A DNA stretch of 64,000 nucleotides. Origin: Acidimicrobiales bacterium. GTDB taxonomy: Bacteria; Actinomycetota; Acidimicrobiia; Acidimicrobiales; Palsa-688. A model generated the notes under the pieces. It ran no database searches. It saw only the letters and a program-made list of their open reading frames with translations, and was not told where the DNA came from. This document shows positions 1 through 64,000 of this stretch, one piece after another (positions within the stretch are counted from its first letter, which is position 1; each line of letters starts with the position of its first letter). Where the stretch lies: positions 61 through 64,060 of the forward strand of contig DATLUM010000012.1 in the NCBI GenBank assembly GCA_035533095.1, in the 5' to 3' direction. A program made the translations under genes and the position numbers.

Positions 1-136
1 TCTCGTCAACCTCGTAGCGGCACGCGGTGCAACTCGAGACGTGGGCGGACACTTGGCGGGCCACTGCAGGTTCGAGGATTCCAAGGGTGTATTCGGTGAC
101 GAGGATCCGAACTTGCGTGCAGTTCATCTCAGTCAT
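1..136 (-). CDS. anti-sigma factor, zf-HC2 (ZAS) type, N-terminal part; gene continues beyond window start
   Basis: Manual minus-strand translation from ATG 136..134 gives MTEMNCTQVRILVTEYTLGILEPAVARQVSAHVSSCTACRYEVDE, with an H-x3-C-x2-C zinc motif. The start overlaps the stop of the upstream ECF sigma gene by 8 nt. Confidence 0.7.
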   Translation of the reverse strand, partial: MTEMNCTQVRILVTEYTLGILEPAVARQVSAHVSSCTACRYEVDE

Positions 137-710
137 GGGCCACCTCCGGCGAGGAGAGGCGTTCCCGAAGCCGGGTCATTGCAGTCCTGATCCTCGTCTT
201 CGCGGTTCCGAGCGGGATCCCTTCTGCATCGGCGACTTCCTGTGCGGTCATCCGGTACATCCCGGCCATCACCAGTGCTCGGGCTTGTTCGGGCGGCAGC
301 TGCCGGATGCACGAGCGGAGGTGAGCGTGCGCCTCGTTGCGAATGGCCACCTCTCCCGGCCCATCCTGGACCGGTCCGAGCAGGCGAATGAGGTCCGTAG
401 GATCGACAGGGTCGGGCTTGCGCACTCGAAGCATGTCGACCGCCGCGTTCCTGGTGACAGTGGTGAGCCAGCCCCTGACGGTGCCGCGTCTCGAGTCGAA
501 CGTAGAGGACCGCTTCCAGGCTCGGATGAAGGCCTGCTGGGCCACATCCTCCGCGAGGACGGCATCGCCGACAACTGCAAGGGCCACCGCGTAGACGTGG
601 GCTTGAAACCTCCGGACGAACGCGAGCTGAACGTCAGGTCCTCCCGCCGAGAAACCGGCGAGCAGGGCGTCATCCGTCATCCACTCCACAGGTAGCCCCA
701 CCCTCGTCAC
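129..710 (-). CDS. ECF-type RNA polymerase sigma-70 family factor
   Basis: 193-aa ORF with region-2-like FIRAWKR...RGWLTTVTRNAAVDMLR and region-4 HTH ALVMAGMYRMTAQEVADAEGIPLGTAKTRIRTA. Followed by an anti-sigma gene. Confidence 0.9.
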   Translation of the reverse strand: MTRVGLPVEWMTDDALLAGFSAGGPDVQLAFVRRFQAHVYAVALAVVGDAVLAEDVAQQAFIRAWKRSSTFDSRRGTVRGWLTTVTRNAAVDMLRVRKPDPVDPTDLIRLLGPVQDGPGEVAIRNEAHAHLRSCIRQLPPEQARALVMAGMYRMTAQEVADAEGIPLGTAKTRIRTAMTRLRERLSSPEVAHD

Positions 711-807
711 GCTCTGTATACGACTGATTGCGTACTGCGGATTGGGATGTACCTCGCCATACTTCCGGCTTGTCGTGTCCGCGCAGATTCAGTCGAGTTG
801 CTGGCCG

Positions 808-1542
808 TCAGTAGGAGGGCAAGCCGGGGACGGTCGTGGGCGAGGTTGTTGGAGGGCTCGTCGCCGGCGGAGATGTGGCTGGGGGCTGGGTTGCCGGTGG
901 CTGAGTCGCCGGAGTCTCCGCAGCGGGCGCTTTGGTCGTCGGGGGGCTGGTCGCGGGCGGACGGGTGCTGGAAGGCGACCCAGCCGGGCTGGCAGGGGCG
1001 GTGGTCCCCGGCGCTTCCGTCGAAGCCGCAACCGTCGCTAGTATCCACTTGCCTGCGCGGTCGACGACGTTCTGACCCGTCACCTGACCGGGCTGCTTGT
1101 CCGTCACGAACAAATAAAGGGGCAGGCCATTCCAGGTGACCTGCAACTGGTTGCCCCGTTGGAGCGTCCCGAGACCGGTGACTCCCGGGCCCGGCACCGG
1201 CGCTGTGTCCCCGGCAGGCAACAGCAGCGGCGGCCAGATCTTCAGGCACGCGGCGTCGCAGCCCGCGCCACCCGGTTCGTCGGCCGTATAGGTGTACAGG
1301 GCGAAGCCGGCTGCCGTTGTGAGAATCTGCCCATACCGCGGGTTGCTCATGATGACCACGATCGGCTTCGAGGCGCCGGTCTGGGTACCCCCACCGCTCG
1401 CAGACGCTGCGACCTTGTTGCCGCTGCTGCAAGCAGCAACAACCAGTCCTATCGACATCGCGAACGCGGCAACCGTCAGCATCCTCAGTCTTGACTGTCG
1501 AACCGCAGAATCGGCGCGACGGATCGTCGCCTGCAAAGCCAT
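808..1542 (-). CDS. lipoprotein with a COG4315-like secreted domain and a C-terminal Pro/Thr/Ser-rich tail
   Basis: Lipobox LVVAAC after a charged N-region. Core LYTYTADEPGGAGCDAACLKIWPPLL...WNGLPLYLFVTDKQPG is typical of the Yx(FWY)xxD lipoprotein family. SD-like AAGGGAGGG lies just upstream of ATG 1542. Confidence 0.8.
   Translation of the reverse strand: MALQATIRRADSAVRQSRLRMLTVAAFAMSIGLVVAACSSGNKVAASASGGGTQTGASKPIVVIMSNPRYGQILTTAAGFALYTYTADEPGGAGCDAACLKIWPPLLLPAGDTAPVPGPGVTGLGTLQRGNQLQVTWNGLPLYLFVTDKQPGQVTGQNVVDRAGKWILATVAASTEAPGTTAPASPAGSPSSTRPPATSPPTTKAPAAETPATQPPATQPPATSPPATSPPTTSPTTVPGLPSY
811..1020 (-). repeat. low-complexity coding repeat (PPATS/PPATQ units) forming the C-terminal tail of the lipoprotein
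   Basis: Translation reads ...TRPPATSPPTTKAPAAETPATQPPATQPPATSPPATSPPTTSPTTVPGLPSY. Confidence 0.6.
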
Positions 1543-1619
1543 AGACCCTCCCTTACGTTGTTGCGTTCAATACGTGCGAGGGCCCGCGAGAGATTCCGCA
1601 ATCGAACGAAACGCGGGTC

Positions 1620-3248
1620 TCATGTGTTGCTGCGATACGTGAGGAGTGCACCATCGACATGTACGAGCACCTTCCCGTCCAGTCCTCGGATTGCTGACGG
1701 GTCGGTGTCCGGATACAAGCCCAACTGGAGGCGGGATACTCTCGCTTTGACGAACTGGTCACCGAAGTACAACACCCAGGTCCGGGAGGCAACCCGGCTC
1801 TTGATTCCGCTCTCATCCAGCGTCAGGACCAGTCCCGCCGCGTACGGCCACAGTCCGCCTGATGCGATGTTCAACTCGACCGTTCGATCACTTCGCCTCA
1901 CCACGCCGAGCACGGCCTCGTCGATTTTGGCGGTATCGGCGACAGTGCGGTGGCGGCCCCGAGCCGAACCGGCGTCGGCGGGCGGCCAGGGCCCTGATCC
2001 GATCGTGCGGTTCGCAGAAGGAAGCGCCAGGTCCGAAACCGTTGCTCCTGCCGACACGAACAGTGCCGCCACCAAGAGCCCCGAGGTCATCACGGAGCCG
2101 TGCGACCACCGGGCTGCTGCACCTCGGGCTGCCCGGAAAGGCCCCTCTCCGGGCAGCGCCGTACCGAAGCCGATCAATGCCACCAGGGGGACGACGGACA
2201 GCCACAGCGCGAAGTACAAGTAGACGGGCCCGTCACTGGCACTCAACGAGAGTGTCCCGAGCCCGCCGGTTACAACCGCACCGATCAGCAAGAAGATCGG
2301 TAGGTCGAGTCCACGGCGCGTGGCCAGCCGGACGGTGGCCCACGAAGCTATCGCCAACATGGCTGCCGCCGCGAGAAGCTCGACCGACCCGCGGTGGAGC
2401 GCGAGGACGTAGTCGTGGTTGCCGAAGGGCAGCACCGTCAGGGAATCTCCCGCGATGCCGACCAACTGGCGCGGGTTCACAGTCTGGTGGTTGCTCGTGA
2501 AGAAGTCCCACATCGAGGCGAGGTTGTTGGGATGATCCCGAAAGAGCTCGATCACCGGCGGGACCCACATTGCGGCAAAGGTGCTTGCGCCGATCCACGC
2601 CGCCGGCCCGAATCGTGCCGTCGGGCGGGCATGCGAGCGGCTCGACCGGATGACCCGTACGACCAAGGTCGCAGACAGCGCGACTACGACGACGGTTGTA
2701 GCGATGTGGGTCTGTATCTCGTAGGAACCGACGACTACGGCCCAGGCGGCCGACCCTATCGATCCCGACATAGCGACCGCCCACAGCAATAGGAACAGCA
2801 GCATCGGCATCACGACGAGGTAAGGATTCCACGGCTCACGCAGAGTTCCCACGCCGAGGGCCAAGGCGAACAGGTCGATCGCAACGGCACCCCAGAGCGC
2901 GGTTCGGGGTCCCGCGCGCCGCCACAACAGCCCGACCGATGCGAGCATCGCGGCCAGATTGATGGCCAACGCACCGACGTACAAGCCGGCGCCCGACGAG
3001 CCGAGCAGGTTGACGAACGGTGCGAGCAGGTAGAACATCGCCGGCCCGGGATGATGGAAACCGGTCCTGCTGTAAGGCCCGAGCAACTGGCTGAAAGCGG
3101 CCGCCCGTCGAGCTCCGAGAGCCACGAGCGCCTGGTCCCCGTAGAGCGTCACTTCCGGTCGATTGACCGCTACCCGGAGGATTTCGACGAGGGGAAATAC
3201 AGCGACCGTCCCAAGCGCGGCGACACCGGTCCACCACCCGGTCGTCAA
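1620..3248 (-). CDS. polytopic integral membrane protein, GT-C/ArnT-like glycosyltransferase fold suspected
   Basis: 542-aa ORF with about 12 hydrophobic helices followed by a soluble C-terminal domain of about 120 aa. No catalytic motif was recognised with certainty. Confidence 0.55.
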   Translation of the reverse strand: MTTGWWTGVAALGTVAVFPLVEILRVAVNRPEVTLYGDQALVALGARRAAAFSQLLGPYSRTGFHHPGPAMFYLLAPFVNLLGSSGAGLYVGALAINLAAMLASVGLLWRRAGPRTALWGAVAIDLFALALGVGTLREPWNPYLVVMPMLLFLLLWAVAMSGSIGSAAWAVVVGSYEIQTHIATTVVVVALSATLVVRVIRSSRSHARPTARFGPAAWIGASTFAAMWVPPVIELFRDHPNNLASMWDFFTSNHQTVNPRQLVGIAGDSLTVLPFGNHDYVLALHRGSVELLAAAAMLAIASWATVRLATRRGLDLPIFLLIGAVVTGGLGTLSLSASDGPVYLYFALWLSVVPLVALIGFGTALPGEGPFRAARGAAARWSHGSVMTSGLLVAALFVSAGATVSDLALPSANRTIGSGPWPPADAGSARGRHRTVADTAKIDEAVLGVVRRSDRTVELNIASGGLWPYAAGLVLTLDESGIKSRVASRTWVLYFGDQFVKARVSRLQLGLYPDTDPSAIRGLDGKVLVHVDGALLTYRSNT

Positions 3249-3291
3249 TTGCTGAGCCGGGGTCGTGACGGCGGAGTCGGCGTCCTGCCGG

Positions 3292-3885
3292 TTACGAGGT
3301 AGCGAGTCGATCAGGGCGATTGTCGTACCCTTCGTCGCTGCCGATGGCTGACCGCTCTGATGCGACCAGGCGCCGGGAGGCGAGGCGCCTTTCCCAGGTC
3401 GCCCGCACGGCGGTGTCCAGGGAGAATTTGCCTGTGCCGAGCATCGCGACGACGAAAGCCAACGTTGCGAGCGCGAGGTTCAGCTCGTAGCCGCCGCCGG
3501 GGAGATTGGAGGCGATCCCGTTGGAGAAGGTGACGGTCAGCATCGCCATGGCCATGTCACCTGTGAGGCTCGCAGCAGCCAACCGTGCGAAGGTGCCGAG
3601 CCCGACAGCGGCGCCCCCGAAGCACTCGATGATCCCGCCGAGGACTGTGAAGAAAGTCGCCGGGTGGAGATGTGCAACTGTGCCGTAGAAGATCGATGCT
3701 CGATGGAGTCCGGGTCCTCCGAACGCACCGAAGAGGGTCGCGGTCCCGTGGTAGATGAAGATCCACGCGAGCGCTACACGGGCACCGAGCAGAGCTAGGT
3801 CTCTGGTGACGGGAGCCCCCTTAGCCTTGTCCGACCAGCCGTAGATCCTGCCGGCCCACCTGATCCATGCATCTACCACCGTCAT
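3292..3885 (-). CDS. DoxX family membrane protein
   Basis: LLGARVALAWIFIYHGTATLFGAFGGPG plus 4 TM helices is typical of DoxX. 4-nt overlap with the upstream gene. Confidence 0.75.
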   Translation of the reverse strand: MTVVDAWIRWAGRIYGWSDKAKGAPVTRDLALLGARVALAWIFIYHGTATLFGAFGGPGLHRASIFYGTVAHLHPATFFTVLGGIIECFGGAAVGLGTFARLAAASLTGDMAMAMLTVTFSNGIASNLPGGGYELNLALATLAFVVAMLGTGKFSLDTAVRATWERRLASRRLVASERSAIGSDEGYDNRPDRLATS

Positions 3886-4883
3886 CCCTCCAGTCCGCTT
3901 CGTAGCCGGAAAGGCTGCGACAACTGTTCGGCGACCAACGGCAGGAGCCTCCGACCCGGCGCCGCCTGCTCCACCGCTACCGGCCTGCCTTCGATCCCCG
4001 TCGGGACGGGAGTCGTGCTTCCCGGGAATGCAGCGGTTCGCGCCATGCGGTCCCAGACGGTGAGCACGAACCCGAAGTTGACTACCTGCTTACCGTCGAC
4101 CGCGGAACTGGCGTGGTGGAGTCGATGGAACCCGGGACTGATCAGCACCCGACCGAGTGGCCCGTATTGCCAGGGCAGGTTGGCGTGCGAAACCGCCACC
4201 AGGCTGCCGTACACGACCAATGTGGCGGTAGGCACCGCCCCGTTCGCCTCGAGCACCACCGCGGGGATCAGCGCGGGTAGGTAGGAAGCGTGGGTCAGCG
4301 GGTGCGTCCTGAATGTCGTGAGGACGCTCATCTCCTCCTGCGAGTGATGGAGCGCATGAAACCGCCACAACGGTGACGACCGGTGGTTGCCCCAGTGCGC
4401 CACCCAGTTCATGGCGTCGATGCCGACGAGGATTATTGCGACCCCCATCGCCTTCGGCAGGAACGGCAGCCTCTCCAATACCAGAACGTGGGCGTAGCGG
4501 CCGACAGCCACCGCGAAGCCCGTGTTGAGCAAGGTCACCAGGGGTACGGCAGCCGCGTAGACGAAGAAGTATGCAGCGTCGACCATGTGGGCGCGAGCTC
4601 TCGCAGGGCGCGGGACCGCCGGCCACACCCGCTCGGCCATGAACGTCGTCACTACGACAGCTGTCAAGACGGGACCGACCATCTGGCTCTGGGCCGAGCT
4701 GAACGCCCGGAGTATCAGATGCGCCCGGGCGAGCTCTGCCAAACCCAGGAATAGGAGCCAGCCGGCAGCGGAGGTCAACAGGAGCGCCGCCAGCCATACC
4801 CCCCGGGCGCGGGTCGGTGGATCAGTCACCACCGGTGTCAGATCCGGCAGCTCGCGTTGGGGCGGCGCTGTCGCGGCTAGCAC
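3882..4883 (-). CDS. fatty acid hydroxylase / sterol desaturase family membrane protein
   Basis: Histidine boxes HWGNHR, HALHHSQEE and HRLHH. The ORF track extends to 4961, but GTG 4883 avoids overlap with the small lipoprotein gene. Confidence 0.8.
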   Translation of the reverse strand: MLAATAPPQRELPDLTPVVTDPPTRARGVWLAALLLTSAAGWLLFLGLAELARAHLILRAFSSAQSQMVGPVLTAVVVTTFMAERVWPAVPRPARARAHMVDAAYFFVYAAAVPLVTLLNTGFAVAVGRYAHVLVLERLPFLPKAMGVAIILVGIDAMNWVAHWGNHRSSPLWRFHALHHSQEEMSVLTTFRTHPLTHASYLPALIPAVVLEANGAVPTATLVVYGSLVAVSHANLPWQYGPLGRVLISPGFHRLHHASSAVDGKQVVNFGFVLTVWDRMARTAAFPGSTTPVPTGIEGRPVAVEQAAPGRRLLPLVAEQLSQPFRLRSGLEG

Positions 4884-4896
4884 GGCTGATCGAAGA

Positions 4897-5115
4897 TCAG
4901 TACGAGACCCCGCCGCCGCTGGGGGCGAGCGTGGGAGGCGTCGTGTTCGGAGCGTTCGCACCCGTCGAGTTGTTTGCAGCCCCCGGTGACTGGGCGGGCG
5001 CGGCCGGCGGGCTTGTCTTCGAGGACGAGCCGCAGGCGGCCAGGCCGGCCGAGACCGCCAAGCTCAAGCCTGCCGTCAACACCAGTTTGCGAACCTGCAA
5101 GCGCCGATCTGCCAT
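4897..5115 (-). CDS. small lipoprotein consisting almost only of a signal peptide plus a P/T/A-rich tail
   Basis: MADRRLQVRKLVLTAGLSLAVSAGLAACGSS lipobox. High third-position GC. Ends ...APSGGGVSY. Confidence 0.55.
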   Translation of the reverse strand: MADRRLQVRKLVLTAGLSLAVSAGLAACGSSSKTSPPAAPAQSPGAANNSTGANAPNTTPPTLAPSGGGVSY

Positions 5116-5272
5116 GTCGTGTCCTTTCCCGTCCACCCGCGTGGGCAACGCCTGGCTCTACATACGTATGGCCGGAGCTGTGGAGATGGCGTGGAAGGCC
5201 GGCCGCGCTGCCGGCGCTGTCCGGTGGGTAGGCGGTTGCGCGCCGGCAGCTCGCGTGCCTAGAAAGCTGGAT

Positions 5273-5701
5273 GTGCCCCCCGCTTCCGGCAAAGCAGCAC
5301 CTCAGCCGACGCCCGAGACGGCCCCCTACTGGGAGGCAGCCAACAACCGCGAGCTGAAGATCCAGTACTGCAACTCCTGCTCGCGCCATTTCTTCTACCC
5401 GCGCATCGCCTGTCCGCGATGCGGCTCTGCTGACGTGACCTGGGTCAAAGCCTCGGGTCGCGCCAGGCTGCACACCTACCTGATCAACCACCGCCCGGCG
5501 TCCGGATTCGAAGAAGACGCGCCCTACGCCATCGCGGTCGTCGAGCTCGAAGAAGGACCCCGGATGATGACCAACATCGTCGGCGTCCCCAACACCCCCG
5601 AAGAGCTTCAACTCGACATGGCTCTCGAGGTGCGCTTCGAACCACGCGGCAAGGATGGCGAGCAACTCGTCCCCGTCTTCACACCGTCGACACAAGCATG
5701 A
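5273..5701 (+). CDS. DUF35 Zn-ribbon/OB-fold protein (thiolase partner)
   Basis: YCNSCSRHFFYPRIACPRCGS zinc ribbon followed by an OB-fold segment. GTG 5273 chosen; the upstream part of the 294-aa ORF is not protein-like. 4-nt overlap with the thiolase gene. Confidence 0.8.
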   Translation: MPPASGKAAPQPTPETAPYWEAANNRELKIQYCNSCSRHFFYPRIACPRCGSADVTWVKASGRARLHTYLINHRPASGFEEDAPYAIAVVELEEGPRMMTNIVGVPNTPEELQLDMALEVRFEPRGKDGEQLVPVFTPSTQA

Positions 5702-6846
5702 CCGTCCGGGGGAAGTCGGCCATCGTCGGCGCCGCCGAATCCACCCGTATCGGCGTCGTCCCCGACATGTCCGCGCTCGAGCTGCACGCCGAATCGGCGC
5801 GGCTCGCGCTCGCCGACGCGGGCCTCTCCATCGCGGACGTCGACGGCGTCGCGTCAGCGGGGATATCTCCGATCGTCGTGGCCCATCACCTGGGGATCGA
5901 GCCGACGTGGCTGGACTTCACTTCGATCGGCGGCTGCAGCTTTCTCGTGCACGTCCGCCACGCTGCTGCCGCGATAGCGACGGGGCTCGCTGAAGTCGTG
6001 CTGATCACCCATGGAGAGTCCGGTCGCTCGCGCGTGGGCCAAGCGCGGCGCCAATCCGATCCCGCCTCACCGCAGGGCCAGTTCGAGGTCCCCTACGGGC
6101 CGGTGGGGCCACCGACCCTGTTCCCGATGGGCGTGCTTCGCTACATGAAGCAGTACGGGCTGACCCACGAGCAGCTCGCGAGCGTCGCCGTCGCCCAGCG
6201 GCGTTGGGCGGCCGACGTCCCGAGGGCGATGCACCGCGACCTCATCACCGTCGACGACGTCCTCGCGTCGCGGGTGATCGCGTACCCCATGCACCTGCTC
6301 GAGTGCTGCCTGGTCACCGACGGCGGCGGCGCGCTCGTCGTCACCTCCGCTGATCGCGCCCGCGCGACGCCCGGACCGAAACCTGCCGTCTACGTCCTGG
6401 GCACCGGCGAAGCCTCAGAGACGCCGATGGTCTCGATGATGGAGGACTTCACCTCCTCGGCCGCCTTCCGTAATTCCTCCGCGAAGGCATTCGCCGAGGC
6501 GGGGATCCGGCCCGCGGACGTAGACCACCTGATGGTCTACGACGCCTTCGCCCACCTTCCCATCTACGGGCTCGAGGACCTGGGATTCGTCGACCGGGGC
6601 GAAGCGGGCGCCTTCATCGAGGAAGGCAACACATCACCGGGTGGCAGCCTGCCGCTCAACACCAACGGCGGCGGCCTGTCCTACACCCACACCGGTATGT
6701 ACGGAATGTTCCTCGTGCAGGAGTCGGTGCGCCAGCTGCGCAAGGAGGCTGCCAACCAGGTTCCCGGCGTCGAGGTCAGCGTGGCGCAAGGCGTCGGCGG
6801 GATGTTCATGTCGGCCGGAACTCTCGTGCTCGGGACCAGCATCTGA
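5698..6846 (+). CDS. thiolase-like protein (SCP-x / lipid-transfer type acetyl-CoA acetyltransferase)
   Basis: 382-aa ORF. ...NTNGGGLSYTHTGMYGMF... C-terminal thiolase signature. Paired with DUF35. Confidence 0.85.
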   Translation: MTVRGKSAIVGAAESTRIGVVPDMSALELHAESARLALADAGLSIADVDGVASAGISPIVVAHHLGIEPTWLDFTSIGGCSFLVHVRHAAAAIATGLAEVVLITHGESGRSRVGQARRQSDPASPQGQFEVPYGPVGPPTLFPMGVLRYMKQYGLTHEQLASVAVAQRRWAADVPRAMHRDLITVDDVLASRVIAYPMHLLECCLVTDGGGALVVTSADRARATPGPKPAVYVLGTGEASETPMVSMMEDFTSSAAFRNSSAKAFAEAGIRPADVDHLMVYDAFAHLPIYGLEDLGFVDRGEAGAFIEEGNTSPGGSLPLNTNGGGLSYTHTGMYGMFLVQESVRQLRKEAANQVPGVEVSVAQGVGGMFMSAGTLVLGTSI

Positions 6847-6880
6847 TCTAGTAGTTGGGGAAGACTCAGGGGGAAAGACA

Positions 6881-8128
6881 ATGGACGTCGATCTGGGACC
6901 GGAAATCGCAGAGTTCCGTTTGGAGATGCGCGATTGGATCGGCTCCAACTCGCCTGAAGGCCTCAACGAGCTCACCAACTGGGGTGGCCAGCAGGTCGCC
7001 GGCGGAAGGCGCGGTGTCGAGCGTCTCAAGCTTCTCGACCATCCGTTGCACAAAGAGTGGGAGTCGCGTCTTCAACTCGCCAAGTTGATCTGCCCACAGT
7101 GGCCGGAAGCCGTTGGAGGGCGAGGGTGGGACGGTGTCCGCGTCGCCGTGTGGTTCGAGGAGCTTCGCCGCCAGAACGTCCCACCGGTCAGGCGCGGGAT
7201 GGGGGAGACGCTCGTCGGACCCGCGATCATCGTGCACGGCACGCCTGAGCAAAAGGCGCACTTCCTGCCGAGAATCGTCGAGGGGATCGACGTCTACTGC
7301 CAGGGCTATTCCGAACCGGACCATGGCTCGGACCTCGGCGCTGTCGAGACGCGCGGTGTCGTAGACGGCGACGAGCTCGTCATCACCGGGCAGAAGGTGT
7401 GGACCTCCGGCGCGCAGAGGGCGAACATGATCTTCGTCATCTGCCGCACTAACCCCGACGCCCCCAAGCACAAAGGGCTTTCGTACGTCCTCGTGCCGTT
7501 CTCACCGGAGAACGGGGTCACCGTCCGGCCGCTCCGGCAGATGTCGGGCGCGTCGGGGTTCTGCGAGGACTTCCTGGAAGGCGCGAGGGCACCTCTGTTC
7601 AACGTCATCGGCGGCCTCAACAACGGCTGGGCGCCGGCCATGACCACCCTCGGGTTCGAGCGCGGCGGCAATGCCACCACCGCTCACCTCGGCTTCGAGC
7701 AGGAGGTGTGGGACCTCATCGACCTGGCCCGCAAGAACGGCAGGATCTCCGATCCGCTCGTGCGCCAGCAGCTCGCCTGGTCGTATACCCAGGTGCAGAT
7801 AATGCGCTACGCCGGCCTCCGGCTTCTCGCCGGCCTGGCGAAGGGCAAGGAGCCCGGCCCCGAGGCGTCGGTCAACAAGCTGTTCTGGAGCGAGTTCCAC
7901 AAGCGCTTCGGCGAGATCGCCGTCGACGTAGTGGGCGCCGGCGCGATGATCCGCCCGGACGCCTCCGACGTTTCCGACCGGTCCGGGTACGTGACCGACG
8001 ACTGGCAGGACATCTTCCTGTCCAGCCGCGCCGGCACCATCTACTCGGGCACCAGCCAGATCCAGAAGAACATCATCGGCGAGAGAGCGCTCGGCTTGCC
8101 CAAGGAGCCGAGCGCCGAGAGGAGGTAG
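6881..8128 (+). CDS. acyl-CoA dehydrogenase
   Basis: ATG 6881 preceded by AGGGGGA. YCQGYSEPDHGSDL and GTSQIQKNIIGERALGLP are ACAD hallmarks. Confidence 0.9.
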   Translation: MDVDLGPEIAEFRLEMRDWIGSNSPEGLNELTNWGGQQVAGGRRGVERLKLLDHPLHKEWESRLQLAKLICPQWPEAVGGRGWDGVRVAVWFEELRRQNVPPVRRGMGETLVGPAIIVHGTPEQKAHFLPRIVEGIDVYCQGYSEPDHGSDLGAVETRGVVDGDELVITGQKVWTSGAQRANMIFVICRTNPDAPKHKGLSYVLVPFSPENGVTVRPLRQMSGASGFCEDFLEGARAPLFNVIGGLNNGWAPAMTTLGFERGGNATTAHLGFEQEVWDLIDLARKNGRISDPLVRQQLAWSYTQVQIMRYAGLRLLAGLAKGKEPGPEASVNKLFWSEFHKRFGEIAVDVVGAGAMIRPDASDVSDRSGYVTDDWQDIFLSSRAGTIYSGTSQIQKNIIGERALGLPKEPSAERR

Positions 8129-8133
8129 ACGCC

Positions 8134-9093
8134 ATGACCGGTATCTGCGAGGGCCGCACCGTCATCGTGACCGGAGCGGGCCGGGGCCTCGGTCGCGAGC
8201 ACGCGCTGGAACTGGCCCGCCAGGGTGCACGTGTCGTCGTCAACGACCTCGGCTCGGGCGTAGACGGCTCCGGCAGTTCGCACGGGCCCGCCGACGAGGT
8301 CGTGCAGGAGATCAAGGACATGGGCGGCGAAGCGTTCGTCAACTGGGACGACGTCTCCGACTGGGACGGAGCGCAACGTCTCATCCAATCAGCAATCGAC
8401 ACCTTCGGCGGCCTCGACGTCCTCGTCAACAACGCCGGCATCCTGCGGGACCGCATGCTCGTGAACATGACGCCCCAGGAGTGGGACGACGTCATACGAG
8501 TGCACCTGCGTGGCACCTTCGCTCCGACGCACTGGGCGGCGCAGTACTGGAGGGATCGCGCCAAGGAAGGTGAAAACAACGACGCCCGCGTCATCTGCAC
8601 CAGTTCCTCCTCCGGAATCTACGGCAACGTCGGCCAGACCAACTACGGGGCCGCCAAGGCGGGGATCGCGTCGTTCACGATCATCGCCTCGATGGAGCTG
8701 GCCCGCTACGGCGTGACCGTCAACGCGATAGCTCCCGGAGCCCGCACCCGCATGACCGAGGAACTGGCTCGAGCGCGCGGAGTCCCGGAGCCCACGCCGG
8801 GGGACTGGGACCCGCGCGACCCGAGCAACGTAGCCCCGCTGATCGCTTGGCTGGCGAGCAGCGAGTCAGCGCACGTGACAGGCCGGGTGTTCAACCTCGC
8901 CGGCGGGCGCATAAGCGTCGCCGAGGGCTGGCACGCAGGCCCGGGCGCGGACAAAGGCGGTCGCTGGGACCCAGCGGAGCTGGGGCCGGTGGTCACGTCC
9001 ATGGTCGACCAGGCAGCCCCGAATGCTCGCACCAACGGTCAGATCCCGGACCGTTCCGCGCCCGGTGCGAACTGCATGCCCGGCGTCGCGTAG
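8134..9093 (+). CDS. short-chain dehydrogenase/reductase (3-hydroxyacyl-CoA dehydrogenase-like)
   Basis: TGAGRGLGR Rossmann motif, NNAG, and YGAAKAG active-site motif. ATG 8134 preceded by GAGGAGG. Confidence 0.9.
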   Translation: MTGICEGRTVIVTGAGRGLGREHALELARQGARVVVNDLGSGVDGSGSSHGPADEVVQEIKDMGGEAFVNWDDVSDWDGAQRLIQSAIDTFGGLDVLVNNAGILRDRMLVNMTPQEWDDVIRVHLRGTFAPTHWAAQYWRDRAKEGENNDARVICTSSSSGIYGNVGQTNYGAAKAGIASFTIIASMELARYGVTVNAIAPGARTRMTEELARARGVPEPTPGDWDPRDPSNVAPLIAWLASSESAHVTGRVFNLAGGRISVAEGWHAGPGADKGGRWDPAELGPVVTSMVDQAAPNARTNGQIPDRSAPGANCMPGVA

Positions 9094-9803
9094 TACCGCC
9101 CCGCATCCGTTACGAGGAACGCCTCGTAGCCCTCGGTCCGGTCGATGACGCCCAGCAGCGCCTCGCCGGCCACCGCGAGTGCGGTGGCGAGGGCGTCGGT
9201 CATCCCGAGGTCGGGGCCGGTGACGGTCGCTGAGGCTGCAACACGGGCGGTGCGGCCGGTGGACGGGTCGACGAGCTGTCCCGGTCGTTCGTAGTCGCCC
9301 GAGGTCGCGATGGCCCCGGTCACCTCCGCGACAGCCGCGTAGCGGTCGGGCTGGGCGGGATGCCTCACCGCGATCCTCCAAGGGTGACCCTCGGGTGAAC
9401 CGGCCACAGCGATGTCGCCGCCGGCGTTGACCATCACGGTCCTGCATCCGGCACCCGTGAGCTCGCGCAGCGCCCGATCCGCCGCCCAGCCCTTGACCAA
9501 TCCGCTCGGGTCGGGCCCGCCGGGCATCGCCCACGGATCGAATGCGCCTCCGGTGAGCTCCCGCGCGAGCCTGCACTGCTCGAGGACCTCGACGATCAGG
9601 CGGGCGTCCGCCGGTTCGAAGTCTTCGAGTTCAGCCGTACCCGCCCGCAACAACGACATCGGGCTCTCCGGGTTCCACGTCGAGAAGATCCGGTCGGCCT
9701 CATGGAGCGCGCACACGGCGGCGGCGACACCCTCCGGGGGCAGGGGATCCGGGCTCGTGATGCCGACCACCGTCCCCATCACGGGCTCGAGGTGCGTGTT
9801 CAT
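9039..9803 (-). CDS. apbE: FAD:protein FMN transferase
   Basis: ApbE-like VMGT...FDP...KGWAAD...AIATSGDYER motifs. 1-nt stop/start overlap (TGATG) with the FMN-binding gene. Confidence 0.85.
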   Translation of the reverse strand: MNTHLEPVMGTVVGITSPDPLPPEGVAAAVCALHEADRIFSTWNPESPMSLLRAGTAELEDFEPADARLIVEVLEQCRLARELTGGAFDPWAMPGGPDPSGLVKGWAADRALRELTGAGCRTVMVNAGGDIAVAGSPEGHPWRIAVRHPAQPDRYAAVAEVTGAIATSGDYERPGQLVDPSTGRTARVAASATVTGPDLGMTDALATALAVAGEALLGVIDRTEGYEAFLVTDAGRYYATPGMQFAPGAERSGI

Positions 9804-10279
9804 CAGGCGATCCCGAGCTTCGTCAGGGCGTTGGCTACCGCGTCCACGAACGCCTGAGAGGTGAACGTCGCGCCGGAGACGCCGTTGATGTTCGTCGAGC
9901 CGGCACTGATGACCTGCCGTTCGAGCTGCGGGATGGCGTAATGGTCGATGCTCACCGAGCGGCCATCGGTCTCGTTGAGCGTCGCCATGGTGATGCTGTC
10001 GATCTTGTTTCCCTTGACCGTCACGGTGACGGCCATGTCGCCGTATGGGAAGGTCTGGTCGGCGCTGGTGGCCGTCCGGCTGGCCGACGCCGTGGTCGGG
10101 GTGTTTGACGAGGACGACCCGCTGGTCGCGGTGCTCGACGTACTGCTCGGGCTGGTGGTGCTCGTACCCCCGGACGCCGAAGCCGACGGTATGGTCAGAT
10201 GGGTGCTCTGCGTGTGGAAGGCCAGAACCCCGGCAACGCCCGCGGCGGTTCCTCCTAGAACGAGCTGGTAACGGCGCAT
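9803..10279 (-). CDS. FMN-binding domain protein (secreted/anchored, S/T-rich linker)
   Basis: C-terminal INGVSGATFTSQAFVDAV FMN_bind motif and an N-terminal signal anchor. Confidence 0.8.
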   Translation of the reverse strand: MRRYQLVLGGTAAGVAGVLAFHTQSTHLTIPSASASGGTSTTSPSSTSSTATSGSSSSNTPTTASASRTATSADQTFPYGDMAVTVTVKGNKIDSITMATLNETDGRSVSIDHYAIPQLERQVISAGSTNINGVSGATFTSQAFVDAVANALTKLGIA

Positions 10280-10299
10280 CGGCAGGTCTTTCTCCTCAA

Positions 10300-11691
10300 C
10301 TAGAACTCAAACGACTCGGCGTGGATGGCCTCCGGTCCCACCCCGAGGGCGCCCGCCGCCCTCGCCACCCCTGACGAGAACCCGGCCGGACCGCACAGGA
10401 ACACCTCGCGGGTGGCGATGTCCGGCACCACGTGATGCAGGTAGGCGGGGTCGTCGAGGCGGTGCTCGAAGCGCCGGCCGACGAGCTCGACCATGCGGCC
10501 CCGTCGGCCGGCCACCATCGACGCCAGCTCGCCGTTGTGCACCAAATCCTCACGTGTTGACGCCCTCTGCACCACGACCACGTCGACACCCGACGGCATG
10601 TCTTCGAGCAGCGCCCGAAGCGGCGTGACCCCGACCCCGGCGCCGATCAGTGCCACCTTGAGGCGGGTTCGGGCTTCGTCGGTGAACACGCCGTAGGGTC
10701 CCTCCACCGCGACCTTCGTTCCGGGCCTCAAACGGGTGATCGCCGCTGTCGTGTCGCCGGCCGCCTTGATGGTCACCCGCATGTACGGCGGCTGTGGCAT
10801 GGCCGAAAGGCTGAACGGGTGGGCGTGCCACCACATGCCTCGCACAAGGAACCGCCATCCGAAGTACTGGCCGCCTGCGACTGCCAGCCGGTCGAGGTGC
10901 CGGCCGCGCACCACTAGCGAGTACACGCCCGGGCCTTCGACGTTGACGTGCACGATCTCGAGCCGGTGGTAGAGGCTGCGGGCGATCGGCAACATCAACC
11001 GGTAAACGACGACGACGCCCGCTGTCGCCAGCCACAACAGTGTCCACAGGCTCTGCGCAAGCGGGTGCCCGACCAGCGACTTACCGTCGATGATCTGGTG
11101 CGGTACCGAGAACGCGAGCGCGAGGTATGTGTAGAGGTGGATGACCCACCACGTGTCGTAACTGAGTCGCCGGCGCACCGCGCGGATCGACACACCGGCA
11201 ATCGCCATCATCATCACGTACGACACGACGGCGGCAAAGATCCATGTCATGGTCATGATGAGCGAGCCGGCGCCGGACCAGAAACCGATATGCCCGGCCT
11301 GCGCGTAACCCAGCGTCGTCAGCACGGCGTGCGCGCTGAGGAGGAGCAGCGGAGCGCTCGAAAGCCGCCGGTGCAATCGGATCAGTCGGTCCTGCCCCAT
11401 CACCCGCTCGAGAGCGGGAATCCTCGCCGCCAGGAGGACCATGATCAGAAGTAGGTAGGTTCCGGCCATCGCGGTCACGTCGCCGGCAAGAGTCGCCAGT
11501 CCGCCGGCGGCCGTAACCGCCTTGATCGATGCCTGGCTGATCGGCAGCGCCATCGAGGCGCCCAGCCCCACCGCTCCCGCCACCAACACCGCGTCAGCGA
11601 CACCCCTGCGAGGCCGCCTGCGTTCCACCGCCCGACTTGGGGGCCCGACCGCGCGCGTCGGTACCACCGGTGCCTCCTCGACAACAGTCAT
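10300..11691 (-). CDS. ferric reductase-like transmembrane protein fused to an FAD/NAD(P)-binding oxidoreductase domain
   Basis: 6 TM helices with conserved His, then an FNR-like module (RPGTKVAVEGPYG, ALIGAGVGVTP). Confidence 0.8.
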   Translation of the reverse strand: MTVVEEAPVVPTRAVGPPSRAVERRRPRRGVADAVLVAGAVGLGASMALPISQASIKAVTAAGGLATLAGDVTAMAGTYLLLIMVLLAARIPALERVMGQDRLIRLHRRLSSAPLLLLSAHAVLTTLGYAQAGHIGFWSGAGSLIMTMTWIFAAVVSYVMMMAIAGVSIRAVRRRLSYDTWWVIHLYTYLALAFSVPHQIIDGKSLVGHPLAQSLWTLLWLATAGVVVVYRLMLPIARSLYHRLEIVHVNVEGPGVYSLVVRGRHLDRLAVAGGQYFGWRFLVRGMWWHAHPFSLSAMPQPPYMRVTIKAAGDTTAAITRLRPGTKVAVEGPYGVFTDEARTRLKVALIGAGVGVTPLRALLEDMPSGVDVVVVQRASTREDLVHNGELASMVAGRRGRMVELVGRRFEHRLDDPAYLHHVVPDIATREVFLCGPAGFSSGVARAAGALGVGPEAIHAESFEF

Positions 11692-12114
11692 GTAGCCAAG
11701 GTTCGGGCATCCACCTGACCGGAGGCTGTGATTCGCCTCTGAATTTCCTCAGAATGCGCCGCTCTGACCAGCCGGCAGTCGGGCCTGAAGTCGGAGGGAA
11801 CTCCCAGCGTTGCCGGACCGAACTCTGCGCCTGTCCTTTCAGACTTGTCCTCGACCGGTGACAGATCCGGCCCCCCAAAGAAAGGACCATGAAATGTCCG
11901 CACTCGACAAGATCCGCAGCAAGCCGAGGCTCTGGGCGTCCGCAGCCCTGGTTACCGTCGGACTCACCTCCGGGGCGATCCTCGGGTCGACGTTCACCGC
12001 CGGCGCCTCGACCACATCGGGTACCACGAATAACAGCGCATCGAGCGGCAGCTCATCGGCCAGCGGGTCGGGCCCGGCCGGCACGTCGGGGAGCGGGGTG
12101 CCGCGGCCGCGCTC

Positions 12115-12738
12115 GTGCTGGTGCCTCGGGTCGAGGGCGCTGCCGTCGCCGCGCTCGTCACCGTGGCGGCCCTCGGCGGGCCGGCCGCGTACGCGCTGTC
12201 GACCGCGGCAACTCCCCACACTGGCGCCATCCCGTCGGCGGGCCCGAACGTCGCCGGTGGACGCGGTCCGGGCGGTGCCGGCGGTCAGTTCGCGCCGCCC
12301 CGCAACGCCGCCGGCCCAGGCAACAACGCGGGCGGCGTCGGCGGCCTCCTCAACGGTTCCACCTCCAACCCCGCGCTCACCGCAGCCTTGCGCGCCGACG
12401 CGTCGAAGTACACCTGGGTGGCCGCGACGGTCGGCGCGAACCAGGCCGCCGGCTACCAACTCGCCTCAGGCGACCCCGTCATGTCGATCGGCGGATTCAA
12501 CGGCACGGACCCGTGGCCCACCCTCTCGCTGTTCGAGAAGTACGTCTCTGAAGGGAAGATCCACTACTTCATCGCCGGCGGTGGCAGCGGGACCCGTGGC
12601 GGGCCTCGCGGCGCGGGAGGCCCGCAGGTGAGCAGTGACTCATCGGCAATCACCGCCTGGGTGGAGTCCCATTCCAGCGCCGTGACGATCGGTGGAGTGA
12701 CCGTCTACGACCTCACGCAACCGGCGACGGCCGGCTGA
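12115..12738 (+). CDS. membrane-anchored protein carrying the C-terminal domain seen in actinobacterial ArnT/GT39-like glycosyltransferases; possibly the 3' part of a frameshifted gene
   Basis: TM helix, then AYALSTAATPHTGAIPSAGP...GGFNGTDPWPTLSLFEKYVSEGKIHYFIAGG. An upstream ORF piece from ATG 11894 is in another frame. Confidence 0.55.
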   Translation: MLVPRVEGAAVAALVTVAALGGPAAYALSTAATPHTGAIPSAGPNVAGGRGPGGAGGQFAPPRNAAGPGNNAGGVGGLLNGSTSNPALTAALRADASKYTWVAATVGANQAAGYQLASGDPVMSIGGFNGTDPWPTLSLFEKYVSEGKIHYFIAGGGSGTRGGPRGAGGPQVSSDSSAITAWVESHSSAVTIGGVTVYDLTQPATAG

Positions 12739-12739
12739 G

Positions 12740-13573
12740 TCAGCGCCGGCGGGCGGCCTGCCTTCTCGCGATCTTGCTGCCACGCACGGTCTTGTGCTGG
12801 GTGCGCGCCCGTTCGGCCGCCTGCAGCCTCCGTTCCTTGGCACGCCGGCGCAGTACCGGTCCCGAAACGGCGACCAACAACACCAGCGCGACGATCACCC
12901 AGTAGACGACCGATTCGGTGACCGGCCGCGTCGTCGTCACCAGGCTGAACCCGGGGAGCACGGCGCGCAAGTGCTCGTACTCGCTATGCGCAAACGACAC
13001 AGCCTCGTTTTCGATCGCCTGCTTCGATCCGGGGACCCCGATGAACTCCGTCGCCTGCGCGTGGTCGACCTGGAACGCCACGACGACCACAGGGGGGTTC
13101 GTGAGAGTCGACGGCGTGAAGAACGCTGCCGAAGCACCCGGTATCGATGGCACGGCGACGGAGCCGGCGTAGGTGTACGACGCCGATTTCAAGCTCCCTG
13201 TGCTGAGGTAGGTGCTCTTGGCCTCGGACTGCACCTTGGCCGCGTCAGCAGCGGTTGGCAGCACCGAGACGACCAGACTGACGGCGTTGCTGCCTCCGCC
13301 GGTCGAGTCGGACCATTCGATCGAGTAGGTGCCGGTCGAGTGCGGCGAGCGCTTCCCGGCGGCCTTCACGGCAGCGAACTGGCTGGACGACGCAGGCACC
13401 GTGTTCGCTGCGGCGGGCTTGGGGTTGAACCCGGCCGGCGGTTTGGTCACCACGAGGCGCGAAAGGCGGCCTGTCTCGACCTTGTCGACGCTCACGAAAG
13501 CCAAGTACACGGCGGCGGCCGCTGCCAGGAACACGGCGATTCCCGTGCCAATCCTCACCCGAGACGATCCCAC
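12740..13573 (-). CDS. hypothetical membrane protein (N- and C-terminal TM helices, basic tail)
   Basis: 277-aa ORF with a coding-like composition. No recognised domain. Confidence 0.6.
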   Translation of the reverse strand: MGSSRVRIGTGIAVFLAAAAAVYLAFVSVDKVETGRLSRLVVTKPPAGFNPKPAAANTVPASSSQFAAVKAAGKRSPHSTGTYSIEWSDSTGGGSNAVSLVVSVLPTAADAAKVQSEAKSTYLSTGSLKSASYTYAGSVAVPSIPGASAAFFTPSTLTNPPVVVVAFQVDHAQATEFIGVPGSKQAIENEAVSFAHSEYEHLRAVLPGFSLVTTTRPVTESVVYWVIVALVLLVAVSGPVLRRRAKERRLQAAERARTQHKTVRGSKIARRQAARRR

Positions 13574-13753
13574 GTCGGGTCATTCCAGCATGCCGTCAGT
13601 CGCCCGTCTCGTCGCCTCTGTCGAGCGGGCTGGGACCCGCACGTCGCGACCTGTTGGTTCTCCACCTCCGTCGCTGGGGAGCCGGCGGGGCAGGGCTCCA
13701 GTGCCTATCCGCCCCGTCGTGTGTGGCCCAAGGTGTGAAACGAATCCCTTCTG

Positions 13754-14443
13754 TCAGGGTTTGGTGCCGAGGACCCAGCGGTGGCGGAGGTGCCTCATGA
13801 TCGAGACCTCCACGCCGAGGGGCTCGAGCGTTCTGCGAATCGCGCTGTCGGGCAGGCGAGCTCCGCGCCAGGATGAACTCAGGGTGTGACGCCTGGCGAC
13901 AGCGTGAGCCAGATGCCCCGACCAGTCCAGCGCGCGCCCTCGCAACGAGCAGTCGCGTACCTGGATCGCCATCCGCCCGCCCGGCTTGAGCACCCGGACG
14001 GACTCGCGCAGGTAGGTGAGTTGAGCCCGCCGGCTCGGCACGTGCTGCAAGGTTATGTAGGAGAACACCAGGTCCACCGACTCGTCGGGGATCGCCGACA
14101 TGCTCCCGTCGCCGGGAACCAGTTGGTGCTCGACGTTGGATGTGCCATCGAGATTTGCCTCGCAACGACGGAGCATCTCGGCGCTCACGTCCACTGCGAT
14201 GACACGCTCGGCGAGTTGCGAAAGCCTTCGCGTCATCCGCCCCACACCGCAGCCGATCTCCAGGGTCGTCTCGTGGCGCTGCAATCCGATGCCGCATAGG
14301 GCGAGTAGAGCGTCGGTCTCCTCCGCTCCTTGCCGGAAGAAGTCGTCGGTCTCGGACGTGTGCCCGGTCGCGATGTACCACGCCGGGTTCGACAGGGCCG
14401 CCCTGTCCCAAAACCTGCGGGACGCGTCCCGAGTAGTTCTCAT
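13754..14443 (-). CDS. class I SAM-dependent methyltransferase
   Basis: LEIGCGVGRMT motif I and VDLVFSYITLQH. Confidence 0.85.
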   Translation of the reverse strand: MRTTRDASRRFWDRAALSNPAWYIATGHTSETDDFFRQGAEETDALLALCGIGLQRHETTLEIGCGVGRMTRRLSQLAERVIAVDVSAEMLRRCEANLDGTSNVEHQLVPGDGSMSAIPDESVDLVFSYITLQHVPSRRAQLTYLRESVRVLKPGGRMAIQVRDCSLRGRALDWSGHLAHAVARRHTLSSSWRGARLPDSAIRRTLEPLGVEVSIMRHLRHRWVLGTKP

Positions 14444-14477
14444 GCGGCTCCCTCAGGCGCCTATCTCGAGCTCAACC

Positions 14478-14864
14478 TTACGTCCGTCCCGCCGGCCCTT
14501 CTACGTTGATCGTGGGGGTGCCCTGCCCCGCACGAACCACGATGAGGTGGCTCTCCTGATCCCCCGGGTTTCCTTCGCGGTGGATCGCATGCTTGGGGAC
14601 GTGCAGGAAGTCGCCGGCGACCGCCTCGACGACTTCGGAACCGCCGGGACCGGACTCCATGCGCAGAGTTCCCTGTGCGATATATATGGAGGTCTCGTAC
14701 TCGCCGTGGTGATGCCACCCCGACGTCATGCCAGGGGCGGTCCGCACCAGGCCGGCCCACAGGCCATCGACCTCGATCGCCTTTTCGCGGATCATGCCGG
14801 GGGAGGGATCTGCCTCGGTACGTTCTTCCGGTTTCACACGCCGAACTGGATCCGATGTCGCCAT
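14478..14864 (-). CDS. cupin domain protein
   Basis: GWHHHGEYETSIYIAQG...GDFLHVPKHAIHRE are the two cupin motifs. Confidence 0.85.
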   Translation of the reverse strand: MATSDPVRRVKPEERTEADPSPGMIREKAIEVDGLWAGLVRTAPGMTSGWHHHGEYETSIYIAQGTLRMESGPGGSEVVEAVAGDFLHVPKHAIHREGNPGDQESHLIVVRAGQGTPTINVEGPAGRT

Positions 14865-14923
14865 GGGCCCCAGTCTGCCCCTCGAACGGCGACCGCTCTT
14901 CTACTTTGACCACCACCCCCTAG

Positions 14924-15520
14924 AACCGGAGGGAGGCTCCACCCATCCGCTACCCAGACACTCGCAAGAGCGACACCGTCGACGACTACCAGGGCGAGGC
15001 AGTCCCGGACCCGTATCGTTGGCTCGAGAACCCCGACGATCCCGAGACCGTGGCCTGGCTCGATCAGCAGCGCCGGTTCACCGACTCGTTCCTCGCCCGG
15101 GCTTCCGGACGGCAGGCCCTGAGAGCCAGGATCACCGAGCTCACCGACTACCCGCGCGCGAGTGCGCCGTTCGAGCGGGGCGGGAGGTGGTTCCAGACCC
15201 GCAACACCGGCCTTCAGGATCAGTCGGTCCTCTACGTGAGCGACCTGCCCGCCGGCGAGGGCCGCGTGCTCATCGATCCCAACCGGCTCTCCGAGGACGG
15301 GACCGTAGCCCTCACCCACCTGTCGGTCAGCCCCGACGGGTCGCTCGCTGCCTACGCCGTGAGCGAGGCAGGATCCGACTGGCTGAATTGGCGCGTCCGG
15401 GACACCGCTACCGGCGAAGACCTGCCCGGCGTGGTCCGCTGGTCGAAGTTCTGCGTCGCGGCGTGGCGCCACGACCTGTCCGGCTTCTACTACTCAGGCC
15501 TGCAACCGCCGTCCGGCCAT
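14924..15520 (+). pseudogene. prolyl oligopeptidase (S9A) N-terminal fragment, no start codon, truncated after about 190 aa
   Basis: The frame opens right after TAG 14921-14923. It reads ...IRYPDTRKSDTVDDYQGEAVPDPYRWLENPDDPETVAWLDQQ...RWSKFCVAAWRHDLSGFYYS, then loses similarity. The catalytic domain is absent. Confidence 0.75.
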
Positions 15521-15554
15521 TCATGGCCACGCGCACGGGGCTCACCGAGAGGGG

Positions 15555-16019
15555 TCACTCCCGGGGGCACACAGGTGCGGAACGTGGCGCTGCCCGTGAT
15601 CCGCCGCTCGTATCAGGCGTTCTGCCTGGACCACCGACCCGGTCGACGGTACGCCGGCGAGGACCGCGAACGGCTCGCTCTTTTTCCGACTGATCGAGTT
15701 GCTGCCCGGCATCAGGCGAAACGGCGGCCCGGCGGCTCAGGTCCAGCACGACCAGATGGTCGTCGTCGCTAAGGCGGACCCGGGGAATCTCCCGCTTGTC
15801 GTAGAGCTCCACTTCCACCTGGGATCCCAGCTCCGCCCACCGACCCAGGGTCAGGGCAGCGGCGAAGCCCCAGGTGGACACGGGCACGTGCGCGTCCAGC
15901 GACAGCGCCTCTCCGTTGGAGGTAAGGGCGTCGACGACGAGCCCGCCCGGCTTGCTCTCCATGAAGACGATTCGGCAGTGCATGCTCGACAGCATGAGCC
16001 TCGGCTGGCGGCAGGTCAT
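15555..16019 (-). CDS. hypothetical protein, probably 3'-truncated/fused
   Basis: The first ~95 codons have very high GC3 and a protein-like sequence (IVFMESKPGGLVVDALTSNGEALSLDAHVPVSTWGF...). The last ~55 codons are Arg/Pro/Gly-rich with lower GC3. Confidence 0.4.
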   Translation of the reverse strand: MTCRQPRLMLSSMHCRIVFMESKPGGLVVDALTSNGEALSLDAHVPVSTWGFAAALTLGRWAELGSQVEVELYDKREIPRVRLSDDDHLVVLDLSRRAAVSPDAGQQLDQSEKERAVRGPRRRTVDRVGGPGRTPDTSGGSRAAPRSAPVCPRE

Positions 16020-16097
16020 CGCCCTGCAGGAGGTTTGTCCCCTTGGTCCGGGGGTGGACCCGGAAGACAGGCCCTCGTCCTCGAGATGTAGAGGGAC

Positions 16098-16301
16098 CTA
16101 CAACCGCAGCACCGTCCCCACCGGCGCGACACGGCCGATTCGGGGCAGGGAATCCTGCACCACGCCGGCGAGCACGCGCGGCGCCTCGGCAATGCGGGCT
16201 GTCAGGGCCTCCACCGGCTCGGGTTCTGGGATGACGCCGTTGGCGTAATCCGTCAGGTAGCCGACGGCGGCGAGGGGAAGTTGGGCCTCGCCGGCCAGCA
16301 C
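16098..16301 (-). pseudogene. C-terminal fragment of a purine nucleoside / methylthioadenosine phosphorylase family gene
   Basis: AGEAQLPLAAVGYLTDYANGV...EPVEALTARIAEAPRVLAGVVQDSLPRI resembles the last ~65 aa of MTAP/PNP. No upstream part is present. Confidence 0.5.
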
Positions 16302-16305
16302 CGCC

Positions 16306-17679
16306 TCAGCGTGCGAGACCGGTGCCGGCCGACCCGATCATGTCGAGGAAGTTGTCACAGTAAAAACGCCGGCGGACGTCTTCGGACGCGTCGCCGAGCG
16401 ATGCCTCGAACCGCTCGATCGGCCTGCGCCCCCCTTCCACATGGGGGTAGTCCGAGGAGAACATGCAGACCTCCGGTCCCGATTCGCTGATTATCCAGCC
16501 GACATCCTCGGTCGGGTAGGGCGTCACCCGGACCTGCCGGCGCACGTACTCCGACGGTCTGAGCGACAACGTCCTCAGCCGCTGCTCGTGCTTGGCGAAC
16601 GCCTCCACTGCGGATTCCATCTGGTGCATCCAGGACGGCAGCCATATCGCGCCTTGCTCGATTACGCCCAGGCGCAGATCGGGAAAGCGCTCCAGCACCC
16701 CATCGAAGATCATCGTCGCGAGCGTCTGCATCGGCGGGTGGGGGATCGCCATGTAGTCGACGGAGCGGAAGTTCTCCTCGCCACCGTGGAAGTCGGGGGG
16801 CACCGGTAGGCCGTTGCGAAAGTAGTTGGCGTCGACGAGGTTGCCGGTGCCGCCCACGTGGAAGACGATGGGGATTCCTGCGTCCTGCGCGATCGCCCAC
16901 AGCGGGTCGAGATCGATGTGGCTCGGCGAGTGGCCTGCCGGGCATCCGGAAGCGATGAGAAGGGCGGCCGCCCCGTCATGGACAGCACCATGCGCGATCT
17001 CGACTGCCTCCCCGAAATCCGCCAATGGAACGTAAGCCGTCGCCAGCAACCTCGGGTCCGCGGCGCAGAACTCGAGCATGGCCCGGTTGTGGGCTCGGGC
17101 CGTCCCGTAGGCGAGCCCGGTGTCGCCCGAGTGCTCCCAGTCGTAGAGGCGCCTGTTGTGGAAAGTGTTGAACACCAGCTGGCTCGAGAACCCGAGAAGG
17201 TCGAGTGCCCTGCCGCGGTCCTCGGCGAGAAACGACCCTGTCGCCGCGAAATTCTTCCTCAACATGATCTGCTCGGCTTCGTCCGCCCGGTACTCAGACG
17301 AACGGTGGCTGGCCGCGAGACGCTCGAACGCGGCGACGAGATCCCGCTGCTGCTCGGTGGGGTCACCGGTCTGGCGGAGCTCATTGCCGCCGGGGTAGCG
17401 CAACGGGGGGATCCGATCCCGTATGGCTGGGTCGGCGTGGTCGCGCAGCCAGTTAGGCGTCTCCATCACGTGAGCATCGGCATCGTGGACTATCCGGCCT
17501 TCCACCGCGTTGTAGGCCGGGGTTCCCGGGTGGGGTCGAACTGCTGTCACGGGCGCGATTCTCGCGCGCTCCGCGACCGCCGTTCTCAGCCGATCGGCTG
17601 CCGCCACTGCACAACCGTAATGCCTGGGACCCGGTCTAGGTTTGGGGTATGAGGATCGAGACCCGGTCGCTTGCTGCAT
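16306..17679 (-). CDS. amidohydrolase family 2 (metal-dependent TIM-barrel hydrolase)
   Basis: IVHDADAHVMETP near the N-terminus and SSDYPHVEGG near the C-terminus. The true start may be GTG 17550. Confidence 0.85.
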   Translation of the reverse strand: MQQATGSRSSYPKPRPGPRHYGCAVAAADRLRTAVAERARIAPVTAVRPHPGTPAYNAVEGRIVHDADAHVMETPNWLRDHADPAIRDRIPPLRYPGGNELRQTGDPTEQQRDLVAAFERLAASHRSSEYRADEAEQIMLRKNFAATGSFLAEDRGRALDLLGFSSQLVFNTFHNRRLYDWEHSGDTGLAYGTARAHNRAMLEFCAADPRLLATAYVPLADFGEAVEIAHGAVHDGAAALLIASGCPAGHSPSHIDLDPLWAIAQDAGIPIVFHVGGTGNLVDANYFRNGLPVPPDFHGGEENFRSVDYMAIPHPPMQTLATMIFDGVLERFPDLRLGVIEQGAIWLPSWMHQMESAVEAFAKHEQRLRTLSLRPSEYVRRQVRVTPYPTEDVGWIISESGPEVCMFSSDYPHVEGGRRPIERFEASLGDASEDVRRRFYCDNFLDMIGSAGTGLAR

Positions 17680-17825
17680 CGAACCCGGCTGTGTACTCGG
17701 AGCTCTGGTGGGGCAATCTGCTCAGCGGTCTGCGCATCGACCTCCGCCATGCCGATCGTGACGAGGTGCGCGAGCTCCTGGAGCAGGCATGGCGGCGCAA
17801 GGCCCCCAAGAAGCTGCTGGTGTGA
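17649..17825 (+). CDS. 58-aa protein resembling the C-terminal half of MmcQ/YjbR family proteins
   Basis: Manual translation gives MRIETRSLAASNPAVYSELWWGNLLSGLRIDLRHADRDEVRELLEQAWRRKAPKKLLV. The stop overlaps the GTG of the next gene (GTGA). It falls below the ORF-track length cutoff. Confidence 0.4.
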   Translation: MRIETRSLAASNPAVYSELWWGNLLSGLRIDLRHADRDEVRELLEQAWRRKAPKKLLV

Positions 17826-18493
17826 GCAACCGCTCTACCTGGGAGTACTACGACCTTCGCTCCCTCCAACGACCACCCGGCATCGACAACGCGGTCGCCT
17901 ACTGGCAGGGCCTAGGCGTTCCCTGCACCAGTGGCGACGTCGCAGCCGAGGCTGCGGAAGTCGAGAAGTTGCTCCGGTCCCTGCCGCCAGCGACCTTCCT
18001 GGACGTCGGGTGCGGGCCGGGGACCTTCACCGGGATGCTGGCCGGGAGGGGAGTCGCCCTGGACCAGAGCGCCAACGCGGTCGCGCGCGTCGCCAGGGAT
18101 CATGAGCACGCTGTCCCGATTCGGGGGGACGCGATGGCGCTGCCGTTCGCGGCCGGGTCGTTTGACCGCGCCCTGGTTTCGCACCTGTACGGCCTCCTGC
18201 TTCCCGATGAGGCCGGCGTCCTGATGGACGAGACGCTCAGGATTGCACCCGAGGTGCTGATCCTCGACGCCGGCCGCCCCGACGGGGTTGCATCCGAGGA
18301 GTGGCAGGACCGCACGCTTCCCGACGGGAGCGCGCACCGGGTCTTCCGCCGCCATTTCAAAGCGAGCGAGCTCACTTCGGAGGTGGGCGGGCAGGCCGTC
18401 TTCGCCGGGTCGTTCTACGTGATGGTCCTTGCCGGGGTCGAGGTGGCCGGGGCAGTCAGCCGGTGCTCGGGGCGGTGGCGCTCTCCACGGTGA
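17822..18493 (+). CDS. class I SAM-dependent methyltransferase (type 11)
   Basis: FLDVGCGPGTFT motif I and GSFDRALVSHLY. GTG 17822 is coupled to the upstream small ORF; the ORF track starts at 17789. Confidence 0.8.
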   Translation: MSNRSTWEYYDLRSLQRPPGIDNAVAYWQGLGVPCTSGDVAAEAAEVEKLLRSLPPATFLDVGCGPGTFTGMLAGRGVALDQSANAVARVARDHEHAVPIRGDAMALPFAAGSFDRALVSHLYGLLLPDEAGVLMDETLRIAPEVLILDAGRPDGVASEEWQDRTLPDGSAHRVFRRHFKASELTSEVGGQAVFAGSFYVMVLAGVEVAGAVSRCSGRWRSPR

Positions 18494-19559
18494 CCTCGTA
18501 GGGGGTCGCCGTCGGCGGCAGCGGGATTGCCGTCCCGTCGACCACGACGTTCAACCCCGCGGGGTTGCCGATCCGCAGCCAGAGTCCCGGGAGGGCGCCG
18601 AACGACTTCCTGTCGCCGGGCGCAAGGAGCCCCTCGAACACGATCGGGCCCGTGGTCGATCCTGTGCGCAGCTCGACCCAGCATCGCTGGACCGCGACGA
18701 GGCCCAGGTCGACCGGGCCCGAGCCGACCTCGTACGCGGCCGAGTAGGCGGTCGATCCCGATGCGAGCGGCACGGGTTGGGCCGGCACTTGCACTGGATG
18801 CCGCGCGGTTGCCGCCTTCGGCGCGTGCACGGCGGCGGGGATCTTCGGAGAAGCCGCCTGATGCACCGGCGCGCCGCCCCCGGATCGGAACGCCATCGTG
18901 GCGATCACCGCGACGAGGGCGGAGGCGGCGGCCACCGCTACCATGCGAAGCGCGGGCGACCTGAGTGAAGGGACCGCGGGCAGACGCCGCCGTCGTGCAC
19001 CAGGCAGAGCGCCGACCGCCGGCGCGGGAGCCGTCTCGGGGGCCGCAGCCGGCCCCAGATTCTTCCTCGCAGCTGCCGACCGGGTCTCAGCCGCCCCGGG
19101 CACCGCCGCCCCGGCCACAGACTCGTCGACGAACATCAGCTTCCGCCCCCCCGCCGGCGGTGACACCATGGGCAGCGTCGCCCCCGGCTTTCGCTTCCCG
19201 CCCCCCGCCGGCGACAACTGCTGGAAGCGAAGCTGAGCCCCGGGGAGAACCTTCACATGGGTCTCGGCCGCGGCCGCCGAACCGCCGGCCATGTGCTGGA
19301 GGTGCTCGAGAGTCGTGTGATAGGTCTGGACCGAGCGTGCATCCCGGTAGGCGGACTTCCAGTGGGCGGCGACGACCAATGCAGCAGCAGCTGCGAGGAG
19401 AAGGACGATCAGTGCCGGCACGGCGGAGCCGCCTCCTGGGCAGCCACCTGTTGTACAACGCGCGCTGGTTTGATCAGCAGTGCGGCTGGTTCCGCTCTCG
19501 ATGCAACCCCTCGGCTCATCCACTATTGGCAATACCTCGCCGGCGGATTTTTTAACCAC
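18456..19559 (-). CDS. membrane protein with a C-terminal DUF4115 (RodZ C-terminal-like) domain
   Basis: C-terminal CWVELRTGSTTGPIVFEGLLAPGDRKSF...LWLRIGNPAGLNVVVDG matches the DUF4115 pattern. Two TM segments; no HTH seen. Confidence 0.65.
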   Translation of the reverse strand: MVKKSAGEVLPIVDEPRGCIESGTSRTADQTSARCTTGGCPGGGSAVPALIVLLLAAAAALVVAAHWKSAYRDARSVQTYHTTLEHLQHMAGGSAAAAETHVKVLPGAQLRFQQLSPAGGGKRKPGATLPMVSPPAGGRKLMFVDESVAGAAVPGAAETRSAAARKNLGPAAAPETAPAPAVGALPGARRRRLPAVPSLRSPALRMVAVAAASALVAVIATMAFRSGGGAPVHQAASPKIPAAVHAPKAATARHPVQVPAQPVPLASGSTAYSAAYEVGSGPVDLGLVAVQRCWVELRTGSTTGPIVFEGLLAPGDRKSFGALPGLWLRIGNPAGLNVVVDGTAIPLPPTATPYEVTVESATAPSTG

Positions 19560-19689
19560 AGCCCAGCCGGACCAGCGCTATGTCCACTTCCTCCCCCCCC
19601 ACGGTGTAGACATTCCGGGTGTGACAACGGTGCCGGAGGGTGCCGAGGCGGAGACCGGTCCGGCCGCTACGACCGGTCCGGCAGCTGGT

Positions 19690-20085
19690 GAGCGAAGCCG
19701 AGGCGCTGCGCTTCCTGCCGCAGAAGGCGATGCTGCGGTTCTCCAACTTGATGCTCTGCGAGGAGGAGAACCGCTCGATCGAGCGGTTCTGCACGGCGGT
19801 GGTTGCGGTGGTCCGTCGGGGCGGCATGGCGCAGGTCGCCTTCGCCTCGGCGGGGCACCCCCCCCGGCGATGGTGCGCCGCGCCAGCGGTATCGTCGAGG
19901 AGTTGCCGGCGACGGGTATCACGCTCGGTGTCGTCGACGACCTAGGCGGAAAGGCGCAGAGGTTGACGCTGGAGAAAGGCGACTTGATGGTGATGCACAC
20001 CGATGGTCTGACGGAGGTGCGCGACTCAGCCGGGACGTTCTACGGCGAGGAACGGCCGGCAGGCGTCATCGAGCGGGACAAATGA
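19690..20085 (+). pseudogene. decayed SpoIIE/PP2C-type phosphatase domain (internal deletion plus frameshift in a C8 run)
   Basis: ERFCTAVVAVVRRGGMAQVAFASAGHPP is in one frame and continues as PAMVRRASGIVEELPATGITLGVVDD...GDLMVMHTDGLTEVRDSAGTFYGEE in another frame after the C-run 19858-19865. The metal-binding GGDxYD region is missing. Confidence 0.65.
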
Positions 20086-20229
20086 CGGACGCGACGCCTG
20101 CCACCCGCTCCGTCCCGGCGGCTACCGCCGGTTGCCCGGAGTGCGCGCGACGCGCGGCGGTTCCTCGAGGAGTCTCTGCCGGGCGTCGACGGGGACACGG
20201 TCTACATCGCCCAGCTGCTGACGAGTGAG

Positions 20230-21378
20230 TTGGTGACCAACGCGGTCCTCCACGCCGGAACGGAGATCGAGCTCAGAGTGTGGGCGATGGGTGGCCGGGT
20301 GCACGTCCGTGTCCTCGACGAGGTTGCCACCCGTTTGCCGATCCCTCACGAGCAGGCCGCTGAGGCTGGCACCGGGCGCGGGCTGCACATGGTCGAGCAT
20401 CTCTCAGCAGCTTGCGGTGTCGAGGTCTCTCCTGGGGGAAAGACGGTGTGGTTCGAGTTGTGGCCCAGCGAGACCGACTTGAAGCCTGGCGCGACCTGGA
20501 CGGTTCCCGGCCCCGCTGCGGGCCAGGGAGTAACCGTGACTCTGGTAGATGTGCCGGTCGGTCTTTCTCTCGCGGCGCAGCGTCATCGTGCGGCTCTGCT
20601 GCGCGAGGCACGCCTGATTGTCATGTCGGGACGCAGCACCGTAGGTGTGCGAACCTCCGATATTCGCGACGTCGCCGGGCTCAACGACATGCTCGATTCC
20701 GCCCTGAGCCGGGCGATGTCACGGGATCCGACCGCGTCGACGCTGTCGCTCAAGGTCGACATGCCTCGTGGCTGCGGCCCCGTGGCACTCCGTCTTTCGG
20801 AAGTGATCGACGTGTTGAACGGCGCAGCCCGGTCCGGCCAGCTGTTGACTCGTCCGTCCCTGCCCGAGGTGCGCAGTTTCCGCATGTGGATGTTGAGCGA
20901 GGTCGCCAACCAGCTGGACGGGCGACCCCCGTCGCGGTGGGTCGGCCAGCACAGCCTCACGCACCGTGCTGCCCCGGAGGATCGCACGGAATACGACCCC
21001 GCCGACGTCCACGCCCGCGCAGTCCCGGCGGTGGCAGCCGATGACGACAACTCCATACTGGCGGTCAACGAAGCAGCCGTGGCGTTGCTGGGATGGAAAC
21101 CCGAGGATCTCATCGGCGAGAGGGTCACGGTCATCATCCCGCCGGAGTGGAGGGAACGCCACGTCGCCGGGTTCACGAACTTCCTGCTGACGGGAGAGGC
21201 CACCATCATCGGAAAGTCGACCCTCGTGCCCGCCTTGCACCGGGATGGCACGACGGTCGACGTGTTCCTCAAGATCGACGTCGAGCAGTCCCGCAACGGG
21301 CGAACGGTGCTCGTGGCGGAGTTGGAACCCGCGGCGTCGGATACCGGCCTGGCCGAGCTGGCGGAGCGGGCGTCTTAA
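20230..21378 (+). CDS. RsbW-like HATPase (anti-sigma/serine kinase) domain protein with a C-terminal PAS domain; N-terminus unresolved
   Basis: LLTSELVTNAVLHAGTEIELRVW...GTGRGLHMVEHL...GGKTVWFEL, and C-terminal PAS (ILAVNEAAVALLGWKPEDLIGERVTVIIP). Homology continues upstream to the in-frame TGA at 20083-20085 without an ATG/GTG/TTG. Confidence 0.7.
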   Translation: MVTNAVLHAGTEIELRVWAMGGRVHVRVLDEVATRLPIPHEQAAEAGTGRGLHMVEHLSAACGVEVSPGGKTVWFELWPSETDLKPGATWTVPGPAAGQGVTVTLVDVPVGLSLAAQRHRAALLREARLIVMSGRSTVGVRTSDIRDVAGLNDMLDSALSRAMSRDPTASTLSLKVDMPRGCGPVALRLSEVIDVLNGAARSGQLLTRPSLPEVRSFRMWMLSEVANQLDGRPPSRWVGQHSLTHRAAPEDRTEYDPADVHARAVPAVAADDDNSILAVNEAAVALLGWKPEDLIGERVTVIIPPEWRERHVAGFTNFLLTGEATIIGKSTLVPALHRDGTTVDVFLKIDVEQSRNGRTVLVAELEPAASDTGLAELAERAS

Positions 21379-21390
21379 AGGGGTACCTCT

Positions 21391-22059
21391 TTAGGAGCCG
21401 GCAGGCCTCGCGAACCGGAACAGGACCTTCTCCTGGTGGTAGTAGTCGAGCCACTGCAGGAGGTCCTTCTTATGCTCGTGGCCGCCGCGGTGCGCAGACA
21501 CGGGAACGAACCGCAGTCTCAGTCTCGCGACCGAGACATCGAACCCTGCGCCTTCGAACGTCGAGGCGACGGCGTCGAGGTCGTACATCGGAGGAAGGTC
21601 GAGTGCCGACGAGTTCTCGTCGTGCCAAGCCCGCATGAGCGCGCTTCCGGCGTGCATGCCCATCACTGCGTAATAGGGAGCCCCCGGCTTCAACGCTTGG
21701 AACACGGTCGCGGCGTGCTCGTGCATGTCTCTTATGAGGTAGAGCACCTCGTGGCTGAACGCCGTGTCGAAACCGTTCCAACCTTTGGGGATGCTTGACG
21801 CGGCCTCGAAGTTGAGCGGCCTGGCGCCGGTGAGCCGGCGAGCGTCTTCGACGGCGGTCTGCGCCGGGTCGTAACCGAACCCCTCGGCGATGCCGGCCCG
21901 GTCGACCAGCATCCTCAGGAACCCTCCCCGATTGCACCCGGCGTCGAGCACTCGTGCTCCGGTGAGGTCGATGTCGATCGTGTCGAGCATCGCCTGCCAT
22001 ATGAAGCCGTGCTCGTCTTGCATCGCCTCGTCCTCGGACGCCGATCTCCAGTAGCCCAT
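21391..22059 (-). CDS. class I SAM-dependent methyltransferase
   Basis: VLDAGCNRGGF motif I. Confidence 0.85.
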   Translation of the reverse strand: MGYWRSASEDEAMQDEHGFIWQAMLDTIDIDLTGARVLDAGCNRGGFLRMLVDRAGIAEGFGYDPAQTAVEDARRLTGARPLNFEAASSIPKGWNGFDTAFSHEVLYLIRDMHEHAATVFQALKPGAPYYAVMGMHAGSALMRAWHDENSSALDLPPMYDLDAVASTFEGAGFDVSVARLRLRFVPVSAHRGGHEHKKDLLQWLDYYHQEKVLFRFARPAGS

Positions 22060-22120
22060 GGCTGCAAGCTAGAGGCCCCGGCGGTCAGGTGGCCGGCACC
22101 GGTAGCGCGTCACGCCGGCG

Positions 22121-22136
22121 GAGGAGGTACCTCCTC
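22121..22136. promoter_or_regulatory. 16-bp perfect palindrome GAGGAGGTACCTCCTC in a divergent promoter gap
   Basis: Self-complementary by inspection. Lies between the methyltransferase (start 22059, minus) and the CoA-transferase (start 22244, plus). Confidence 0.3.
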
Positions 22137-22243
22137 AGCTCGTCAGCACCCCAGACGACAAGAGAAATCATCCTGACGGGGCGACGGCAGCTTTTAGGGG
22201 CCTTGTTCATTTTCGGGCAAGGGAATCTGGCTACCGTGGCCGG

Positions 22244-23527
22244 ATGCCAACAGGTGACGCTCCGAGCGAGGGCCGCCCGGAAGACGTTCTTCGTCACGTC
22301 GTACCAGGCGCCGACATCGTCGTCCCACTCGCCAACGGTGAGCCCCCGACACTGCTCGACGCCCTAGAGGCGCAGCAGGCGTCTCTTGAAGGCGTTCGGA
22401 TACACCAAATGCACGCCTTGGTCGAACGGGCCTACATCAGGGGCGAGTTCGGTGACCGCCTGCGTCACGTCAGCTACTTCCTCTCTCCAGCGACGAGGAA
22501 GGCCTACTGGGAGGGCGGGTGCGACCTCGTGCCGAGCCACTTCTCGGAAGTCCCCGCCCTCCTCAGGGCCGCCACGCGCCTCTCGCTGGTGATCGCACGG
22601 GCGTCACTCCCGGACCGGCACGGTTTCTTCAGCCTGGGGACCAACGCCGACTACACCGCGAGCTTTATCGGTCAGGCCCCGTTCTTCCTGGAAGTCGACC
22701 CGGCCATGCCGCGCACCTACGGTGACAACCAGCTGCACGGCAGCCAGGTCGTCGGGTGGTGTCGCGGCGCCCACGGATTAGCCGACGTTGCCCCAGCGGA
22801 GCCTTCCCCCGAGGACAGGAAGATCGGCGAGTTCGTGGCGGAGCGCATCGCCGACGAGTCGACGCTGCAGGTGGGGATCGGGTCGATCTCGGCGGGCGTG
22901 CTGGCGTCACTCGCTGGTCACAAGCATCTTGGGATCCACACGGAACTGCTGTCCGACGGCGTCATGGACCTCATCGAGTCGGGGGTGGTGACCGGGGCTG
23001 CGAAGCGGCTGCGGCGCAACAAGATCGTCGCCACGTTCTGTCTCGGGAGCACCAGGCTCTATGAATGGTTGAACGAGAACGCGGCCGTCGAGTTGCTCCC
23101 AGTCGACTGGGTCAACAACCCCCGCGTGATCGGCCAGGAGCCTCGATTCGTGTCGGTCAACTCGACCACCGAGGTGGACCTGTTCGGCCAGTGCGCGTCG
23201 GAGACGATCGGCGGTCGCTACTGGTCGGGAAGCGGGGGTCAGGCAGACTTCGCGAGGGGCGCCATGTACAGCGACGGTGGTCAGGCCTTCATCGTGCTTC
23301 GTTCGCTCACCCATGACGGGCGCAGCCGCATCCGGTCCCGACTGAGTGAGGGCTCGGTCGTGACCACCTTGAAGAACACGGTGGACCACGTCGTAACCGA
23401 GTGGGGAGTCGCGGAACTGCGAGGCCGCTCCCTGGCACAGAGAGCCAGGGCGCTGATCGGCATCGCGCACCCTTCCGTCAGGGACGTGCTGGAGTCCGAG
23501 GCTCGTCAGATCGGGTTGCTGCGGTAG
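22244..23527 (+). CDS. acetyl-CoA hydrolase/transferase family protein (4-hydroxybutyrate CoA-transferase-like)
   Basis: GSGGQADFARGA signature, GIGSI motif, 427 aa. Confidence 0.9.
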   Translation: MPTGDAPSEGRPEDVLRHVVPGADIVVPLANGEPPTLLDALEAQQASLEGVRIHQMHALVERAYIRGEFGDRLRHVSYFLSPATRKAYWEGGCDLVPSHFSEVPALLRAATRLSLVIARASLPDRHGFFSLGTNADYTASFIGQAPFFLEVDPAMPRTYGDNQLHGSQVVGWCRGAHGLADVAPAEPSPEDRKIGEFVAERIADESTLQVGIGSISAGVLASLAGHKHLGIHTELLSDGVMDLIESGVVTGAAKRLRRNKIVATFCLGSTRLYEWLNENAAVELLPVDWVNNPRVIGQEPRFVSVNSTTEVDLFGQCASETIGGRYWSGSGGQADFARGAMYSDGGQAFIVLRSLTHDGRSRIRSRLSEGSVVTTLKNTVDHVVTEWGVAELRGRSLAQRARALIGIAHPSVRDVLESEARQIGLLR

Positions 23528-23530
23528 GCG

Positions 23531-24442
23531 TCATGTCACCGGTACTACTACTACCGGCACGTTGGAGCGGTGGGTGCAGGAGTGGCTGACCGAGCCGAGC
23601 ACCAGCTCCAACGTCGGTCCGAGGCCCCGCCGGCCCACCACGAGCATGTCGGCTTGCTCGGACCGCTCGACCAGGACATCGGCTGCGGCTCCTTCGACCG
23701 CCGTCAACTTCACGGTGAGACCGTGGAGGTCCAGACGATCGACCGTCTGGGCGAGGACATCGTCAGCGGCCTTCTTGAGCACCTGATCGATCGGGGTGCT
23801 CAAGTCGGTGCCCGTCGGGAAGAACGGCGCGGTCCACGTCCAAGCGGTCACGACCTCCAGGAGTGAGTCGCTCCTCTTGGCTTCTTCTGCAGCCCAGCGA
23901 ACCGCTGCGTCTGCACCGCTCGAGCCGTCGGTGCCCGTGACGATGTGCCCAACCCGCGGGCGGACAGGGGCACGGTGTTTCCCAGTCGGGACGATGACGA
24001 CGGGTTTGGGGCAGTGATGTGACAGAGCATGGCTCGTCGACCCCAGGAACAGGTCGCCGGCAGTGCTGCGGCCCCGGGATCCGACCACCACCAGGTCGAC
24101 CCCCGGCTCCCGGGCGAGGTCACGCAATACGTTGTACGGCATCCCCTCGGCCACCCTGAGGTCCGCCGTGTCGGGATCTCCTCCCGTCTCGGCGAGGGTC
24201 TCTCTCAGCATCTTCTGCCCGTCCTCGACCATCTCGTCCGTCGGGAGCGGCACGAAGTAAGGCGCGCTGTAGGCGAACACCGGGATGTGCCACGCGTACA
24301 CCGCGATGAGCCCTGCACCTCTGATCCGGCTCTCCGTGAGAGCCCACTCGAGAGCGTGACGGTTCCCCTCGGATCCGTCGACCCCTACCAGGACTTGGCT
24401 GCTCCCGTCCGAGCGTTCCATAGCCTCCTGTACCTCCTCCAT
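23531..24442 (-). CDS. universal stress protein, tandem USP domains
   Basis: Two copies of the VLVGVDGS...LVVVGSRGR...GS(T/V)SH...PVV(I/V)VP pattern. Confidence 0.9.
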   Translation of the reverse strand: MEEVQEAMERSDGSSQVLVGVDGSEGNRHALEWALTESRIRGAGLIAVYAWHIPVFAYSAPYFVPLPTDEMVEDGQKMLRETLAETGGDPDTADLRVAEGMPYNVLRDLAREPGVDLVVVGSRGRSTAGDLFLGSTSHALSHHCPKPVVIVPTGKHRAPVRPRVGHIVTGTDGSSGADAAVRWAAEEAKRSDSLLEVVTAWTWTAPFFPTGTDLSTPIDQVLKKAADDVLAQTVDRLDLHGLTVKLTAVEGAAADVLVERSEQADMLVVGRRGLGPTLELVLGSVSHSCTHRSNVPVVVVPVT

Positions 24443-24450
24443 ACCGATTC

Positions 24451-24861
24451 CTAATCCGACCTGACCAGAGTCACCGAAGACTGCACTGCTCGGACTATAC
24501 GGTCAGGAAGCTGTTCGAGATCACCTGGCAGCACGAGGTAGTCGGCGGCGCCTTCGGCGAGGCAGGCGTGCCGCAGGTAGATCGCATCGGTCCGTGAGAC
24601 CACCACGAGCACAGGATGCCTCGGGGATGAGCGCAGGTGCGACATCACACCCAGGATCCCGCGGCCTGCGATCGATACATCCACGACCGCTGCGTCGAAG
24701 ACGGCTGGGCAGGCGACGACGGCCTCACCGTCGGTGGCCTGGGCGACCATCTCGAATCGCCGGTCATGGCCGACTGAGGAGCAGAGAAGCTTTCGCAGAT
24801 GCGTGTCCGTGGATCCCACCAGCACCCTGATCCTCTGGGTCGGATGGTGAGCATCTTCCAT
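24451..24861 (-). CDS. stand-alone receiver-like domain protein (atypical: acidic pair and conserved Lys missing)
   Basis: IRVLVGSTDTHL...AAVVDVSIAG...VLVVVSRTD...ADYLVLPGDL aligns to a CheY-like fold. DD is replaced by ST and K by L. No output domain. ATG 24861 chosen inside the 225-aa ORF. Confidence 0.65.
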   Translation of the reverse strand: MEDAHHPTQRIRVLVGSTDTHLRKLLCSSVGHDRRFEMVAQATDGEAVVACPAVFDAAVVDVSIAGRGILGVMSHLRSSPRHPVLVVVSRTDAIYLRHACLAEGAADYLVLPGDLEQLPDRIVRAVQSSVTLVRSD

Positions 24862-24919
24862 GAGGCCACTCTGCAGCGTCGGGGTGGATGAGTCTCGATA
24901 CCGAGAGTCACTCTCCGGT

Positions 24920-24933
24920 GGGCCGAAGGTCAC
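24920..24933. promoter_or_regulatory. DosR-box-like palindrome, 1 mismatch: GGGCCGAAGGTCAC
   Basis: 59 nt upstream of the receiver gene start. Same left half and centre as the box at 25421. Confidence 0.4.
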
Positions 24934-24962
24934 ATTGTCCTTCGATTCTCGTTTCCCTGCGG

Positions 24963-25385
24963 CTAGTCGGATTCGAGGGCCGGGTCGACCGCGGCGTAGG
25001 CACCCAACAGGTCCCTGACGGAGACCACGCCCGTCAAGCGGCCGGAATCCTCCACCAGGACGTGCCTCACGTATTGGTCCATCATCTCTTCGGCGACCTC
25101 CGCGACGGTCGCGGTCGCGTCGGCCCATGCGATCTCCGTGTGCGCGACTTCGGAGGCGGTGGTATCCCTCGGGTCGCGGCCGGAGCCGATCGCTCTGACC
25201 AGGTCACGTTCCGACACGATGCCGGACGGCTCGGCGCTTGCCTCGTTGCGGACGATGGCTGCGCCCACTTCTGCGTCGGCCAAGGTGCGCGCGACCTCCA
25301 CCAGCGACGCGTCAGGGGCTACCCACACGACGCTCTCCGAGACGAGCGTGGAAATGGGCATCGACCCGACACTGATCTCCGTCAT
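24963..25385 (-). CDS. CBS domain pair protein
   Basis: Two CBS repeats (VVWVAPDASLVEVARTLADAEVGAAIV...GIVSERDLVRAI; IAWADATATVAEVAEEMMDQYVRHVLVED...GVVSVRDLL). ATG 25385 lies within the longer ORF. Confidence 0.85.
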   Translation of the reverse strand: MTEISVGSMPISTLVSESVVWVAPDASLVEVARTLADAEVGAAIVRNEASAEPSGIVSERDLVRAIGSGRDPRDTTASEVAHTEIAWADATATVAEVAEEMMDQYVRHVLVEDSGRLTGVVSVRDLLGAYAAVDPALESD

Positions 25386-25420
25386 GTTCCTAGCATGGGT
25401 TGCCTCACCGGATCTCCATA

Positions 25421-25434
25421 GGGCCGAAGGTCCC
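25421..25434. promoter_or_regulatory. DosR-box-like palindrome GGGCCGAAGGTCCC
   Basis: Fits GGGNC-NWWN-GNCCC. 36 nt upstream of the CBS gene start. Flanked by TA..CT. Confidence 0.5.
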
Positions 25435-25436
25435 CT

Positions 25437-25838
25437 TTGCCGGCTCTCCACTCGGAGGGAGAATCGGTCATCCACCTTGTGAGGTCGGACGAAGGAGTGG
25501 ACAATGTCGAGGGTTGCACTGATGAGGGAACCCAGCCCGAAGCTGGCAGATGGCATCGTCACATGATCGAGCGCGAGCCTCTTGACGTGGCGCTGGCGGC
25601 GGCCCTGGTTGCCCGCCCCGGCGCCCCCTCGAGGCGGGCGGAGGTGCCCTCGACTGAATCCGGGGCCCATGTGGTCGACCTCGGTGGCGGGAGGATTCTC
25701 ATGGCGGTGGACTGCCCGAAGAGCGCGGAGATACTCGCCGATCTGGGTTACGAACCTGTGACGGTCGACATCTCGGAATTCGAGAAGCTCGAGGGATGCG
25801 AGGTGATTCGATGTCGACCGGCCGGCCTTCCTCTCTGA
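25437..25838 (+). pseudogene. C-terminal remnant of an amidinotransferase-superfamily gene (DDAH/arginine deiminase-like)
   Basis: GAHVVDLGGGRILMAVDCPKSAEILADLGYEPVTVDISEFEKLEGC resembles the last strands of DDAH-type enzymes. No N-terminal two-thirds is present. Overlaps the ATPase start. Confidence 0.4.
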
Positions 25839-28120
25839 TTCTGGGGTCCGCACTGGCCTTACTGGCTGCCGGTGCCATCGCGCATGCCGCCGGAGCACCC
25901 GGCCCGGGCGACGACATCTGGATGGCTGCCGGAGCCGTCGGCGCCGCCGACGCTCTGTGGGCGATGGTGAGTGGTCTGCGAGCCGGCCGTTTGGGCGTCG
26001 ATGTGATCGCGCTGTTGGCCGTCACCGGCGCCTTGGCTGTCGGCGAATACCTGGCGTCCGGCGTGATCGGTGTGATGGTCACCAGCGGCCGCTTCCTCGA
26101 GGACTGGGCAGAGGGTCGTGCTCGTCGTGATCTGCGCGCCCTCGCCGACCGGGCACCCCGGAGCGCTCACCGTTACGAAAACGGGGGGTTACGGACCGTC
26201 GAAGCGGGCCTCGTGCGTCCGGGAGATCGGCTGATGGTCCGCTCAGGAGAACTGGTCCCGGCTGACGGCAATCTCCTGTCCAGTGCGGTCCTGGACGAGT
26301 CGAACTTGACGGGAGAGTCGAGGCCGGTGGAGCGAGCATCCGGCGAACCCGTACGCAGCGGGGTGGTCAACGTCTCCTCTCCTTTCGACCTTGCGGTGAC
26401 AGCAAGGGCGTCCGAGAGCGCTTATGCCTCCATAGTCAGACTTGTATCCGCAGCCGAGTCTTCTCGCGCTCCTTTCGTCCGCCTTGCGGACCGCTATGCG
26501 AATTGGTTCCTCGGGCTCAGCCTGCTCGCCGGGGGCGCTGCGTGGATGGTCGCCGGGGCGGAGCGAGCTGTGGCGGTCCTGGTAGTCGCAACGCCGTGCC
26601 CGCTGATTCTCGCTGCACCCATAGCTCTGGTTGCCGGGCTGTCACGCGCGGCGCGGCGTGGCGTCGTGATCAAAGGCGGAGGGGTACTCGAGCGGCTGGC
26701 GCGCTGCACCACCCTCCTCATCGACAAGACCGGGACCTTGACGAGTGGGCATCCGGTGCTGGTGGACGTCGTCACGGCGGGGTCCATGGATCGCGACCAG
26801 GTGTTGGGCATGGCGGGATCCCTGGATCAGGTATCGGCACACGTGCTCGCCCACGCTGTCGTCCAAGCGGCCAGGGAGCGAGGTATGGACCTGGTGATCC
26901 CGAGCCGGGTCGAGGAAGTGCCGGGCAGGGGCATTAGAGGCGACGTCGGCGGGAAGCAGGTTTCCTTGGGAAAGGCCAATTGGGTCGGTCTGACGGGCAA
27001 TCCGTCGTGGGTGAGGTCGGCCCGCCGGCGGGCAAGGCTGGATGGGTCGATAACGGTATTCGTATCGGTCGACGACCAACCTGCTGGAGTCCTGCTCCTC
27101 GAGGACCCCGTACGCGTCGATGCCACCAGAACCATCCGGTCGTTGCGGCACAGCGGCATCAGCCGGATAGTCATGGTGACCGGCGATCGGGCCGAGGTGG
27201 CTGAAAGCGTTGGGGCCGCAATCGGAGTCGACGAGGTTCTCGCCGACCGAGCTCCGGAGGACAAGCTTGACGCTGTTCGCTTGGAGAGGCGGAATGCACC
27301 GACGATGATGGTTGGTGACGGGATCAATGACGCGCCTGCCCTGGCGCTGGCCGATGTCGGGGTAGCGATGGGATCGCGTGGTGCGACCGCTTCGTCGGAG
27401 GCAGCCGACGTGGTGCTGACCGTGGACCGGATCGACCGTTTGGGTGAAGCCCGGCACATCGCCCACAGGTCGCGAGTTCTCGCTATCCAGAGCGTCGTCG
27501 CCGGGATGGTGATGTCCCTGGTCGCCATGGGAGTCGCCGCCATGGGGTTTCTGCCGGCGGTGTGGGGTGCCTTTCTCCAAGAAGGCATCGATGTCGCCGT
27601 CATTCTCAACGCTCTCAGGTCAATGGCTCCGGCCAAGTCGGAAATCGTTCTGAACTCCGAAGACAGCCTCTTGACCCGGCGCTTCCGCGATGAACACGTA
27701 CAGATTCGGGAGTCGATAGATCGGGTCCGGTCGATAGCTGACTCTCTCGGCGACATCGGAGCCGATGAGATTCGCGACAGGGTCCGCGAGGCATACCGCC
27801 TGCTCAGCGAGACGGTTTGGCCCCACGAGGCGGCAGAACAGGAGATCCTGTATCCAGCTCTCGAGCGCATCCTCGGAGGGAGCGATCCGACCGGTCCCAT
27901 GAGCCGAGCACACATTGAAATCGCCCACCAGATCCGCCGGCTCGGACGGCTGATCGATGAGATCGGCGCTGACGCGCCCGATGGACAGGAGGTAGAAGAG
28001 ATCAGAATCCTCCTTTACGGGTTGTACGCGATCCTGCGGCTGCACACCAGCCAGGAAGACGAGAGCTACCTGTCGCTCGCGGATGACACCGAGCTGCTGA
28101 GCGCGGGAAGTCGCGAATAG
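25796..28120 (+). CDS. P1B-5-type heavy-metal P-type ATPase with a C-terminal hemerythrin-like domain
   Basis: TPCP in the TM helix (VVATPCPLILAAP), DKTGTLT, GDGINDAPAL and QEGID in the last TM. No N-terminal HMA domain. The C-terminal ~150 aa carry H/E motifs (WPHEAAEQEILYP, HIEIAHQ, LHTSQEDE). Confidence 0.85.
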   Translation: MRGDSMSTGRPSSLILGSALALLAAGAIAHAAGAPGPGDDIWMAAGAVGAADALWAMVSGLRAGRLGVDVIALLAVTGALAVGEYLASGVIGVMVTSGRFLEDWAEGRARRDLRALADRAPRSAHRYENGGLRTVEAGLVRPGDRLMVRSGELVPADGNLLSSAVLDESNLTGESRPVERASGEPVRSGVVNVSSPFDLAVTARASESAYASIVRLVSAAESSRAPFVRLADRYANWFLGLSLLAGGAAWMVAGAERAVAVLVVATPCPLILAAPIALVAGLSRAARRGVVIKGGGVLERLARCTTLLIDKTGTLTSGHPVLVDVVTAGSMDRDQVLGMAGSLDQVSAHVLAHAVVQAARERGMDLVIPSRVEEVPGRGIRGDVGGKQVSLGKANWVGLTGNPSWVRSARRRARLDGSITVFVSVDDQPAGVLLLEDPVRVDATRTIRSLRHSGISRIVMVTGDRAEVAESVGAAIGVDEVLADRAPEDKLDAVRLERRNAPTMMVGDGINDAPALALADVGVAMGSRGATASSEAADVVLTVDRIDRLGEARHIAHRSRVLAIQSVVAGMVMSLVAMGVAAMGFLPAVWGAFLQEGIDVAVILNALRSMAPAKSEIVLNSEDSLLTRRFRDEHVQIRESIDRVRSIADSLGDIGADEIRDRVREAYRLLSETVWPHEAAEQEILYPALERILGGSDPTGPMSRAHIEIAHQIRRLGRLIDEIGADAPDGQEVEEIRILLYGLYAILRLHTSQEDESYLSLADDTELLSAGSRE

Positions 28121-28196
28121 GCCGTTCGACTCTGCGGACGGCCGCCTCCGGCGCCCCACAGTGAGGTAGAAGACCGACAGTTGAGAGGAGGATGAG

Positions 28197-28661
28197 TTGC
28201 CAGACCGTGCAACCATCGAGGAGTTCCTGACACAGCGCCATGTCGCGTTCGTGGGAGTGTCAAGGGATACAAAGCAGTTCTCGAACGCCGTTTACCGCAA
28301 ACTGAGAGAAAGCGGGATCACGCTCTATCCGGTCAACCCCTCCGCGGGCGGGGTACCGCTGGAGGGCGACGTCTCTTACTCCACGCTCGCGGATGTGCCC
28401 GATCCAGTCGACGGCGCCTTCGTCATGGTCCCGTCTTCAGCCGCTGCGGCGGTGGTACGCGACGCGATCGACCGCGGCATCCGGAGAGTCTGGCTGCATC
28501 GCGGCGCCGGCCAGGGTTCCGTGTCCGATGAGGCGGTGGAGATCTGCCGGGCGAACGGTGCCCGGGTTGTCGACGGAGCCTGCCCACTCATGTTCCTGGA
28601 ACCCGTGCGGGGGATCCATCGCGTCCACCGTTTGATATCGGGCCGGCGCATAGCTGCGTGA
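28197..28661 (+). CDS. CoA-binding domain protein (YccU-like)
   Basis: VAFVGVSRDTKQFSNAVYRKLRESGITLYPVNP is typical of CoA_binding_2. GAGGAGG upstream. Confidence 0.8.
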   Translation: MPDRATIEEFLTQRHVAFVGVSRDTKQFSNAVYRKLRESGITLYPVNPSAGGVPLEGDVSYSTLADVPDPVDGAFVMVPSSAAAAVVRDAIDRGIRRVWLHRGAGQGSVSDEAVEICRANGARVVDGACPLMFLEPVRGIHRVHRLISGRRIAA

Positions 28662-28678
28662 CGGCGGACGGACCGCTG

Positions 28679-31054
28679 TCACGGCTCTGGGCGGGTGAGC
28701 TTCCGCATTTGCGGGGTACGGCTCAAGAGGTCGATGAGCAGGGCGGCGGCCGCTCCGAACGCCAGGGCCTGAAGCGTGACCTCCGAGCCGGGGCGGTGGT
28801 CCAGCGAGAAGAATGCGTTGACCCCGGGCGTGAGATACGCGCCTACGAACAATGCAGCCATCCCGGTTACGAGCGCGACGCGGGCCAACGTCCAGGGCCT
28901 CGCGACGATTGCCAGAATCCAGAGGGTCACCACAACGGTGACGATGATCGCTGACGTTCTGGCGGCGTCGCCGGGCAGGCCCTCCGCTCGGGCTCCTGCG
29001 TATGTCAGCAGTACCGCCACCGCGGTGAGGCTCCCGGCGAGCAGCGCGAACGCCAGGACGCGGCGAAGGAATCCTTCGGTGAACCGGCGAGTGTTCGGGG
29101 CGAGGGCCAGGAAGAACCCCGGTATACCGATACCCACGGCGCTGATCAGGGTGAGGTGCCTCGGCAGGAACGGATAGGGCCACCCGGTTATCGAAACGGC
29201 TACCGACAGGACCAGCGAGTAGACGTTCTTCACCAGGAACAGTGCAGCCACCAGCTCGATGTTCGCCAGCACGCGCCGTCCCTCGCCCACGACGGCCGGC
29301 AACACGTCGAAATTGTCGTCAAGGATCACCAACTGGGCGACGCCCCGTGTGATCGCCGAACCGGACCCCATCGCGACGCCGAGGTCCGCTTCTTTGAGAG
29401 CGAGGACGTCGTTGACACCGTCGCCGGTCATGGCGACGGTGTGACCATGGGCCTGCAGCGCCAGGACCATGTCGCGCTTCTGATCGGGGGTGACCCGCCC
29501 GAACGCCCGGTTCTGCTCCACTGCCTCGCCGAACAGTTCGTCGTCACCGGGGAGCCCGCGCGCGTCCACGGCCCGGTCGGCCCCGGGGAGCCCGGCTCGA
29601 TCCGCCACACTGCGTACCGTCGCCGCACTGTCACCTGATATGACCCGGACCGTCACGTCGTGTTCGGCGAAATAGGCCAGCGTGGCGGCCACCTCAGGAC
29701 GGACCCGCTCGCGCAGTTCGACGAGCGCCACGATGCTCAGGTCACGAGGTAGTTCGGTCCCCTGCAGAGGAGCATCACCTCTCGCGAGGACCAGGACCCT
29801 CGCGCCACGCTCGGCTATGACTACTGCCTTGGCGAGGAGTTGGGACGGATCAGCCGCAGGGATGACCTCGGGTGCTCCGATGACCCAGGTGCCGTGACCC
29901 GCGAAGGTCGCTCCGCTCCACTTGCGGGCCGAGCTGAAGGGAACCTGCGCGATCGGGACCCACTCTTGTTCCGAGGTGACGGCCGCCCGAATGGCCAGCA
30001 TGGTGGCGTTGGCCTCCCTGGACGACGACAGGGATGCCAGGGCGGCTTGGATGTCGGGCCGCCATTGGCTGCCGGTCTCCTCATCCCACTCCATCCGGGC
30101 GAAGGAGATCCCGCCTTCGGTCAAGGTTCCAGTCTTGTCCACGCACAGCGCGTCGACCCGGGCAAGGGTCTCCACGGCCGGCATCTCCTGCACGAGCACG
30201 TTCTGGCGCCCGAGTCGGAGCGCGGCGGCGAGAAAGGCCAGGGTCGTCAGGAGTACCAGCCCTTCGGGGATCATCCCCACGAGACCGGCGACAGCCAGGC
30301 GGATGGCGACCCTCCACGGTTCGGACTGCAGCTCTCTCACGATCAGAATCGGAGCGATCACGACCATCAACCAGGTCAGCCATCTGAGCACCTGGTTGAT
30401 CCCCCGCATCAGCTCCGATCGAGCGAGGCTGAAGCGCCGAGCTTCGGCCGCCAGCCGGTTCGCATAGGCGTCGTCGCCCGCCCTCGTCACCCTCGCCCTG
30501 AGCGTGCCCGACACCAGCCAGGACCCTGACAGCAGCTGGTCTCCGGGCTGCTTGACCACGGGCTCGGACTCCCCGGTAGCCAAGGACTCATCCACCTCCC
30601 CGCCATAAGCAACCACGGTGGCGTCGGCCAACAGCTGGTCACCCGGCCGGAGCTCCAGGAGATCGTCGACCACCACCTCCTGGGGAGCGACGGTTACCAC
30701 CTTGCTGTCGCGTAGCACCCTGGCCGTCGGAGCGCTGAGGACGGCCAAAGCGTCAAGAGCACGCTTGGCTCGCGTTTCTTGCACCACCCCGACCAACGTG
30801 TTGATCAGTGCGATTGCCAGGAAGGTCGCATCCGGAGCGGATCCGGTGACGAGGGTTGCGCCACCCAGTATCAACAGAAGGAAGTTGAGGCGGGTGAGCG
30901 CGTTGCGGCGCAGAATCTCGACCCACGACTGCGATGTCTGATTCGCGAATCTGTCGGGTTTCCGCTGGATCCTGGCTTCAACGTCAGAAGCGGACAGACC
31001 ACTTTCCAGCCAGCCTGCCGGCAGAGCGGCGGCGAACGTGTCCGCCGATGTCAG
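28679..31054 (-). CDS. P2-type cation-transporting P-type ATPase (CtpF-like)
   Basis: DKTGTLT, TGDGVNDVLALKEADLGVAMG. The ORF track starts at TTG 30874, but an N-terminal Cation_ATPase_N-like sequence (GLSASDVEARIQRKPDRFANQTSQSWVEILRRNALTRLNFLL) continues in frame up to the USP stop. The only candidate start there is CTG 31054..31052. Confidence 0.85.
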   Translation of the reverse strand: MTSADTFAAALPAGWLESGLSASDVEARIQRKPDRFANQTSQSWVEILRRNALTRLNFLLLILGGATLVTGSAPDATFLAIALINTLVGVVQETRAKRALDALAVLSAPTARVLRDSKVVTVAPQEVVVDDLLELRPGDQLLADATVVAYGGEVDESLATGESEPVVKQPGDQLLSGSWLVSGTLRARVTRAGDDAYANRLAAEARRFSLARSELMRGINQVLRWLTWLMVVIAPILIVRELQSEPWRVAIRLAVAGLVGMIPEGLVLLTTLAFLAAALRLGRQNVLVQEMPAVETLARVDALCVDKTGTLTEGGISFARMEWDEETGSQWRPDIQAALASLSSSREANATMLAIRAAVTSEQEWVPIAQVPFSSARKWSGATFAGHGTWVIGAPEVIPAADPSQLLAKAVVIAERGARVLVLARGDAPLQGTELPRDLSIVALVELRERVRPEVAATLAYFAEHDVTVRVISGDSAATVRSVADRAGLPGADRAVDARGLPGDDELFGEAVEQNRAFGRVTPDQKRDMVLALQAHGHTVAMTGDGVNDVLALKEADLGVAMGSGSAITRGVAQLVILDDNFDVLPAVVGEGRRVLANIELVAALFLVKNVYSLVLSVAVSITGWPYPFLPRHLTLISAVGIGIPGFFLALAPNTRRFTEGFLRRVLAFALLAGSLTAVAVLLTYAGARAEGLPGDAARTSAIIVTVVVTLWILAIVARPWTLARVALVTGMAALFVGAYLTPGVNAFFSLDHRPGSEVTLQALAFGAAAALLIDLLSRTPQMRKLTRPEP

Positions 31055-31656
31055 TCGGGATCACCAGCCCCTGGACGGTGCCCACCCGCCGCGACCGGTC
31101 CGTCGGTGTCCGCGTCCGCAGGTCCCGCCAGCCGCGTGATTGAGGGCACGATGACCACGGGGCACTTCGCACGGAGCGCGCACTCGGCGCTGACGGAGCC
31201 GAGAGCCAGATGCTTGAACCCGCCGGCCCCGCTCGACCCGACGACCAGCAACTCCGCGTCCTCGCTCGCGTCGACGAGAGCATCACCGGCGGGAGGCTCG
31301 CACAACCTAGCGTCCACGACCACGGATGGCTCCAACGATCTTGCCCGCGCTGCCGCTTCGTCGAGGATCGCTCGCTCGCTTCGGAGCACTCCCGGCCCGA
31401 AGAGTTCCATGACCTCGTGCCGGAAGACGTCGACGTGCACTATTTGCAGCACGGCGGCCCTGACCCGTGCCTCGGCGGCAGCCCATGCCAGGGCGCGCAT
31501 CGACTCGGGGGAACCGTCCACTCCGACGACGACCCGGGGCGCCGGCAGGTCCTCCGCCTCGAGTTCCTCCACCACCGCTTCGTCGAGGCGCGCCCCACGC
31601 GGTGCGCCGGGCGTCCTACGGTTCGGTCGATCATGGCGTCGCATGTGCACAGTCAA
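31051..31656 (-). CDS. universal stress protein
   Basis: VVVGVDGSPESMRALAWAA...LLVVGSSGAGGF...GSVSAECALRAKCPVVIVP. Confidence 0.85.
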   Translation of the reverse strand: MTVHMRRHDRPNRRTPGAPRGARLDEAVVEELEAEDLPAPRVVVGVDGSPESMRALAWAAAEARVRAAVLQIVHVDVFRHEVMELFGPGVLRSERAILDEAAARARSLEPSVVVDARLCEPPAGDALVDASEDAELLVVGSSGAGGFKHLALGSVSAECALRAKCPVVIVPSITRLAGPADADTDGPVAAGGHRPGAGDPD

Positions 31657-31680
31657 TACTCGGAGGCTCGGGATCGATCA

Positions 31681-31694
31681 GGGTCTAAGGTCAC
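31681..31694. promoter_or_regulatory. DosR-box-like palindrome, 1 mismatch: GGGTCTAAGGTCAC
   Basis: In the divergent gap between the USP/ATPase operon (start 31656) and the ADH (start 31748). Confidence 0.4.
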
Positions 31695-31696
31695 CT

Positions 31697-31747
31697 CTGA
31701 ACAGGTTCGCAGAATTACCTGCCCGCCAATGGCGCGAACCTGTTCAG
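31697..31747. promoter_or_regulatory. 14-bp perfect inverted repeat CTGAACAGGTTCGC-N23-GCGAACCTGTTCAG ending 1 nt before the ADH GTG start
   Basis: Arms at 31697-31710 and 31734-31747 are exact reverse complements. No SD is visible between the repeat and the start codon. Confidence 0.5.
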
Positions 31748-32758
31748 GTGCAAGCTTGGATCGTCGAGCGACCATCACCCGTCGATGAGGGTCCCCTCAG
31801 GCTCGTGGAACGAGCGGTGCCTGTGCCCGGCCCCGGACAGATGCGGGTGCGGGTCCGAGCCTGTGGAGTCTGCCGGACGGACCTCCATCTGGCCGAAGGA
31901 GACCTGCCTCCGCGTCATCGGGGCGTGGTGCCGGGCCACGAGATCGTAGGTGTCGTCGATCGTCTGGGCGAGGGGGCCGGCAGATTCGCGGAAGGGGATC
32001 GGGTCGGGATCGCGTGGCTGCGCGGGACGTGCGGTCGGTGCCGGTTCTGCCGGGCGGGCAGCGAGAACCTGTGCATCCAGCCGAGTTTCACCGGTTGGGA
32101 CGCCGATGGAGGGTTCGCCGAGTACGCCGTCGTCGATGAGCGGTATGCCTACCGCCTGCCCGATGACTTCTCCGATACCGATGTGGCGCCGCTCCTGTGC
32201 GCCGGCATCATCGGCTACCGCGCGTTGAGGCGTACGAACCTCCCACGCTTCGGGCGCCTCGGGATCTACGGCTTCGGTGCGTCGGCGCATCTGGCAGCGC
32301 AGATCGCCATTCGGGAAGGTGCGACCGTGCACGTCCTGACCCGGTCGCAAGACGCACGGCAGCTCGCTCTCGAACTCGGCGCTGCATCCGTCGGCGACGC
32401 CACGGACAGCCCTCCCGAGCCCCTTGACGCCGCCATCCTGTTCGCCCCGGTGGGCACCCTGGTGCCCGTGGGGCTCAGCGCGCTCGATCGTGGGGGGACT
32501 CTCGTGGTGGCCGGGATTCACCTGACCGACATCCCCAGCCTCTCCTACGAACGCCATCTCTTCGAGGAGCGGACTCTCACGAGTGTCACGGCCAACACCA
32601 GGTCCGACGGAGAGGAGCTGCTCCTCGCCGCTGGACGCCTGCACATCGACGTCACCACGACCCCCTACCCGTTTGCGGAGGCCGACCGGGCACTGTCCGA
32701 CCTCGCGCACGACCGGGTTCGCGGTGCCGCGGTGATTGTCGTGGAAGGCGCAGCATGA
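31748..32758 (+). CDS. zinc-dependent alcohol dehydrogenase (MDR family)
   Basis: ACGVCRTDLH, GHEIVG, CGRCRFCRAGSENLC structural-zinc motif. GTG 31748 gives the typical MQAWIV... N-terminus. The long upstream ORF extension is not protein-like. Confidence 0.9.
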   Translation: MQAWIVERPSPVDEGPLRLVERAVPVPGPGQMRVRVRACGVCRTDLHLAEGDLPPRHRGVVPGHEIVGVVDRLGEGAGRFAEGDRVGIAWLRGTCGRCRFCRAGSENLCIQPSFTGWDADGGFAEYAVVDERYAYRLPDDFSDTDVAPLLCAGIIGYRALRRTNLPRFGRLGIYGFGASAHLAAQIAIREGATVHVLTRSQDARQLALELGAASVGDATDSPPEPLDAAILFAPVGTLVPVGLSALDRGGTLVVAGIHLTDIPSLSYERHLFEERTLTSVTANTRSDGEELLLAAGRLHIDVTTTPYPFAEADRALSDLAHDRVRGAAVIVVEGAA

Positions 32759-32803
32759 GGCTCCGCACCGATGGGAACGCAGGGACGGTCGTTGCGCAGG
32801 CGC

Positions 32804-33058
32804 TCAGTAGACCCACACCGCTGTCCCCAGCGGCGCCAGGTTCTGCGCCCAGATCCAGTCGATCGCTTCGTTGCCCACCCGCACGCACCCGTGAGACACC
32901 GGGACGGGCGGCACGTACGAGTCGCCGTGGATGGCGAACCCGGAGTTGAAGAACTTCGGTCTCCACAGTTCGCCCAAGGCAGACACGACCAGCCCGTGAA
33001 GCTCTCCTGGTGGACTGACGGTGGTGTTCGTCGCAACGTGGGACCTTCGGCCCTTATC
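32804..33058 (-). pseudogene. C-terminal remnant of an L,D-transpeptidase (YkuD) catalytic domain
   Basis: FAIHGDSYVPPVPVSHGCVRVGNEAIDWIW contains the HG...SHGC(V/I)R active-site motif. The open frame starts right after a TGA and covers only ~84 aa, with no signal peptide or N-terminal part. Confidence 0.6.
33040..33053. promoter_or_regulatory. DosR-box-like palindrome GGGACCTTCGGCCC
   Basis: Exact reverse complement of the box at 25421. 62 nt upstream of the DUF1918 start. Confidence 0.5.
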
Positions 33059-33114
33059 TCAGGCGTTGCGGTTTGGGATCCTGGGATGTAGTGATCGCAC
33101 GAGGGAGGTTTGCC

Positions 33115-33315
33115 GTGCAGGCAAGCGTCGGAGATCGGATTGTCATCAAGGGCCACCACATCGGGGAGCCAGATCGGGACTGCGAGGTACTCGAGGCGCG
33201 GGGAGCGGATGGAGGACCCCCCTATCTGGTGCGCTGGGGCGACTCAGGCCACGAGGGGTTGTACTTCCCCGGATCGGACGCTTCGGTTCAGCATTTCGAG
33301 CACCACGGCGCCTGA
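33115..33315 (+). CDS. DUF1918 domain protein
   Basis: ASVGDRIVIKGHHIGEPDRDCEVLEARGADGGPPYLVRWGDSGHEGLYFPGSDA. GTG 33115 preceded by GAGGGAGG. Confidence 0.8.
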   Translation: MQASVGDRIVIKGHHIGEPDRDCEVLEARGADGGPPYLVRWGDSGHEGLYFPGSDASVQHFEHHGA

Positions 33316-33358
33316 TCCCGAAAGGAAGGCCCTGCGGGTGACGAGGTGAGACCGTTGA

Positions 33359-33847
33359 TCAGCCGGATACGTGCCGGATTCGCCGGCCCGTCGCCGCCCG
33401 CTCGGTCCAATCGCACAGATCGTTGATCTCGTCGGCACCGACGAGGTCGCGGCTGACCAGGCTCGTCAGCAGTGCTTCAGCAGGGCCGACGAGTTGAGGA
33501 TCGATCTCCCGGGCGATGGACCAGACATCGAGCAGGCAGTTCCTCACGTGGGTCGCCCCGGCTATGTGCTCGTCGCGTACGAACGATCGCAGTTCGTCGA
33601 GAGCCTGGATGAGCGCATGAAGACGATAATCGGGCTCAGGTGACCGACGGGTGGCCCCGTCCCCCTCGACGAGCAACTCGTTTATCTGCGCCCAGTCCCT
33701 GTCATCCAGGGCGGGGTGGCGCCCCAGCCCCCGGGCTTCGACGGCGGACATGTTGTCCACATGAGTGCTGGGGTGTTGCTCCCGTGCGAGCCGCCGCAGG
33801 GCATCTCGAGCGGCTTCGGACGAGCCCTTTCTCCTGAAGAGTGCCAT
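33359..33847 (-). CDS. hypothetical helical protein
   Basis: 162-aa ORF with coding-like composition. No recognised domain. Confidence 0.55.
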   Translation of the reverse strand: MALFRRKGSSEAARDALRRLAREQHPSTHVDNMSAVEARGLGRHPALDDRDWAQINELLVEGDGATRRSPEPDYRLHALIQALDELRSFVRDEHIAGATHVRNCLLDVWSIAREIDPQLVGPAEALLTSLVSRDLVGADEINDLCDWTERAATGRRIRHVSG

Positions 33848-33882
33848 GCGACAAGCATCCGCGATCGCGGAACCCGGCGGCA

Positions 33883-33896
33883 GGGTCTAAAGGCCC
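33883..33896. promoter_or_regulatory. DosR-box-like palindrome GGGTCTAAAGGCCC
   Basis: Fits GGGNC-NWWN-GNCCC. 36 nt upstream of the start at 33847 (minus), in the divergent gap with the CBS-BON gene. Confidence 0.5.
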
Positions 33897-33969
33897 CTCG
33901 AGCTCAGTCGTATGTCCCGATCGCTGCGGTTGCTGCGACGCTCTCTTCCGGCGATCGGTCCTGGCCAAA

Positions 33970-33983
33970 GGGACCTCTGGCCC
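33970..33983. promoter_or_regulatory. DosR-box-like palindrome GGGACCTCTGGCCC (centre TC)
   Basis: Both half-sites are perfect. 71 nt upstream of the CBS-BON start at 34054. Confidence 0.45.
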
Positions 33984-34053
33984 TGCATGCCGAGCCGGCA
34001 AGCGATGCACGATTGACCTGGAGAAGCCCTACACGTGAGACAAGGAGAGGCAC

Positions 34054-34794
34054 ATGAGCCAGTGTCACGACACATACGAGGATCTTCGTGGCGTGACGGC
34101 AAGCCTGCCTGTCCGAGCCACCGATCTCATGACACCGAATCCTGTCGTGGTCGAACCCACCGCCACGGTGAAAGACATCGCCCAAGCGATGCTCCACCAC
34201 GATGTCCGCACGGTTCCGGTGATCGACGTCGGCGACCGGCTGGTCGGCGTGGTCAGCGAAGCCGACCTGATCTGCCGGGAGGGATACCCGACGGTCCGTC
34301 ACCACAACCTGGCGGCATTCGTCGCAGGTCTGCCTCCAGACGATGCCGGGCGCTGGACCGTTCGTTCCGAGGGTCTGACCGCCGAGGAGGTCATGACCAC
34401 CGGCGTGGTCACCTGCCAGGCGGACGAGCCCGTCGGTGCGGTAGCCAGGCGGATGCTCGAGCGGGACGTCCGGACGGTGCCGGTGATCGACCAGAGTCGG
34501 CTCGTGGGCGTGCTGTCCCGCCACGACATCCTTCGAATGTTCGTACGCCCGGACGGCGAGGTCCGGCAGCACATCTCCCGGATTCTGGACACTCCGGCGT
34601 GGGGTCCCGGCCACGATGTCAGCGCCGAGGTGCGTGACGGCGTGGTCGTCCTGTCGGGGACGGTGGAACATCCAGTGGACGCATCGGTGATCTGCAGTGT
34701 TGTCGGACAGGTCCCCGGCGTGATCGAGGTCGTGGACCGCATCATCGCCGAAGCCGAACTCGATCGACTTGCGCTGGGCCGTTCGAGTGACTGA
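34054..34794 (+). CDS. CBS pair plus BON domain protein
   Basis: Two CBS repeats (VVVEPTATVKDIAQAMLHHDVRTVPVID...GVVSEADL; VVTCQADEPVGAVARRMLERDVRTVPVID...GVLSRHDIL), then BON (VRDGVVVLSGTVEHPVDASVICSVVGQVPGVIEVVDRI). Confidence 0.85.
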   Translation: MSQCHDTYEDLRGVTASLPVRATDLMTPNPVVVEPTATVKDIAQAMLHHDVRTVPVIDVGDRLVGVVSEADLICREGYPTVRHHNLAAFVAGLPPDDAGRWTVRSEGLTAEEVMTTGVVTCQADEPVGAVARRMLERDVRTVPVIDQSRLVGVLSRHDILRMFVRPDGEVRQHISRILDTPAWGPGHDVSAEVRDGVVVLSGTVEHPVDASVICSVVGQVPGVIEVVDRIIAEAELDRLALGRSSD

Positions 34795-34803
34795 TCGAAT
34801 CGA

Positions 34804-35586
34804 GTGACTGATCAGGTGACTCCGCAGATATCCCGCCGGCGGCGCGGGCGGGTCACTTCCGGCCTGGGTGATCCGACGACTGCAGACTCGGCACTGCTTG
34901 CCACCAGGGCCGATGTTCACGAGGACGCGTGGAGGGCACTGCGGATAACGGCGGAGTTCGTGGAAGGATTCGACGCCCTCGCCCATATCCCGCCGGCGAT
35001 AAGTGTGTTCGGGTCCGCCCGCATCGCCCCGGGATGCCCGGCTTACGAGGCAGCTCGAACATTCGGCCGGTTGGCAGCCCAAGTGGGCTTCGCCATCATC
35101 ACCGGCGGCGGCCCGGGGATCATGGAGGGAGCCAATCGCGGCTGCAGCGACGCCGGAGGAGTGTCCGTCGGATGCAACATCGAGCTGCCCTTCGAACAGA
35201 AGCTGAACCCGTACGTCAACCTGGGGATCGACTTCCGGTACTTCTTCGCGCGCAAGACGATGTTCGTCCGCTACGCCGAAGCCTTCGTGGTCTTCCCCGG
35301 AGGCTTCGGGACACTTGACGAGCTGTTCGAGGCCCTGACCTTGGCTCAGACCGGCAAGATCCTGCATTTTCCCGTGGTCCTCATGGACCGCTCCTACTGG
35401 TCAGGACTCGAGGAGTGGATCACGAAAAGGGTCCTCGGAGACGGTCACGTGTCCCCTGAGGACACCAACCTCTTCCATACCTGCGACAGCCCCGAGGAAG
35501 CGCTCCGACACATCGTCTCGGTCCTCCAGCAGCGGGTGCCCGGGCTTCAGAGCCACGTCGATCCATCCAAAGGGGACGCACAGTAG
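34804..35586 (+). CDS. LOG family protein (TIGR00730, nucleotide 5'-monophosphate nucleosidase type)
   Basis: GGGPGIMEGANRG and PGGFGTLDELFEALTLAQTGK motifs. Confidence 0.9.
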   Translation: MTDQVTPQISRRRRGRVTSGLGDPTTADSALLATRADVHEDAWRALRITAEFVEGFDALAHIPPAISVFGSARIAPGCPAYEAARTFGRLAAQVGFAIITGGGPGIMEGANRGCSDAGGVSVGCNIELPFEQKLNPYVNLGIDFRYFFARKTMFVRYAEAFVVFPGGFGTLDELFEALTLAQTGKILHFPVVLMDRSYWSGLEEWITKRVLGDGHVSPEDTNLFHTCDSPEEALRHIVSVLQQRVPGLQSHVDPSKGDAQ

Positions 35587-35611
35587 TTTCGGATCCCGGC
35601 GCGAACAGAAA

Positions 35612-35644
35612 GGCCCGCCAAAACCCTCATTGGTCTGGCGGACC
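35612..35644 (+). terminator. possible stem-loop downstream of the LOG gene
   Basis: GGCCCGCCA pairs with TGGCGGACC (8 of 9 bp, 15-nt loop), followed by CTCTTGCCCAGTTTTA. It is a weak intrinsic terminator candidate. Confidence 0.3.
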
Positions 35645-35940
35645 CTCTTGCCCAGTTTTATTCAGGAGATGAGAGCATCCGGTCGAATAAGGTCTTACGG
35701 GACCTGATGACCGCTGGCTGGCTTTGGTTCGAAAACCCCAAAGCCTCACGCCCTTGCATTCGAGAACCGTCAGCCCTCGCTCCCGACGGAGGCAGGATCT
35801 CTGATCACATCCCTAAACCTCCTTCCGGACCCCTCATTCTGGGGATCCAACTAATTCAACGTCAGCGTCGGTTCCTTCATTCCCGAGTGGCGCACTCTCA
35901 TGCCCCACCGCGATGCAGCCAGGGCCGGTCATGAGGAGGT

Positions 35941-38046
35941 TCAAGGTCCGGGGTGCCTGGCCTCGTGCGGCGCCTTGCCCATGGTCTGGTGATCTCGACG
36001 TCCCCGGACGTCTCCCGTCGGCACCGGCTGCAGAGTCCGTCGTGGAGAGCTGCCGTCTCCCGGCAACGTTCGCACGGCCGTGCCTGCCGCTTGTGACTGC
36101 TCCACCATGGCGACATCTGATTCCTCCTCTGTATGCCCTTCATGCCCTTCCACTAAGGACAGCGGCTCTACTTCTGTCAGGATCCGCTCGATATCCGGCC
36201 GATCCAGAGATTCCTGCTCGATGAGCGCAGATGCGATGGCGTCCAGTGCCGGTCGATGCATGGCTAGAACGTTCTTCGCCCGTTGCGCCTGTTCGGAAAG
36301 GATCCGTTCGATCTCGATGTCGATTACCCTCGCTGTCTCGTCCGAGTAATCGCGGGAGTGGACGAGGTCCTCGCCGAGGAACACGGGTCCCATCGGTCCC
36401 CACGCCATGTTGCCGATCCGCTTCGACATTCCCCACTCCCGAACCATGCGGCTGGCGAGCTCAGTGGCGGATACGAGGTCGTCCTGGGCTCCCGTCGAGG
36501 GAATGCCGAATACCACCTCTTCCGCTGCGCGCCCGCCGAGGCGGACTGCCAGAGCATCCTGGAGGTATGGCAACTGCTCGATTTGCCTCTCTTCAACCGG
36601 CAGCTGCTGTGTGGCACCGAGAGCCATGCCTGTCGGAAGGATGCTCACCTTGTGCAACGGGTCGGCGTGGGGCAGCAGGTGAGCCAGCAGGGCGTGGCCG
36701 GCCTCGTGGTAGGCGACGATTCGCTTCTCCTCCCGGCTGAGCACCACAGAGGTGCGGCGCAGTCCGACCAGTACCCGCTCACGGGCGGAATCCAGATCGA
36801 CCGTCTCTATCCGGTCGCTCCCGCGTCTGACGGCGATCAGGGCGGCCTCGTTGACAAGGTTCTCGAGATCCGCTCCGCTCATCCCGGGGGTCCCCCGCGC
36901 CAAGGCGTCGAGCCGGACGTCGGATCCCATCTGCTTCCCGCGGCAGTGCACCCCCAGGATGGCGGTCCTCTCATCGAGGGTTGGCAGCGGTATGACCACC
37001 TGGCGATCGAACCGTCCCGCCCGCATGAGGGCTGGATCGAGTATGTCTGGCCGGTTGGTTGCAGCGAGCAGGATGATTCCCTCCTGGCCTTCGAAGCCGT
37101 CCATCTCCGACAGCAACTGGTTCAGGGTCTGCTCGCGTTCGTCGTGGCCACCTCCGAGACCCGCCCCGCGCTTGCGCCCGATGGCGTCGATCTCATCCAC
37201 GAAGATGATCGCCGGCTTGTTCTGGCGTGCGGTCTCGAACAGGTCGCGGACGCGAGCGGCGCCGACTCCCACGAACATCTCCATGAACTCAGAGCCCGTG
37301 ATCGTGATGAAGGGAACACCGGCTTCTCCGGCGATCGCCCGGGCGAACAGTGTCTTGCCGGTTCCGGGTGGGCCGACAAGCAGTACACCTTTGGGGATTC
37401 GCGCGCCGATCGCTCTGAACTGGTTGGGCTCCTTCAAGAAGCGGACGATCTCACCGAGTTCTTGCTTCACCGCCTCGTAGCCGGCTACGTCATCGAAGGT
37501 CGTCGAGGGCCGATCCGTCACGTGCACTTTTGCCTTCGAACGCGACCAGCCCGACAAGCCGCCCAGAGATTTCTGGGCGCGGCGTGACATCCACACGAAG
37601 AAGAGCGCGATCAGCCCGAGTGGGAAAACCCACATCAGGATGCTCGACCACAGACTGCCGGAGCTGCTGGACGTGGCATAGCTGCGTTGCACGTGGTGAC
37701 TGTCCAGCAGAGTCAGGTCGGATTCGGGCAGGCCGCCCGGCGGCCCCTGCGCGGTGAACTTCTTGCCGTCGAGGAAGGTCCCGTCGATCTTGCCGCTGGA
37801 CTGGTTGATCTCGACGGATTTCACCTGGCCGTTCGCAACGTCGGAGAGTAGGGCCGAGTAGATGAGTTTCGTCGGCTGGGGCGCCGGCGTCGAAGTCGCG
37901 CCCACATAGGCGGTGAGCCCGATGAGCAGCAGGGTGAACGCCACGAGGGCTGCTCTTCCAACCCCGGAGCGTTTCTTCTGGGGTGGCTCCGGCCCTTCGG
38001 AGATCGGAGCGTTCCACCTGGACTGGTCGGGCGGCAGGAGCGTCAT
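35941..38046 (-). CDS. ftsH: ATP-dependent zinc metalloprotease FtsH (paralogue-like context)
   Basis: GPPGTGKT Walker [10 protein letters not shown] Walker B, HEAGHAL zinc site. ATG 38046 forms an ATGA overlap with the upstream small ORF. The ORF track extends to 38166. Confidence 0.9.
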
Positions 38047-38333
38047 CGGTCGTGCCCGGCGGGATGCGCGGGCCCGTCGAGGGCCGCGCGCAGCAGCGGG
38101 AGCGCCCGCTGCAGACCGGCTTCGACCGGCTGGGATGAACCGAATCGCGGGACCAAGGCCTCGCACTCAGCGAGGATCTGCTCGTCGGTCAGCCCTGACT
38201 TGACGAACACGGCCGCGAGATGGACGAGCTCTCTCGCCGTGCCCGAGGCCCGGGCGACCGATTCGAAAATCTCGGCATTCGCCTCGACCCAATCCTCGAG
38301 GTCTGTCACCGCAGCGGACTTCGGCTCTGTCAC
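38043..38333 (-). CDS. hypothetical 96-aa helical protein translationally coupled to ftsH
   Basis: GTG 38333. The stop overlaps the ftsH ATG (ATGA). Coding-like composition. Confidence 0.5.
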   Translation of the reverse strand: MTEPKSAAVTDLEDWVEANAEIFESVARASGTARELVHLAAVFVKSGLTDEQILAECEALVPRFGSSQPVEAGLQRALPLLRAALDGPAHPAGHDR

Positions 38334-38369
38334 GACCCCAGCCTGCGGCCGAGACGCTCCAGGCGACTA

Positions 38370-38383
38370 GGGCCGAACGCCCC
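38370..38383. promoter_or_regulatory. DosR-box-like palindrome GGGCCGAACGCCCC
   Basis: Fits GGGNC-NWWN-GNCCC. 37 nt upstream of the small-ORF/ftsH operon start. TA flank on the left. Confidence 0.5.
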
Positions 38384-38512
38384 GAAATCCCACTTTCACC
38401 TCGATCGTCGTCAGCGCGAGCCGCCGCCGGACAAAGGGACGTTGGGCCCTATCGGAGCGGGGCTCCGAGAGCGAACCTTGAGATCAGGACCACAGTTGTC
38501 ACGGAGGCGAGA

Positions 38513-38806
38513 ATGGCCACGCCCGGGTTGGAAATTGTCGTACGGAGTGCCATCAGGGCGTTGAGAGAGGAGGCCCGCACTCGGGCAGCCTCGGTGGAGT
38601 CCGAGAGCGAGGATCACGCCTTCTACGGCGGAGTCATGGCAGCGACAGACGACCATCTGCATCTCGAGAATCTTCCGGTTCACGGTGACAGCTGGCTGTC
38701 GCGCCAGCCGGCTGCGTTCGCGGACGGTTACACGAAGACCGCCATCTTGATTGCGAGCGCCGGATCGGACCCGCCCCACCGGTTCCGGCTGCCGGCCCGT
38801 GACTAG
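38513..38806 (+). CDS. hypothetical 97-aa protein
   Basis: High third-position GC by manual count. No recognised domain. Its stop overlaps the stop of the convergent sensor gene (CTAG). Confidence 0.4.
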   Translation: MATPGLEIVVRSAIRALREEARTRAASVESESEDHAFYGGVMAATDDHLHLENLPVHGDSWLSRQPAAFADGYTKTAILIASAGSDPPHRFRLPARD

Positions 38807-40374
38807 CCGAGAGGTTCTCGGTTCGTGTCGGATGACAGCTCGAAGATCGTGTTGCGGATATCCCGGATCGCGGTATCGATGGCTTGTACCGCTGCCGACA
38901 CCATCTCGTTAGCCTCGCTGTAGGAGATGAGACGCATGGATCCCTGCAGTTGAAGGCCCGCGGCGAACAAGTTGTGTATGACCTGGCTGTAAAGGTTTCG
39001 CGCGATGCGGTCCCTGTCGGTCAGCAGGAGCATCTCCTGCTTCCGCCGCTGGGCTCCGTCCAGTTCGAAGGCCAGGGCTGCCTGAGCTGCCAAGGCTTCC
39101 GCCAGCAACCGTACGGCCGGTTCGAACTCTCGGGCGCCGGCAGGCCGGACGAATGTCAGGGCTGCGGAGGGGGAGCGGCCTTCCGCAGACACGATCGGGA
39201 CACCGAACGTCGGTCCGCCCGGCATGTCGTCGGGGACTTCCGCGTTCGAGATCTCGCTGCGTGTGTCCGCTTCGAGAGGATGGCCGGACTCGATCACTTT
39301 CTCTGCGAAAGACCGACCTTGGGGGAGCACCGAGCCAACGAGCGTGGAGGCCGGTCCTGACCCGGCGACCACCCGGGTTGTATCGTCGCGTCTGATGCAG
39401 ATGGCCGCCACGGGCGCATCTACCAACTCGGACGCCCGCTCGCAGATGAGCGTCAGGCACCCCTCCAGCGTGGTCTCGGAAAGCAAGGCGAGCCTGATTT
39501 CCGCCGAGGCAGCGTAGCCCCGCTGCAGGCGTTCCTCTTCCTGAAGGAGCCTGTTCAACTCTCGCTCTACACGCTTGCGCTCCGAGACGTCGCGAAGGAT
39601 CGCCGAGAAGCCGCGCAGCCTGCCGGTCTGGTCCTCGAGCGGCGACACGGTGATCTCGACATTGATCGCCTTCCCAGCGCGATCGCGCCACCTGGTGTCC
39701 CTGGCAGCGACCTGGACTCCTCGGGACGCGGCATCTAGGAGCTCCTCGAGGGCAAGGGACTCCTCCGCGGGAACCAGGACCGAGATGTGCTGGCCGATGA
39801 TGTGGTCGACGGAGTAACCCAGCAGAGTCTGCGCCGCGGGGTTCCAACTGGAAATGTGCCCGTCGAGGGTGGTCGACACGATCGCGTCAAACGACGAGCG
39901 CACCAGCGTGGCGAGCTCCGCCTGCACCGCCTGGGCGCGCATCTGCTCGCTCATGTCCCGAATCCCCGCTATCACCAGCTGCCCAACGGCAGTGTCGATT
40001 GGCGCGAGGCTGATGTCCACAGGAATCTCGGTTCCGTCGAAGCGGCGCCCGCTGAGCTCGAGCCCTGCTCCCATGGCACGCGGCTCGGCGGCGGCGGTGA
40101 AGGACACCCGGTGCCCTCTGTGGCGGCTCCGTCGCCGCTCGGGCACCAGCGCCTCCATGGGATTGCCGGTGAGCGACCCTGGCGGGTAGCCGAAGAGGCG
40201 CTCCGCCTGCTCGTTGGCCAAGACGATCACACCGTCTCCGCCCACAGCCACCGCGGCATCGGGGATGAGGGACATGACCGCGCCGAGCAACTCCGGCTCG
40301 GCTCGTCGCGAGCCCCTGTCGAACCCGGCGAACGCGCCCGTTTTATCCCCTTGGAGGTGTTCGGGCTCGTTCAT
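38803..40374 (-). CDS. PAS-PAS-GAF-HisKA_3 sensor protein lacking the phospho-acceptor His and lacking any HATPase domain
   Basis: Two PAS modules and a GAF module, then DRDRIARNLYSQVIHNLFAAGLQLQG, which aligns with the DosS/DosT H-box RDRIARDLHDHVIQRLFA.GL.LQG but has Y for H. The ORF stops ~50 aa later. ATG 40374 has a GAGGGTGG SD-like sequence upstream; the ORF track starts at 40455. Confidence 0.8.
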   Translation of the reverse strand: MNEPEHLQGDKTGAFAGFDRGSRRAEPELLGAVMSLIPDAAVAVGGDGVIVLANEQAERLFGYPPGSLTGNPMEALVPERRRSRHRGHRVSFTAAAEPRAMGAGLELSGRRFDGTEIPVDISLAPIDTAVGQLVIAGIRDMSEQMRAQAVQAELATLVRSSFDAIVSTTLDGHISSWNPAAQTLLGYSVDHIIGQHISVLVPAEESLALEELLDAASRGVQVAARDTRWRDRAGKAINVEITVSPLEDQTGRLRGFSAILRDVSERKRVERELNRLLQEEERLQRGYAASAEIRLALLSETTLEGCLTLICERASELVDAPVAAICIRRDDTTRVVAGSGPASTLVGSVLPQGRSFAEKVIESGHPLEADTRSEISNAEVPDDMPGGPTFGVPIVSAEGRSPSAALTFVRPAGAREFEPAVRLLAEALAAQAALAFELDGAQRRKQEMLLLTDRDRIARNLYSQVIHNLFAAGLQLQGSMRLISYSEANEMVSAAVQAIDTAIRDIRNTIFELSSDTNREPLG

Positions 40375-40493
40375 GAACCCACCCTCTCGGCCGTGAACAT
40401 CGACCGCCCGGTGGCGGTGCCCCAATGGTATCTGCGGCCTTGCTGTAGCGGGCACCTGTTTCTGACAGTCAGATCAGGACCGGGAGGAGACTC

Positions 40494-41579
40494 TTACGCG
40501 GCTCTCCGCAGCCAGGAGCCGACATCGTCGACGACGAGAACGCCCACGACTCTGCCCTCCTCGACGACCGGCAGGACCCGGTAACCACTGCTGAGCAGAA
40601 GGTCGAGCGCCGAGCGCCCGAGATCGTCGTTCGGGCCGAGGACGGGAACGCTCCGGTCAGCCAGATCCCCCACCACCTCCTGCGAACCGGCAGGGTCGAT
40701 TTCCGACGTGTCAATCATGCCGTAGTACAGCCCGTCGCGGGTCACGACCTGAGGTCCCCGCCACCATCGCGCCAGGCTTTCGACCGGCTGCCCGGCATCG
40801 ACGGTCGTCACTGGCGAGCGCATGAATTGGCGCACGGCGTGACCGCGGAGGCGGCTGTGAACGGCGGCCAAGTTCTCCTCCTGGGTGGCAGCCAGGTAGA
40901 CGACCACACCGATCACGATCAACCAGAGGTTCCAGAAGATTCCGACAATCACCATCGCGACGCCCAGTCCCCGCCCGAACCGCGCCGCCGTACGGGTTGC
41001 CTGACCGACATCGCCGCGCCTCTCCAGCAGGGCTCGCAGGACGCGCCCCCCGTCGAGCGGGAACGCCGGGAGCAAGTTGAACAACCCCAGGACCAGGTTC
41101 AGCCAGGCCAGCCGCGGTAAGAGCGCGCCACCGTAGATGTTCACCGGCAACAGGCTCCTTCCGCTCGCAAGGGCAGCGACCGCTGCCACGACGGCAAGCA
41201 AGAGGCTGACGAGCGGACCTGCCCCAGCGATCTCGAGCTCGTCCTGCCAGGCGTCGGGCATCTTCTCGATCTGCGACACGCCACCGATGGGCAGCAGGAT
41301 GATCGAGTTGACTACGAGACCTTTCGAGCGGGCAACGACGCTGTGAGCGAGCTCGTGCAGGAGGACGCACCCGAATATCACGGCCAACCACAGGAGCCCG
41401 TCGCGGACACCGAGCCCGCCCGGCTGAGACTCGGCGACGGCGAACAGAGCCACCAGCACGAAGAAACTGACATGCACGGCTATCCGGATCCCGGCGATCC
41501 TCCCGAGAGGGATCGACCAGCGAAACGGCTTCCGGTTCCGCGATGCGGACATGGTAAGAGTGTGGCCCTCAGGGGCCAC
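40494..41579 (-). CDS. site-2 protease (peptidase M50) with a C-terminal CBS pair
   Basis: HELAHSVVA zinc motif, LLPAFPLDGGRVL, then CBS repeats. An alternative ATG start is at 41552. Confidence 0.85.
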   Translation of the reverse strand: MAPEGHTLTMSASRNRKPFRWSIPLGRIAGIRIAVHVSFFVLVALFAVAESQPGGLGVRDGLLWLAVIFGCVLLHELAHSVVARSKGLVVNSIILLPIGGVSQIEKMPDAWQDELEIAGAGPLVSLLLAVVAAVAALASGRSLLPVNIYGGALLPRLAWLNLVLGLFNLLPAFPLDGGRVLRALLERRGDVGQATRTAARFGRGLGVAMVIVGIFWNLWLIVIGVVVYLAATQEENLAAVHSRLRGHAVRQFMRSPVTTVDAGQPVESLARWWRGPQVVTRDGLYYGMIDTSEIDPAGSQEVVGDLADRSVPVLGPNDDLGRSALDLLLSSGYRVLPVVEEGRVVGVLVVDDVGSWLRRAA

Positions 41580-41588
41580 GTTTGGATA

Positions 41589-41602
41589 GAGCCGGATGAC
41601 CC
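41589..41602. promoter_or_regulatory. degenerate DosR-box-like site GAGCCGGATGACCC with TA flanks
   Basis: One half-site mismatch and a GA centre. Lies in the divergent gap between the S2P gene and the APH/P-loop gene. Confidence 0.3.
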
Positions 41603-41638
41603 TAGCGCTCTCGTGGCGGTCGAACGAAGGCTTGAATC

Positions 41639-43168
41639 GTGCACCGTGACACGCGGGATCCGTTCGCGGGAGTGATCGAAACCCACTCCGGGGTCGTCTT
41701 CTTCTTGGGGGACAGGGCCTACAAGCTCAAGAAGCCCGTCGCCTTCGGGTTCCTGGACTTCACGCAACCCGAGGTTCGGCGAGTCGTTTGTGAACGCGAG
41801 GTCGAGTTGAACTCGCGACTGGCCCCCGACGTCTACCTGGGTGTCGCGAACGTTCTCGGCCCGGACGGTTCGCCGTGCGAGCACCTCGTCGTCATGAAGC
41901 GGCTCCCCGATGAGCGGCGCCTGTCTGTCCTCGTCGGCAGCAACGCACCAGTCGAAGCTCTTCTCCGACAAATTGCCGGTGTATTGGCAACGTTCCACAA
42001 CAAGGCCCGGCGCTCTCCTGAGATCGACGCCTGCGCGACCGCTCCCGCCATGCTCGAGCGGTGGCGGGCCAACAAGCGCGAGATGGAGCCGCTGAGCGGC
42101 CAGATCTTCGACTCCGAGATCATGGAGCGGGTCGACTCCTTGGCACGGCGCTATCTCGCCGGTCGAGAAGCACTCTTCGCCTCACGGGCGGCCACCGGAC
42201 GGGTCTGCGACGGGCACGGCGATCTCCTGTGTGACGACATCTTCTGCCTCGACGACGGCCCGCGCGTCCTGGACTGCGTCGAGTTCGACGATCGCCTTCG
42301 CTATATCGACGTACTCGGAGACATCGCCTCGCTCGCGATGGATCTCCAACGTCTCGGCCGCCCCGACCTCGGCCGGCTCTTCCTACAGCAATACGGCGAC
42401 GCTTCGGGCGACGGATGGCCTGACTCTCTCGCTCACCACTACGTCGCGTACAGGGCGCAGGTGCGTTCCATGGTGGCCGGCCTGCGATATGGGCAAGGTG
42501 ATACCGAGTCCGCCGCGGAAGCGCGCGGTCTGCTTGCGATATCTGCGCAACATCTCGAGGAAGGCCGGGTTCGCCTCGTCGTGATCGGTGGACTTCCCGG
42601 CACCGGCAAGTCCACCTTGGCGCTCGAAGTCGCCAACGCCATACGAGGGACCAGGATCCGGTCGGACGAGATCCGCAAGAGGCTCGCAGGAATGACGCCC
42701 ACCACGCCCGCTCCGGCGTCGATCGGCGAGGGCATCTACTCGCCTGCGATGACCCGCTCCACCTACGACGCGCTGATCGAAGGAGCCAGATCGCACCTGC
42801 GGTTCGGCCGCAGTGTGGTGCTCGACGCCACCTTCGCGGAGCCCAGCTGGCGGACTGCCGCGCAGACCCTTGCAGACGAAACATCGGCCGACCTGCACGA
42901 GTTTCGATGCGTGGCACCGATGCAACTCATCGAGGAACGCCTATCGGGGCGGGCCAGTGTTCGCACCGCATCCGACGCGACCGCCGATGTGGCCCACCAC
43001 ATGGCCCGCTCCCAGCGGGCTTGGCCCACGGCGGCCGAGGTGGACACCACCCGGGGTATCGCCGAGACCTCTGCCGCTGTCCTGGACTTGATGGGGGTGG
43101 GCATTCGACGAGGCCCTTTGCCGGTCGGCTCGGGACGAAGGGCCCTACCACCGGAAACGTCTGAATGA
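41639..43168 (+). CDS. bifunctional aminoglycoside-phosphotransferase-like / P-loop kinase (AAA_33-like) protein, Rv2004c-like architecture
   Basis: N-terminal APH-like fold (VCDGHGDLLCDDIF, LDCVEFDD) and a C-terminal P-loop (GGLPGTGKSTLA). Confidence 0.8.
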   Translation: MHRDTRDPFAGVIETHSGVVFFLGDRAYKLKKPVAFGFLDFTQPEVRRVVCEREVELNSRLAPDVYLGVANVLGPDGSPCEHLVVMKRLPDERRLSVLVGSNAPVEALLRQIAGVLATFHNKARRSPEIDACATAPAMLERWRANKREMEPLSGQIFDSEIMERVDSLARRYLAGREALFASRAATGRVCDGHGDLLCDDIFCLDDGPRVLDCVEFDDRLRYIDVLGDIASLAMDLQRLGRPDLGRLFLQQYGDASGDGWPDSLAHHYVAYRAQVRSMVAGLRYGQGDTESAAEARGLLAISAQHLEEGRVRLVVIGGLPGTGKSTLALEVANAIRGTRIRSDEIRKRLAGMTPTTPAPASIGEGIYSPAMTRSTYDALIEGARSHLRFGRSVVLDATFAEPSWRTAAQTLADETSADLHEFRCVAPMQLIEERLSGRASVRTASDATADVAHHMARSQRAWPTAAEVDTTRGIAETSAAVLDLMGVGIRRGPLPVGSGRRALPPETSE

Positions 43169-43206
43169 GAGATTGACATCCAACGAGCCGGAAAGGAGGC
43201 GTCGAA

Positions 43207-43410
43207 GTGTCACCGAGCAAGCGTTGTGATGAGATCCTCCGGATCCTCGACGATGCCCTGTCGGACCTGTCCGACCTTCCGGCCCGAGGTTTCGAGAATC
43301 GCCTCCCTGGCGAGGCAGCCCCCCAGCTCAGGGCCATCGGCTCCCGCTACCGGTGGGGCCAGTCGACCCAAACGGGATCCAGCGGGGCGAACGAAGCGCT
43401 GCTCGGATAG
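43207..43410 (+). CDS. possible small protein (67 aa)
   Basis: GTG 43207 lies 7 nt after AAGGAGG. The N-terminal 30 aa look helical (SKRCDEILRILDDALSDLSDL). The 3' end overlaps the convergent PPOX gene by 64 nt. Confidence 0.3.
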   Translation: MSPSKRCDEILRILDDALSDLSDLPARGFENRLPGEAAPQLRAIGSRYRWGQSTQTGSSGANEALLG

Positions 43411-43814
43411 TTGCCGATCTCCCGCCCCGTGACTGACTCCGGGATGATCTCGACGACGGCATCGGTCTCGTCGCGCAGAGCAGACGGGATAGCGGCCGTC
43501 TTCACAGTCTCGGCGTTGCCCCCCAACGCCTCGGTGACCTCGTAGGCCCGGCCCCGCACTACGACGCTCCATCCGGTCTGGCCGTCGGGATGGACGCCGT
43601 CGATCTCGAAGGCCACCCTCGCGTAATCGGCCCCCGCGAGCTTCGTTCCCCTGTTTGTTCGGAAGACGATCACCCCGTCTCGGTAGAGGTAGTTCACCGG
43701 GAAGATCAGCGGCTGGCCGTCTGCGATGACCGCCAAGCGCCCGAACCGCCCCGCGGCCAGGAGCCCAGCGCACTCCGAGGCGGTCAATTCCTTCAACGTC
43801 GTTTTCTCTCCCAT
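43347..43814 (-). CDS. pyridoxamine 5'-phosphate oxidase-like (split-barrel, Pyridox_ox_2) family protein
   Basis: CAGLLAAGRFGRLAVIADGQPLIFPVNYLYRDGVIVFRTNRGTKL...WSVVVRGRA pattern. Confidence 0.85.
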   Translation of the reverse strand: MGEKTTLKELTASECAGLLAAGRFGRLAVIADGQPLIFPVNYLYRDGVIVFRTNRGTKLAGADYARVAFEIDGVHPDGQTGWSVVVRGRAYEVTEALGGNAETVKTAAIPSALRDETDAVVEIIPESVTGREIGNYPSSASFAPLDPVWVDWPHR

Positions 43815-43856
43815 TTGTACCCTCCGGATTCGACCGCGCGAAGGGACCGACCATCA

Positions 43857-43874
43857 GCGGGCATTTTCGCCCGC
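43857..43874 (-). terminator. GC hairpin between hsp20 and the PPOX-like gene
   Basis: GCGGGC-ATTTTC-GCCCGC is a perfect 6-bp stem. There is no U-tract on the transcribed strand, so the function is uncertain. Confidence 0.3.
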
Positions 43875-43899
43875 CGCGGCCGGCCCCGGAACGCGACTG

Positions 43900-44352
43900 T
43901 CAACTAGCTGCCACCGGGATCTTCTTGGGCGGCTCTTCCGGAGCGGGTTCCGTTACGTGGACCCGTACCTCGAGGACCCCGTCCTTGTAGACGGCCTTGA
44001 CGTCGTCCTCGGACGCTCCCTCCGGCATTTGCAGTTCCCGCGTAAAGCTGCCGTAGCGCAACTCGTGGCGGTAGAAGTCCTTCTTCTCAGTGGTCTCTTC
44101 CTGCTTGCGCTCCGCTGAGATGCGCAGGGTGCCGTTGCTGAGCGTCACTTCGACGTCCTTCTCCGGGTCGATCCCGGGAAGATCGGCTCGGATGACGAGG
44201 TTCCCGTTCTCGCGGTACTCCTCGACCCTGAGGGTGTCTTCCAGGGTGTCCGGCCAGAGCATTATCGGCCGGCGAAACATGTCGGGATAGCGCCCGAAGA
44301 AGCGGTCGAACACGTCGAAAGCCTTCGGCGACTCGCGCCGCACCAGTGCCAT
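43900..44352 (-). CDS. Hsp20/alpha-crystallin family small heat-shock protein
   Basis: LVIRADLPGIDPEKDVEVTLSNGTLRISAERK...YGSFTRELQMPEGASEDDVKAVYKDGVLEVRV. ATG 44352 preceded by GGAGGAG. Confidence 0.9.
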   Translation of the reverse strand: MALVRRESPKAFDVFDRFFGRYPDMFRRPIMLWPDTLEDTLRVEEYRENGNLVIRADLPGIDPEKDVEVTLSNGTLRISAERKQEETTEKKDFYRHELRYGSFTRELQMPEGASEDDVKAVYKDGVLEVRVHVTEPAPEEPPKKIPVAAS

Positions 44353-44423
44353 AGCTCCTCCTTTTCTATTTGATGGGTCTTGTGTCATCAACCAGATTGA
44401 CCCGGACCGGCAGCCTCCGTGTA

Positions 44424-44437
44424 GGGGCGAACGCCCT
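44424..44437. promoter_or_regulatory. DosR-box-like palindrome, 1 mismatch: GGGGCGAACGCCCT
   Basis: In the hsp20/ADH divergent gap. TA flank on the left. Confidence 0.4.
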
Positions 44438-44450
44438 TTCTTCTGGCGGA

Positions 44451-44464
44451 GGGACCTTCGACTC
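44451..44464. promoter_or_regulatory. DosR-box-like palindrome, 1 mismatch: GGGACCTTCGACTC
   Basis: The second site in the hsp20/ADH divergent gap. Its left half and centre are identical to the box at 33040. Confidence 0.4.
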
Positions 44465-44525
44465 TGTCCTCGACCACTCACTCGCCCTTACGGTCGCACC
44501 AGTCAAACGAACGAGGAGGGACGCC

Positions 44526-45569
44526 ATGCGTGCATTGGTGTACCACGGTCCCGGCAGCAAGGCATGGGAGGAAGTCCCCGACCCGACGCTGCAGGCCGAC
44601 ACAGACGCCATCGTGCGGGTTGACGCCGTGACCATCTGCGGCACCGACCTTCACATTCTCAAGGGTGATGTCCCGGCGGTCACGGACGGACGCATTCTCG
44701 GTCACGAAGCGGTCGGCACGATCGAAGCCGTGGGCTCCTCGGTCAAGAATGTCCGGGTCGGTGACCGGGTGCTGGTCTCCTGCATCACCGCCTGCGGGGC
44801 GTGCAGGTTCTGCCGCGAGGGTCGCTACGGCCAGTGCCTGGGCGGGGGCGGCTGGATCCTGGGTCACAAGATCGACGGCACCCAGGCCGAGTTCGTGAGG
44901 GTCCCCTTCGCGGACACGTCCACTTACTTGGCCCCGGCCGGCGTCTCCGACGAGGAGCTCCTGATGCTGGCCGACATCCTGCCCACGGGTTACGAGGTCG
45001 GCGTTCTGAACGGTCGGGTGTCGCCCGGCGACGTCGTCGCAGTGGTCGGGGCCGGCCCGATCGGACTATCGGCGATCATGGGCGCGAGGCTCTACAGCCC
45101 GGCGCACGTCATCGCGATCGACAAGGCCGACACGCGCCTCGACGCGGCGAAGCTGTTCGGTGCCGACATCACGGTCAACAACGACTGGGAGGACGCGATA
45201 GAGGTCGTCAAGAGCCTCACCGACGGCCTTGGTGCCGACGTGGCCATCGAAGCCGTCGGGGTGCCGGCGACGTTCGAGCTCGCTGCGGGGCTCATCCGCC
45301 CCTGCGGCCGGGTTGCCAACATCGGAGTTCACGGCGAGCCGGTGACGCTGCACCTCGAGGATCTCTGGATCAAAGACGTGACCGTGACGACTGGCCTCGT
45401 CGACACGTTCTCCACGCCCACTCTGCTCAAGCTCACGGCCGGGCGCCAAGTCGACGCGCACCGGTTCGTCACGCATCACTTTCCGATGGACGACTTCCTC
45501 GAGGCGTACGACGTGTTCTCCCGTGCGGGCGACACCGGTGCCCTGAAGGTGGTCCTCACCCGTAGCTGA
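44526..45569 (+). CDS. zinc-dependent alcohol dehydrogenase
   Basis: MRALVYHGPG..., ICGTDLH, GHEAVG, CGACRFCREGRYGQC. ATG 44526 preceded by GAGGAGGGA. Confidence 0.9.
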   Translation: MRALVYHGPGSKAWEEVPDPTLQADTDAIVRVDAVTICGTDLHILKGDVPAVTDGRILGHEAVGTIEAVGSSVKNVRVGDRVLVSCITACGACRFCREGRYGQCLGGGGWILGHKIDGTQAEFVRVPFADTSTYLAPAGVSDEELLMLADILPTGYEVGVLNGRVSPGDVVAVVGAGPIGLSAIMGARLYSPAHVIAIDKADTRLDAAKLFGADITVNNDWEDAIEVVKSLTDGLGADVAIEAVGVPATFELAAGLIRPCGRVANIGVHGEPVTLHLEDLWIKDVTVTTGLVDTFSTPTLLKLTAGRQVDAHRFVTHHFPMDDFLEAYDVFSRAGDTGALKVVLTRS

Positions 45570-45584
45570 AATGCACGAATACCC

Positions 45585-46223
45585 ATGAACTACGAACACA
45601 CCGGGTCCCCGACAGTAATCGAGGTCTTCGCCGACATCTGGTGCCCGTTCACACACGTCGGCCTCCACGCCCTGAGCGAACAGCTCGGGGCGGAGGATCG
45701 CCGCGACGTCCGGATCTGGGTACGCTCCTGGCCACTCGAGTGGGTCAATGGCAAACCAATGGACGCAGACCACGCGGTCCGGCACAGCGTGGAGCTGCGC
45801 GAGCAGGCGACGCCCTACCTTTTCGAAGAATTCGACGGTTCACATTTCCCGAAGTCGACGATTCCCGTGCTCGCCCTCGTCGCCAAGGGATACAAGGTCG
45901 GGTACCGGGTGGGGGAGTCCTTGAGCTTCGAGGTGAGGGAGTTCCTGTTCGAGCACGGGCAAGACGTGTCCGATCCGGTGATCCTCAGCCGGATCGGCCG
46001 GTACTACGACCTCGGCCCGCCGGGCCCCGACGACTATGCAACGGTCGTAGCCGATTGGAAGGAGGGCATAGACCGCGGCGTGCGCGGCTCCCCTCATTTC
46101 TTCTGCGGAGAGGCGGACATCTACTGCCCGTCCCTGGACATCGCCACGCAGCCCGAAGGCAAGAGCAAGACGATTCGTGGGAACCTCGAACGTCTCGGGC
46201 TATTCGTGGACGGTTGCCGTTAA
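45585..46223 (+). CDS. DsbA-like thioredoxin-fold protein with a CPFT (single-Cys) motif
   Basis: VIEVFADIWCPFTHVGL at the position of the CxxC motif. No signal peptide. Confidence 0.65.
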   Translation: MNYEHTGSPTVIEVFADIWCPFTHVGLHALSEQLGAEDRRDVRIWVRSWPLEWVNGKPMDADHAVRHSVELREQATPYLFEEFDGSHFPKSTIPVLALVAKGYKVGYRVGESLSFEVREFLFEHGQDVSDPVILSRIGRYYDLGPPGPDDYATVVADWKEGIDRGVRGSPHFFCGEADIYCPSLDIATQPEGKSKTIRGNLERLGLFVDGCR

Positions 46224-46237
46224 AGAGGGTCCCGTAA

Positions 46238-46818
46238 TCACAGCGCCGAAGCGCCGGCGACGACATCGATCAACACCGCCTGGCCGTCGACGATGACACC
46301 TCGGGTAGAAGTCGAGTAGCCGAATGCGGTGCCGGCGGTGCCACTGTCCGGTGTCGCCAGGTAGGTTGCCCACCTGCTGGCATCGCCCGGAGCGGTTCCC
46401 ACGTCGATTATGGACTTGGATCCTCCGGATTCGACCACCTCGACGCCGACTGCACCCGTGAACCCTGAGCACCCGGTAACCCAGGATCCCGCCGCAGTAG
46501 GGAACGGGCTGTCGCAGGTGTGCCCGCCCGAGTCGACGAACATCCCCGGAAGCACCGCCGTTTCCTTGCCGTCCGCCGCCAGCGCTTGCCTGGCCACAGT
46601 TGAGCCACGAGCGCCTCCGACGACCCGCACGCCGGCACGAACTCGGACGCGTCGAACGCCTGGCCTGCTGAGGTCGCCAGTGCGGGTGGGGTGATGTCGG
46701 TCTGCGCGGCGCCGACCTCGAATGCCGGGTCGGTCGCGACCGTCGCCATCGCCGGGTAGGTGAGCAGGCAGATCAGGCCGGTGCAGGCCGCCAGGACAGC
46801 TAGTCGCCCACGTCTCAC
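46238..46818 (-). pseudogene. secreted/lipoprotein gene split over two frames (frameshift near 46590-46605), translationally coupled to the S8 peptidase
   Basis: Frame A reads VRRGRLAVLAACTGLICLLTYPAMATVATDP...SSEALVAQLWPGK. Frame B continues ...LAADGKETAVLPGMFVDSGGHTCDSP...VIVDGQAVLIDVVAGASAL. GTG 46818 overlaps the S8 stop (GTGA). Confidence 0.5.
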
Positions 46819-49800
46819 TGGCACGACGGCTCCAGAGCAGCGGTCCACTGGAGGTTGTTGGTGTTCGACAGGTCGTGGTGCTCACGCGGCCACGGTCCGC
46901 TCGAGGCGCACCGAGGCGTGGATGTAGACCACACGAACAGGTCTCCGTCGCGTGTCCCGGCCACCACTACCTGGTCGTCCAATGATCCCAAGGGGCCAAA
47001 CGACGGGCTGTTCACCACCCACCCCCCGGTGAACTTGGGGAATCCCGGTGCTTCCTGGCCCGCGGAGTTCACGGCGCGGATGTCCGCGTTGGCGCTGCCC
47101 TCCACCACGAACGGTCCTCCGGACGCACCGGCGACGTCGGCGACGATGGGCTGGTCGAAGAACTGGAGGTCGTTGACCACCTGAGGGAACGCCGCCTGCA
47201 TGGTCGCCGTCGAGGTGTTCCAGGCGTCGACCTGGTTGTCGTTGGCGTACTGCTCCGCCGGCAGGGCGGCGTCGAGAGCCTTGCCTAGCGAGGCCGCAGG
47301 AGCCACGAAGCTCGTCCCCGGCGCCCCGCCACCCAATGGTGCGAAGACCGGCATTCCGAGACCCGGGATGCTCGGCACGTCCTGGGAGTTGGCGAGCGGG
47401 CCGACCGCCGACATGGAGAGTCCTATCGGCTCGCCGTCCGGGCCGTTGCCGTAGATCGACTGGCCGGACGAGTTGAAGATGTACGCAGGCCCTACAGAGG
47501 TCATGTCGCCGACGTCGAGTTTCCCGTTCCCGCTGAGGTCGGCCAGCGCCGGCGAAGCGGTGGTCCCATCTGCCACGTCCGGGAGCAGCCCCGCGTCGAG
47601 GTCGACCATCTGAGCCGGCCAGCCGGGGCGGATCGCGCACGCGTCCGGTTGGGCGGTCCCGTGCGAGCAGTTCGCCGACGTGGCGCTGCCTGAGGCGTTG
47701 AGCGCGTAGACCCGGCTGTTGGCCGGGTTCAACAGCGACGCGCCCGCCGCGTCGAGCCCCCAGTTGACCGCGTTGACCTCGCTGATCGCGCAGTTCGGGT
47801 CACCCGGTTTCTCGGCGAGGTTGGCGCCGGGAACCGTCGCCGGGTTGCACCCGTACTCCTCGTCGGTTCCGATCACGAGATCGGGTGGCCCGTCCCCGCC
47901 GGCCAGGCTCCCGATCGCGGGTGTGTCGAGGATCATCGAGCCCATCTGGACGTCCACCCCGGGCTTGAAGGTCACGTGGTTGGTGACCGGGTCGACGGCG
48001 GCGACCTCAGCGGGGTCGGCGACCAGCACCGGGTAACCCGGCAGAAGTTCGCCCGAGGGAGACCAGGCGTACACATGACGGTCCAGCGAGGACACGACGA
48101 CGTCGAGGTGTCCGTCGCCTGTCAGGTCCGCGAGGGCCGGAGCGCCCACGATCCCCGGGAGCAGGCGGTTGTTCGGGTCCCGCGGGTCCACCGAGGGGTC
48201 GGTACCGGAAGTCGTTCCGGCATAGGGCGCGGGATCTCGCGAATAGGCCGGTGTGGTGTTGACGGGGAAACCCGGCAACAAGGCTCCGCCGGCGTCCCAC
48301 GCGTAGACGTTCCCGCACATGTCGGACAGGACCACGTCGGGGCTGGTCTTTTCCCCCGTTAGGTTCCCGACCGCGACACCCCCGACGATGCTGCAGTGCG
48401 GCTCTGCCGTCACGGAGCCGCTGGTGTACGCCGCCTCGTGCGCCGTGAGCTCCGCCTGCCCCGGGAGAAGCTCCGTTCGCACGGGCCATCCAGGCAGCTC
48501 CGACATCTTCCCGCTCGGGTCGGGTGAGTACGCGTGGATCGTGCCGTCGGCCGTGGGAACGATCAAAGCGTTCTTGCCGCCGGGACCAATGGGTGCAAGC
48601 GTCGGTGCGGCGTCGACCGAGCCGCCGAAGCCGGTTGCCGGTACCTCGTTGCTCACGACCCCGGCTCCCTCGGCCGGCTGCACGGCGGTTCCTGTGAGCA
48701 GCGTCGGATCGTGCTGCAGGTACTCGGTGCGACGGTCCATACCGATGAGCCCGCCGGCGTCGCTGACCACCAGCCGCAACGTGAATGCGTCCGCATCCGG
48801 CTGGGGTCGCCCTCCCGCCGCGGTCCCGTTGTCGGATGGAGGCAACTGCGACGCGATCTTCGACAAGATCGAAGAACTCAGCTTGAAGGTCTCGCTCACC
48901 GCCGCCCCGCCCGGTCCGCCCGACCCGGTCCCCCCGGCGATGTCGTACCACGACCCGGGCCCGGGTTGGGTTCCGATGCCGTACTGCAGCTGCCAGTGGT
49001 AGGTGCCGGACGTGCGCACCGCCGCAGCGAGCAACGGCACCGGCAGCGATTGCGACGGGTCGTAGGTCTGGAACCACTGCATCTCCCCGAACGACGCTTC
49101 CGGTGGGATCTTGCCGGCGGACAGCCAGTCGAGGATGTTCGCAGCGTCGAGCCGTCCGTAGCCGGTGTACATGTCGAACCCCGGCTGCGTGGGGTACCGG
49201 GTGGTCGGGACGGGCGACGCAACCGCGTAGTTGTCCGGCGGTGCGGCGAACGGCGAGCTCGCACTCGGAAGGACCGCTGTCTGGAAGTCGATGTCGTCCG
49301 CCGACATCTCGATCAGCTCGCGGATTTCCGTCGATGAAAGAGCGACCGGCGCGCCTGCCACGTTCTTCAATCCCGGGTAGGGCGAGAGCTTGCCGGCACC
49401 GAGGAGGTTTCGCGCCTCGGATTCGATCAATCCGGTGACGCCGCCCGTCTTGCCGGTCGCTTCCGACGAGCAGCTCGCGCTCTCGACGCTCACTCCGATG
49501 TTCGCCCCGTAGTTGGTGCAACCGTTCAGGTACAGGTAGCTCGGGGGCTGGTACAGGCCGAGGCTCTGCCCGCCGCCGGATTCCGAGGGTGACTGGGTGA
49601 CGCTGTTGACGACGATCGTTCCCGGGAGGTCGCCGGGCTCGTTCTTGTGCTCGGCCTCCTCGTCTGCGGCGCTCGAGATGACCGGGACTCCGTGAGCGTT
49701 GGCGTAGGCGATCGCCTGGGCGGCTGTTGTGGTCACGTCGAGGGTACCGAGCGCCTCCTGCAACACCGAGGCTCCGCTGTCGACCGCGAAGAGGACGCCG

Positions 49801-50921
49801 CGGGCGAAGTCGCTGGAGGATGCGATGAAGCTTTCGCCGACCCGGATGGGCAGCACGGTGCAGCTCGGACACGCTCCGACCTCTTGGCCGATCGCGTCGG
49901 CAGCCCCGGTCGAGTCCTCGGCTTCACCGCTGCCGTGGCCGTAGAGCACGTCGTCGTAGGGGTCGTTGGTGTTGTCAACGAAGTTCCAGCCCGCGATCGC
50001 TTCGGTGAACCCGGCGGGTACCTGACCCGGGTAGGGCGGGTCCTCGGGACCGGCGCTGGGGCTCGGGTAGTAGTACGGCGACGACGGAGATCCGAACGTG
50101 CGGATCAGGTCCTCAGGCGAGATGTACTTGCCGCAGAAGAGGCCCTTGGACGGGCTCGCCGCTGTCGCTGCCGCCACCCGGGCGTCCGAGGCGTACTGCG
50201 CGACGTTGAAGATGCCGGTGTTGTCGAGGTCGTAGGGATCGCCGTCCGCGAACGTGACGCCTTGCGCCTCGAGTTGTGGTTTGGTGAGGCCTGCTTCGTT
50301 CTCCGGGTAGGGCAGGGCGCCGCGGTTGAGCGCGATCTTGTCCACCACCGACGTGTCGCACCACTCGATGCCGGAGTCGGTGATCGCGATGACCGTGTCG
50401 GGTCTCCCGGTGGTGACCTGCCAGGCCCTGTCGACGGAGTTGCCCTCCACGCCGCACAGCTCCTGGGGGTTCTGCGAGACGAGGGAGTTGGTGCTGCGCG
50501 CGCTGGTGAGCTTCCAGTCGCCGCCTCCGTTGGCCCAGTTCGCCGGCCGAACGGGTGGCGTGGCCGTTGCCGTGTGGAGATACGCGGCGTAGTCCTCGGG
50601 GTTCGTGCCGGTGGGCGGTTGTGGCCAGAGGGGGGTGCCGGTCGTGGTCTGTGTGTCGTTGCCCGGGCCGCCCTGGTTGGACGGGATGGCGGGACACGAT
50701 CCCGGCCGGGGGTTGTCGGGCGCCACCGGTGCTGCCGGGGTCGCCGCCGGCGCGACGATCGCCGGCTTCGGCATGGATGTGGCGATGGCGGGCCCGCCGG
50801 CCAGCGCGGCGGCCGTCAGGGCGCCCGCCGCCACCAGCAACCTCCGCCGCCGCGACCTGCCCGTAACTTCGGAAGTTTTGCTCATTCCGGACATCTGATT
50901 CGACGCTGACGCCTGCGTCAC
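46815..50921 (-). CDS. very large secreted S8 (subtilisin-like) peptidase with C-terminal FG-GAP/VCBS-type repeats
   Basis: VIAITDSGIEW (Asp), LYGHGSGEAED (His), SCSSEATGKTGGVTGL (Ser). RRRRLL signal-like N-terminus. Repeats ADLTGDGHLDVVVSS, ADLSGNGKLDV, GSLAGGDGPPDLVIGTD. Confidence 0.85.
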   Translation of the reverse strand: MTQASASNQMSGMSKTSEVTGRSRRRRLLVAAGALTAAALAGGPAIATSMPKPAIVAPAATPAAPVAPDNPRPGSCPAIPSNQGGPGNDTQTTTGTPLWPQPPTGTNPEDYAAYLHTATATPPVRPANWANGGGDWKLTSARSTNSLVSQNPQELCGVEGNSVDRAWQVTTGRPDTVIAITDSGIEWCDTSVVDKIALNRGALPYPENEAGLTKPQLEAQGVTFADGDPYDLDNTGIFNVAQYASDARVAAATAASPSKGLFCGKYISPEDLIRTFGSPSSPYYYPSPSAGPEDPPYPGQVPAGFTEAIAGWNFVDNTNDPYDDVLYGHGSGEAEDSTGAADAIGQEVGACPSCTVLPIRVGESFIASSSDFARGVLFAVDSGASVLQEALGTLDVTTTAAQAIAYANAHGVPVISSAADEEAEHKNEPGDLPGTIVVNSVTQSPSESGGGQSLGLYQPPSYLYLNGCTNYGANIGVSVESASCSSEATGKTGGVTGLIESEARNLLGAGKLSPYPGLKNVAGAPVALSSTEIRELIEMSADDIDFQTAVLPSASSPFAAPPDNYAVASPVPTTRYPTQPGFDMYTGYGRLDAANILDWLSAGKIPPEASFGEMQWFQTYDPSQSLPVPLLAAAVRTSGTYHWQLQYGIGTQPGPGSWYDIAGGTGSGGPGGAAVSETFKLSSSILSKIASQLPPSDNGTAAGGRPQPDADAFTLRLVVSDAGGLIGMDRRTEYLQHDPTLLTGTAVQPAEGAGVVSNEVPATGFGGSVDAAPTLAPIGPGGKNALIVPTADGTIHAYSPDPSGKMSELPGWPVRTELLPGQAELTAHEAAYTSGSVTAEPHCSIVGGVAVGNLTGEKTSPDVVLSDMCGNVYAWDAGGALLPGFPVNTTPAYSRDPAPYAGTTSGTDPSVDPRDPNNRLLPGIVGAPALADLTGDGHLDVVVSSLDRHVYAWSPSGELLPGYPVLVADPAEVAAVDPVTNHVTFKPGVDVQMGSMILDTPAIGSLAGGDGPPDLVIGTDEEYGCNPATVPGANLAEKPGDPNCAISEVNAVNWGLDAAGASLLNPANSRVYALNASGSATSANCSHGTAQPDACAIRPGWPAQMVDLDAGLLPDVADGTTASPALADLSGNGKLDVGDMTSVGPAYIFNSSGQSIYGNGPDGEPIGLSMSAVGPLANSQDVPSIPGLGMPVFAPLGGGAPGTSFVAPAASLGKALDAALPAEQYANDNQVDAWNTSTATMQAAFPQVVNDLQFFDQPIVADVAGASGGPFVVEGSANADIRAVNSAGQEAPGFPKFTGGWVVNSPSFGPLGSLDDQVVVAGTRDGDLFVWSTSTPRCASSGPWPREHHDLSNTNNLQWTAALEPSCQ

Positions 50922-50967
50922 CTTTCGTGGGCCGCCAGTTCTTCGTGCGCGTTGCGAGCCGGAATTC

Positions 50968-50981
50968 GGGACGTTCGACCC
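50968..50981. promoter_or_regulatory. DosR-box-like palindrome GGGACGTTCGACCC
   Basis: Fits GGGNC-NWWN-GNCCC. 47 nt upstream of the S8 ORF start and 53 nt upstream of the plus-strand small ORF. Confidence 0.45.
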
Positions 50982-51033
50982 TACGCAGGGGGTGCCCTGC
51001 GCGCTTACCGTTCCGAACTGGAGGTGGTGCAGG

Positions 51034-51263
51034 TGACCGGCGAACTGGTGCTCGCTGAGATGGTGAGAGGGTGGGCCGAGACCCGGTTCCCGGACGACCC
51101 GGGCGCGGTGGACCTTGCTGTGATGGTTGCTGAGCGCGCCTACAAGGCCGGCGCTTCGGTCAGCGAGGCCTGCCAGCGCGCCATGGACGCGGTCACCAGC
51201 CGGTCACTGCACCCTTCCCAGAGGCGTACCGTTACTGCCCGCCCGGAGCGCTTGGCGTCGTAA
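51034..51263 (+). CDS. hypothetical 76-aa helical protein
   Basis: GTG 51034. Very high GC3 by manual count. VTGELVLAEMVRGWAETRFPDDPGAVDLAVMVAERAYKAGASVSEACQRAM... Confidence 0.5.
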
Positions 51264-51319
51264 AGAGGTTCTCGCCATGGTGGAGGAACACGGCAGCCTC
51301 CGGAGACGTTGGAACCCTC

Positions 51320-52027
51320 GTGCTCGTAGAGATCTGGTCCGATGTCGTCTGTCCTTGGTGCTACATCGGAAAGCGGCGCTTCGAAGCCGCCATGGAGCGT
51401 TTCGAGCACAAGGACGAGGTCGAGGTTCGCTGGCGGAGTTTCGAGTTGGACCCGAGGGCCCCGTTCCGCCGGTCCGGCACGATGGCCGACCACATCGCCA
51501 CCAAGTACGGCATGTCACGTGAGGAGGCCGCGGGCCGGCTCGACAGCATGAACCGCCTGGCGGCCAGGGAAGGTCTCGACTACGACCTTGCGCGTACGCA
51601 GGGCGGCAATTCGCTGGATGCCCACCGCCTGATCCACCTCGGCTACGCCGCCGGCGACGCCACCGGCGGCGAGGTCAACGAAGCTCTCCTCAAGGCCTAT
51701 TTTGTCGACCTGCTCCCGATCAGCGAACCGGACGTTCTCTTGGAGACCGGCTCGCGCGTCGGTCTCGAACCGGGGGAGATCCGGGCGATTCTCGAGGGAG
51801 ACCGGTTCGTCGCGGAGGTGCGGGCGGACGAGCTCGAAGCGGCGCGGCTCGGATGCACCGGGGTGCCGTTCTTCGTCATCGACCGAGCGTTCGCGATCCC
51901 AGGCGCTCAGGACGTCGAGACGTTCGCCCTGACCCTCGAACGCGCCTGGGGCCGCTCGCACCCCGCCGAGCCCGAGACCGTGGTCGCAGACGGCGCCGTC
52001 TGCACCGACGGTGACTGCCCGATCTGA
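51320..52027 (+). CDS. DsbA family oxidoreductase (FrnE-like, cytoplasmic)
   Basis: VEIWSDVVCPWCYIGKRRFE with a CPWC motif, and C-terminal GVPFFVI. Confidence 0.85.
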   Translation: MLVEIWSDVVCPWCYIGKRRFEAAMERFEHKDEVEVRWRSFELDPRAPFRRSGTMADHIATKYGMSREEAAGRLDSMNRLAAREGLDYDLARTQGGNSLDAHRLIHLGYAAGDATGGEVNEALLKAYFVDLLPISEPDVLLETGSRVGLEPGEIRAILEGDRFVAEVRADELEAARLGCTGVPFFVIDRAFAIPGAQDVETFALTLERAWGRSHPAEPETVVADGAVCTDGDCPI

Positions 52028-52038
52028 CAGCCGGATTT

Positions 52039-54444
52039 CTATGACAGGGCGCACGTCCCTTGCCAACCGCCGGAGAAGTACGGCGGGGGCGCCAAGCCCG
52101 AAGGCGGCTGAGCCACCAGCGTGACGAGACCGTCGGCCGCCATGAAATCCGACTTCTGCTCCTGAGCGGCGCACGCCCGTCTCGGCGCCTCGTGCGGGTC
52201 GCCCCCGGTGAAGTTGGGTACGTCGGACGGCGGCGGGGGATCGGTGCCGTACTGATCGGCGCCGACCGGGCCCGCGTCGAAGAACACCATCGCCGAACCG
52301 GGATACGTGTCCGATGTGATCGCCGGCAGCCCCCACGAGGGATCTGAGGAGGAGTAGCAGTACGCGCCCGACGGGTCGTTGCCGCCGCACAACCTCGACG
52401 GGTCGAGCGCCGGCGCAAACGTCGCGGCTCCGATGCTCCGGGCCTCGTCCTCGGCGGTCACGTCAGCCACCTGATGGTCACCCCATGCGACCTGCATCAG
52501 GACCTGGTGGTCCGGGGTGTCGGGAAGCAGGCCGCCGGAAGCCGTTGACGTCATGTGGGTCGCGTAGCCGTTCGGGTCGGCGCGGTCCCACAGCGTCTGG
52601 ATCAGGTCGAGGGTCAGCTGCCGCTCCGACTGGTCCGGGTAGAAGAGGTCGAACAGGTTCGAGTACCCCAACCCGCCGGTCGGGTTGGAGGGGGTGATCG
52701 ACAGCAGCGACGACGGTCCCAGCGGCGAGGTGGCGACGTAGTCGCTGGAGCGCGGCAGGAGGACCGCGTAGTCCATGCCGGGCACACCCAGGCTGCAGTG
52801 CTTCACGTCGACGGAGATCGCGCAGACCGTTCCGCCGTAGATTCCGCCCTGGCTGTTGCCGTCGTAGTACACATCGCTCGTGTCTATGAACGACGCCGAA
52901 CTGCCGGGATAGCGGAAGGCACCGTTCGAGGCGAACCCGTCCGGGTGGATCATCAGTCGCTGCAGGTACAGGAAGTTCAGCTCTCCCTGCAGGGTCCGGT
53001 CGATGAGCAGCGAGAAGTTCGACAGGTCCGACAGTGCGAGCACGGCGTTGGGTATGTCAGCGTCGGCGAAACCGAACCAGTCAGTGGCGCAGTACATCAT
53101 CCCGAAACGACCGGCCATCTCCTCCTGCGGGCTCGCTGTCACCTCGCTGTCACTGCCGAACAGGCCGTGGCCGTATTCGACCGGTCTCATCAATGCCGTG
53201 CCCCAGCCCTTCTGCCCGACGATGCAGATGAAGCCCGCCTGGTACGTCTGTCCCGGCACCTGGCTGGGAGTTGCATAAAGGTTGGTCGGGTCGAGAGCGA
53301 ACTCGCCCGGTGACGGGCAGTCGTCGAAGGGCGTGCCGGCCGGAGTCGGTGCAGTCAATGTCTCGCACTTGACCGGGGGCGAGCAGGTGGGCGCCACGTA
53401 GCAAGGGACGGTGAATGTCCCGGTGATCTCACGGGCCACGTAGGGGTTCTGGGACGTCGTGTAGTCCGCCACCGACGAGACGGTGAAGGCCGGTGCCTTG
53501 CTGGACGGCGTCACGACGCCGGCCTTCATGTCGGCGGTCGTCTGGCCGAGCTGGCCCAACGCGTCGTTGCGCATCGAGACCAGCCTGCTCGTCACGCTCT
53601 CGGTGCTGGCTGTGGTGAAATCCCATGCCAGGTACAGGTCGGAGCGAGCCCAGCCGGCCTCGGACAGGTCGGCGAAAATCCCGTTCATGTGGGCCGTGCG
53701 GGGATCGAGCGAACCGGCTGTCCCGTCCCTGTAGGCCTTGAAAGCTGGTGAAGGTGCCACGACGGTCCCGTCGTCGGCGTGGACGTGGCGCAAGGCCACG
53801 ATGTAACGATGACCGTCAAGCAGGTTCTCGGCGGGGTGGATCATCAGATCCTGCTGCACCGAGCCGACTGCACCCGCCGGCAGAAGCCCGGCTTCCGAGG
53901 TGTACTGGTCGACCTCTGCCCAGACCGGCCATGTCTGACCGGTGTCAGCGTCGAGAAGGATCACGCCCGTGTCAGGCGCTGCGTTGGCCGACATACTCGT
54001 GTCGGTCGGGATGCCGGACGCCACGAGGTCGGCGTTCTTGGTCACGCCGGGGAGGACGGTCAGTATCTGCGCGCCGGCGCTGAAACCGTCGCTCCAGTCG
54101 TTCCAGGATGACGGGTCGATCGGCTTGCCCTCGGCGTTGCGCGGCATGGCCAGCGGGTTGAGGTTCAGCTTCCGCCCGGTGAGGCTGGTCGGGTCGTAGC
54201 TGGTGAGCCAGTCGTCGGGATAGGGGAGCATGCACTGCTGCGGCACGAGCGGGTCGCAGCCCTGCGGGTTGGTGGCGTACCCGGGACTGGAAGGGTCGGC
54301 CCAACCGCTCCAGTTGTCGTGGTCGTGGTTGACCCACGAGCCCTGAACCGCACCCGATGCCGGCACGAAGTAGACGCCCAACCATGCGAGCGCCAGCGCG
54401 CCGACGGCGAGACGAACGGATCTTTCCCCCAGCTTCCCCAGCAT
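52039..54444 (-). CDS. secreted 801-aa protein with an alpha/beta-hydrolase-type nucleophile elbow
   Basis: N-terminal signal anchor. YDGNSQGGIYGG (G-x-S-x-G). Family not recognised. Confidence 0.65.
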   Translation of the reverse strand: MLGKLGERSVRLAVGALALAWLGVYFVPASGAVQGSWVNHDHDNWSGWADPSSPGYATNPQGCDPLVPQQCMLPYPDDWLTSYDPTSLTGRKLNLNPLAMPRNAEGKPIDPSSWNDWSDGFSAGAQILTVLPGVTKNADLVASGIPTDTSMSANAAPDTGVILLDADTGQTWPVWAEVDQYTSEAGLLPAGAVGSVQQDLMIHPAENLLDGHRYIVALRHVHADDGTVVAPSPAFKAYRDGTAGSLDPRTAHMNGIFADLSEAGWARSDLYLAWDFTTASTESVTSRLVSMRNDALGQLGQTTADMKAGVVTPSSKAPAFTVSSVADYTTSQNPYVAREITGTFTVPCYVAPTCSPPVKCETLTAPTPAGTPFDDCPSPGEFALDPTNLYATPSQVPGQTYQAGFICIVGQKGWGTALMRPVEYGHGLFGSDSEVTASPQEEMAGRFGMMYCATDWFGFADADIPNAVLALSDLSNFSLLIDRTLQGELNFLYLQRLMIHPDGFASNGAFRYPGSSASFIDTSDVYYDGNSQGGIYGGTVCAISVDVKHCSLGVPGMDYAVLLPRSSDYVATSPLGPSSLLSITPSNPTGGLGYSNLFDLFYPDQSERQLTLDLIQTLWDRADPNGYATHMTSTASGGLLPDTPDHQVLMQVAWGDHQVADVTAEDEARSIGAATFAPALDPSRLCGGNDPSGAYCYSSSDPSWGLPAITSDTYPGSAMVFFDAGPVGADQYGTDPPPPSDVPNFTGGDPHEAPRRACAAQEQKSDFMAADGLVTLVAQPPSGLAPPPYFSGGWQGTCALS

Positions 54445-54512
54445 GCCTACTCTCCTTCGAAAAAAGAGAAAACCGTGTAGCGGCCAGAGCCTATCTGTAC
54501 AGTCACTGGACG

Positions 54513-56081
54513 ATGGCTAGACGGCTCCTGGTGGTGGCCTTCGTGGTGGCGGCCGCTCTAGCGGGATGCACGCCGGGCGCCGTGAAGCACCTGTCCCATC
54601 AGCAGACCCGGCCTGAGGAACAGCCAGCTTCGGTGCACCTGTCGTCCTACGGCGGCGGGTCGGTAGTGACGGCCGCGGCGAGCACCGCAACGGGCCGCGG
54701 CTACTGGGTGGCGACCACCGACGGCACTGTGACGCCCGAAGGGGACGCGGTCGCGCACGGCGATGCCGCGTCGCTCCAGCTCGGTGCACCGATCGTGAGC
54801 ATCACGGCGACGAGGAGCGGCAACGGCTACTGGCTCCTCGGCGGCGACGGCGGCGTGTTCAACTTCGGCGACGCGCGCTTCTACGGATCGATGGGAGGGG
54901 CGCACCTCAACGGCCAGGCACTGCAGATAGTCGGCACCCCGTCGGGCGACGGATACTGGTTCGTGGCGCGTGACGGCGGGGTGTTCAACTTCGGCGACGC
55001 CCGGTTCTACGGCTCGACCGGATCGATCCGGCTGAACCGGCCCGTCGACGGCATGGCGGCGACGCCTTCAGGGCAGGGTTACTGGCTCGTGGCGCGTGAC
55101 GGCGGCGTGTTCAACTTCGGCGACGCCGGGTTCTACGGTTCGACGGGCTCTATCCGCCTCAACCAGCCCGTGGTGGGCATGGCAGCCACGCCTTCAGGGC
55201 AGGGCTACTGGCTCGTGGCACGCGACGGCGGGATCTTCAACTTCGGGGATGCACCCTTCCTCGGGTCGGACGGTGCCAGCAAGCTGCCCGCCCCCGCCAT
55301 CGGCATGATCGCCAGTCCTGACGGCGGTGGCTACTGGATCTTGCTCGGCAACGGGCAGGTTCACGCTTTCGGTGACGCTGCGGCGTTGCAGGTCCCGCCG
55401 TTCCAGACGACCGGCTACTCGCTCGCCGGCCAGGTCGTCGCCATCGACCCGGGCCACAACGGCGGCAACGGATCCGACCCCGCGTACATCAACCAACTGG
55501 TATGGAACGGGCGTGCGTACGAATCCTGTGACACCACCGGGACGGAGACGGATGCGGGGTACACCGAGGCGGCGTTCAACTTCGACGTGGCCACCCGCCT
55601 CGCCGGCGCGCTCCGCTCCGAGGGTGCGACCGTGGTCATGACCCGCGACAGCAACGGTGGGGTCGGGCCGTGCATAACCCAGCGGGCCGCCATCGGCAAC
55701 TCGTCAGGGGCGGACGCGATGTTCGATATACACGCCGATGGCGGGCCGGCCGGCGGGTATGGCTTCGCCGTCCTCGAACCGGTCGCCGATGGGCCCAACG
55801 ACGGAGTCATCTCCTCGTCCGACACCCTCGCCTCCATCACCCGCGACACGTTCGAAGCGGTCACAGGTGAGTCGGTCAGCACGTACGACGGTGTCAACGG
55901 TCTCCAACCGCGTGGCGACCTAGCCGGCCTCAACCTCACCACCGTGCCGAAGGTGCTGATCGAATGCGCCAACATGCGCAACGCCGGGGACGCCGCGAAG
56001 GTCTCCGACCCGGGCTGGCGGCAGACCGCCGCGACCGCCTTGGCCGAGAGCGCGTCCCGCTTCCTCATCGGCTATCCCTAA
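54513..56081 (+). CDS. lipoprotein with six ~42-aa GYW...DGGVFNFGDA repeats fused to an N-acetylmuramoyl-L-alanine amidase (Amidase_3) domain
   Basis: Lipobox AAALAGC. Repeats listed under the repeat feature. C-terminal VVAIDPGHNGG...FDIHADG...ECANMRN is amidase_3-like. Confidence 0.85.
   Translation: MARRLLVVAFVVAAALAGCTPGAVKHLSHQQTRPEEQPASVHLSSYGGGSVVTAAASTATGRGYWVATTDGTVTPEGDAVAHGDAASLQLGAPIVSITATRSGNGYWLLGGDGGVFNFGDARFYGSMGGAHLNGQALQIVGTPSGDGYWFVARDGGVFNFGDARFYGSTGSIRLNRPVDGMAATPSGQGYWLVARDGGVFNFGDAGFYGSTGSIRLNQPVVGMAATPSGQGYWLVARDGGIFNFGDAPFLGSDGASKLPAPAIGMIASPDGGGYWILLGNGQVHAFGDAAALQVPPFQTTGYSLAGQVVAIDPGHNGGNGSDPAYINQLVWNGRAYESCDTTGTETDAGYTEAAFNFDVATRLAGALRSEGATVVMTRDSNGGVGPCITQRAAIGNSSGADAMFDIHADGGPAGGYGFAVLEPVADGPNDGVISSSDTLASITRDTFEAVTGESVSTYDGVNGLQPRGDLAGLNLTTVPKVLIECANMRNAGDAAKVSDPGWRQTAATALAESASRFLIGYP
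54693..55398 (+). repeat. tandem ~126-nt coding repeats (six units; units starting at 54951, 55077 and 55203 are closest to each other)
   Basis: GYWFVARDGGVFNFGDARFYGSTGSIRLNRPVDGMAATPSGQ, then GYWLVARDGGVFNFGDAGFYGSTGSIRLNQPVVGMAATPSGQ, then GYWLVARDGGIFNFGDAPFLGSDG... Confidence 0.8.
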
Positions 56082-56132
56082 AGAACCTCTTCAGGACGGG
56101 CACCCCCCGGCGGGGCGGTCGTAGAGTGCGGC

Positions 56133-57302
56133 ATGGACTGGCCCCTTCGCTTCGGCATCTTCCTCGCACCGTTCCATCCCGCCGGGCAAAACCCGACGCT
56201 CGCCCTGGAGCGCGACATGGAGCTGATCGTCCGCCTGGACCAACTCGGCTACGACGAGGCCTGGATCGGCGAGCATCATTCGGCAGGCTTCGAGATCGTC
56301 GCCTCGCCCGAGGTGTTCATCGGTGCTGTCTCGCAGCGGACCCGCCACATCAAACTGGGGACCGGTGTCAGTTCGCTGCCGTATCACCATCCGCTGATCC
56401 TGGCGGACCGCATGGTGCTGCTCGATCACATCACGAGGGGCAGGGTGATGTTCGGGGTAGGACCGGGCGCGCTACCTTCCGACGCCTTCATGATGGGCAT
56501 CGACCCGAACAGGCAGAGAGAGATGATGGAGGAGTCGCTGGAGGCGATCCTCGCGCTGCTCACGACAGACGAGCCGGTGAACATGCAGACCGACTGGTTC
56601 ACCCTCCGCGACGCCCGCCTGCAACTGCGCCCGTATACGCACCCGCGCTTCGAGGTGGCCGTGGCAGCGCAGGTTTCGCCGGCAGGGCCGAGGGCAGCCG
56701 GGCGGTTCGGGGTGTCGCTGCTCTCGTTGGGAGCGACGACCGCCGGCGGCTTCGATGTCCTCGGCGCCCATTGGGAGACATGTGAGGAACGTGCCGCCAA
56801 GTTCGGTACCACGGTCGACAGACGCTCGTGGCGCCTCGTCGGTCCGATGCACATCCGCGAGACCGAGGAGCAGGCGCGCGCCGATGTCGAGCACGGTCTC
56901 GCCGACTGGGTCCGCTACTTCCAGGAGGTGGCCGCTCTTCCGATCGCACCCCCGACCGACGACCACACCACCCTTCTGGAAGCCATGAACGCCTCCGGCA
57001 TCGCCGTGATCGGAACACCCGACATGGCGGCTGCACAGATCGAGCGGCTGATCGAGCAGTCGGGCGGGTTCGGTACCTATCTGTTCATGGCGCACGAGTG
57101 GGCCGACCGCCAGGCGACCCTCTCGTCATACGAGCTGTTCGCCAAGGAGGTCATGCCGAGGTTCCAGCGCTCCTCGGAGAGGGCAGTCCGGTCGCGCGAC
57201 TGGGCTGCGGCCAACCGGCCGGAGTTCATGGGCGCCGCCATCAACGCGGTAGGCAAGGCGATCACGGACCACCTGGCAGAGAAGCAGGCGACCACCGCCT
57301 AA
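56133..57302 (+). CDS. LLM-class (luciferase-like) flavin/F420-dependent oxidoreductase
   Basis: LDQLGYDEAWIGEHH and a TIM-barrel LLM pattern, 389 aa. Confidence 0.85.
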   Translation: MDWPLRFGIFLAPFHPAGQNPTLALERDMELIVRLDQLGYDEAWIGEHHSAGFEIVASPEVFIGAVSQRTRHIKLGTGVSSLPYHHPLILADRMVLLDHITRGRVMFGVGPGALPSDAFMMGIDPNRQREMMEESLEAILALLTTDEPVNMQTDWFTLRDARLQLRPYTHPRFEVAVAAQVSPAGPRAAGRFGVSLLSLGATTAGGFDVLGAHWETCEERAAKFGTTVDRRSWRLVGPMHIRETEEQARADVEHGLADWVRYFQEVAALPIAPPTDDHTTLLEAMNASGIAVIGTPDMAAAQIERLIEQSGGFGTYLFMAHEWADRQATLSSYELFAKEVMPRFQRSSERAVRSRDWAAANRPEFMGAAINAVGKAITDHLAEKQATTA

Positions 57303-57320
57303 AAGGTCCTGCGCACGTCT

Positions 57321-58355
57321 TCAGGGCACGACCAGGATCTTGCAGTGCCGGTCCGGTTCGGCCAGCTCCGCGAACGCCCCAGGTACCCCGTCTACTGGTA
57401 CCTCTCCGCTGATGATCGGACCCACGTCTATCCGCCCCTCGGCGATGGCCAGCAGTGAATCGTTGAATTCCTGTGGGTCGTAACCAAGCACGAAGCGGAT
57501 GTCGATCTCCTTGCTGATCGCCCAGAAGGGGACGACCGAGTCGCTGCCCATGCACACACCGACGACCACGACGCGGCTGTTCAGGGGAGCGGCCCGCAGG
57601 ATCTCGTTGATCATTCCGGGTACGCCGACCGCCTCGAAGACAACCAGCTGGCGGCCGCCCCCCGTTCGCTGCCATGCGTCCCACGAGGGTTCCTCGGCCG
57701 GGTCGACGCTCTCGTGCGCCCCCACCGTCAGGGCGAGCTCCCGCCGAACCGTCGAGAAGTCGGCCGCGACGATCGGCTCGATACCCCGGAGCTTCAACGC
57801 CGCGATCACGGCGATGCCTATCGGTCCGCAGCCCAGGACCAGTGCACCCTCGCCCTGTGCGATGTGTGACCGGTTGACGGCGTGCAAACCGACCGCCATC
57901 GGCTCGGTCAGGGCGGCCCGCTTGGCGTCGAGCCCGTTCGGCACTACCTGCAGCAGGGGCGCGGAGAGGAGCATCCTCTGGCTGTAGCCGCACGGAAAGT
58001 CGTTGCTGTAGACCAGAGTTTCCACCCCGCTCATGGTCACCATTACCGGCAACGATGTAACGAGGGTCCCAGCCGGGGGCGATTCGGTATCCGGTCCCGC
58101 TTCGACAACCTCTGCCGCGAACTCATGGCCCATGAACACGTCGCGCCCGAGATCCGTGCGGGCGTCCCCGAACTCGGGAAGCCCACGCATCTCGCCGGCC
58201 AGGCGCAGCATCTCCTCGCCGTGCTTTACGAAGTGCAGGTCGGATCCGCAGATCCCGCACGCCTTCACATCGACGAGCACCTGACCGAATGACGGCCGGG
58301 GGTCGGCGAACTCGTCCACCACCACATGGCCCTGGCGAAGAACGGCTGCCTTCAT
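57321..58355 (-). CDS. zinc-dependent dehydrogenase (MDR family, sorbitol/threonine dehydrogenase-like)
   Basis: MKAAVLRQG..., ACGICGSDLH, GHEFAAEV, GCGPIGIA. ATG 58355 lies inside the longer ORF. Confidence 0.9.
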   Translation of the reverse strand: MKAAVLRQGHVVVDEFADPRPSFGQVLVDVKACGICGSDLHFVKHGEEMLRLAGEMRGLPEFGDARTDLGRDVFMGHEFAAEVVEAGPDTESPPAGTLVTSLPVMVTMSGVETLVYSNDFPCGYSQRMLLSAPLLQVVPNGLDAKRAALTEPMAVGLHAVNRSHIAQGEGALVLGCGPIGIAVIAALKLRGIEPIVAADFSTVRRELALTVGAHESVDPAEEPSWDAWQRTGGGRQLVVFEAVGVPGMINEILRAAPLNSRVVVVGVCMGSDSVVPFWAISKEIDIRFVLGYDPQEFNDSLLAIAEGRIDVGPIISGEVPVDGVPGAFAELAEPDRHCKILVVP

Positions 58356-58444
58356 GGCCCAACTCTCTTCATGACCGGTCTTTCTAGCGGAGCCGGCCCA
58401 GAAGGCGTAGATCGGTATGCCGATCAGGAGCAGGTGCATCGATA

Positions 58445-58458
58445 GGGCCGTTGGGCCC
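58445..58458. promoter_or_regulatory. DosR-box-like palindrome GGGCCGTTGGGCCC
   Basis: Fits GGGNC-NWWN-GNCCC with a TA flank. In the gap between the ADH (minus) and arcA (plus). Confidence 0.5.
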
Positions 58459-58506
58459 CATCCCGGGTATTCACGACTGCAATCGGACGGGCTAGTGCTT
58501 CTTGTA

Positions 58507-58520
58507 GGGCCCTTAGCCCC
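58507..58520. promoter_or_regulatory. DosR-box-like palindrome GGGCCCTTAGCCCC (TA flanks on both sides)
   Basis: TAGGGCCCTTAGCCCCTA, 55 nt upstream of the arcA ATG. Confidence 0.5.
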
Positions 58521-58574
58521 TAACCCTGCGGCGGCGGTCTTCTTAGCGTCGACAGTGAAACGGAGGAACTGGCA

Positions 58575-59855
58575 ATGAACGCTTCGCTGTCCTCTTTCAA
58601 CGTCCAATCAGAGGTCGGAATCCTGCGCAAGGCTGTCGTGCACAGACCGGGGCTGGAATTGGCCCGTCTCAGTCCCAGCAATGTTGGCAGCCTTCTCTTC
58701 GACGACGTGCTCTGGGCGAAGCGCGCCCGTGACGAGCACGACTCGTTCTGCGACACCTTGACGCAAAACCGTGTCGAGGTCCTCTACTTCGAGCAGCTGT
58801 TGGCGGAGACGCTGGACACACCCGAGGGCCGGTCATTCGTGATCGATCGGATCTGCACGCCGGAGGTTGTCGGGCCTGCTCTCGTCCGCGCGTTGCGGAC
58901 CCTCTCCGAGGGGGTGGACGGGAAGACACTCGCCACCTATCTCATCGGCGGGGTGCTGAAATCGGATCTCCATCCTCGCCTGCAGGTCGCCTCGTCGGGC
59001 CTCGGTCGCGACGAGGAGGGGTGGTCCGCGTCCGTGCAGGGCCTCACATGGGACGTGCTCGGTGACGACGACTTCGTGCTCCCGCCGTTGCCGAACCATC
59101 TGTTTCAGCGCGACAACTCGGCCTGGATCTACGGGGGTGTCTCGGTGAACCCGATGGCAAAGGCGGCGCGCCAGCGCGAATCACTCCACAGCACGGCGAT
59201 CTACCGGTACCACCCGATGTTCAAGGACGCCCGGTTCGAGTTCTGGTACGGCGGTGACGACACCGACCACCTGCCGGCTTCTGTCGAGGGCGGTGACATA
59301 CACGTCATCGGCAACGGTGCCGTTCTCATCGGCATTGGCGAGAGGACTACGCCAGCAGCCGTCGAGATCCTCGCCGGTTCGCTGTTCGCGAAGGGGGCCG
59401 CCTCCCAAGTGATCGCCGCCGAGCTCCCGCGCTCGAGGGCGTTCATGCACCTCGACACCGTCATGACGATGGTCGACTCCGACGCGTTCGTCGTGTACCC
59501 GTACCTCGATCCGTCGCTGCGGGCGTGGAGGCTCACACCGGCAGAGGGAGGCACTCTTACGGAGCGGCTGCCCGACCTGTGGGAAGCGCTGGCCGGCGCG
59601 CTCGATGTCGAGAAGATCCGGTTGCTGTCCGCAGACGAAGATCTGCGGGCCGCCGAGAGGGAGCAGTGGGACGACGGCACCAACTTCCTGGCCGTGGCTC
59701 CCGGGGTCGTCGTCGGATACGAGCGCAACGTGACCACCAATACCATGCTGCGCCGGGCCGGCATAGAGGTGATCACCGTCCCCAGCAGCGAGCTCGGCCG
59801 GGCGCGCGGCGGCCCGCGGTGCATGACCTGCCCCCTCGAGCGGGATCCGGTCTGA
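58575..59855 (+). CDS. arcA: arginine deiminase
   Basis: N-terminal [13 protein letters not shown], and [10 protein letters not shown] with the catalytic Cys near the C-terminus. 426 aa. Confidence 0.9.
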
Positions 59856-59856
59856 G

Positions 59857-60810
59857 ATGCGCGTGGTCGTAGCGCTCGGTGGTAATGCGGTGCTCACCCG
59901 GGGAGAGGCTCCCGATGCCGACATCCAGGAGCATCACGTGCGCGCGGCCGTGCAGGCCCTGCTCCCGCTCGCGAGGGCCCACCAGCTCGTGCTCACCCAT
60001 GGCAACGGGCCGCAGGTCGGCGCGCTCGCCCTGGAATCAGCGAAAGACCCGGCACTCACGCGGCCGTACCCGCTCGACGTTCTGAGCGCGCAAACCCAGG
60101 GAATGATCGGTTACTGGCTGCTGCAGGCGCTGGACGAAGGGTCGCCGGGCACGGCTGTCGCAGCGCTCATCACCCGGACGATCGTCTCGCTATCCGACCC
60201 GGCGTTCGTCGATCCTCAGAAGTTCGTCGGCCCCGTCTACGAAGAGGACGAGGCAAGACGGATTGCGTCGCAGTCGGGTTGGATCGTCAAGGTCGACGGT
60301 CCGTACTGGCGCCGGGTCGTCGCCTCGCCATCGCCTCTGGGCATCGTCGAGATCCCCCTGATACGCACACTGGTGGACGCCGGCGTGATGGTCGTCTGCG
60401 CCGGTGGTGGGGGGATCCCGGTGTCACGTGACCCGTCCGGGAGGTTGACGGGTGTCGAAGCTGTGGTGGACAAGGACGCCACCGCAGCGCTGCTGGCCGA
60501 GCAGCTAGGAGCCGACGCCCTGTTGATGCTGACGGATGTGGCCGCAGTGTTCCGCGATTACGGCACCGACCGCGAGCGCCCGATCCATCTCACGGAACCG
60601 ACGTTCCTACGCTCGTTGCAGTTCCCCACAGGCTCGATGGGGCCGAAAGTCGATGCCGCTTGCCGTTTCGTGGAACGTACGGGAGGGATCGCCGGGATAG
60701 GAGCGCTCGCCGAAGCGGAAGCAATCCTCAAAGGCCGGGCGGGGACCCTAGTGATGCCGAGGGGCAGCAAGCCCGTGGGGCTCGTGCCGCCCGAACGGCG
60801 CTCTGATTAG
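59857..60810 (+). CDS. arcC: carbamate kinase
   Basis: MRVVVALGGNAVL..., THGNGPQVG, VCAGGGGIPV. Starts 1 nt after the arcA stop. Confidence 0.9.
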   Translation: MRVVVALGGNAVLTRGEAPDADIQEHHVRAAVQALLPLARAHQLVLTHGNGPQVGALALESAKDPALTRPYPLDVLSAQTQGMIGYWLLQALDEGSPGTAVAALITRTIVSLSDPAFVDPQKFVGPVYEEDEARRIASQSGWIVKVDGPYWRRVVASPSPLGIVEIPLIRTLVDAGVMVVCAGGGGIPVSRDPSGRLTGVEAVVDKDATAALLAEQLGADALLMLTDVAAVFRDYGTDRERPIHLTEPTFLRSLQFPTGSMGPKVDAACRFVERTGGIAGIGALAEAEAILKGRAGTLVMPRGSKPVGLVPPERRSD

Positions 60811-61212
60811 TCAGGCGGCGCCCAAGCGCCGGCCGGTCACGACGTGTGTCTGGATCCTTACCACGTGCTGGCCCGGCTGGCTCACGCGAGGTTTCGGCAG
60901 GTGCGCACACTCCGCATGATCCCGCTCCGCCATGGCTAGGCCCCGGACCAGGACGCTCCACGGGCGGCCGTCCTGGCCGATTCCATCCACCTCGAAGGCG
61001 ACCAGTTGGCCGGCGATGTGAGAGAACAGCCCCGCTCCCACCCGGAGCAGGACGCCCGGACCGCACATTGCATAATCGACTGGAAGGACCGTGGGTGCGT
61101 CCGGCCCCGAGATGCCGAGGTGGCCCGGCGAGTGTTTGGAGGCACCGATGGTCAGCAACTGCCGGCACTCGACTACGCCAAGGACATCCGATCCTCGCTC
61201 GTCTATCCACAT
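60811..61212 (-). CDS. pyridoxamine 5'-phosphate oxidase-like (split-barrel) family protein
   Basis: LPVDYAMCGPGVLLRVGAGLF...WSVLVRGLA resembles the gene at 43347-43814. Confidence 0.75.
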   Translation of the reverse strand: MWIDERGSDVLGVVECRQLLTIGASKHSPGHLGISGPDAPTVLPVDYAMCGPGVLLRVGAGLFSHIAGQLVAFEVDGIGQDGRPWSVLVRGLAMAERDHAECAHLPKPRVSQPGQHVVRIQTHVVTGRRLGAA

Positions 61213-61248
61213 TGCTGACTCGATCCGTGTGGATCTGGTGTCAGGCCG

Positions 61249-61659
61249 TCAGTTCTTGACGACGACGACGACCGGCGCGCTCGCGTGGGTCGTGACCTGC
61301 TGGCTGACCGAGCCGAGCAACAGGCCGGCGAAACCGCCGTGGCCGCGTGAGCCGACGACAAGTATCTGGGCCTCTTTCGCCAGGTCCATCAGCACTGTCG
61401 CAGGCCGGCCCCGCTGCACCACCAACTTGAACTCGAACCCCGGATCGCTCCCGAGTAGCGAGTGGACGTCCTCTTCGAGTTTCTTGTCGACGATATGGGC
61501 GAATTCCTCGTCAGAGCCGAATTCTCCGGGCGACCAGGCCCGGACCACGTCGACCTTGGCACCGCGCAGCCGTGCTTCCTCCGCGGCCCACAGGAGCGCC
61601 TTCTGGGATCCCTCGGAGCCGTCGAAGCCGACAACCATGCGCAGGCTGGGTGCTGTCAT
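61249..61659 (-). CDS. universal stress protein
   Basis: MVVGFDGSEGSQKALLWAA...ILVVGSRGHGGFAGLLLGSVSQQVTTHASAPVVVV. Confidence 0.9.
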   Translation of the reverse strand: MTAPSLRMVVGFDGSEGSQKALLWAAEEARLRGAKVDVVRAWSPGEFGSDEEFAHIVDKKLEEDVHSLLGSDPGFEFKLVVQRGRPATVLMDLAKEAQILVVGSRGHGGFAGLLLGSVSQQVTTHASAPVVVVVKN

Positions 61660-61742
61660 TTGTGCACCTCCTTGCTTGTCATGGGCGAATCCAAGGCGGA
61701 CCGCCTACGACGATTGTCCGTCCGGGCTCTTCGGCGGAGGTA

Positions 61743-61756
61743 GGGGCTAAAGACCC
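61743..61756. promoter_or_regulatory. DosR-box-like palindrome GGGGCTAAAGACCC
   Basis: Fits GGGNC-NWWN-GNCCC with a TA flank. 84 nt upstream of the USP start, in the divergent gap with the SDR gene. Confidence 0.5.
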
Positions 61757-61848
61757 AATCGGGACCGGCTGAACGGCTCGCCCATCGGCTCGATGAACAT
61801 CGCCGGAGGATAGGCCCGGCGACGCACCGCCGCTATGGTCGGGCGTCG

Positions 61849-62652
61849 ATGGGATCTCTTGACGGAAAGGTCGCACTGATAACCGGCGCCGCGCGCGGTC
61901 AGGGCCGCTCACACGCCGTCGCTCTCGCCTCCGAAGGCGCCGACATTGTCGTTTGCGACGTGCCACGCCGGATGTCCACCCTGACCTACCCGCTTGCAAC
62001 GCGCCAAGATCTCGAGCTCACCGCCAAGCTCGTCGAGCAGGCGGGCCGGCGCTGCCTCGCGGTGCGCCTCGACGTCCGCGATGCCGCCGCGGTGGATTCG
62101 GCGGTGGAGCAGACGGTGCGGGAGCTCGGACGGCTCGACATCGTGGTGGCCAACGCCGGCGTCGTGTCCACTGGTCCGTTGGCGGAACTGACGGACGAGG
62201 GCTGGGACGAACTGGTCTCGACGAACCTGGGTGGCGTCTTCCACATCCTTCGCGCCGCAATACCCGTGATGCGACGCCAGAAGTTCGGGCGCATCGTCGT
62301 CACCTCGTCCATGGGCGGTCGCATGGGGATACCGAACCTGGCGGCCTACAACGCGACGAAGTGGGGGACGATCGGCATGGCGAAGTCGCTCGCACTAGAG
62401 GTCGCCAAGGAGGGGATCACCGTCAACGTGATCTGCCCGACGACGGTGCAGACCCCGATGGTTCAGCCGGATCCCGACGCGGAGGTGCCGGACGACTTCA
62501 TAAAGCAGATGCTGCGCGCCAATCCCGTACCCCAGCCTTGGCTGCAGCCCGAGGATGTCAGCCGCGGCGTGCTCTACCTTGTCACGGACCCGGGTGTCAT
62601 AACGGGAAGCGTCCTGGAGGTGGGGCTCGGCTCGAGCGCCCGCATGCACTGA
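61849..62652 (+). CDS. SDR family oxidoreductase of the carveol-dehydrogenase-like (mycofactocin-coupled type) subgroup
   Basis: GKVALITGAARGQGRSHAVALASEGADIVVCD N-terminus is typical of that subgroup. YNATKWG active site. Confidence 0.8.
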   Translation: MGSLDGKVALITGAARGQGRSHAVALASEGADIVVCDVPRRMSTLTYPLATRQDLELTAKLVEQAGRRCLAVRLDVRDAAAVDSAVEQTVRELGRLDIVVANAGVVSTGPLAELTDEGWDELVSTNLGGVFHILRAAIPVMRRQKFGRIVVTSSMGGRMGIPNLAAYNATKWGTIGMAKSLALEVAKEGITVNVICPTTVQTPMVQPDPDAEVPDDFIKQMLRANPVPQPWLQPEDVSRGVLYLVTDPGVITGSVLEVGLGSSARMH

Positions 62653-62696
62653 GCCATCACCGGCCAATCACTGGGGACACCGGTGCTCCGGCGGGA

Positions 62697-62722
62697 AAAC
62701 AATCAGTCTTGACTGATTTGTT
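62697..62722. promoter_or_regulatory. operator-like palindrome AATCAGTC-TT-GACTGATT (extended with one bulge) upstream of the TetR gene
   Basis: 8-bp perfect arms at 62701-62708 and 62711-62718, in an AT-richer stretch 25 nt before ATG 62746. Confidence 0.5.
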
Positions 62723-62745
62723 CTCTGGTGGTACAAAAATCCCAA

Positions 62746-63417
62746 ATGGCCTCCGAGTGCATCGACCCGACGCCGGCCGCGCTTACCAGCCCGACCGGCC
62801 GCCCGCTCCAGAAGCGAGCGATCGACACCCGCGCGGCCCTGCTCGACGCGGCCATCGACTGCCTCGTCGAGCGCGGATACGCGGCGACGACGACGACCGA
62901 GACCGCCAGGCGCGCCCACGCTTCGCGCGGTGCGCAACTGCACCACTTCCCGACCAAGGCGGACCTGATGACCGCGGCCGTTGCCCGGCTGCTCGACCGG
63001 CGCGTCGAGGAGTTCCGCAAGGCGTTCGTCGACGTACCACCGGGCAACGGCAGGCTCGAGCACGCGGTCGACGTTCTGTGGTCGATGTTCGAGAGCCCTT
63101 GCTTCGTCGCGGTGGCCGAGCTCAAAGTTGCCGCCCGGACGGACCCGGAGCTCGCCTCGGCGGTTCGCGAGATGGACCGGCGTTTCGAAGAGGAGTGCCG
63201 GGCCGTCTACTCCGATCTTTTTCCCAACGAGGACGGGCACGACCCGGAATTCGACGAGATGGCAGTCGCCTTCTGCTTCGCGGTGATGGACGGTGTGGCG
63301 TTCCAGCGGCTCACCGGTAGCGAGTTTCAACGGCCGGTGCGTGACTACCTCGAGACCCTCAAGGCGATCGCCACCATTTTTCAAACCCCCACTGAGCCAG
63401 CGAGGAGGCAATCATGA
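62746..63417 (+). CDS. TetR family transcriptional regulator
   Basis: RAALLDAAIDCLVERGYAATTTTETARRAHASRGAQLHHFPTKADLM is the HTH region. The ORF track starts at GTG 62728. Confidence 0.85.
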   Translation: MASECIDPTPAALTSPTGRPLQKRAIDTRAALLDAAIDCLVERGYAATTTTETARRAHASRGAQLHHFPTKADLMTAAVARLLDRRVEEFRKAFVDVPPGNGRLEHAVDVLWSMFESPCFVAVAELKVAARTDPELASAVREMDRRFEEECRAVYSDLFPNEDGHDPEFDEMAVAFCFAVMDGVAFQRLTGSEFQRPVRDYLETLKAIATIFQTPTEPARRQS

Positions 63418-64000
63418 CGGTAGTTCCGGCTGAGTTGATAGACGAGGAAGCTCAGGCGCAGTCCGGATGGGACGGCCTTCTCGCTCGGCTCAGCAATCTG
63501 TCCGTCACCAAGCACTTCGACGCCTACGCCGACGTCGACTGGGACGGGCCCGAGATGCGCATCGACCGACACGACCCGCGCTGGGCTCTCGACGGCAATG
63601 ACCCGCTCGGTGCCACCGACTGGTACCGCGACCTCCCTCTCGAGACGCAGGCCTCGCTCGGTCTCGACCTCGTCGCGTCCAAGATGAAGATCGGGCTCCA
63701 GTTCGAGAGCATCCTGAAGCAGGGGCTCCTTCGCTTCGCGGCGGAGCTGCCGAACCGCTCACCCGAGTTCCGGTACTGCTATCACGAGCTGATCGAGGAA
63801 GCACACCACTCCTTGATGTTCCAGGAGTTCGTGAACCGGAGTGGGTTCGACGCGCGGGGGCTTTCGAAGGTCGACCGGGCGGGTGCCAGCTTCGTCGTCG
63901 GGCTCGCGCGGAGGTTCCCCGAGCTGTTCTTCGTGTTCGTCCTCGGGGGTGAGGACCCGATCGACCACGTCCAGCGGCGCGAGCTTCGCCGCGGGGGGAC
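63414..64000 (+). CDS. AurF-like diiron oxygenase family protein (5' part; runs off window end)
   Basis: Manual translation from ATG 63414 (ATGA overlap with the TetR stop) gives MTVVPAELIDEEAQAQSGWDG...YCYHELIEEAHHSLMFQEFV, with an E-x-x-H diiron motif. Open to the window end. Confidence 0.65.
   Translation, partial: MTVVPAELIDEEAQAQSGWDGLLARLSNLSVTKHFDAYADVDWDGPEMRIDRHDPRWALDGNDPLGATDWYRDLPLETQASLGLDLVASKMKIGLQFESILKQGLLRFAAELPNRSPEFRYCYHELIEEAHHSLMFQEFVNRSGFDARGLSKVDRAGASFVVGLARRFPELFFVFVLGGEDPIDHVQRRELRRGG

Follow-up and report, generated by a model that had tools for sequence, protein, structure and literature searches.

A stress-gene island and its palindromic boxes

The window, i.e. 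the whole 64-kb stretch of DNA that was analyzed, contains a stress-gene island (23531-62652), described here from gene calls and domain assignments. According to Pfam, the putative target families comprise USPs, Hsp20, CBS proteins, FtsH, an M50 protease, an Rv2004c-like kinase, P-type ATPases, three Zn-ADHs, arcAC of the arginine deiminase pathway and PNPOx-like proteins. In the PDB, the tandem USP matches Rv2623/TB31.7 best, and Rv2626c is one of the proteins matched by the CBS protein. The Rv2004c assignment is based on the APH+AAA_33 architecture and on PMC8701281. These families overlap with those of the DosR and OsdR regulons (PMC5309233, PMC5069765, PMC8701281).

All 16 copies of a palindromic box, ten strict and six degenerate, lie in this 39-kb island. 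The box is a 5-4-5 inverted repeat, GGGNC-N4-GNCCC. An earlier note on this DNA had listed eight strict sites, and all of them are real; two further ones, at 38436 (GGGACGTTGGGCCC) and 43132 (GGGACGAAGGGCCC), had been missed. Exact matches to GGGNCNWWNGNCCC number 10 in the 64-kb window, compared to 0.54 expected from 100 dinucleotide-preserving shuffles, the largest shuffle count being 3. The comparison of intergenic with coding DNA that had been proposed as a check came out clearly, with nine of the ten strict boxes lying in the non-coding DNA that makes up 10.4% of the window (binomial p = 1.3e-8). The exception is the strict box at 43132, located in the final 37 nt of the Rv2004c-like ORF. 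De novo motif discovery, likewise suggested earlier, returned the box as top motif: in an EM search of all 39 intergenic segments the 8 best seeds were all box copies. Furthermore, a matrix built from the published S. coelicolor OsdR sites alone (PMC5069765, Table 1 only) placed 8 of the earlier-listed sites among its top 9 window matches.

The six near matches named in the earlier note (24920, 31681, 33970, 41589, 44424 and 44451) all exist. They are found in further promoter gaps of the island (23.5-62.7 kb). Scored with a position-weight matrix across the whole window, they fall between ranks 11 and 17 and are all intergenic, as are 15 of the 17 top hits. In the suggested scan allowing 0-1 mismatch, one-mismatch matches to GGGNCNWWNGNCCC are not enriched overall in the window (20 versus 14.1 expected). 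The near matches are therefore credible through their position only, and the one-mismatch matches within coding sequence at 995, 6105, 18155, 38149 and 43356 are probably due to chance. The window scan revealed no strict or high-scoring box outside 24920-61756, neither in 1-24.9 kb nor beyond 61.8 kb.

The oriented sites have a well-defined anatomy. Across the 16 oriented sites, G1-G3 and C5 of each half-site vary little or not at all, and G3, C5, G10 and C12 are present in every one. The two central positions are T or A in 29 of 32 cases and are oriented relative to the promoter (TT 11, AA 2). The TA that had been noticed on the 5' flank is real and belongs to a full element T-A-GGGNCNWWNGNCCC-T-A. 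In DevR, GGG.C (G3G4G5/C7) are the bases that are read directly (PMC3177182).

Short G+C-rich inverted repeats in intergenic DNA might equally be REP-like repeats, terminator hairpins or RNA stems, or simply a chance or compositional artefact. None of the 100 shuffles reached 10 matches, which argues against chance. The arms do not covary as those of a stem would, because positions 4 and 11 are complementary in only one of ten strict sites. The stems would comprise only 3-5 pairs and are not followed by a T-tract. Terminator-like sites are no more frequent than expected (3 versus 5.3), none of them falls on a box, and Rfam gave no match. In addition, the boxes sit in divergent promoter gaps and not at 3' ends. 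With neither covarying arms nor a T-tract or 3'-end location found, we regard the structural or chance reading as effectively refuted.

Position of the boxes in predicted promoters

Of 32 oriented flanks, 16 have a -10-like hexamer, NANNNT, that begins 24-25 nt past the box. It was counted 7 times at 24 nt and 10 times at 25 nt, with 0-4 occurrences at each of the remaining offsets (p about 2e-9), and independent actinobacterial loci gave the same spacing peak (15 and 5 of 70 flanks). To place this hexamer at a fixed 24-25 nt is a new observation. The box centre therefore falls at -42.5/-43.5 relative to the predicted transcription start site. M. tuberculosis has its primary tgs1 box at -42.5, and overlap with the -35 element is a feature of proximal Dev boxes. 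Thus, by in silico placement, the boxes lie next to or overlap the -35 position in front of stress genes. Canonical sigma-70 -35/-10 promoters were not found in 33-45 kb. In five genes the start codon lies exactly 7 nt past the hexamer, without a Shine-Dalgarno sequence, and these genes are predicted to be leaderless; the remaining targets have strong Shine-Dalgarno sequences. Tandem secondary boxes were sought at +/-18-24 bp of each of the 16 boxes, and none exceeded the 99.9th percentile. Paired boxes in the window are 27-87 bp apart and face outwards.

At the left end of the island, the degenerate box GGGCCGAAGGTCAC (24920-24933, minus strand; matrix score 8.9 bits, intergenic) was assigned to a stand-alone receiver gene (24861 to 24451) and the tandem-USP gene (24442 to 23531), with the hexamer GAGACT at 24891-24896 (offset 24) and the start codon 58 nt from the box. 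The strict box at 25421-25434 is predicted to serve two divergent promoters. On the minus strand its target is the CBS gene (25385 to 24963), predicted to be leaderless, with CATGCT at 25392-25397 (offset 24) and the ATG 7 nt on; on the plus strand, GAGAAT at 25459-25464 (offset 25) precedes small ORFs and a P-type ATPase-hemerythrin gene (to 28120). The weakest assignment concerns the degenerate, intergenic box GGGTCTAAGGTCAC (31681-31694; 9.8 bits), which lies between a USP gene (31575 to 31051) and Zn-ADH1 (31748 to 32758), overlaps one arm of a 27-nt inverted repeat and has no -10-like hexamer at the canonical offset.

Three boxes follow within one kilobase. The strict box at 33040-33053 (plus strand; GATCCT at 33077-33082) precedes a gene at 33115-33315 whose DUF1918 assignment was confirmed (E = 4.8e-27). 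On the minus strand, the strict box at 33883-33896 is assigned to a gene for a 162-aa protein of unknown function (33847 to 33359), predicted to be leaderless: the hexamer GATGCT occupies 33854-33859 and is followed 7 nt later by the ATG at 33847, which lies 35 nt from the box. The degenerate box GGGACCTCTGGCCC (33970-33983, plus strand; CACGAT at 34008-34013) faces a CBS-BON gene (34054-34794) and a LOG-family gene (34804-35586). Two strict boxes come next. That at 38370-38383 (minus strand; CAGGCT at 38340-38345) is assigned to a 96-aa ORF (38333 to 38043) and FtsH (38046 to 35941), with a GTG start 36 nt from the box and again a predicted leaderless transcript. The other, at 38436-38449 on the plus strand, has the highest matrix score in the window (23.9 bits) and is assigned to a 97-aa ORF (38513-38806), with GAACCT at 38473-38478.

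The degenerate box GAGCCGGATGACCC (41589-41602; 9.7 bits) sits exactly in the middle of an 86-nt divergent gap (36 + 14 + 36). Both flanking genes are predicted to be leaderless, namely the M50/CBS site-2 protease gene on the minus strand (41552 to 40494; CACACT at 41559-41564) and the Rv2004c-like gene on the plus strand (41639 to 43168; AAGGCT at 41627-41632), and their starts are supported by an independent gene caller. Within the 3' end of the latter ORF, the strict box at 43132-43145 (plus strand; GAGATT at 43169-43174) is assigned to a 67-aa ORF (43207-43410) that begins 61 nt downstream behind a strong Shine-Dalgarno sequence, AAAGGAGG; a second gene caller found this ORF as well. The degenerate boxes GGGGCGAACGCCCT (44424-44437, minus strand; 14.2 bits; CAATCT at 44394-44399) and GGGACCTTCGACTC (44451-44464, plus strand; 10.7 bits; TACGGT at 44489-44494) are assigned to Hsp20 (44352 to 43900) with a PNPOx-like gene (43814 to 43347), and to Zn-ADH2 (44526-45569) with a 212-aa ORF (45585-46223), respectively.

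Further to the right, the strict box at 50968-50981 (plus strand; TACCGT at 51006-51011) is assigned to a 76-aa ORF (51033-51263) and DsbA (51320-52027); the S8 peptidase gene on its other side (50834 to 46815) has no canonically placed -10. The strict box at 58445-58458 adjoins the called start of Zn-ADH3 (58439 to 57321) and has no canonically spaced -10; its target may be ADH3, or else arcA, for which it would be an upstream or auxiliary site. The strict box at 58507-58520 (plus strand; TAGCGT at 58544-58549) precedes arcA (58575-59855) and a carbamate kinase gene (59857-60810), whose products contain ADI and AA_kinase domains. Finally, the strict box at 61743-61756 (minus strand; GACAAT at 61713-61718) is assigned to a USP gene (61659 to 61249) and a second PNPOx-like gene (61212 to 60811), and no canonical -10 was seen before the SDR gene on its other side (61849-62652).

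The earlier note had called the box an operator. This term implies repression, and a protein bound right beside the -35 position might conceivably keep RNA polymerase off the promoter until a stress signal arrives. Nevertheless, the promoters have no recognisable -35 hexamer, the rigid spacing of 24-25 nt to the -10 is typical of class-II activation, and the characterised relatives DevR and OsdR activate from this position. Repression is thus not supported by the geometry and appears highly improbable; the box is better described as a putative activator site beside the -35 position.

Relation to OsdR and DevR and the regulator of the boxes

OsdR of S. coelicolor (SCO0204) recognises the consensus AGGGCCGATCGGCCCT and belongs to the stress island SCO0167-SCO0219 (Urem et al. 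2016, PMC5069765). The window boxes share with OsdR sites the core, the geometry, the G/C preference at positions 6 and 9 and the A before GGG. They differ in having a centre of AA/TT instead of AT, with an orientation relative to the promoter, and in an extra T that extends the palindrome to TAGGG...CCCTA. At the level of gene content, USPs, Zn-ADHs, PNPOx-like proteins, a hemerythrin-domain protein and a subtilisin-like peptidase are common to both islands, and in both the genes are clustered with boxes in most gaps. Unlike the OsdR island, this one lacks nitrate reductase and transporter genes and contains arcAC, FtsH, the M50 protease and the Rv2004c-like gene. Moreover, regulator and kinase genes are absent from the island described here.

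The Dev box of M. tuberculosis DevR/DosR has a 20-bp consensus, TTSGGGACTWWAGTCCCSAA (PMC3177182, PMC3029386, PMC5309233). As in Dev boxes, we found a 5-4-5 dyad with invariant G-G-G and C and an A/T centre, and the predicted centre of about -42.5, adjoining or overlapping the -35 element, corresponds to that of the proximal Dev box. The island also resembles the M. tuberculosis dormancy regulon in its HspX-type Hsp20, Rv2623-like tandem USP, Rv2626c-like CBS protein, Rv2625c-type M50 protease with CBS domain, Rv2004c type and ctpF-type P-type ATPase. However, the match to the M. tuberculosis DosR box claimed earlier extends only to the core, the geometry and the A/T centre. Against TTSGGGACTWWAGTCCCSAA the best window site has 5 mismatches and five more have 6, the shared part being the GGG.C core and the W centre only; deviations concern the flanks, where TA abuts GGG, and positions 6 and 9, which are G/C instead of T/A. 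Judged by sequence, the window boxes are nearer to the Streptomyces consensus AGGGCCGATCGGCCCT than to the M. tuberculosis 20-mer. The strict M. tuberculosis architecture, i.e. a match to the 20-bp consensus and tandem boxes in phase, was not found either: the hallmark of 2-4 tandem Dev boxes about 21 bp apart, centre to centre, is not detectable in the window. It should be noted that the secondary Dev sites of M. tuberculosis show poor conservation and were identified by footprinting. Also unlike M. tuberculosis, the window has boxes predicted to serve a pair of divergent promoters each, as well as five target genes with predicted leaderless transcripts.

Both M. tuberculosis and S. coelicolor carry the regulator gene within the island itself. 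Searches of all six frames of the window with tblastn and HMMs revealed no Response_reg+GerE (NarL/LuxR-type) protein, and none is encoded in the 6 kb that follow on the right. Therefore, the protein partner of the box is still one that we infer, as are the direction of regulation and the inducing signal. Related MAG loci were probed with a DosR sequence. In four of them (L011, L019, L061 and L065) a Response_reg+GerE protein with 41-62% identity to DosR is encoded, and there the DosR-like gene lies beside Rv2004c-like, USP, arcA and ADH genes preceded by the same boxes. These regulators have the recognition-helix sequence AEKTVKNYVS, and L011 contains a box pair 21 bp apart. The density of strict boxes per 64 kb is 6.5 where the locus has a DosR-like gene, 2.0 in the remaining actinobacterial loci and 0.2 in proteobacterial ones.

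Another factor, either a non-orthologous GerE/LuxR-family protein or an unrelated dimeric one that converged on GGG.C-N4-G.CCC, might bind these boxes. The absence of a DosR-type gene from the window, the flanks and positions 6/9 that differ from the M. tuberculosis consensus, and the single rather than tandem boxes per promoter would fit such a factor. Yet an OsdR-derived matrix recovers the window sites, the invariant bases coincide with those directly read by DevR, and loci with DosR-like regulators carry the same boxes before the same gene families. We therefore consider a different factor unlikely. Ten exact sites with the core and geometry of the broad DosR(DevR)/OsdR-type class, recognised by a matrix from independent published sites, place the box in this class.

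In this analysis we computed the enrichment, location and oriented anatomy of the boxes, their -10 spacing, the match to OsdR sites and DevR-read bases, and the co-occurrence with DosR-like genes. The de novo search, the OsdR matrix, the DevR bases, the -10 spacing, the targets and the related loci support the DosR/DevR-type reading that had been proposed from the DNA alone. We conclude, with a probability of roughly 0.8, that the boxes are bound by a dimeric response regulator of the NarL/LuxR family and of the DosR(DevR)/OsdR type, whose gene lies outside the window and which would activate the promoters. The box would lie directly upstream of the -35 position of promoters that have a -10-like hexamer and no recognisable -35 element, and the phosphorylated regulator would act as a class-II-type activator recruiting RNA polymerase. 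A hypoxia, NO, CO or redox signal would thereby switch on about 19 promoters and >30 genes of the island. The island would then be a clear new example of a known regulon, that of DosR/OsdR, in an uncultured actinobacterium.

A haem-PAS pseudo-kinase and a receiver protein

The sensor-like protein of the island is encoded at 38803-40374 on the minus strand, and its gene is probably co-transcribed with the M50 protease gene from the box at 41589. It is composed of FixL-type haem-PAS, PAS, GAF and HisKA_3 domains. The haem-PAS domain, with a conserved proximal His region, matches FixL structures (E = 3e-19), a likeness to the FixL/FixJ system; DosS and DosT differ in binding haem through a GAF domain. 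FixJ, like DosR, is a LuxR/GerE-type response regulator, but the window boxes are unrelated in sequence to FixJ/FixK boxes. Unlike in FixL, the DHp domain is of the HisKA_3 type, and Tyr replaces the phospho-acceptor His: the H-box reads RIARNLYS, compared to RIARDLHD in homologues of 612-650 aa. A HATPase_c domain was found neither in the protein nor downstream in any frame. Having the haem-PAS domain and lacking both the phospho-acceptor His and the ATPase domain, the protein is therefore a pseudo-kinase derivative and not a functional FixL-like sensor histidine kinase.

A tentative and on balance doubtful extension of the DosR/OsdR-type reading is that the island represents an "orphaned" regulon with minimal promoters, whose regulator lies elsewhere and whose sensor kinase was remodelled into the haem-PAS pseudo-kinase as an oxygen-dependent feedback modulator. 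Each promoter would then need one oriented box and a -10 at the rigid 24-25 nt, and one central box would activate a divergent pair of leaderless genes across an 86-bp gap. The box-controlled pseudo-kinase, with its His to Tyr exchange and no ATPase domain, would not be a dead gene; it might poison the real kinase through heterodimers or dock the regulator. The stand-alone receiver domain protein without DNA-binding domain, encoded at 24451-24861 on the minus strand, has a length of 136 aa.

Recovery and distribution of the inverted repeat

A scan of the 64-kb window with the strict pattern GGGNCNWWNGNCCC returned ten matches, compared with a mean of 0.54 and a maximum of 3 in dinucleotide-preserving shuffles. 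The earlier note had described a recurrent 5-4-5 inverted repeat (GGGNC-N4-GNCCC, hereafter the box, each copy named by its start coordinate) and had listed eight strict copies. The scan confirmed the boxes, all eight being correct, and added the copies at 38436 and 43132. Matches with one mismatch numbered 20 in the window against 14.1 expected, and one-mismatch copies are therefore not significant as a class. Nevertheless, the six near matches proposed earlier (44424, 44451, 33970, 31681, 41589 and 24920) ranked straight beneath the strict sites in a matrix derived from the latter, giving 16 boxes. The top matrix matches in the window were mostly intergenic (15 of 17). Gene calls with a codon-usage model leave 10.4% of the window non-coding, and nine of the ten strict sites lie in this fraction (p = 1.3e-8), so that the intergenic bias claimed from reading the sequence by eye holds against the coding DNA. 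Strict site 43132 falls within the final 37 nt of an ORF; a 67-aa ORF begins 61 nt downstream of it. The first 24.9 kb of the window, the part past 61.8 kb and the 6 kb to the right of the window contain no box; all 16 fall in a stretch of stress genes at 23.5-62.7 kb, here called the island.

De novo motif discovery likewise recovered the box. An expectation maximization (EM) search took its seeds from every 16-mer in all of the window's 39 intergenic segments; the best eight seeds were all box copies, and the motif converged to GGGAC(C/G)TTCG(A/G)CCCTA. Trinucleotide dyad counts placed the related AGG-N10-CCT first, GGG-N8-CCC being diluted by the G+C-rich background. Tetranucleotide counts were no better, and dyads were too coarse to inform. 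A weak box-like sequence, GGTTCGAAAACCCC, was seen at 35726 in the 354-nt gap (35587-35940) between the convergent LOG and FtsH genes. This gap also holds a terminator-like hairpin (35637-35652), and no other element was identified there.

Box anatomy and predicted promoter geometry

The full palindrome reads T-A-GGG-N-C-N-W-W-N-G-N-CCC-T-A. Just one of the ten strict sites has complementary bases at positions 4 and 11; the symmetry is therefore of the kind expected for a protein dimer, not for a stem in RNA or DNA. A hairpin or terminator reading was rejected on this ground and on two others: Rfam gave no family match in the window, and terminator-like hairpins were neither enriched nor coincident with any box.

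We analyzed the flanks of all 16 boxes in both orientations (32 flanks) for the -10-like hexamer NANNNT. The hexamer started 24 nt after the box edge in seven cases and 25 nt after it in ten, one flank having both, so that 16/32 flanks carry it at one of these two spacings (p ~2e-9). The remaining offsets within 1-59 had 0-4 cases each; per position, the intergenic background amounts to 0.035. Only two of the 16 boxes, 31681 and 58445, have no hexamer at these spacings, leaving 14 with one or more. With the hexamer placed at -12 to -7, the box would span about -50 to -37 with its center at -42.5 or -43.5, a predicted placement directly abutting the -35 position. Canonical -35/-10 promoters were not found in 33-45 kb. 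When oriented by their hexamer the boxes are asymmetric: the center is TT in 11 and AA in two, the promoter-distal half-site tends to GGGAC, and the proximal half-site is followed by T (14/16) and then A (10/16). In the divergent gaps with two boxes (33883/33970, 38370/38436 and 44424/44451) every box points outwards to its own gene.

The start codons of five genes lie 35-36 nt from the box and exactly 7 nt past the hexamer. All five genes lack a Shine-Dalgarno sequence and are predicted to be leaderless: transcription is predicted to begin 36-37 nt downstream of each box edge, which for these genes is at the start codon. The five are the CBS protein (start codon at 25385, minus strand), a 162-aa protein of unknown function (33847, minus), a 96-aa ORF plus FtsH (38333, minus), the M50 protease (41552, minus) and the Rv2004c-like gene (41639, plus). 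The last two share one central box, their 86-nt gap being made up of 36 + 14 + 36 nt. The non-leaderless targets start 51-83 nt from the box and have strong GGAGG-type ribosome-binding sites.

The 67-aa ORF (43207-43410, plus strand) has the ribosome-binding site AAAGGAGG and was also found by an independent gene caller. Box 43132, located within the Rv2004c-like coding region, is predicted to drive it. No family match was obtained for the ORF, which shares 64 nt with the 3' end of the convergent PNPOx-like gene; the transcript could equally be an antisense RNA. A different kind of element was observed at box 31681, namely a 27-nt inverted repeat with arms at 31684-31710 and 31734-31760 (78% complementary, 23 nt apart, core GAACAGGTTCGC/GCGAACCTGTTC). 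It overlaps the right half of the box and the GTG start of the first Zn-dependent alcohol dehydrogenase gene (31748), and could be a leader hairpin or the site of a second regulator.

Gene content and likeness to DosR and OsdR regulons

The island encodes a tandem USP and two single USPs, a stand-alone receiver domain protein, a CBS-pair protein and a CBS-BON protein, two P-type ATPases, three Zn-dependent alcohol dehydrogenases, a DUF1918 protein, a LOG-family protein, FtsH, an M50 site-2 protease with a CBS domain, an APH+AAA_33 protein of the Rv2004c type, two PNPOx-like proteins, Hsp20, an S8 peptidase, DsbA, arginine deiminase, carbamate kinase and an SDR. Searches with NCBIfam yielded no specific name for any island protein. 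Among solved structures the tandem USP is matched best by M. tuberculosis Rv2623/TB31.7, and the matches of the CBS protein include Rv2626c. One of the ATPases (25811-28120, plus strand) is of the heavy-metal type and carries a hemerythrin (HHE) domain at its C-terminal residues 622-756. This unusual fusion joins a transporter to a possible O2-, NO- or iron-sensing domain, and its gene lies under a predicted box-controlled promoter.

Some features of the region stand apart. A box-free block within the island (52039-57302), which may be an insertion, encodes an 801-aa protein without family match, an Amidase_3 protein and a luciferase-like monooxygenase. A 60-aa ORF adjoining box 33040 (32804-32986, minus strand) matches only the C-terminal positions 86-146 of the YkuD L,D-transpeptidase profile and is probably a gene remnant. 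Outside the island, the ORF at 15050-15772 (plus strand) matches only positions 35-195 of 414 in the prolyl-oligopeptidase N-terminal propeller profile and is probably a truncated gene or pseudogene.

We predict from sequence that the island is a DosR/OsdR-type regulon, an instance of an already known system. This interpretation, first put forward in the earlier note, is supported by the EM rediscovery and by the OsdR matrix, the core bases, the box position and the target families. A matrix built solely from the 25 sites of S. coelicolor OsdR (consensus AGGGCCGATCGGCCCT) in Table 1 of PMC5069765 ranks eight window boxes among its top nine window matches. The same paper shows that phosphorylated OsdR also recognises M. 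tuberculosis sites. The proposed likeness to the M. tuberculosis DosR box stands for the common core; the full 20-mer TTSGGGACTWWAGTCCCSAA finds its best window sites only with 5-6 mismatches. DevR directly reads G3, G4, G5 and C7 of each half-site, G5 and C7 being essential (PMC3177182), and these positions are invariant or nearly so in the window boxes. The predicted box position agrees with that in M. tuberculosis, where the promoter-proximal box overlaps the -35 element (PMC3029386) and the primary tgs1 box is centered at -42.5 (PMC3177182). Among the predicted OsdR targets are USPs, Zn-dependent alcohol dehydrogenases, a PNPOx, a hemerythrin-domain protein and subtilisin-like peptidases (PMC5069765), and the DosR regulon includes HspX, USPs, the metalloprotease Rv2625c, Rv2626c, Rv1997 and Rv2004c (PMC5309233, PMC8701281).

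The arrangement of the boxes differs. M. tuberculosis promoters always have at least two tandem boxes about 21 bp apart (PMC3177182); for the window boxes, a search by sequence found no second box at this distance. Such an analysis alone could miss secondary sites, since these are poorly conserved in M. tuberculosis.

The dormancy-type regulon, its box and its promoter geometry (about -42.5) thereby reach into uncultured Actinomycetota that have been poorly sampled; identity of the island proteins to their nearest relatives, most of them from Acidimicrobiia-type MAGs, is only 50-58%. What is added to the known system is a well-resolved predicted promoter architecture, and the regulon map (16 sites, about 19 promoters, five predicted leaderless transcripts) could help to annotate hypoxia and redox responses in metagenomes.

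Sensors, candidate regulators and related loci

Only one gene of the island is kinase-like (38803-40374, minus strand). It is situated downstream of the M50 protease gene, and box 41589 probably drives its transcription. In its product a FixL-type haem-PAS domain, matching FixL structures at E = 3e-19, is combined with another PAS domain, a GAF domain and, immediately before the end of the protein, a HisKA_3 dimerisation domain. Homologues are kinases of 612-650 aa with HATPase_c and the H-box RIARDLHD. Here the H-box reads RIARNLYS, with Tyr in place of the phospho-acceptor His, and no ATPase remnant was found downstream in any frame. The Tyr-bearing, ATPase-less form also occurs in two other assemblies. 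Two further truncated relatives exist, of which P0079 likewise has no His and P0112 retains it. Together with the rigidly spaced single boxes, this pseudo-kinase offers modest but concrete leads on module variation outside mycobacteria and Streptomyces.

Neither tblastn with a DosR query nor an HMM of DosR-like regulators run on the six frames detected a GerE-type DNA-binding domain in the window, and we therefore infer the box-binding protein. The sole match in these searches was the stand-alone receiver, via its receiver domain only. Three loci with full-length homologues of the pseudo-kinase (L102-L104) gave no help in locating the regulator, because the kinases are orphans there with no adjacent regulator gene.

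The organism is known solely from metagenome assemblies, among them ENA ERZ27256801, ENA ERZ27256814 and JGI 3300031671; contigs k141_435033 of the first and k141_1443092 of the second reach 19-33 kb past the right end of the window. For the Rv2004c-like protein the nearest homologues belong to diverse Actinomycetota MAGs and share 55-58% identity with it; genome and metagenome scans gave no match between 58% and 99% identity, making close-range phylogenetic footprinting impossible. In four related loci a Response_reg+GerE protein, 41-62% identical to M. tuberculosis DosR, is encoded beside the Rv2004c-like gene: L011 (a Microthrixaceae MAG), L019 (an Acidimicrobiia MAG), and L061 and L065 (metagenome contigs). 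In L011 (5966-8077) the partner of the DosR-like regulator is an intact haem-PAS/PAS/HisKA_3/HATPase_c kinase having the same type of haem-PAS sensor as the pseudo-kinase, unlike the GAF-haem kinases DosS and DosT of M. tuberculosis. L061 has a GAF-type sensor kinase, and the sensor module thus varies between actinobacterial lineages.

L011 contains seven boxes. Two of them, spaced 21 bp apart, precede the dosR operon, and others stand ahead of arcA, a USP gene and an Rv2004c-like gene. Of 70 flanks in the related loci, 15 have the hexamer at 24 nt and 5 have it at 25 nt, the background being 0-6, so that the spacing is reproduced in independent loci. Strict boxes per 64 kb number 10 in this window, 6.5 in loci with a DosR-like gene, 2.0 in other actinobacterial loci and 0.2 in proteobacterial loci.

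What the first reader, a model, noticed from the sequence alone, without database searches (positions are those of the whole stretch)
38803..41579. DosS/DosT-like sensor with Tyr replacing the phospho-acceptor His and no ATPase domain, in an apparent operon with a CBS-containing site-2 protease
The PAS-PAS-GAF protein ends in a DHp helix, DRDRIARNLYSQVIHNLFAAGLQLQG. This aligns residue for residue with the DosS/DosT H-box (RDRIARDLHDHVIQRLFA.GL.LQG), but the His is Tyr. The ORF terminates about 50 aa later, without any HATPase_c domain.

I translated all three minus-strand frames downstream (38411-38802) and found no ATPase remnant. Instead, a convergent ORF with coding-like GC3 occupies that space.

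The gene lies 38 nt downstream of the M50-CBS protease on the same strand. Two readings are possible. It may be a decayed kinase. Alternatively, it may be a phosphorylation-independent sensor that signals by DHp heterodimerisation or together with regulated intramembrane proteolysis.
Basis: partly seen in the sequence, partly recalled or inferred. Interest (0 to 1): 0.7.

Follow-up and report, generated by a model that had tools for sequence, protein, structure and literature searches.

The report
Conserved kinase-dead, ATPase-less heme-PAS sensor
An uncultured soil actinobacterium (Acidimicrobiales) keeps under selection a likely oxygen-sensing protein descended from a histidine kinase that has lost its ATPase domain and all phosphotransfer residues, so it probably signals by binding partners rather than by phosphorylation.

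Summary
The gene at 38803-40374(-) encodes PAS-PAS-GAF-HisKA_3 and ends right after the second DHp helix. Tyr sits at the phospho-acceptor position, there is no HATPase_c, and no ATPase remnant lies downstream.

It is not a decaying pseudogene.
- About 88 relatives (43-58% identity) are full kinases with His and an ATPase domain.
- A syntenic orthologue in another species (L013, 73% identity) has the same truncation and Gln at the His position.
- Window versus L013: dS 1.02, dN 0.18, omega 0.175.
- All 68 near-invariant sensor-domain residues are kept. The His and both residues of the DxxxQ phosphatase motif are replaced.

The Tyr is incidental. The codons (TAC and CAG against family CAC) suggest that the His was lost twice, after the truncation.

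"DosS/DosT-like" applies only to the DHp class, because the first PAS is a FixL-type heme PAS. The link to the site-2 protease is lineage-specific. Close relatives of the protease run M50-orf96-FtsH without the sensor, which sits with a conserved convergent 97-aa gene in a 2.1-kb extra segment. The surrounding island resembles the mycobacterial DosR regulon and is enriched in DevR-box-like palindromes.

Most likely it is a gas-sensing histidine pseudokinase acting through its DHp.

The parts
38803..40374 (-). Sensor gene (523 aa plus stop): PAS-PAS-GAF-DHp histidine pseudokinase, deposited as HVA73300.1. An alternative upstream GTG at 40455 would give 550 aa.
   Evidence: ORF and domains. Start supported. 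Exact match to the NCBI MAG protein. Omega 0.175 against the L013 orthologue.
39955..40296 (-). PAS-A (residues 27-140), a FixL-type heme-PAS. The proximal-His equivalent is His85 (RSRH).
   Evidence: Gapless alignment to FixL heme domains (8js5 E 3e-19; also 1dp6, 1xj4), to DosP, and to the NCBIfam FixL model. All 34 near-invariant family residues are kept.
39565..39927 (-). PAS-B (residues about 150-270).
   Evidence: Pfam PAS, PAS_9, PAS_4 and PAS_3. 24 of 24 near-invariant residues kept. Omega 0.13.
39121..39564 (-). Coiled-coil linker and GAF domain (residues 271-418).
   Evidence: Pfam GAF_3/GAF. AlphaFold2 helix 264-298 followed by a GAF fold. 10 of 10 near-invariant residues kept.
38830..39054 (-). 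HisKA_3 DHp helical hairpin (residues 441-515), complete but catalytically degenerate. The protein ends 8 residues later.
   Evidence: Pfam HisKA_3 profile positions 2-65 of 68. AlphaFold2 helices 419-480 and 486-515. 16 of 22 near-invariant residues kept. Omega 0.19.
38941..39018 (-). Degenerate H-box DRDRIARNLYSQVIHNLFAAGLQLQG. Changes are D460N, H462Y (TAC, 38989-38991), D463S and Q467H, so the His and the DxxxQ phosphatase motif are both lost.
   Evidence: The role of the DxxxQ motif is taken from PMC3510030.
40375..40493 (-). 119-nt leader between the M50 stop and the sensor ATG. It is non-coding, hypervariable between strains, and carries no DevR-like box.
   Evidence: 7 of the 27 differences between the window and L007 fall in this stretch. 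Shine-Dalgarno sequence. No terminator-like site anywhere in 37900-41800.
38392..40491 (.). 2.1-kb segment (leader, sensor, orf97) that is present in this lineage and in L013 but absent from the otherwise syntenic M50-orf96-FtsH loci of the nearest relatives.
   Evidence: Homology to L009, L010 and L011 breaks at 40492-40510 (40492 in L010) and resumes at 38346-38391 (38391 in L010). Gene maps.
38513..38806 (+). orf97, a conserved 97-aa gene convergent with the sensor and overlapping it by 4 nt. Predicted helical, no known family.
   Evidence: Orthologue P0393 on L013 at 71% identity and the same length. Omega 0.19. No Pfam family above threshold. No PDB fold match.
38370..38449 (.). Two DevR/DosR-box-like palindromes (38370-38383 and 38436-38449) in the divergent region between orf96 and orf97.
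   Evidence: The pattern GGGNCNWWNGNCCC occurs 10 times in the window against 0.54 expected. The same two-box layout is found in L013.
40494..41552 (-). Upstream same-strand gene: M50 (site-2 protease) with a C-terminal CBS domain.
   Evidence: Pfam Peptidase_M50 and CBS. Orthologues at 72-77% identity lack the sensor downstream.
38043..38333 (-). orf96, a conserved small gene whose stop overlaps the FtsH start (ATGA). In relatives it lies directly downstream of M50.
   Evidence: 64-70% identity in L009-L012. Omega 0.21.
35941..38046 (-). FtsH (AAA plus M41 protease), downstream of orf96.
   Evidence: Pfam families in the gene map. Sequence.

Best explanation
The gene encodes a cytoplasmic histidine pseudokinase that probably senses a gas or redox signal through heme.

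**Origin.** It descends from an Acidimicrobiales family of orphan kinases with the architecture FixL-type heme-PAS, PAS, GAF, HisKA_3, HATPase_c. An ancestor of this lineage and of L013 lost the whole ATPase domain and the DxxxQ phosphatase motif. The phospho-acceptor His then became dispensable and was replaced, by Tyr here and by Gln in L013.

**What is shown.** The three sensory domains and the DHp dimerisation hairpin have been kept under purifying selection. The protein cannot autophosphorylate because it has no ATPase domain. It lacks the canonical phospho-acceptor His, and it lacks the residues that HisKA_3 kinases use to dephosphorylate their regulator.

**What is inferred.** It still dimerises through the DHp. 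It passes the state of its heme-PAS, PAS and GAF input on by protein-protein contact. The most likely contact is a dead heterodimer with a full-length paralogue, or titration of that paralogue's response regulator. A partner lacking both His and ATPase would silence a mixed dimer whether autophosphorylation runs in cis or in trans. The effect would be to modulate a DosR-like hypoxia or stress regulon, in whose gene island the gene sits.

**Partners.** The conserved convergent small gene orf97 is part of the same module and may encode a partner.
For: **Architecture and truncation:**

**Family comparison.** Eighty-eight full-length family members (at least 595 aa) all have His and about 195 aa from the H-box to the C-terminus. 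In an exhaustive search of 1.84 billion representative proteins, all 148 best relatives of the DHp have His.

**Not an assembly artefact.** The stop codon and the Tyr are the same in five independent assemblies.

**Orthologue.** L013 carries the same truncation and gene order, with Gln at the His position.

**Selection.**
- Omega is 0.175 overall (pS 0.557, pN 0.158). By domain it is 0.14 (PAS-A), 0.13 (PAS-B), 0.17 (GAF) and 0.19 (DHp).
- Within the population there are 7 synonymous and 4 non-synonymous polymorphic codons (binomial p = 0.01).
- 68 of 68 near-invariant sensor-domain residues are kept, against 16 of 22 in the DHp (Fisher p = 1e-4). The losses cluster at D460, H462, D463 and Q467.

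**Order of events.** The codons are TAC (window), CAG (L013) and CAC/CAT (family). This fits independent loss of the His after a shared truncation.

**Heme-PAS:**

**Phosphatase motif.** The DxxxQ motif is required for HisKA_3 phosphatase activity (PMC3510030).

**Context.**
- The island holds Usp, Hsp20, Pyridox_ox_2, APH/AAA_33, M50-CBS, CBS-BON, DUF1918, P-type ATPases, and arginine deiminase with carbamate kinase.
- The DevR-like box occurs 10 times against 0.54 expected. The DevR half-site GGGACT and the regulon members Rv2625c, Rv2004c, Rv0080 and ctpF are taken from PMC3177182.
- In the neighbour-joining tree, the sister group of the window+L013 pair is three full-length kinases (P0015, P0027, P0031). 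P0027 lies among Usp, CBS, ADH, DUF1918 and Pyridox_ox_2 genes.

**Precedents for pseudokinase signalling:** DivL (PMC4211667), PsmA (PMC12963549) and the RetS-GacS DHp heterodimer (PMC8498467).
Against: - No partner has been identified. The window holds no full-length paralogue and no NarL/DosR-type regulator, and the rest of the MAG could not be searched.
- Heme binding is inferred from alignment only. The residue aligned with FixL Arg220 is Leu across the whole family.
- Only two lineages carry the module, so the clade is small and rare.
- The stem branch leading to the window and L013 is long (0.218, above the 95th percentile of internal branches). That fits either neofunctionalisation or a period of relaxed constraint.
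- One family-invariant Asp (D39) is polymorphic (Gly) in two assemblies.
- Heterodimerisation between histidine kinases is generally uncommon.
Confidence: 0.55

Rival explanations
1. Decaying pseudogene: a kinase recently broken by a rearrangement, still open by chance and without function.
For: All family members at 58% identity or less are full kinases with His. The ATPase domain is entirely missing. The H-box carries four changes at invariant positions. The gene lies in a lineage-specific 2.1-kb segment.
Against: An orthologue at dS about 1 keeps the same 523-aa-type reading frame and the same end point, with omega 0.175. 68 of 68 sensor-domain invariants are kept. Polymorphism is biased towards synonymous changes. 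Mean identity of the sensor region to the family is typical (0.522 against 0.528).
Confidence: 0.03
2. Proteolysis-coupled sensor. The protein works with the flanking M50-CBS site-2 protease, with orf96-FtsH, or with both. It could gate intramembrane or AAA proteolysis according to oxygen, or it could itself be a regulated substrate.
For: The gene is on the same strand between M50-CBS and orf96-FtsH. The gap is 119 nt and no terminator-like site was found anywhere in 37900-41800. The position next to orf96 is conserved in L013.
Against: M50 orthologues at 72-77% identity have no sensor. Family kinases are not linked to M50. The sensor has no predicted membrane segment in the AlphaFold2 secondary structure. 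The L013 contig ends before any M50 gene, so upstream synteny is unknown.
Confidence: 0.12
3. The sensor and orf97 form a two-gene signalling module. The small helical orf97 protein is the direct output partner, for example an adaptor or anti-adaptor released or bound according to the sensor's state. Two-component proteins would not be involved.
For: orf97 occurs only together with the truncated sensor, in both lineages and in the same convergent arrangement. It has omega 0.19. Two DevR-like boxes lie upstream of it in both lineages.
Against: Convergent genes are not co-transcribed. orf97 has no recognisable family or fold, and only one of five AlphaFold2 models was confident. Co-occurrence in two lineages is weak statistical support.
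Confidence: 0.15
4. The protein is still a phosphotransfer protein. Either the shared derived His467 (at the Q position of DxxxQ) or the Tyr would be phosphorylated in trans by a partner's ATPase domain or by a phosphorylated regulator. That would make it a sensor-regulated phosphotransferase in the manner of Spo0B or ChpT.
For: Q467H is shared by both orthologues. DHp-like bundles without a working ATPase can act as phosphotransferases (Spo0B and ChpT, from general knowledge).
Against: The canonical acceptor position varies (Tyr or Gln), so it is not used. The adjacent acidic residue needed for His phosphorylation chemistry is gone (Ser or Gly). Position +5 is about 140 degrees around the helix from the canonical position. 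One shared substitution may simply be inherited.
Confidence: 0.06

Closest known systems
DivL of Caulobacter crescentus, a histidine pseudokinase with Tyr in place of His (PMC4211667, PMC5361649)
   Same: It is a multi-PAS, kinase-like protein with Tyr at the phospho-acceptor position. It signals by protein-protein contacts rather than by phosphotransfer, binding DivK~P through the DHp/CA core and controlling CckA through its PAS domains.
   Different: DivL has a HisKA-type DHp and keeps a CA domain. Its Tyr is a fixed feature. Here the DHp is HisKA_3, the CA domain is deleted, and the residue is not conserved (Tyr or Gln). DivL has no heme-PAS. The two are not homologous at the level of orthology.
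Acidimicrobiales orphan kinases PAS(heme)-PAS-GAF-HisKA_3-HATPase_c, the parent family (e.g. P0002, P0003, P0027; NCBI name 'PAS domain S-box protein')
   Same: 43-58% identity over PAS-A to the end of the DHp. All 68 near-invariant sensor-domain residues are shared. The sister clade lies in a similar Usp, CBS, ADH, DUF1918 and Pyridox_ox_2 neighbourhood.
   Different: The family members have the His, the DxxxQ motif and a C-terminal ATPase domain of about 130 aa. The window protein has none of these.
FixL (Bradyrhizobium and Sinorhizobium) and E. coli DosP heme-PAS oxygen sensors
   Same: PAS-A aligns without gaps to the FixL heme domain, with the proximal His conserved.
   Different: FixL has a HisKA DHp, a CA domain and FixJ as partner. 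The residue equivalent to FixL Arg220 is Leu here. The output here is a dead HisKA_3 hairpin.
DosS (DevS) and DosT of Mycobacterium tuberculosis
   Same: They share the HisKA_3-class H-box. The resemblance to DRIARDLHDHVIQRLFA is recalled from memory by both readers and was not tested against a real DosS sequence. The genomic setting resembles the DosR regulon and carries GGGAC-type palindromes.
   Different: DosS and DosT sense through heme in a tandem GAF input, are active kinases and pair with DosR. Here the input is PAS-PAS-GAF with a heme-type PAS, there is no kinase chemistry, and the window has no DosR gene.
RetS of Pseudomonas aeruginosa (PMC8498467)
   Same: It is a kinase-like protein that controls a true kinase (GacS) by DHp-DHp heterodimerisation and not by phosphorylating a regulator. 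This is the mechanism proposed here.
   Different: RetS is a membrane hybrid protein with CA and receiver domains and a HisKA DHp. No heterodimer has been demonstrated for the window protein.
PsmA of Streptomyces (PMC12963549)
   Same: It is an actinobacterial, PAS-containing histidine pseudokinase that lacks the H-box His and the phosphatase motif and is conserved within a clade.
   Different: PsmA is a hybrid, HisKA-type protein that keeps CA and receiver domains and acts at the polarisome with DivIVA.

Membership tests
Functional HisKA_3 sensor histidine kinase | Phospho-acceptor His in DHp helix 1 | tested here: not met
   Tyr462 aligns with the His that is invariant in 88 family members and in all 148 best DHp relatives.
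Functional HisKA_3 sensor histidine kinase | C-terminal HATPase_c (CA) domain | tested here: not met
   No Pfam hit. The protein ends 8 residues after DHp helix 2. No remnant downstream by tblastn.
Functional HisKA_3 sensor histidine kinase | DxxxQ phosphatase motif next to the His | tested here: not met
   D463S and Q467H in the window; Gly and His in L013. Role of the motif from PMC3510030.
Functional HisKA_3 sensor histidine kinase | HisKA_3 DHp helical hairpin | tested here: met
   Pfam HisKA_3 at 29.4 bits, above the cut-off of 24, covering profile positions 2-65 of 68. AlphaFold2 helices 419-480 and 486-515.
Bacterial histidine pseudokinase (DivL, PsmA, RetS type) | Kinase-homologous core lacking the catalytic His | tested here: met
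Bacterial histidine pseudokinase (DivL, PsmA, RetS type) | Maintained by selection across orthologues rather than being a pseudogene | tested here: met
   Omega 0.175 against L013 at dS 1.02, with the same end point. Polymorphism 7 synonymous to 4 non-synonymous.
Bacterial histidine pseudokinase (DivL, PsmA, RetS type) | Experimentally shown absence of autokinase activity, and signalling by protein-protein interaction | not testable with these tools
   Needs biochemistry. Absence of an ATPase domain makes autokinase activity impossible in isolation.
FixL-type heme-PAS sensor | PAS fold with the proximal His on the F-alpha helix aligned to FixL His200 | tested here: met
   Gapless phmmer alignment to 8js5, 1dp6 and 1xj4, with RSRH aligned to RSRH. 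NCBIfam FixL model 80 bits over positions 122-250.
FixL-type heme-PAS sensor | Binds heme b and responds to O2, CO or NO | not testable with these tools
   Inference from alignment only. The residue equivalent to FixL Arg220 is Leu in the whole family.
DosS/DosT (DevS) sensor kinases | Tandem GAF input with heme in GAF-A | tested here: not met
   The architecture is PAS-PAS-GAF with a single GAF and a heme-type PAS.
DosS/DosT (DevS) sensor kinases | Active HisKA_3 plus HATPase_c core paired with a DosR (NarL-type) regulator | tested here: not met
   No His and no ATPase domain.
Pseudogene | Neutral evolution (omega near 1), frame disruptions, restriction to a single strain | tested here: not met

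The most novel reading that the evidence does not exclude
The protein is a natural DHp-only "anti-kinase". It would be a heme-based gas sensor that has shed every catalytic element. It would feed a second, independent oxygen, NO or redox input into a DosR-like dormancy regulon. It would do this either by forming dead heterodimers with the full-length heme-PAS kinase or by holding that kinase's response regulator. The gene may itself be switched on from within the regulon, which would give negative feedback. If so, signalling through a kinase dimerisation hairpin alone, without an ATPase domain, would be an evolvable and selected solution in bacteria, in a lineage (Acidimicrobiia) whose hypoxia signalling is uncharacterised.
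Probability: 0.35. Interest if true: 0.7.

Novelty: new variant of a known kind. Interest (0 to 1): 0.55.

Why it matters
Only a handful of bacterial histidine pseudokinases are known (DivL, RetS, PsmA), and all of them keep an ATPase-like domain. This is a clear natural case in which a multi-sensor kinase was cut back to "sensor plus dimerisation hairpin" and then kept by selection through a speciation event.

The order of events can be read from the codons. The truncation and the loss of the phosphatase motif came first. Independent loss of the now useless His followed.

The protein gives a testable model for how kinase paralogues turn into regulators of kinases. It also points to a DosR-like, heme-PAS-controlled hypoxia regulon in uncultured soil Acidimicrobiales. 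It can be expressed in a heterologous host for heme spectroscopy and interaction tests.

There is a practical lesson too. Annotation pipelines call the protein "PAS domain S-box protein", and the sequence could easily be dismissed as a pseudogene. A check of syntenic orthologues reverses that call.

Tried and rejected
- **ATPase remnants downstream.** Translation of the three minus-strand frames and tblastn with ten homologous CA domains at E<100 found nothing in 38000-38900.
- **Paralogues or a DosR-type regulator in the window.** tblastn found only an unrelated PAS hit at 21028-21363 and no NarL-type regulator.
- **Palindrome CTGACAGTCAG in the leader.** It is not enriched; 13 of 100 shuffles do as well.
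- **Mycobacterial-style pattern GGGACNNNNGTCCC with 2 mismatches.** It is not enriched as written (76 found against 90 expected). The relaxed core GGGNCNWWNGNCCC is strongly enriched.
- **Promoter and terminator scans of 37900-41800.** No sites were found, so the operon structure remains open.
- **Other His-less relatives.** The exhaustive DHp search found none.
- **More orthologues of the module.** The metagenome scan returned only the same species (L014). The genome scan with orf97 returned nothing. The genome scan with the clade-specific motif QVIHxLFAAGL gave two chance matches, in Oscillibacter and in Frigoribacterium; the Frigoribacterium match was read and is not a kinase, while the Oscillibacter match was not examined.
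- **orf97.** It has no Pfam or NCBIfam family. Its AlphaFold2 model is a helical bundle that is confident in only one of five models, and no PDB fold match has E<1.
- **Locating the window's own MAG record.** The look-up failed, so paralogues and regulators elsewhere in the genome could not be examined.
- **Repeats flanking the 2.1-kb segment.** No convincing target-site duplication or terminal inverted repeats were found.

Full report
**1. What is in the sequence**

The minus strand carries an ORF at 38803..40455. Pfam finds two PAS domains, a GAF domain and a HisKA_3 DHp domain. The HisKA_3 hit scores 29.4 bits against a cut-off of 24 and covers profile positions 2-65 of 68. There is no HATPase_c. 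The DHp helix reads DRDRIARNLYSQVIHNLFAAGLQLQG, with TAC (Tyr462 in 523-aa numbering) at 38989-38991.

An AlphaFold2 model built on 67 sequences has mean pLDDT 87.6. It shows PAS-A, PAS-B, a coiled-coil linker and a GAF domain. These are followed by one long helix (419-480), a turn, a second helix (486-515) and an 8-residue disordered tail. The protein therefore ends exactly at the end of the DHp hairpin.

The three downstream frames and tblastn with ten homologous ATPase domains show no ATPase remnant.

The likely start is the ATG at 40374, which is preceded by GAGAGGGTGGG. It is the start chosen by gene callers on two sister contigs. The 119 nt between it and the M50 stop codon carry 7 of the 27 differences between the window and one sister strain, which is not how coding sequence behaves. 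The gap to the protease gene is therefore 119 nt. It is 38 nt only if the GTG at 40455 is used.

**2. The sensor is FixL-like, not DosS-like**

PAS-A aligns without gaps to the Bradyrhizobium FixL heme domain (8js5, E 3e-19; also 1dp6 and 1xj4) and to E. coli DosP. The proximal-His motif RSRH is conserved. The DosS/DosT label fits only the HisKA_3 class of H-box. DosS and DosT have a tandem GAF input (own knowledge). I could not compare with a real DosS sequence.

**3. Relatives**

The window protein is HVA73300.1, from an Acidimicrobiales MAG. Its 88 full-length family relatives are 43-58% identical and 595-708 aa long. Every one has DR[ED]RI[AG]RDLHD.[VIA] and about 195 residues from the H-box to the C-terminus, with HATPase_c.

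An exhaustive HMMER search of 1.84 billion representative proteins with the last 112 residues found only the protein's own cluster at E<1e-30. All 148 other best hits have His. The family kinases are orphans in varied neighbourhoods. In the neighbour-joining tree, the sister group of the window+L013 pair is three full-length kinases (P0015, P0027, P0031). One of them, P0027, lies among Usp, CBS, ADH, DUF1918 and Pyridox_ox_2 genes.

**4. It is not a pseudogene**

(a) The truncated, Tyr-bearing gene is present with the same stop codon in five independent assemblies at 99.7% nucleotide identity or more. There are 11 polymorphic codons, 7 synonymous and 4 non-synonymous. That gives dN/dS of about 0.2 and a binomial p of 0.01.

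(b) The only database homologue of the convergent 97-aa ORF led to a 2.2-kb Logan contig, L013. L013 carries orf96, orf97 and a sensor orthologue in the same arrangement. The sensor orthologue is 73% identical over 485 residues and ends at the equivalent position (IFELAPSPQSDRPD*). Its H-box is DRDRIARDLQGQVIHSLFAAGLELQG, so it has Gln where the window has Tyr.

(c) Nei-Gojobori estimates for the window against L013 are dS 1.02, dN 0.178 and omega 0.175 over 493 codons. By domain, omega is 0.14 (PAS-A), 0.13 (PAS-B), 0.17 (GAF) and 0.19 (DHp).

(d) At columns that are at least 95% conserved in the family, the window protein keeps 34/34 (PAS-A), 24/24 (PAS-B) and 10/10 (GAF), but only 16/22 in the DHp. 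No true kinase scores lower in the DHp, and Fisher's exact test gives p = 1e-4. The losses are D460N, H462Y, D463S, Q467H, L499I and T502A.

D463 and Q467 form the DxxxQ motif that NarX-type HisKA_3 kinases need for phosphatase activity (PMC3510030). Kinase, phosphotransfer and phosphatase chemistry are therefore all gone.

(e) The mean identity of the sensor region to the family is ordinary (0.522 against 0.528). The stem branch leading to the window and L013 is long, at 0.218, above the 95th percentile of internal branches.

**5. Order of events**

At position 462 the codons are TAC (window), CAG (L013) and CAC/CAT (family). Each derived codon is one step from CAC and two steps from the other. 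The simplest history is that the common ancestor, already truncated, still had His and that the His was lost twice.

At position 463, GAC to GGC (L013) to AGC (window) suggests that the Asp was lost before the split. Q467H (CAG to CAC) is shared. The Tyr is therefore incidental. This differs from DivL, where Tyr is the fixed state.

**6. Genomic setting**

M50-CBS orthologues at 72-77% identity lie in the same island: Hsp20, Pyridox_ox_2, APH/AAA_33, M50-CBS, orf96, FtsH, CBS-BON, ADH, Usp, a receiver and Usp. In those genomes only about 64 nt separate M50 from orf96.

Homology to the window breaks at 40492-40510 (40492 in L010) and resumes at 38346-38391 (38391 in L010). The leader, sensor and orf97 (about 38392-40491, 2.1 kb) are therefore an extra segment in the window and L013 lineages. 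An insertion is the most parsimonious reading, but loss in the relatives cannot be excluded. No flanking repeats were found.

orf96 is conserved and overlaps the FtsH start by ATGA. orf97 is a genuine gene with omega 0.19 but no known family or fold. The proximity to the site-2 protease is thus a derived feature of one small clade, and its functional meaning is open.

**7. A DosR-like regulon**

The island also holds further Usp genes, DUF1918, two P-type ATPases (one fused to hemerythrin), arginine deiminase with carbamate kinase, and ADHs. Many of these parallel members of the M. tuberculosis DevR regulon, namely hspX, the Usp genes, Rv2625c, Rv2004c, Rv0080 and ctpF (PMC3177182; PMC8131098). 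The matching of each gene to its counterpart is from my own knowledge.

The palindrome GGGNCNWWNGNCCC resembles the DevR half-site GGGACT. It occurs 10 times in the window against 0.54 expected, and no shuffle of 100 reached 10. Most copies are in intergenic regions upstream of these genes.

Two copies lie between orf96 and orf97, at 38370 and 38436. The same two-box layout is conserved in L013. No copy lies in the sensor leader.

**8. Mechanism**

Shown:
- The protein cannot autophosphorylate.
- It has no canonical acceptor His.
- It lacks the residues needed for phosphatase activity.
- Its sensory domains and its DHp are under purifying selection.

Inferred:
- It binds heme.
- It dimerises through the DHp.
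- It transmits its input by contact, either as a dead heterodimer with a full-length paralogue or by binding that kinase's regulator. A partner lacking both His and ATPase would disable a mixed dimer whether autophosphorylation runs in cis or in trans.
- It thereby tunes the DosR-like regulon.

Precedents are DivL, RetS-GacS and PsmA.

Rivals, each given a lower probability:
- Coupling to M50 or FtsH proteolysis.
- A module of the sensor with orf97.
- Residual phosphotransfer through His467.
- A plain pseudogene, which is essentially excluded.

**9. Verdict**

The "decayed kinase" reading is rejected and the "phosphorylation-independent sensor" reading is supported. The site-2 protease operon idea and the DosS label are weak.

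This is a new variant of a known kind, the histidine pseudokinase. It is unusual in having no ATPase domain at all and a heme-PAS input. It is rare, being known from only two lineages of uncultured bacteria.

Noticed in passing
window 25421, 33040, 33883, 38370, 38436, 43132, 50968, 58445, 58507, 61743; one-mismatch copies at 24920, 31681, 33970, 44424, 44451: The DevR/DosR-box-like palindrome GGGNCNWWNGNCCC occurs 10 times against 0.54 expected. Most copies lie upstream of stress or anaerobiosis genes: Hsp20, DUF1918, CBS-BON, Usp, arginine deiminase, an S8 peptidase and an SDR. The boxes are also present in the syntenic loci L009-L013. This suggests a DosR-like regulon in Acidimicrobiales. 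No regulator gene was found in the window.
   Followed up: partly
window 24451-25128 (-): An atypical stand-alone receiver domain (Pfam Response_reg 25 bits, below the cut-off of 30.2). It is conserved as a 135-163-aa protein next to Usp genes (between CBS and Usp in L009, L011 and L012). The usually invariant Lys is replaced (YLVLP), so it may be a pseudo-receiver and a candidate partner of the sensor.
   Followed up: partly
window 40375-40493: The leader upstream of the sensor is a polymorphism hotspot. It has 7 differences in 119 nt against L007, while the 1572-nt sensor gene has only 4 and the 466-nt stretch downstream of the sensor (38337-38802) has none in any assembly.
   Followed up: partly
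window 38043-38333 (-) and 35941-38046 (-): orf96 is a conserved 96-aa gene of unknown family. It always lies immediately upstream of FtsH and overlaps its start by ATGA. It is present in all relatives (64-70% identity) and may be an FtsH-associated factor.
   Followed up: partly
window 19480-20085 (+) and 20230-21378 (+): A SpoIIE (PP2C) fragment is followed by an ORF that begins inside a HATPase_c_2 domain and ends with a PAS domain. This may be a frameshifted or rearranged gene of the PP2C and anti-sigma-kinase type.
   Followed up: no
window 25796-28120 (+): A P-type ATPase fused to a C-terminal hemerythrin domain (an O2- or iron-binding domain), next to a tandem-Usp gene. This adds to the oxygen-related character of the island.
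   Followed up: no
window 40258-40260 (codon 39 of the sensor): The D39G polymorphism changes an Asp of PAS-A that is invariant in the family (IPDAAV). Two of the three assemblies that cover this codon (L001, L007) have Gly. The window and L013 keep Asp.
   Followed up: no
window 41557-41574: An inverted repeat GTGGCCC-CTGA-GGGCCAC lies immediately upstream of the M50 start codon. Three strain polymorphisms (41565, 41566, 41572) fall within it. Relatives L009 and L010 have a DevR-like box upstream of M50 instead.
   Followed up: no
window 58575-60810 (+): Arginine deiminase and carbamate kinase genes (the anaerobic ATP-yielding ADI pathway) lie downstream of two DevR-like boxes. The same gene pair occurs in the island of relative L009.
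   Followed up: no
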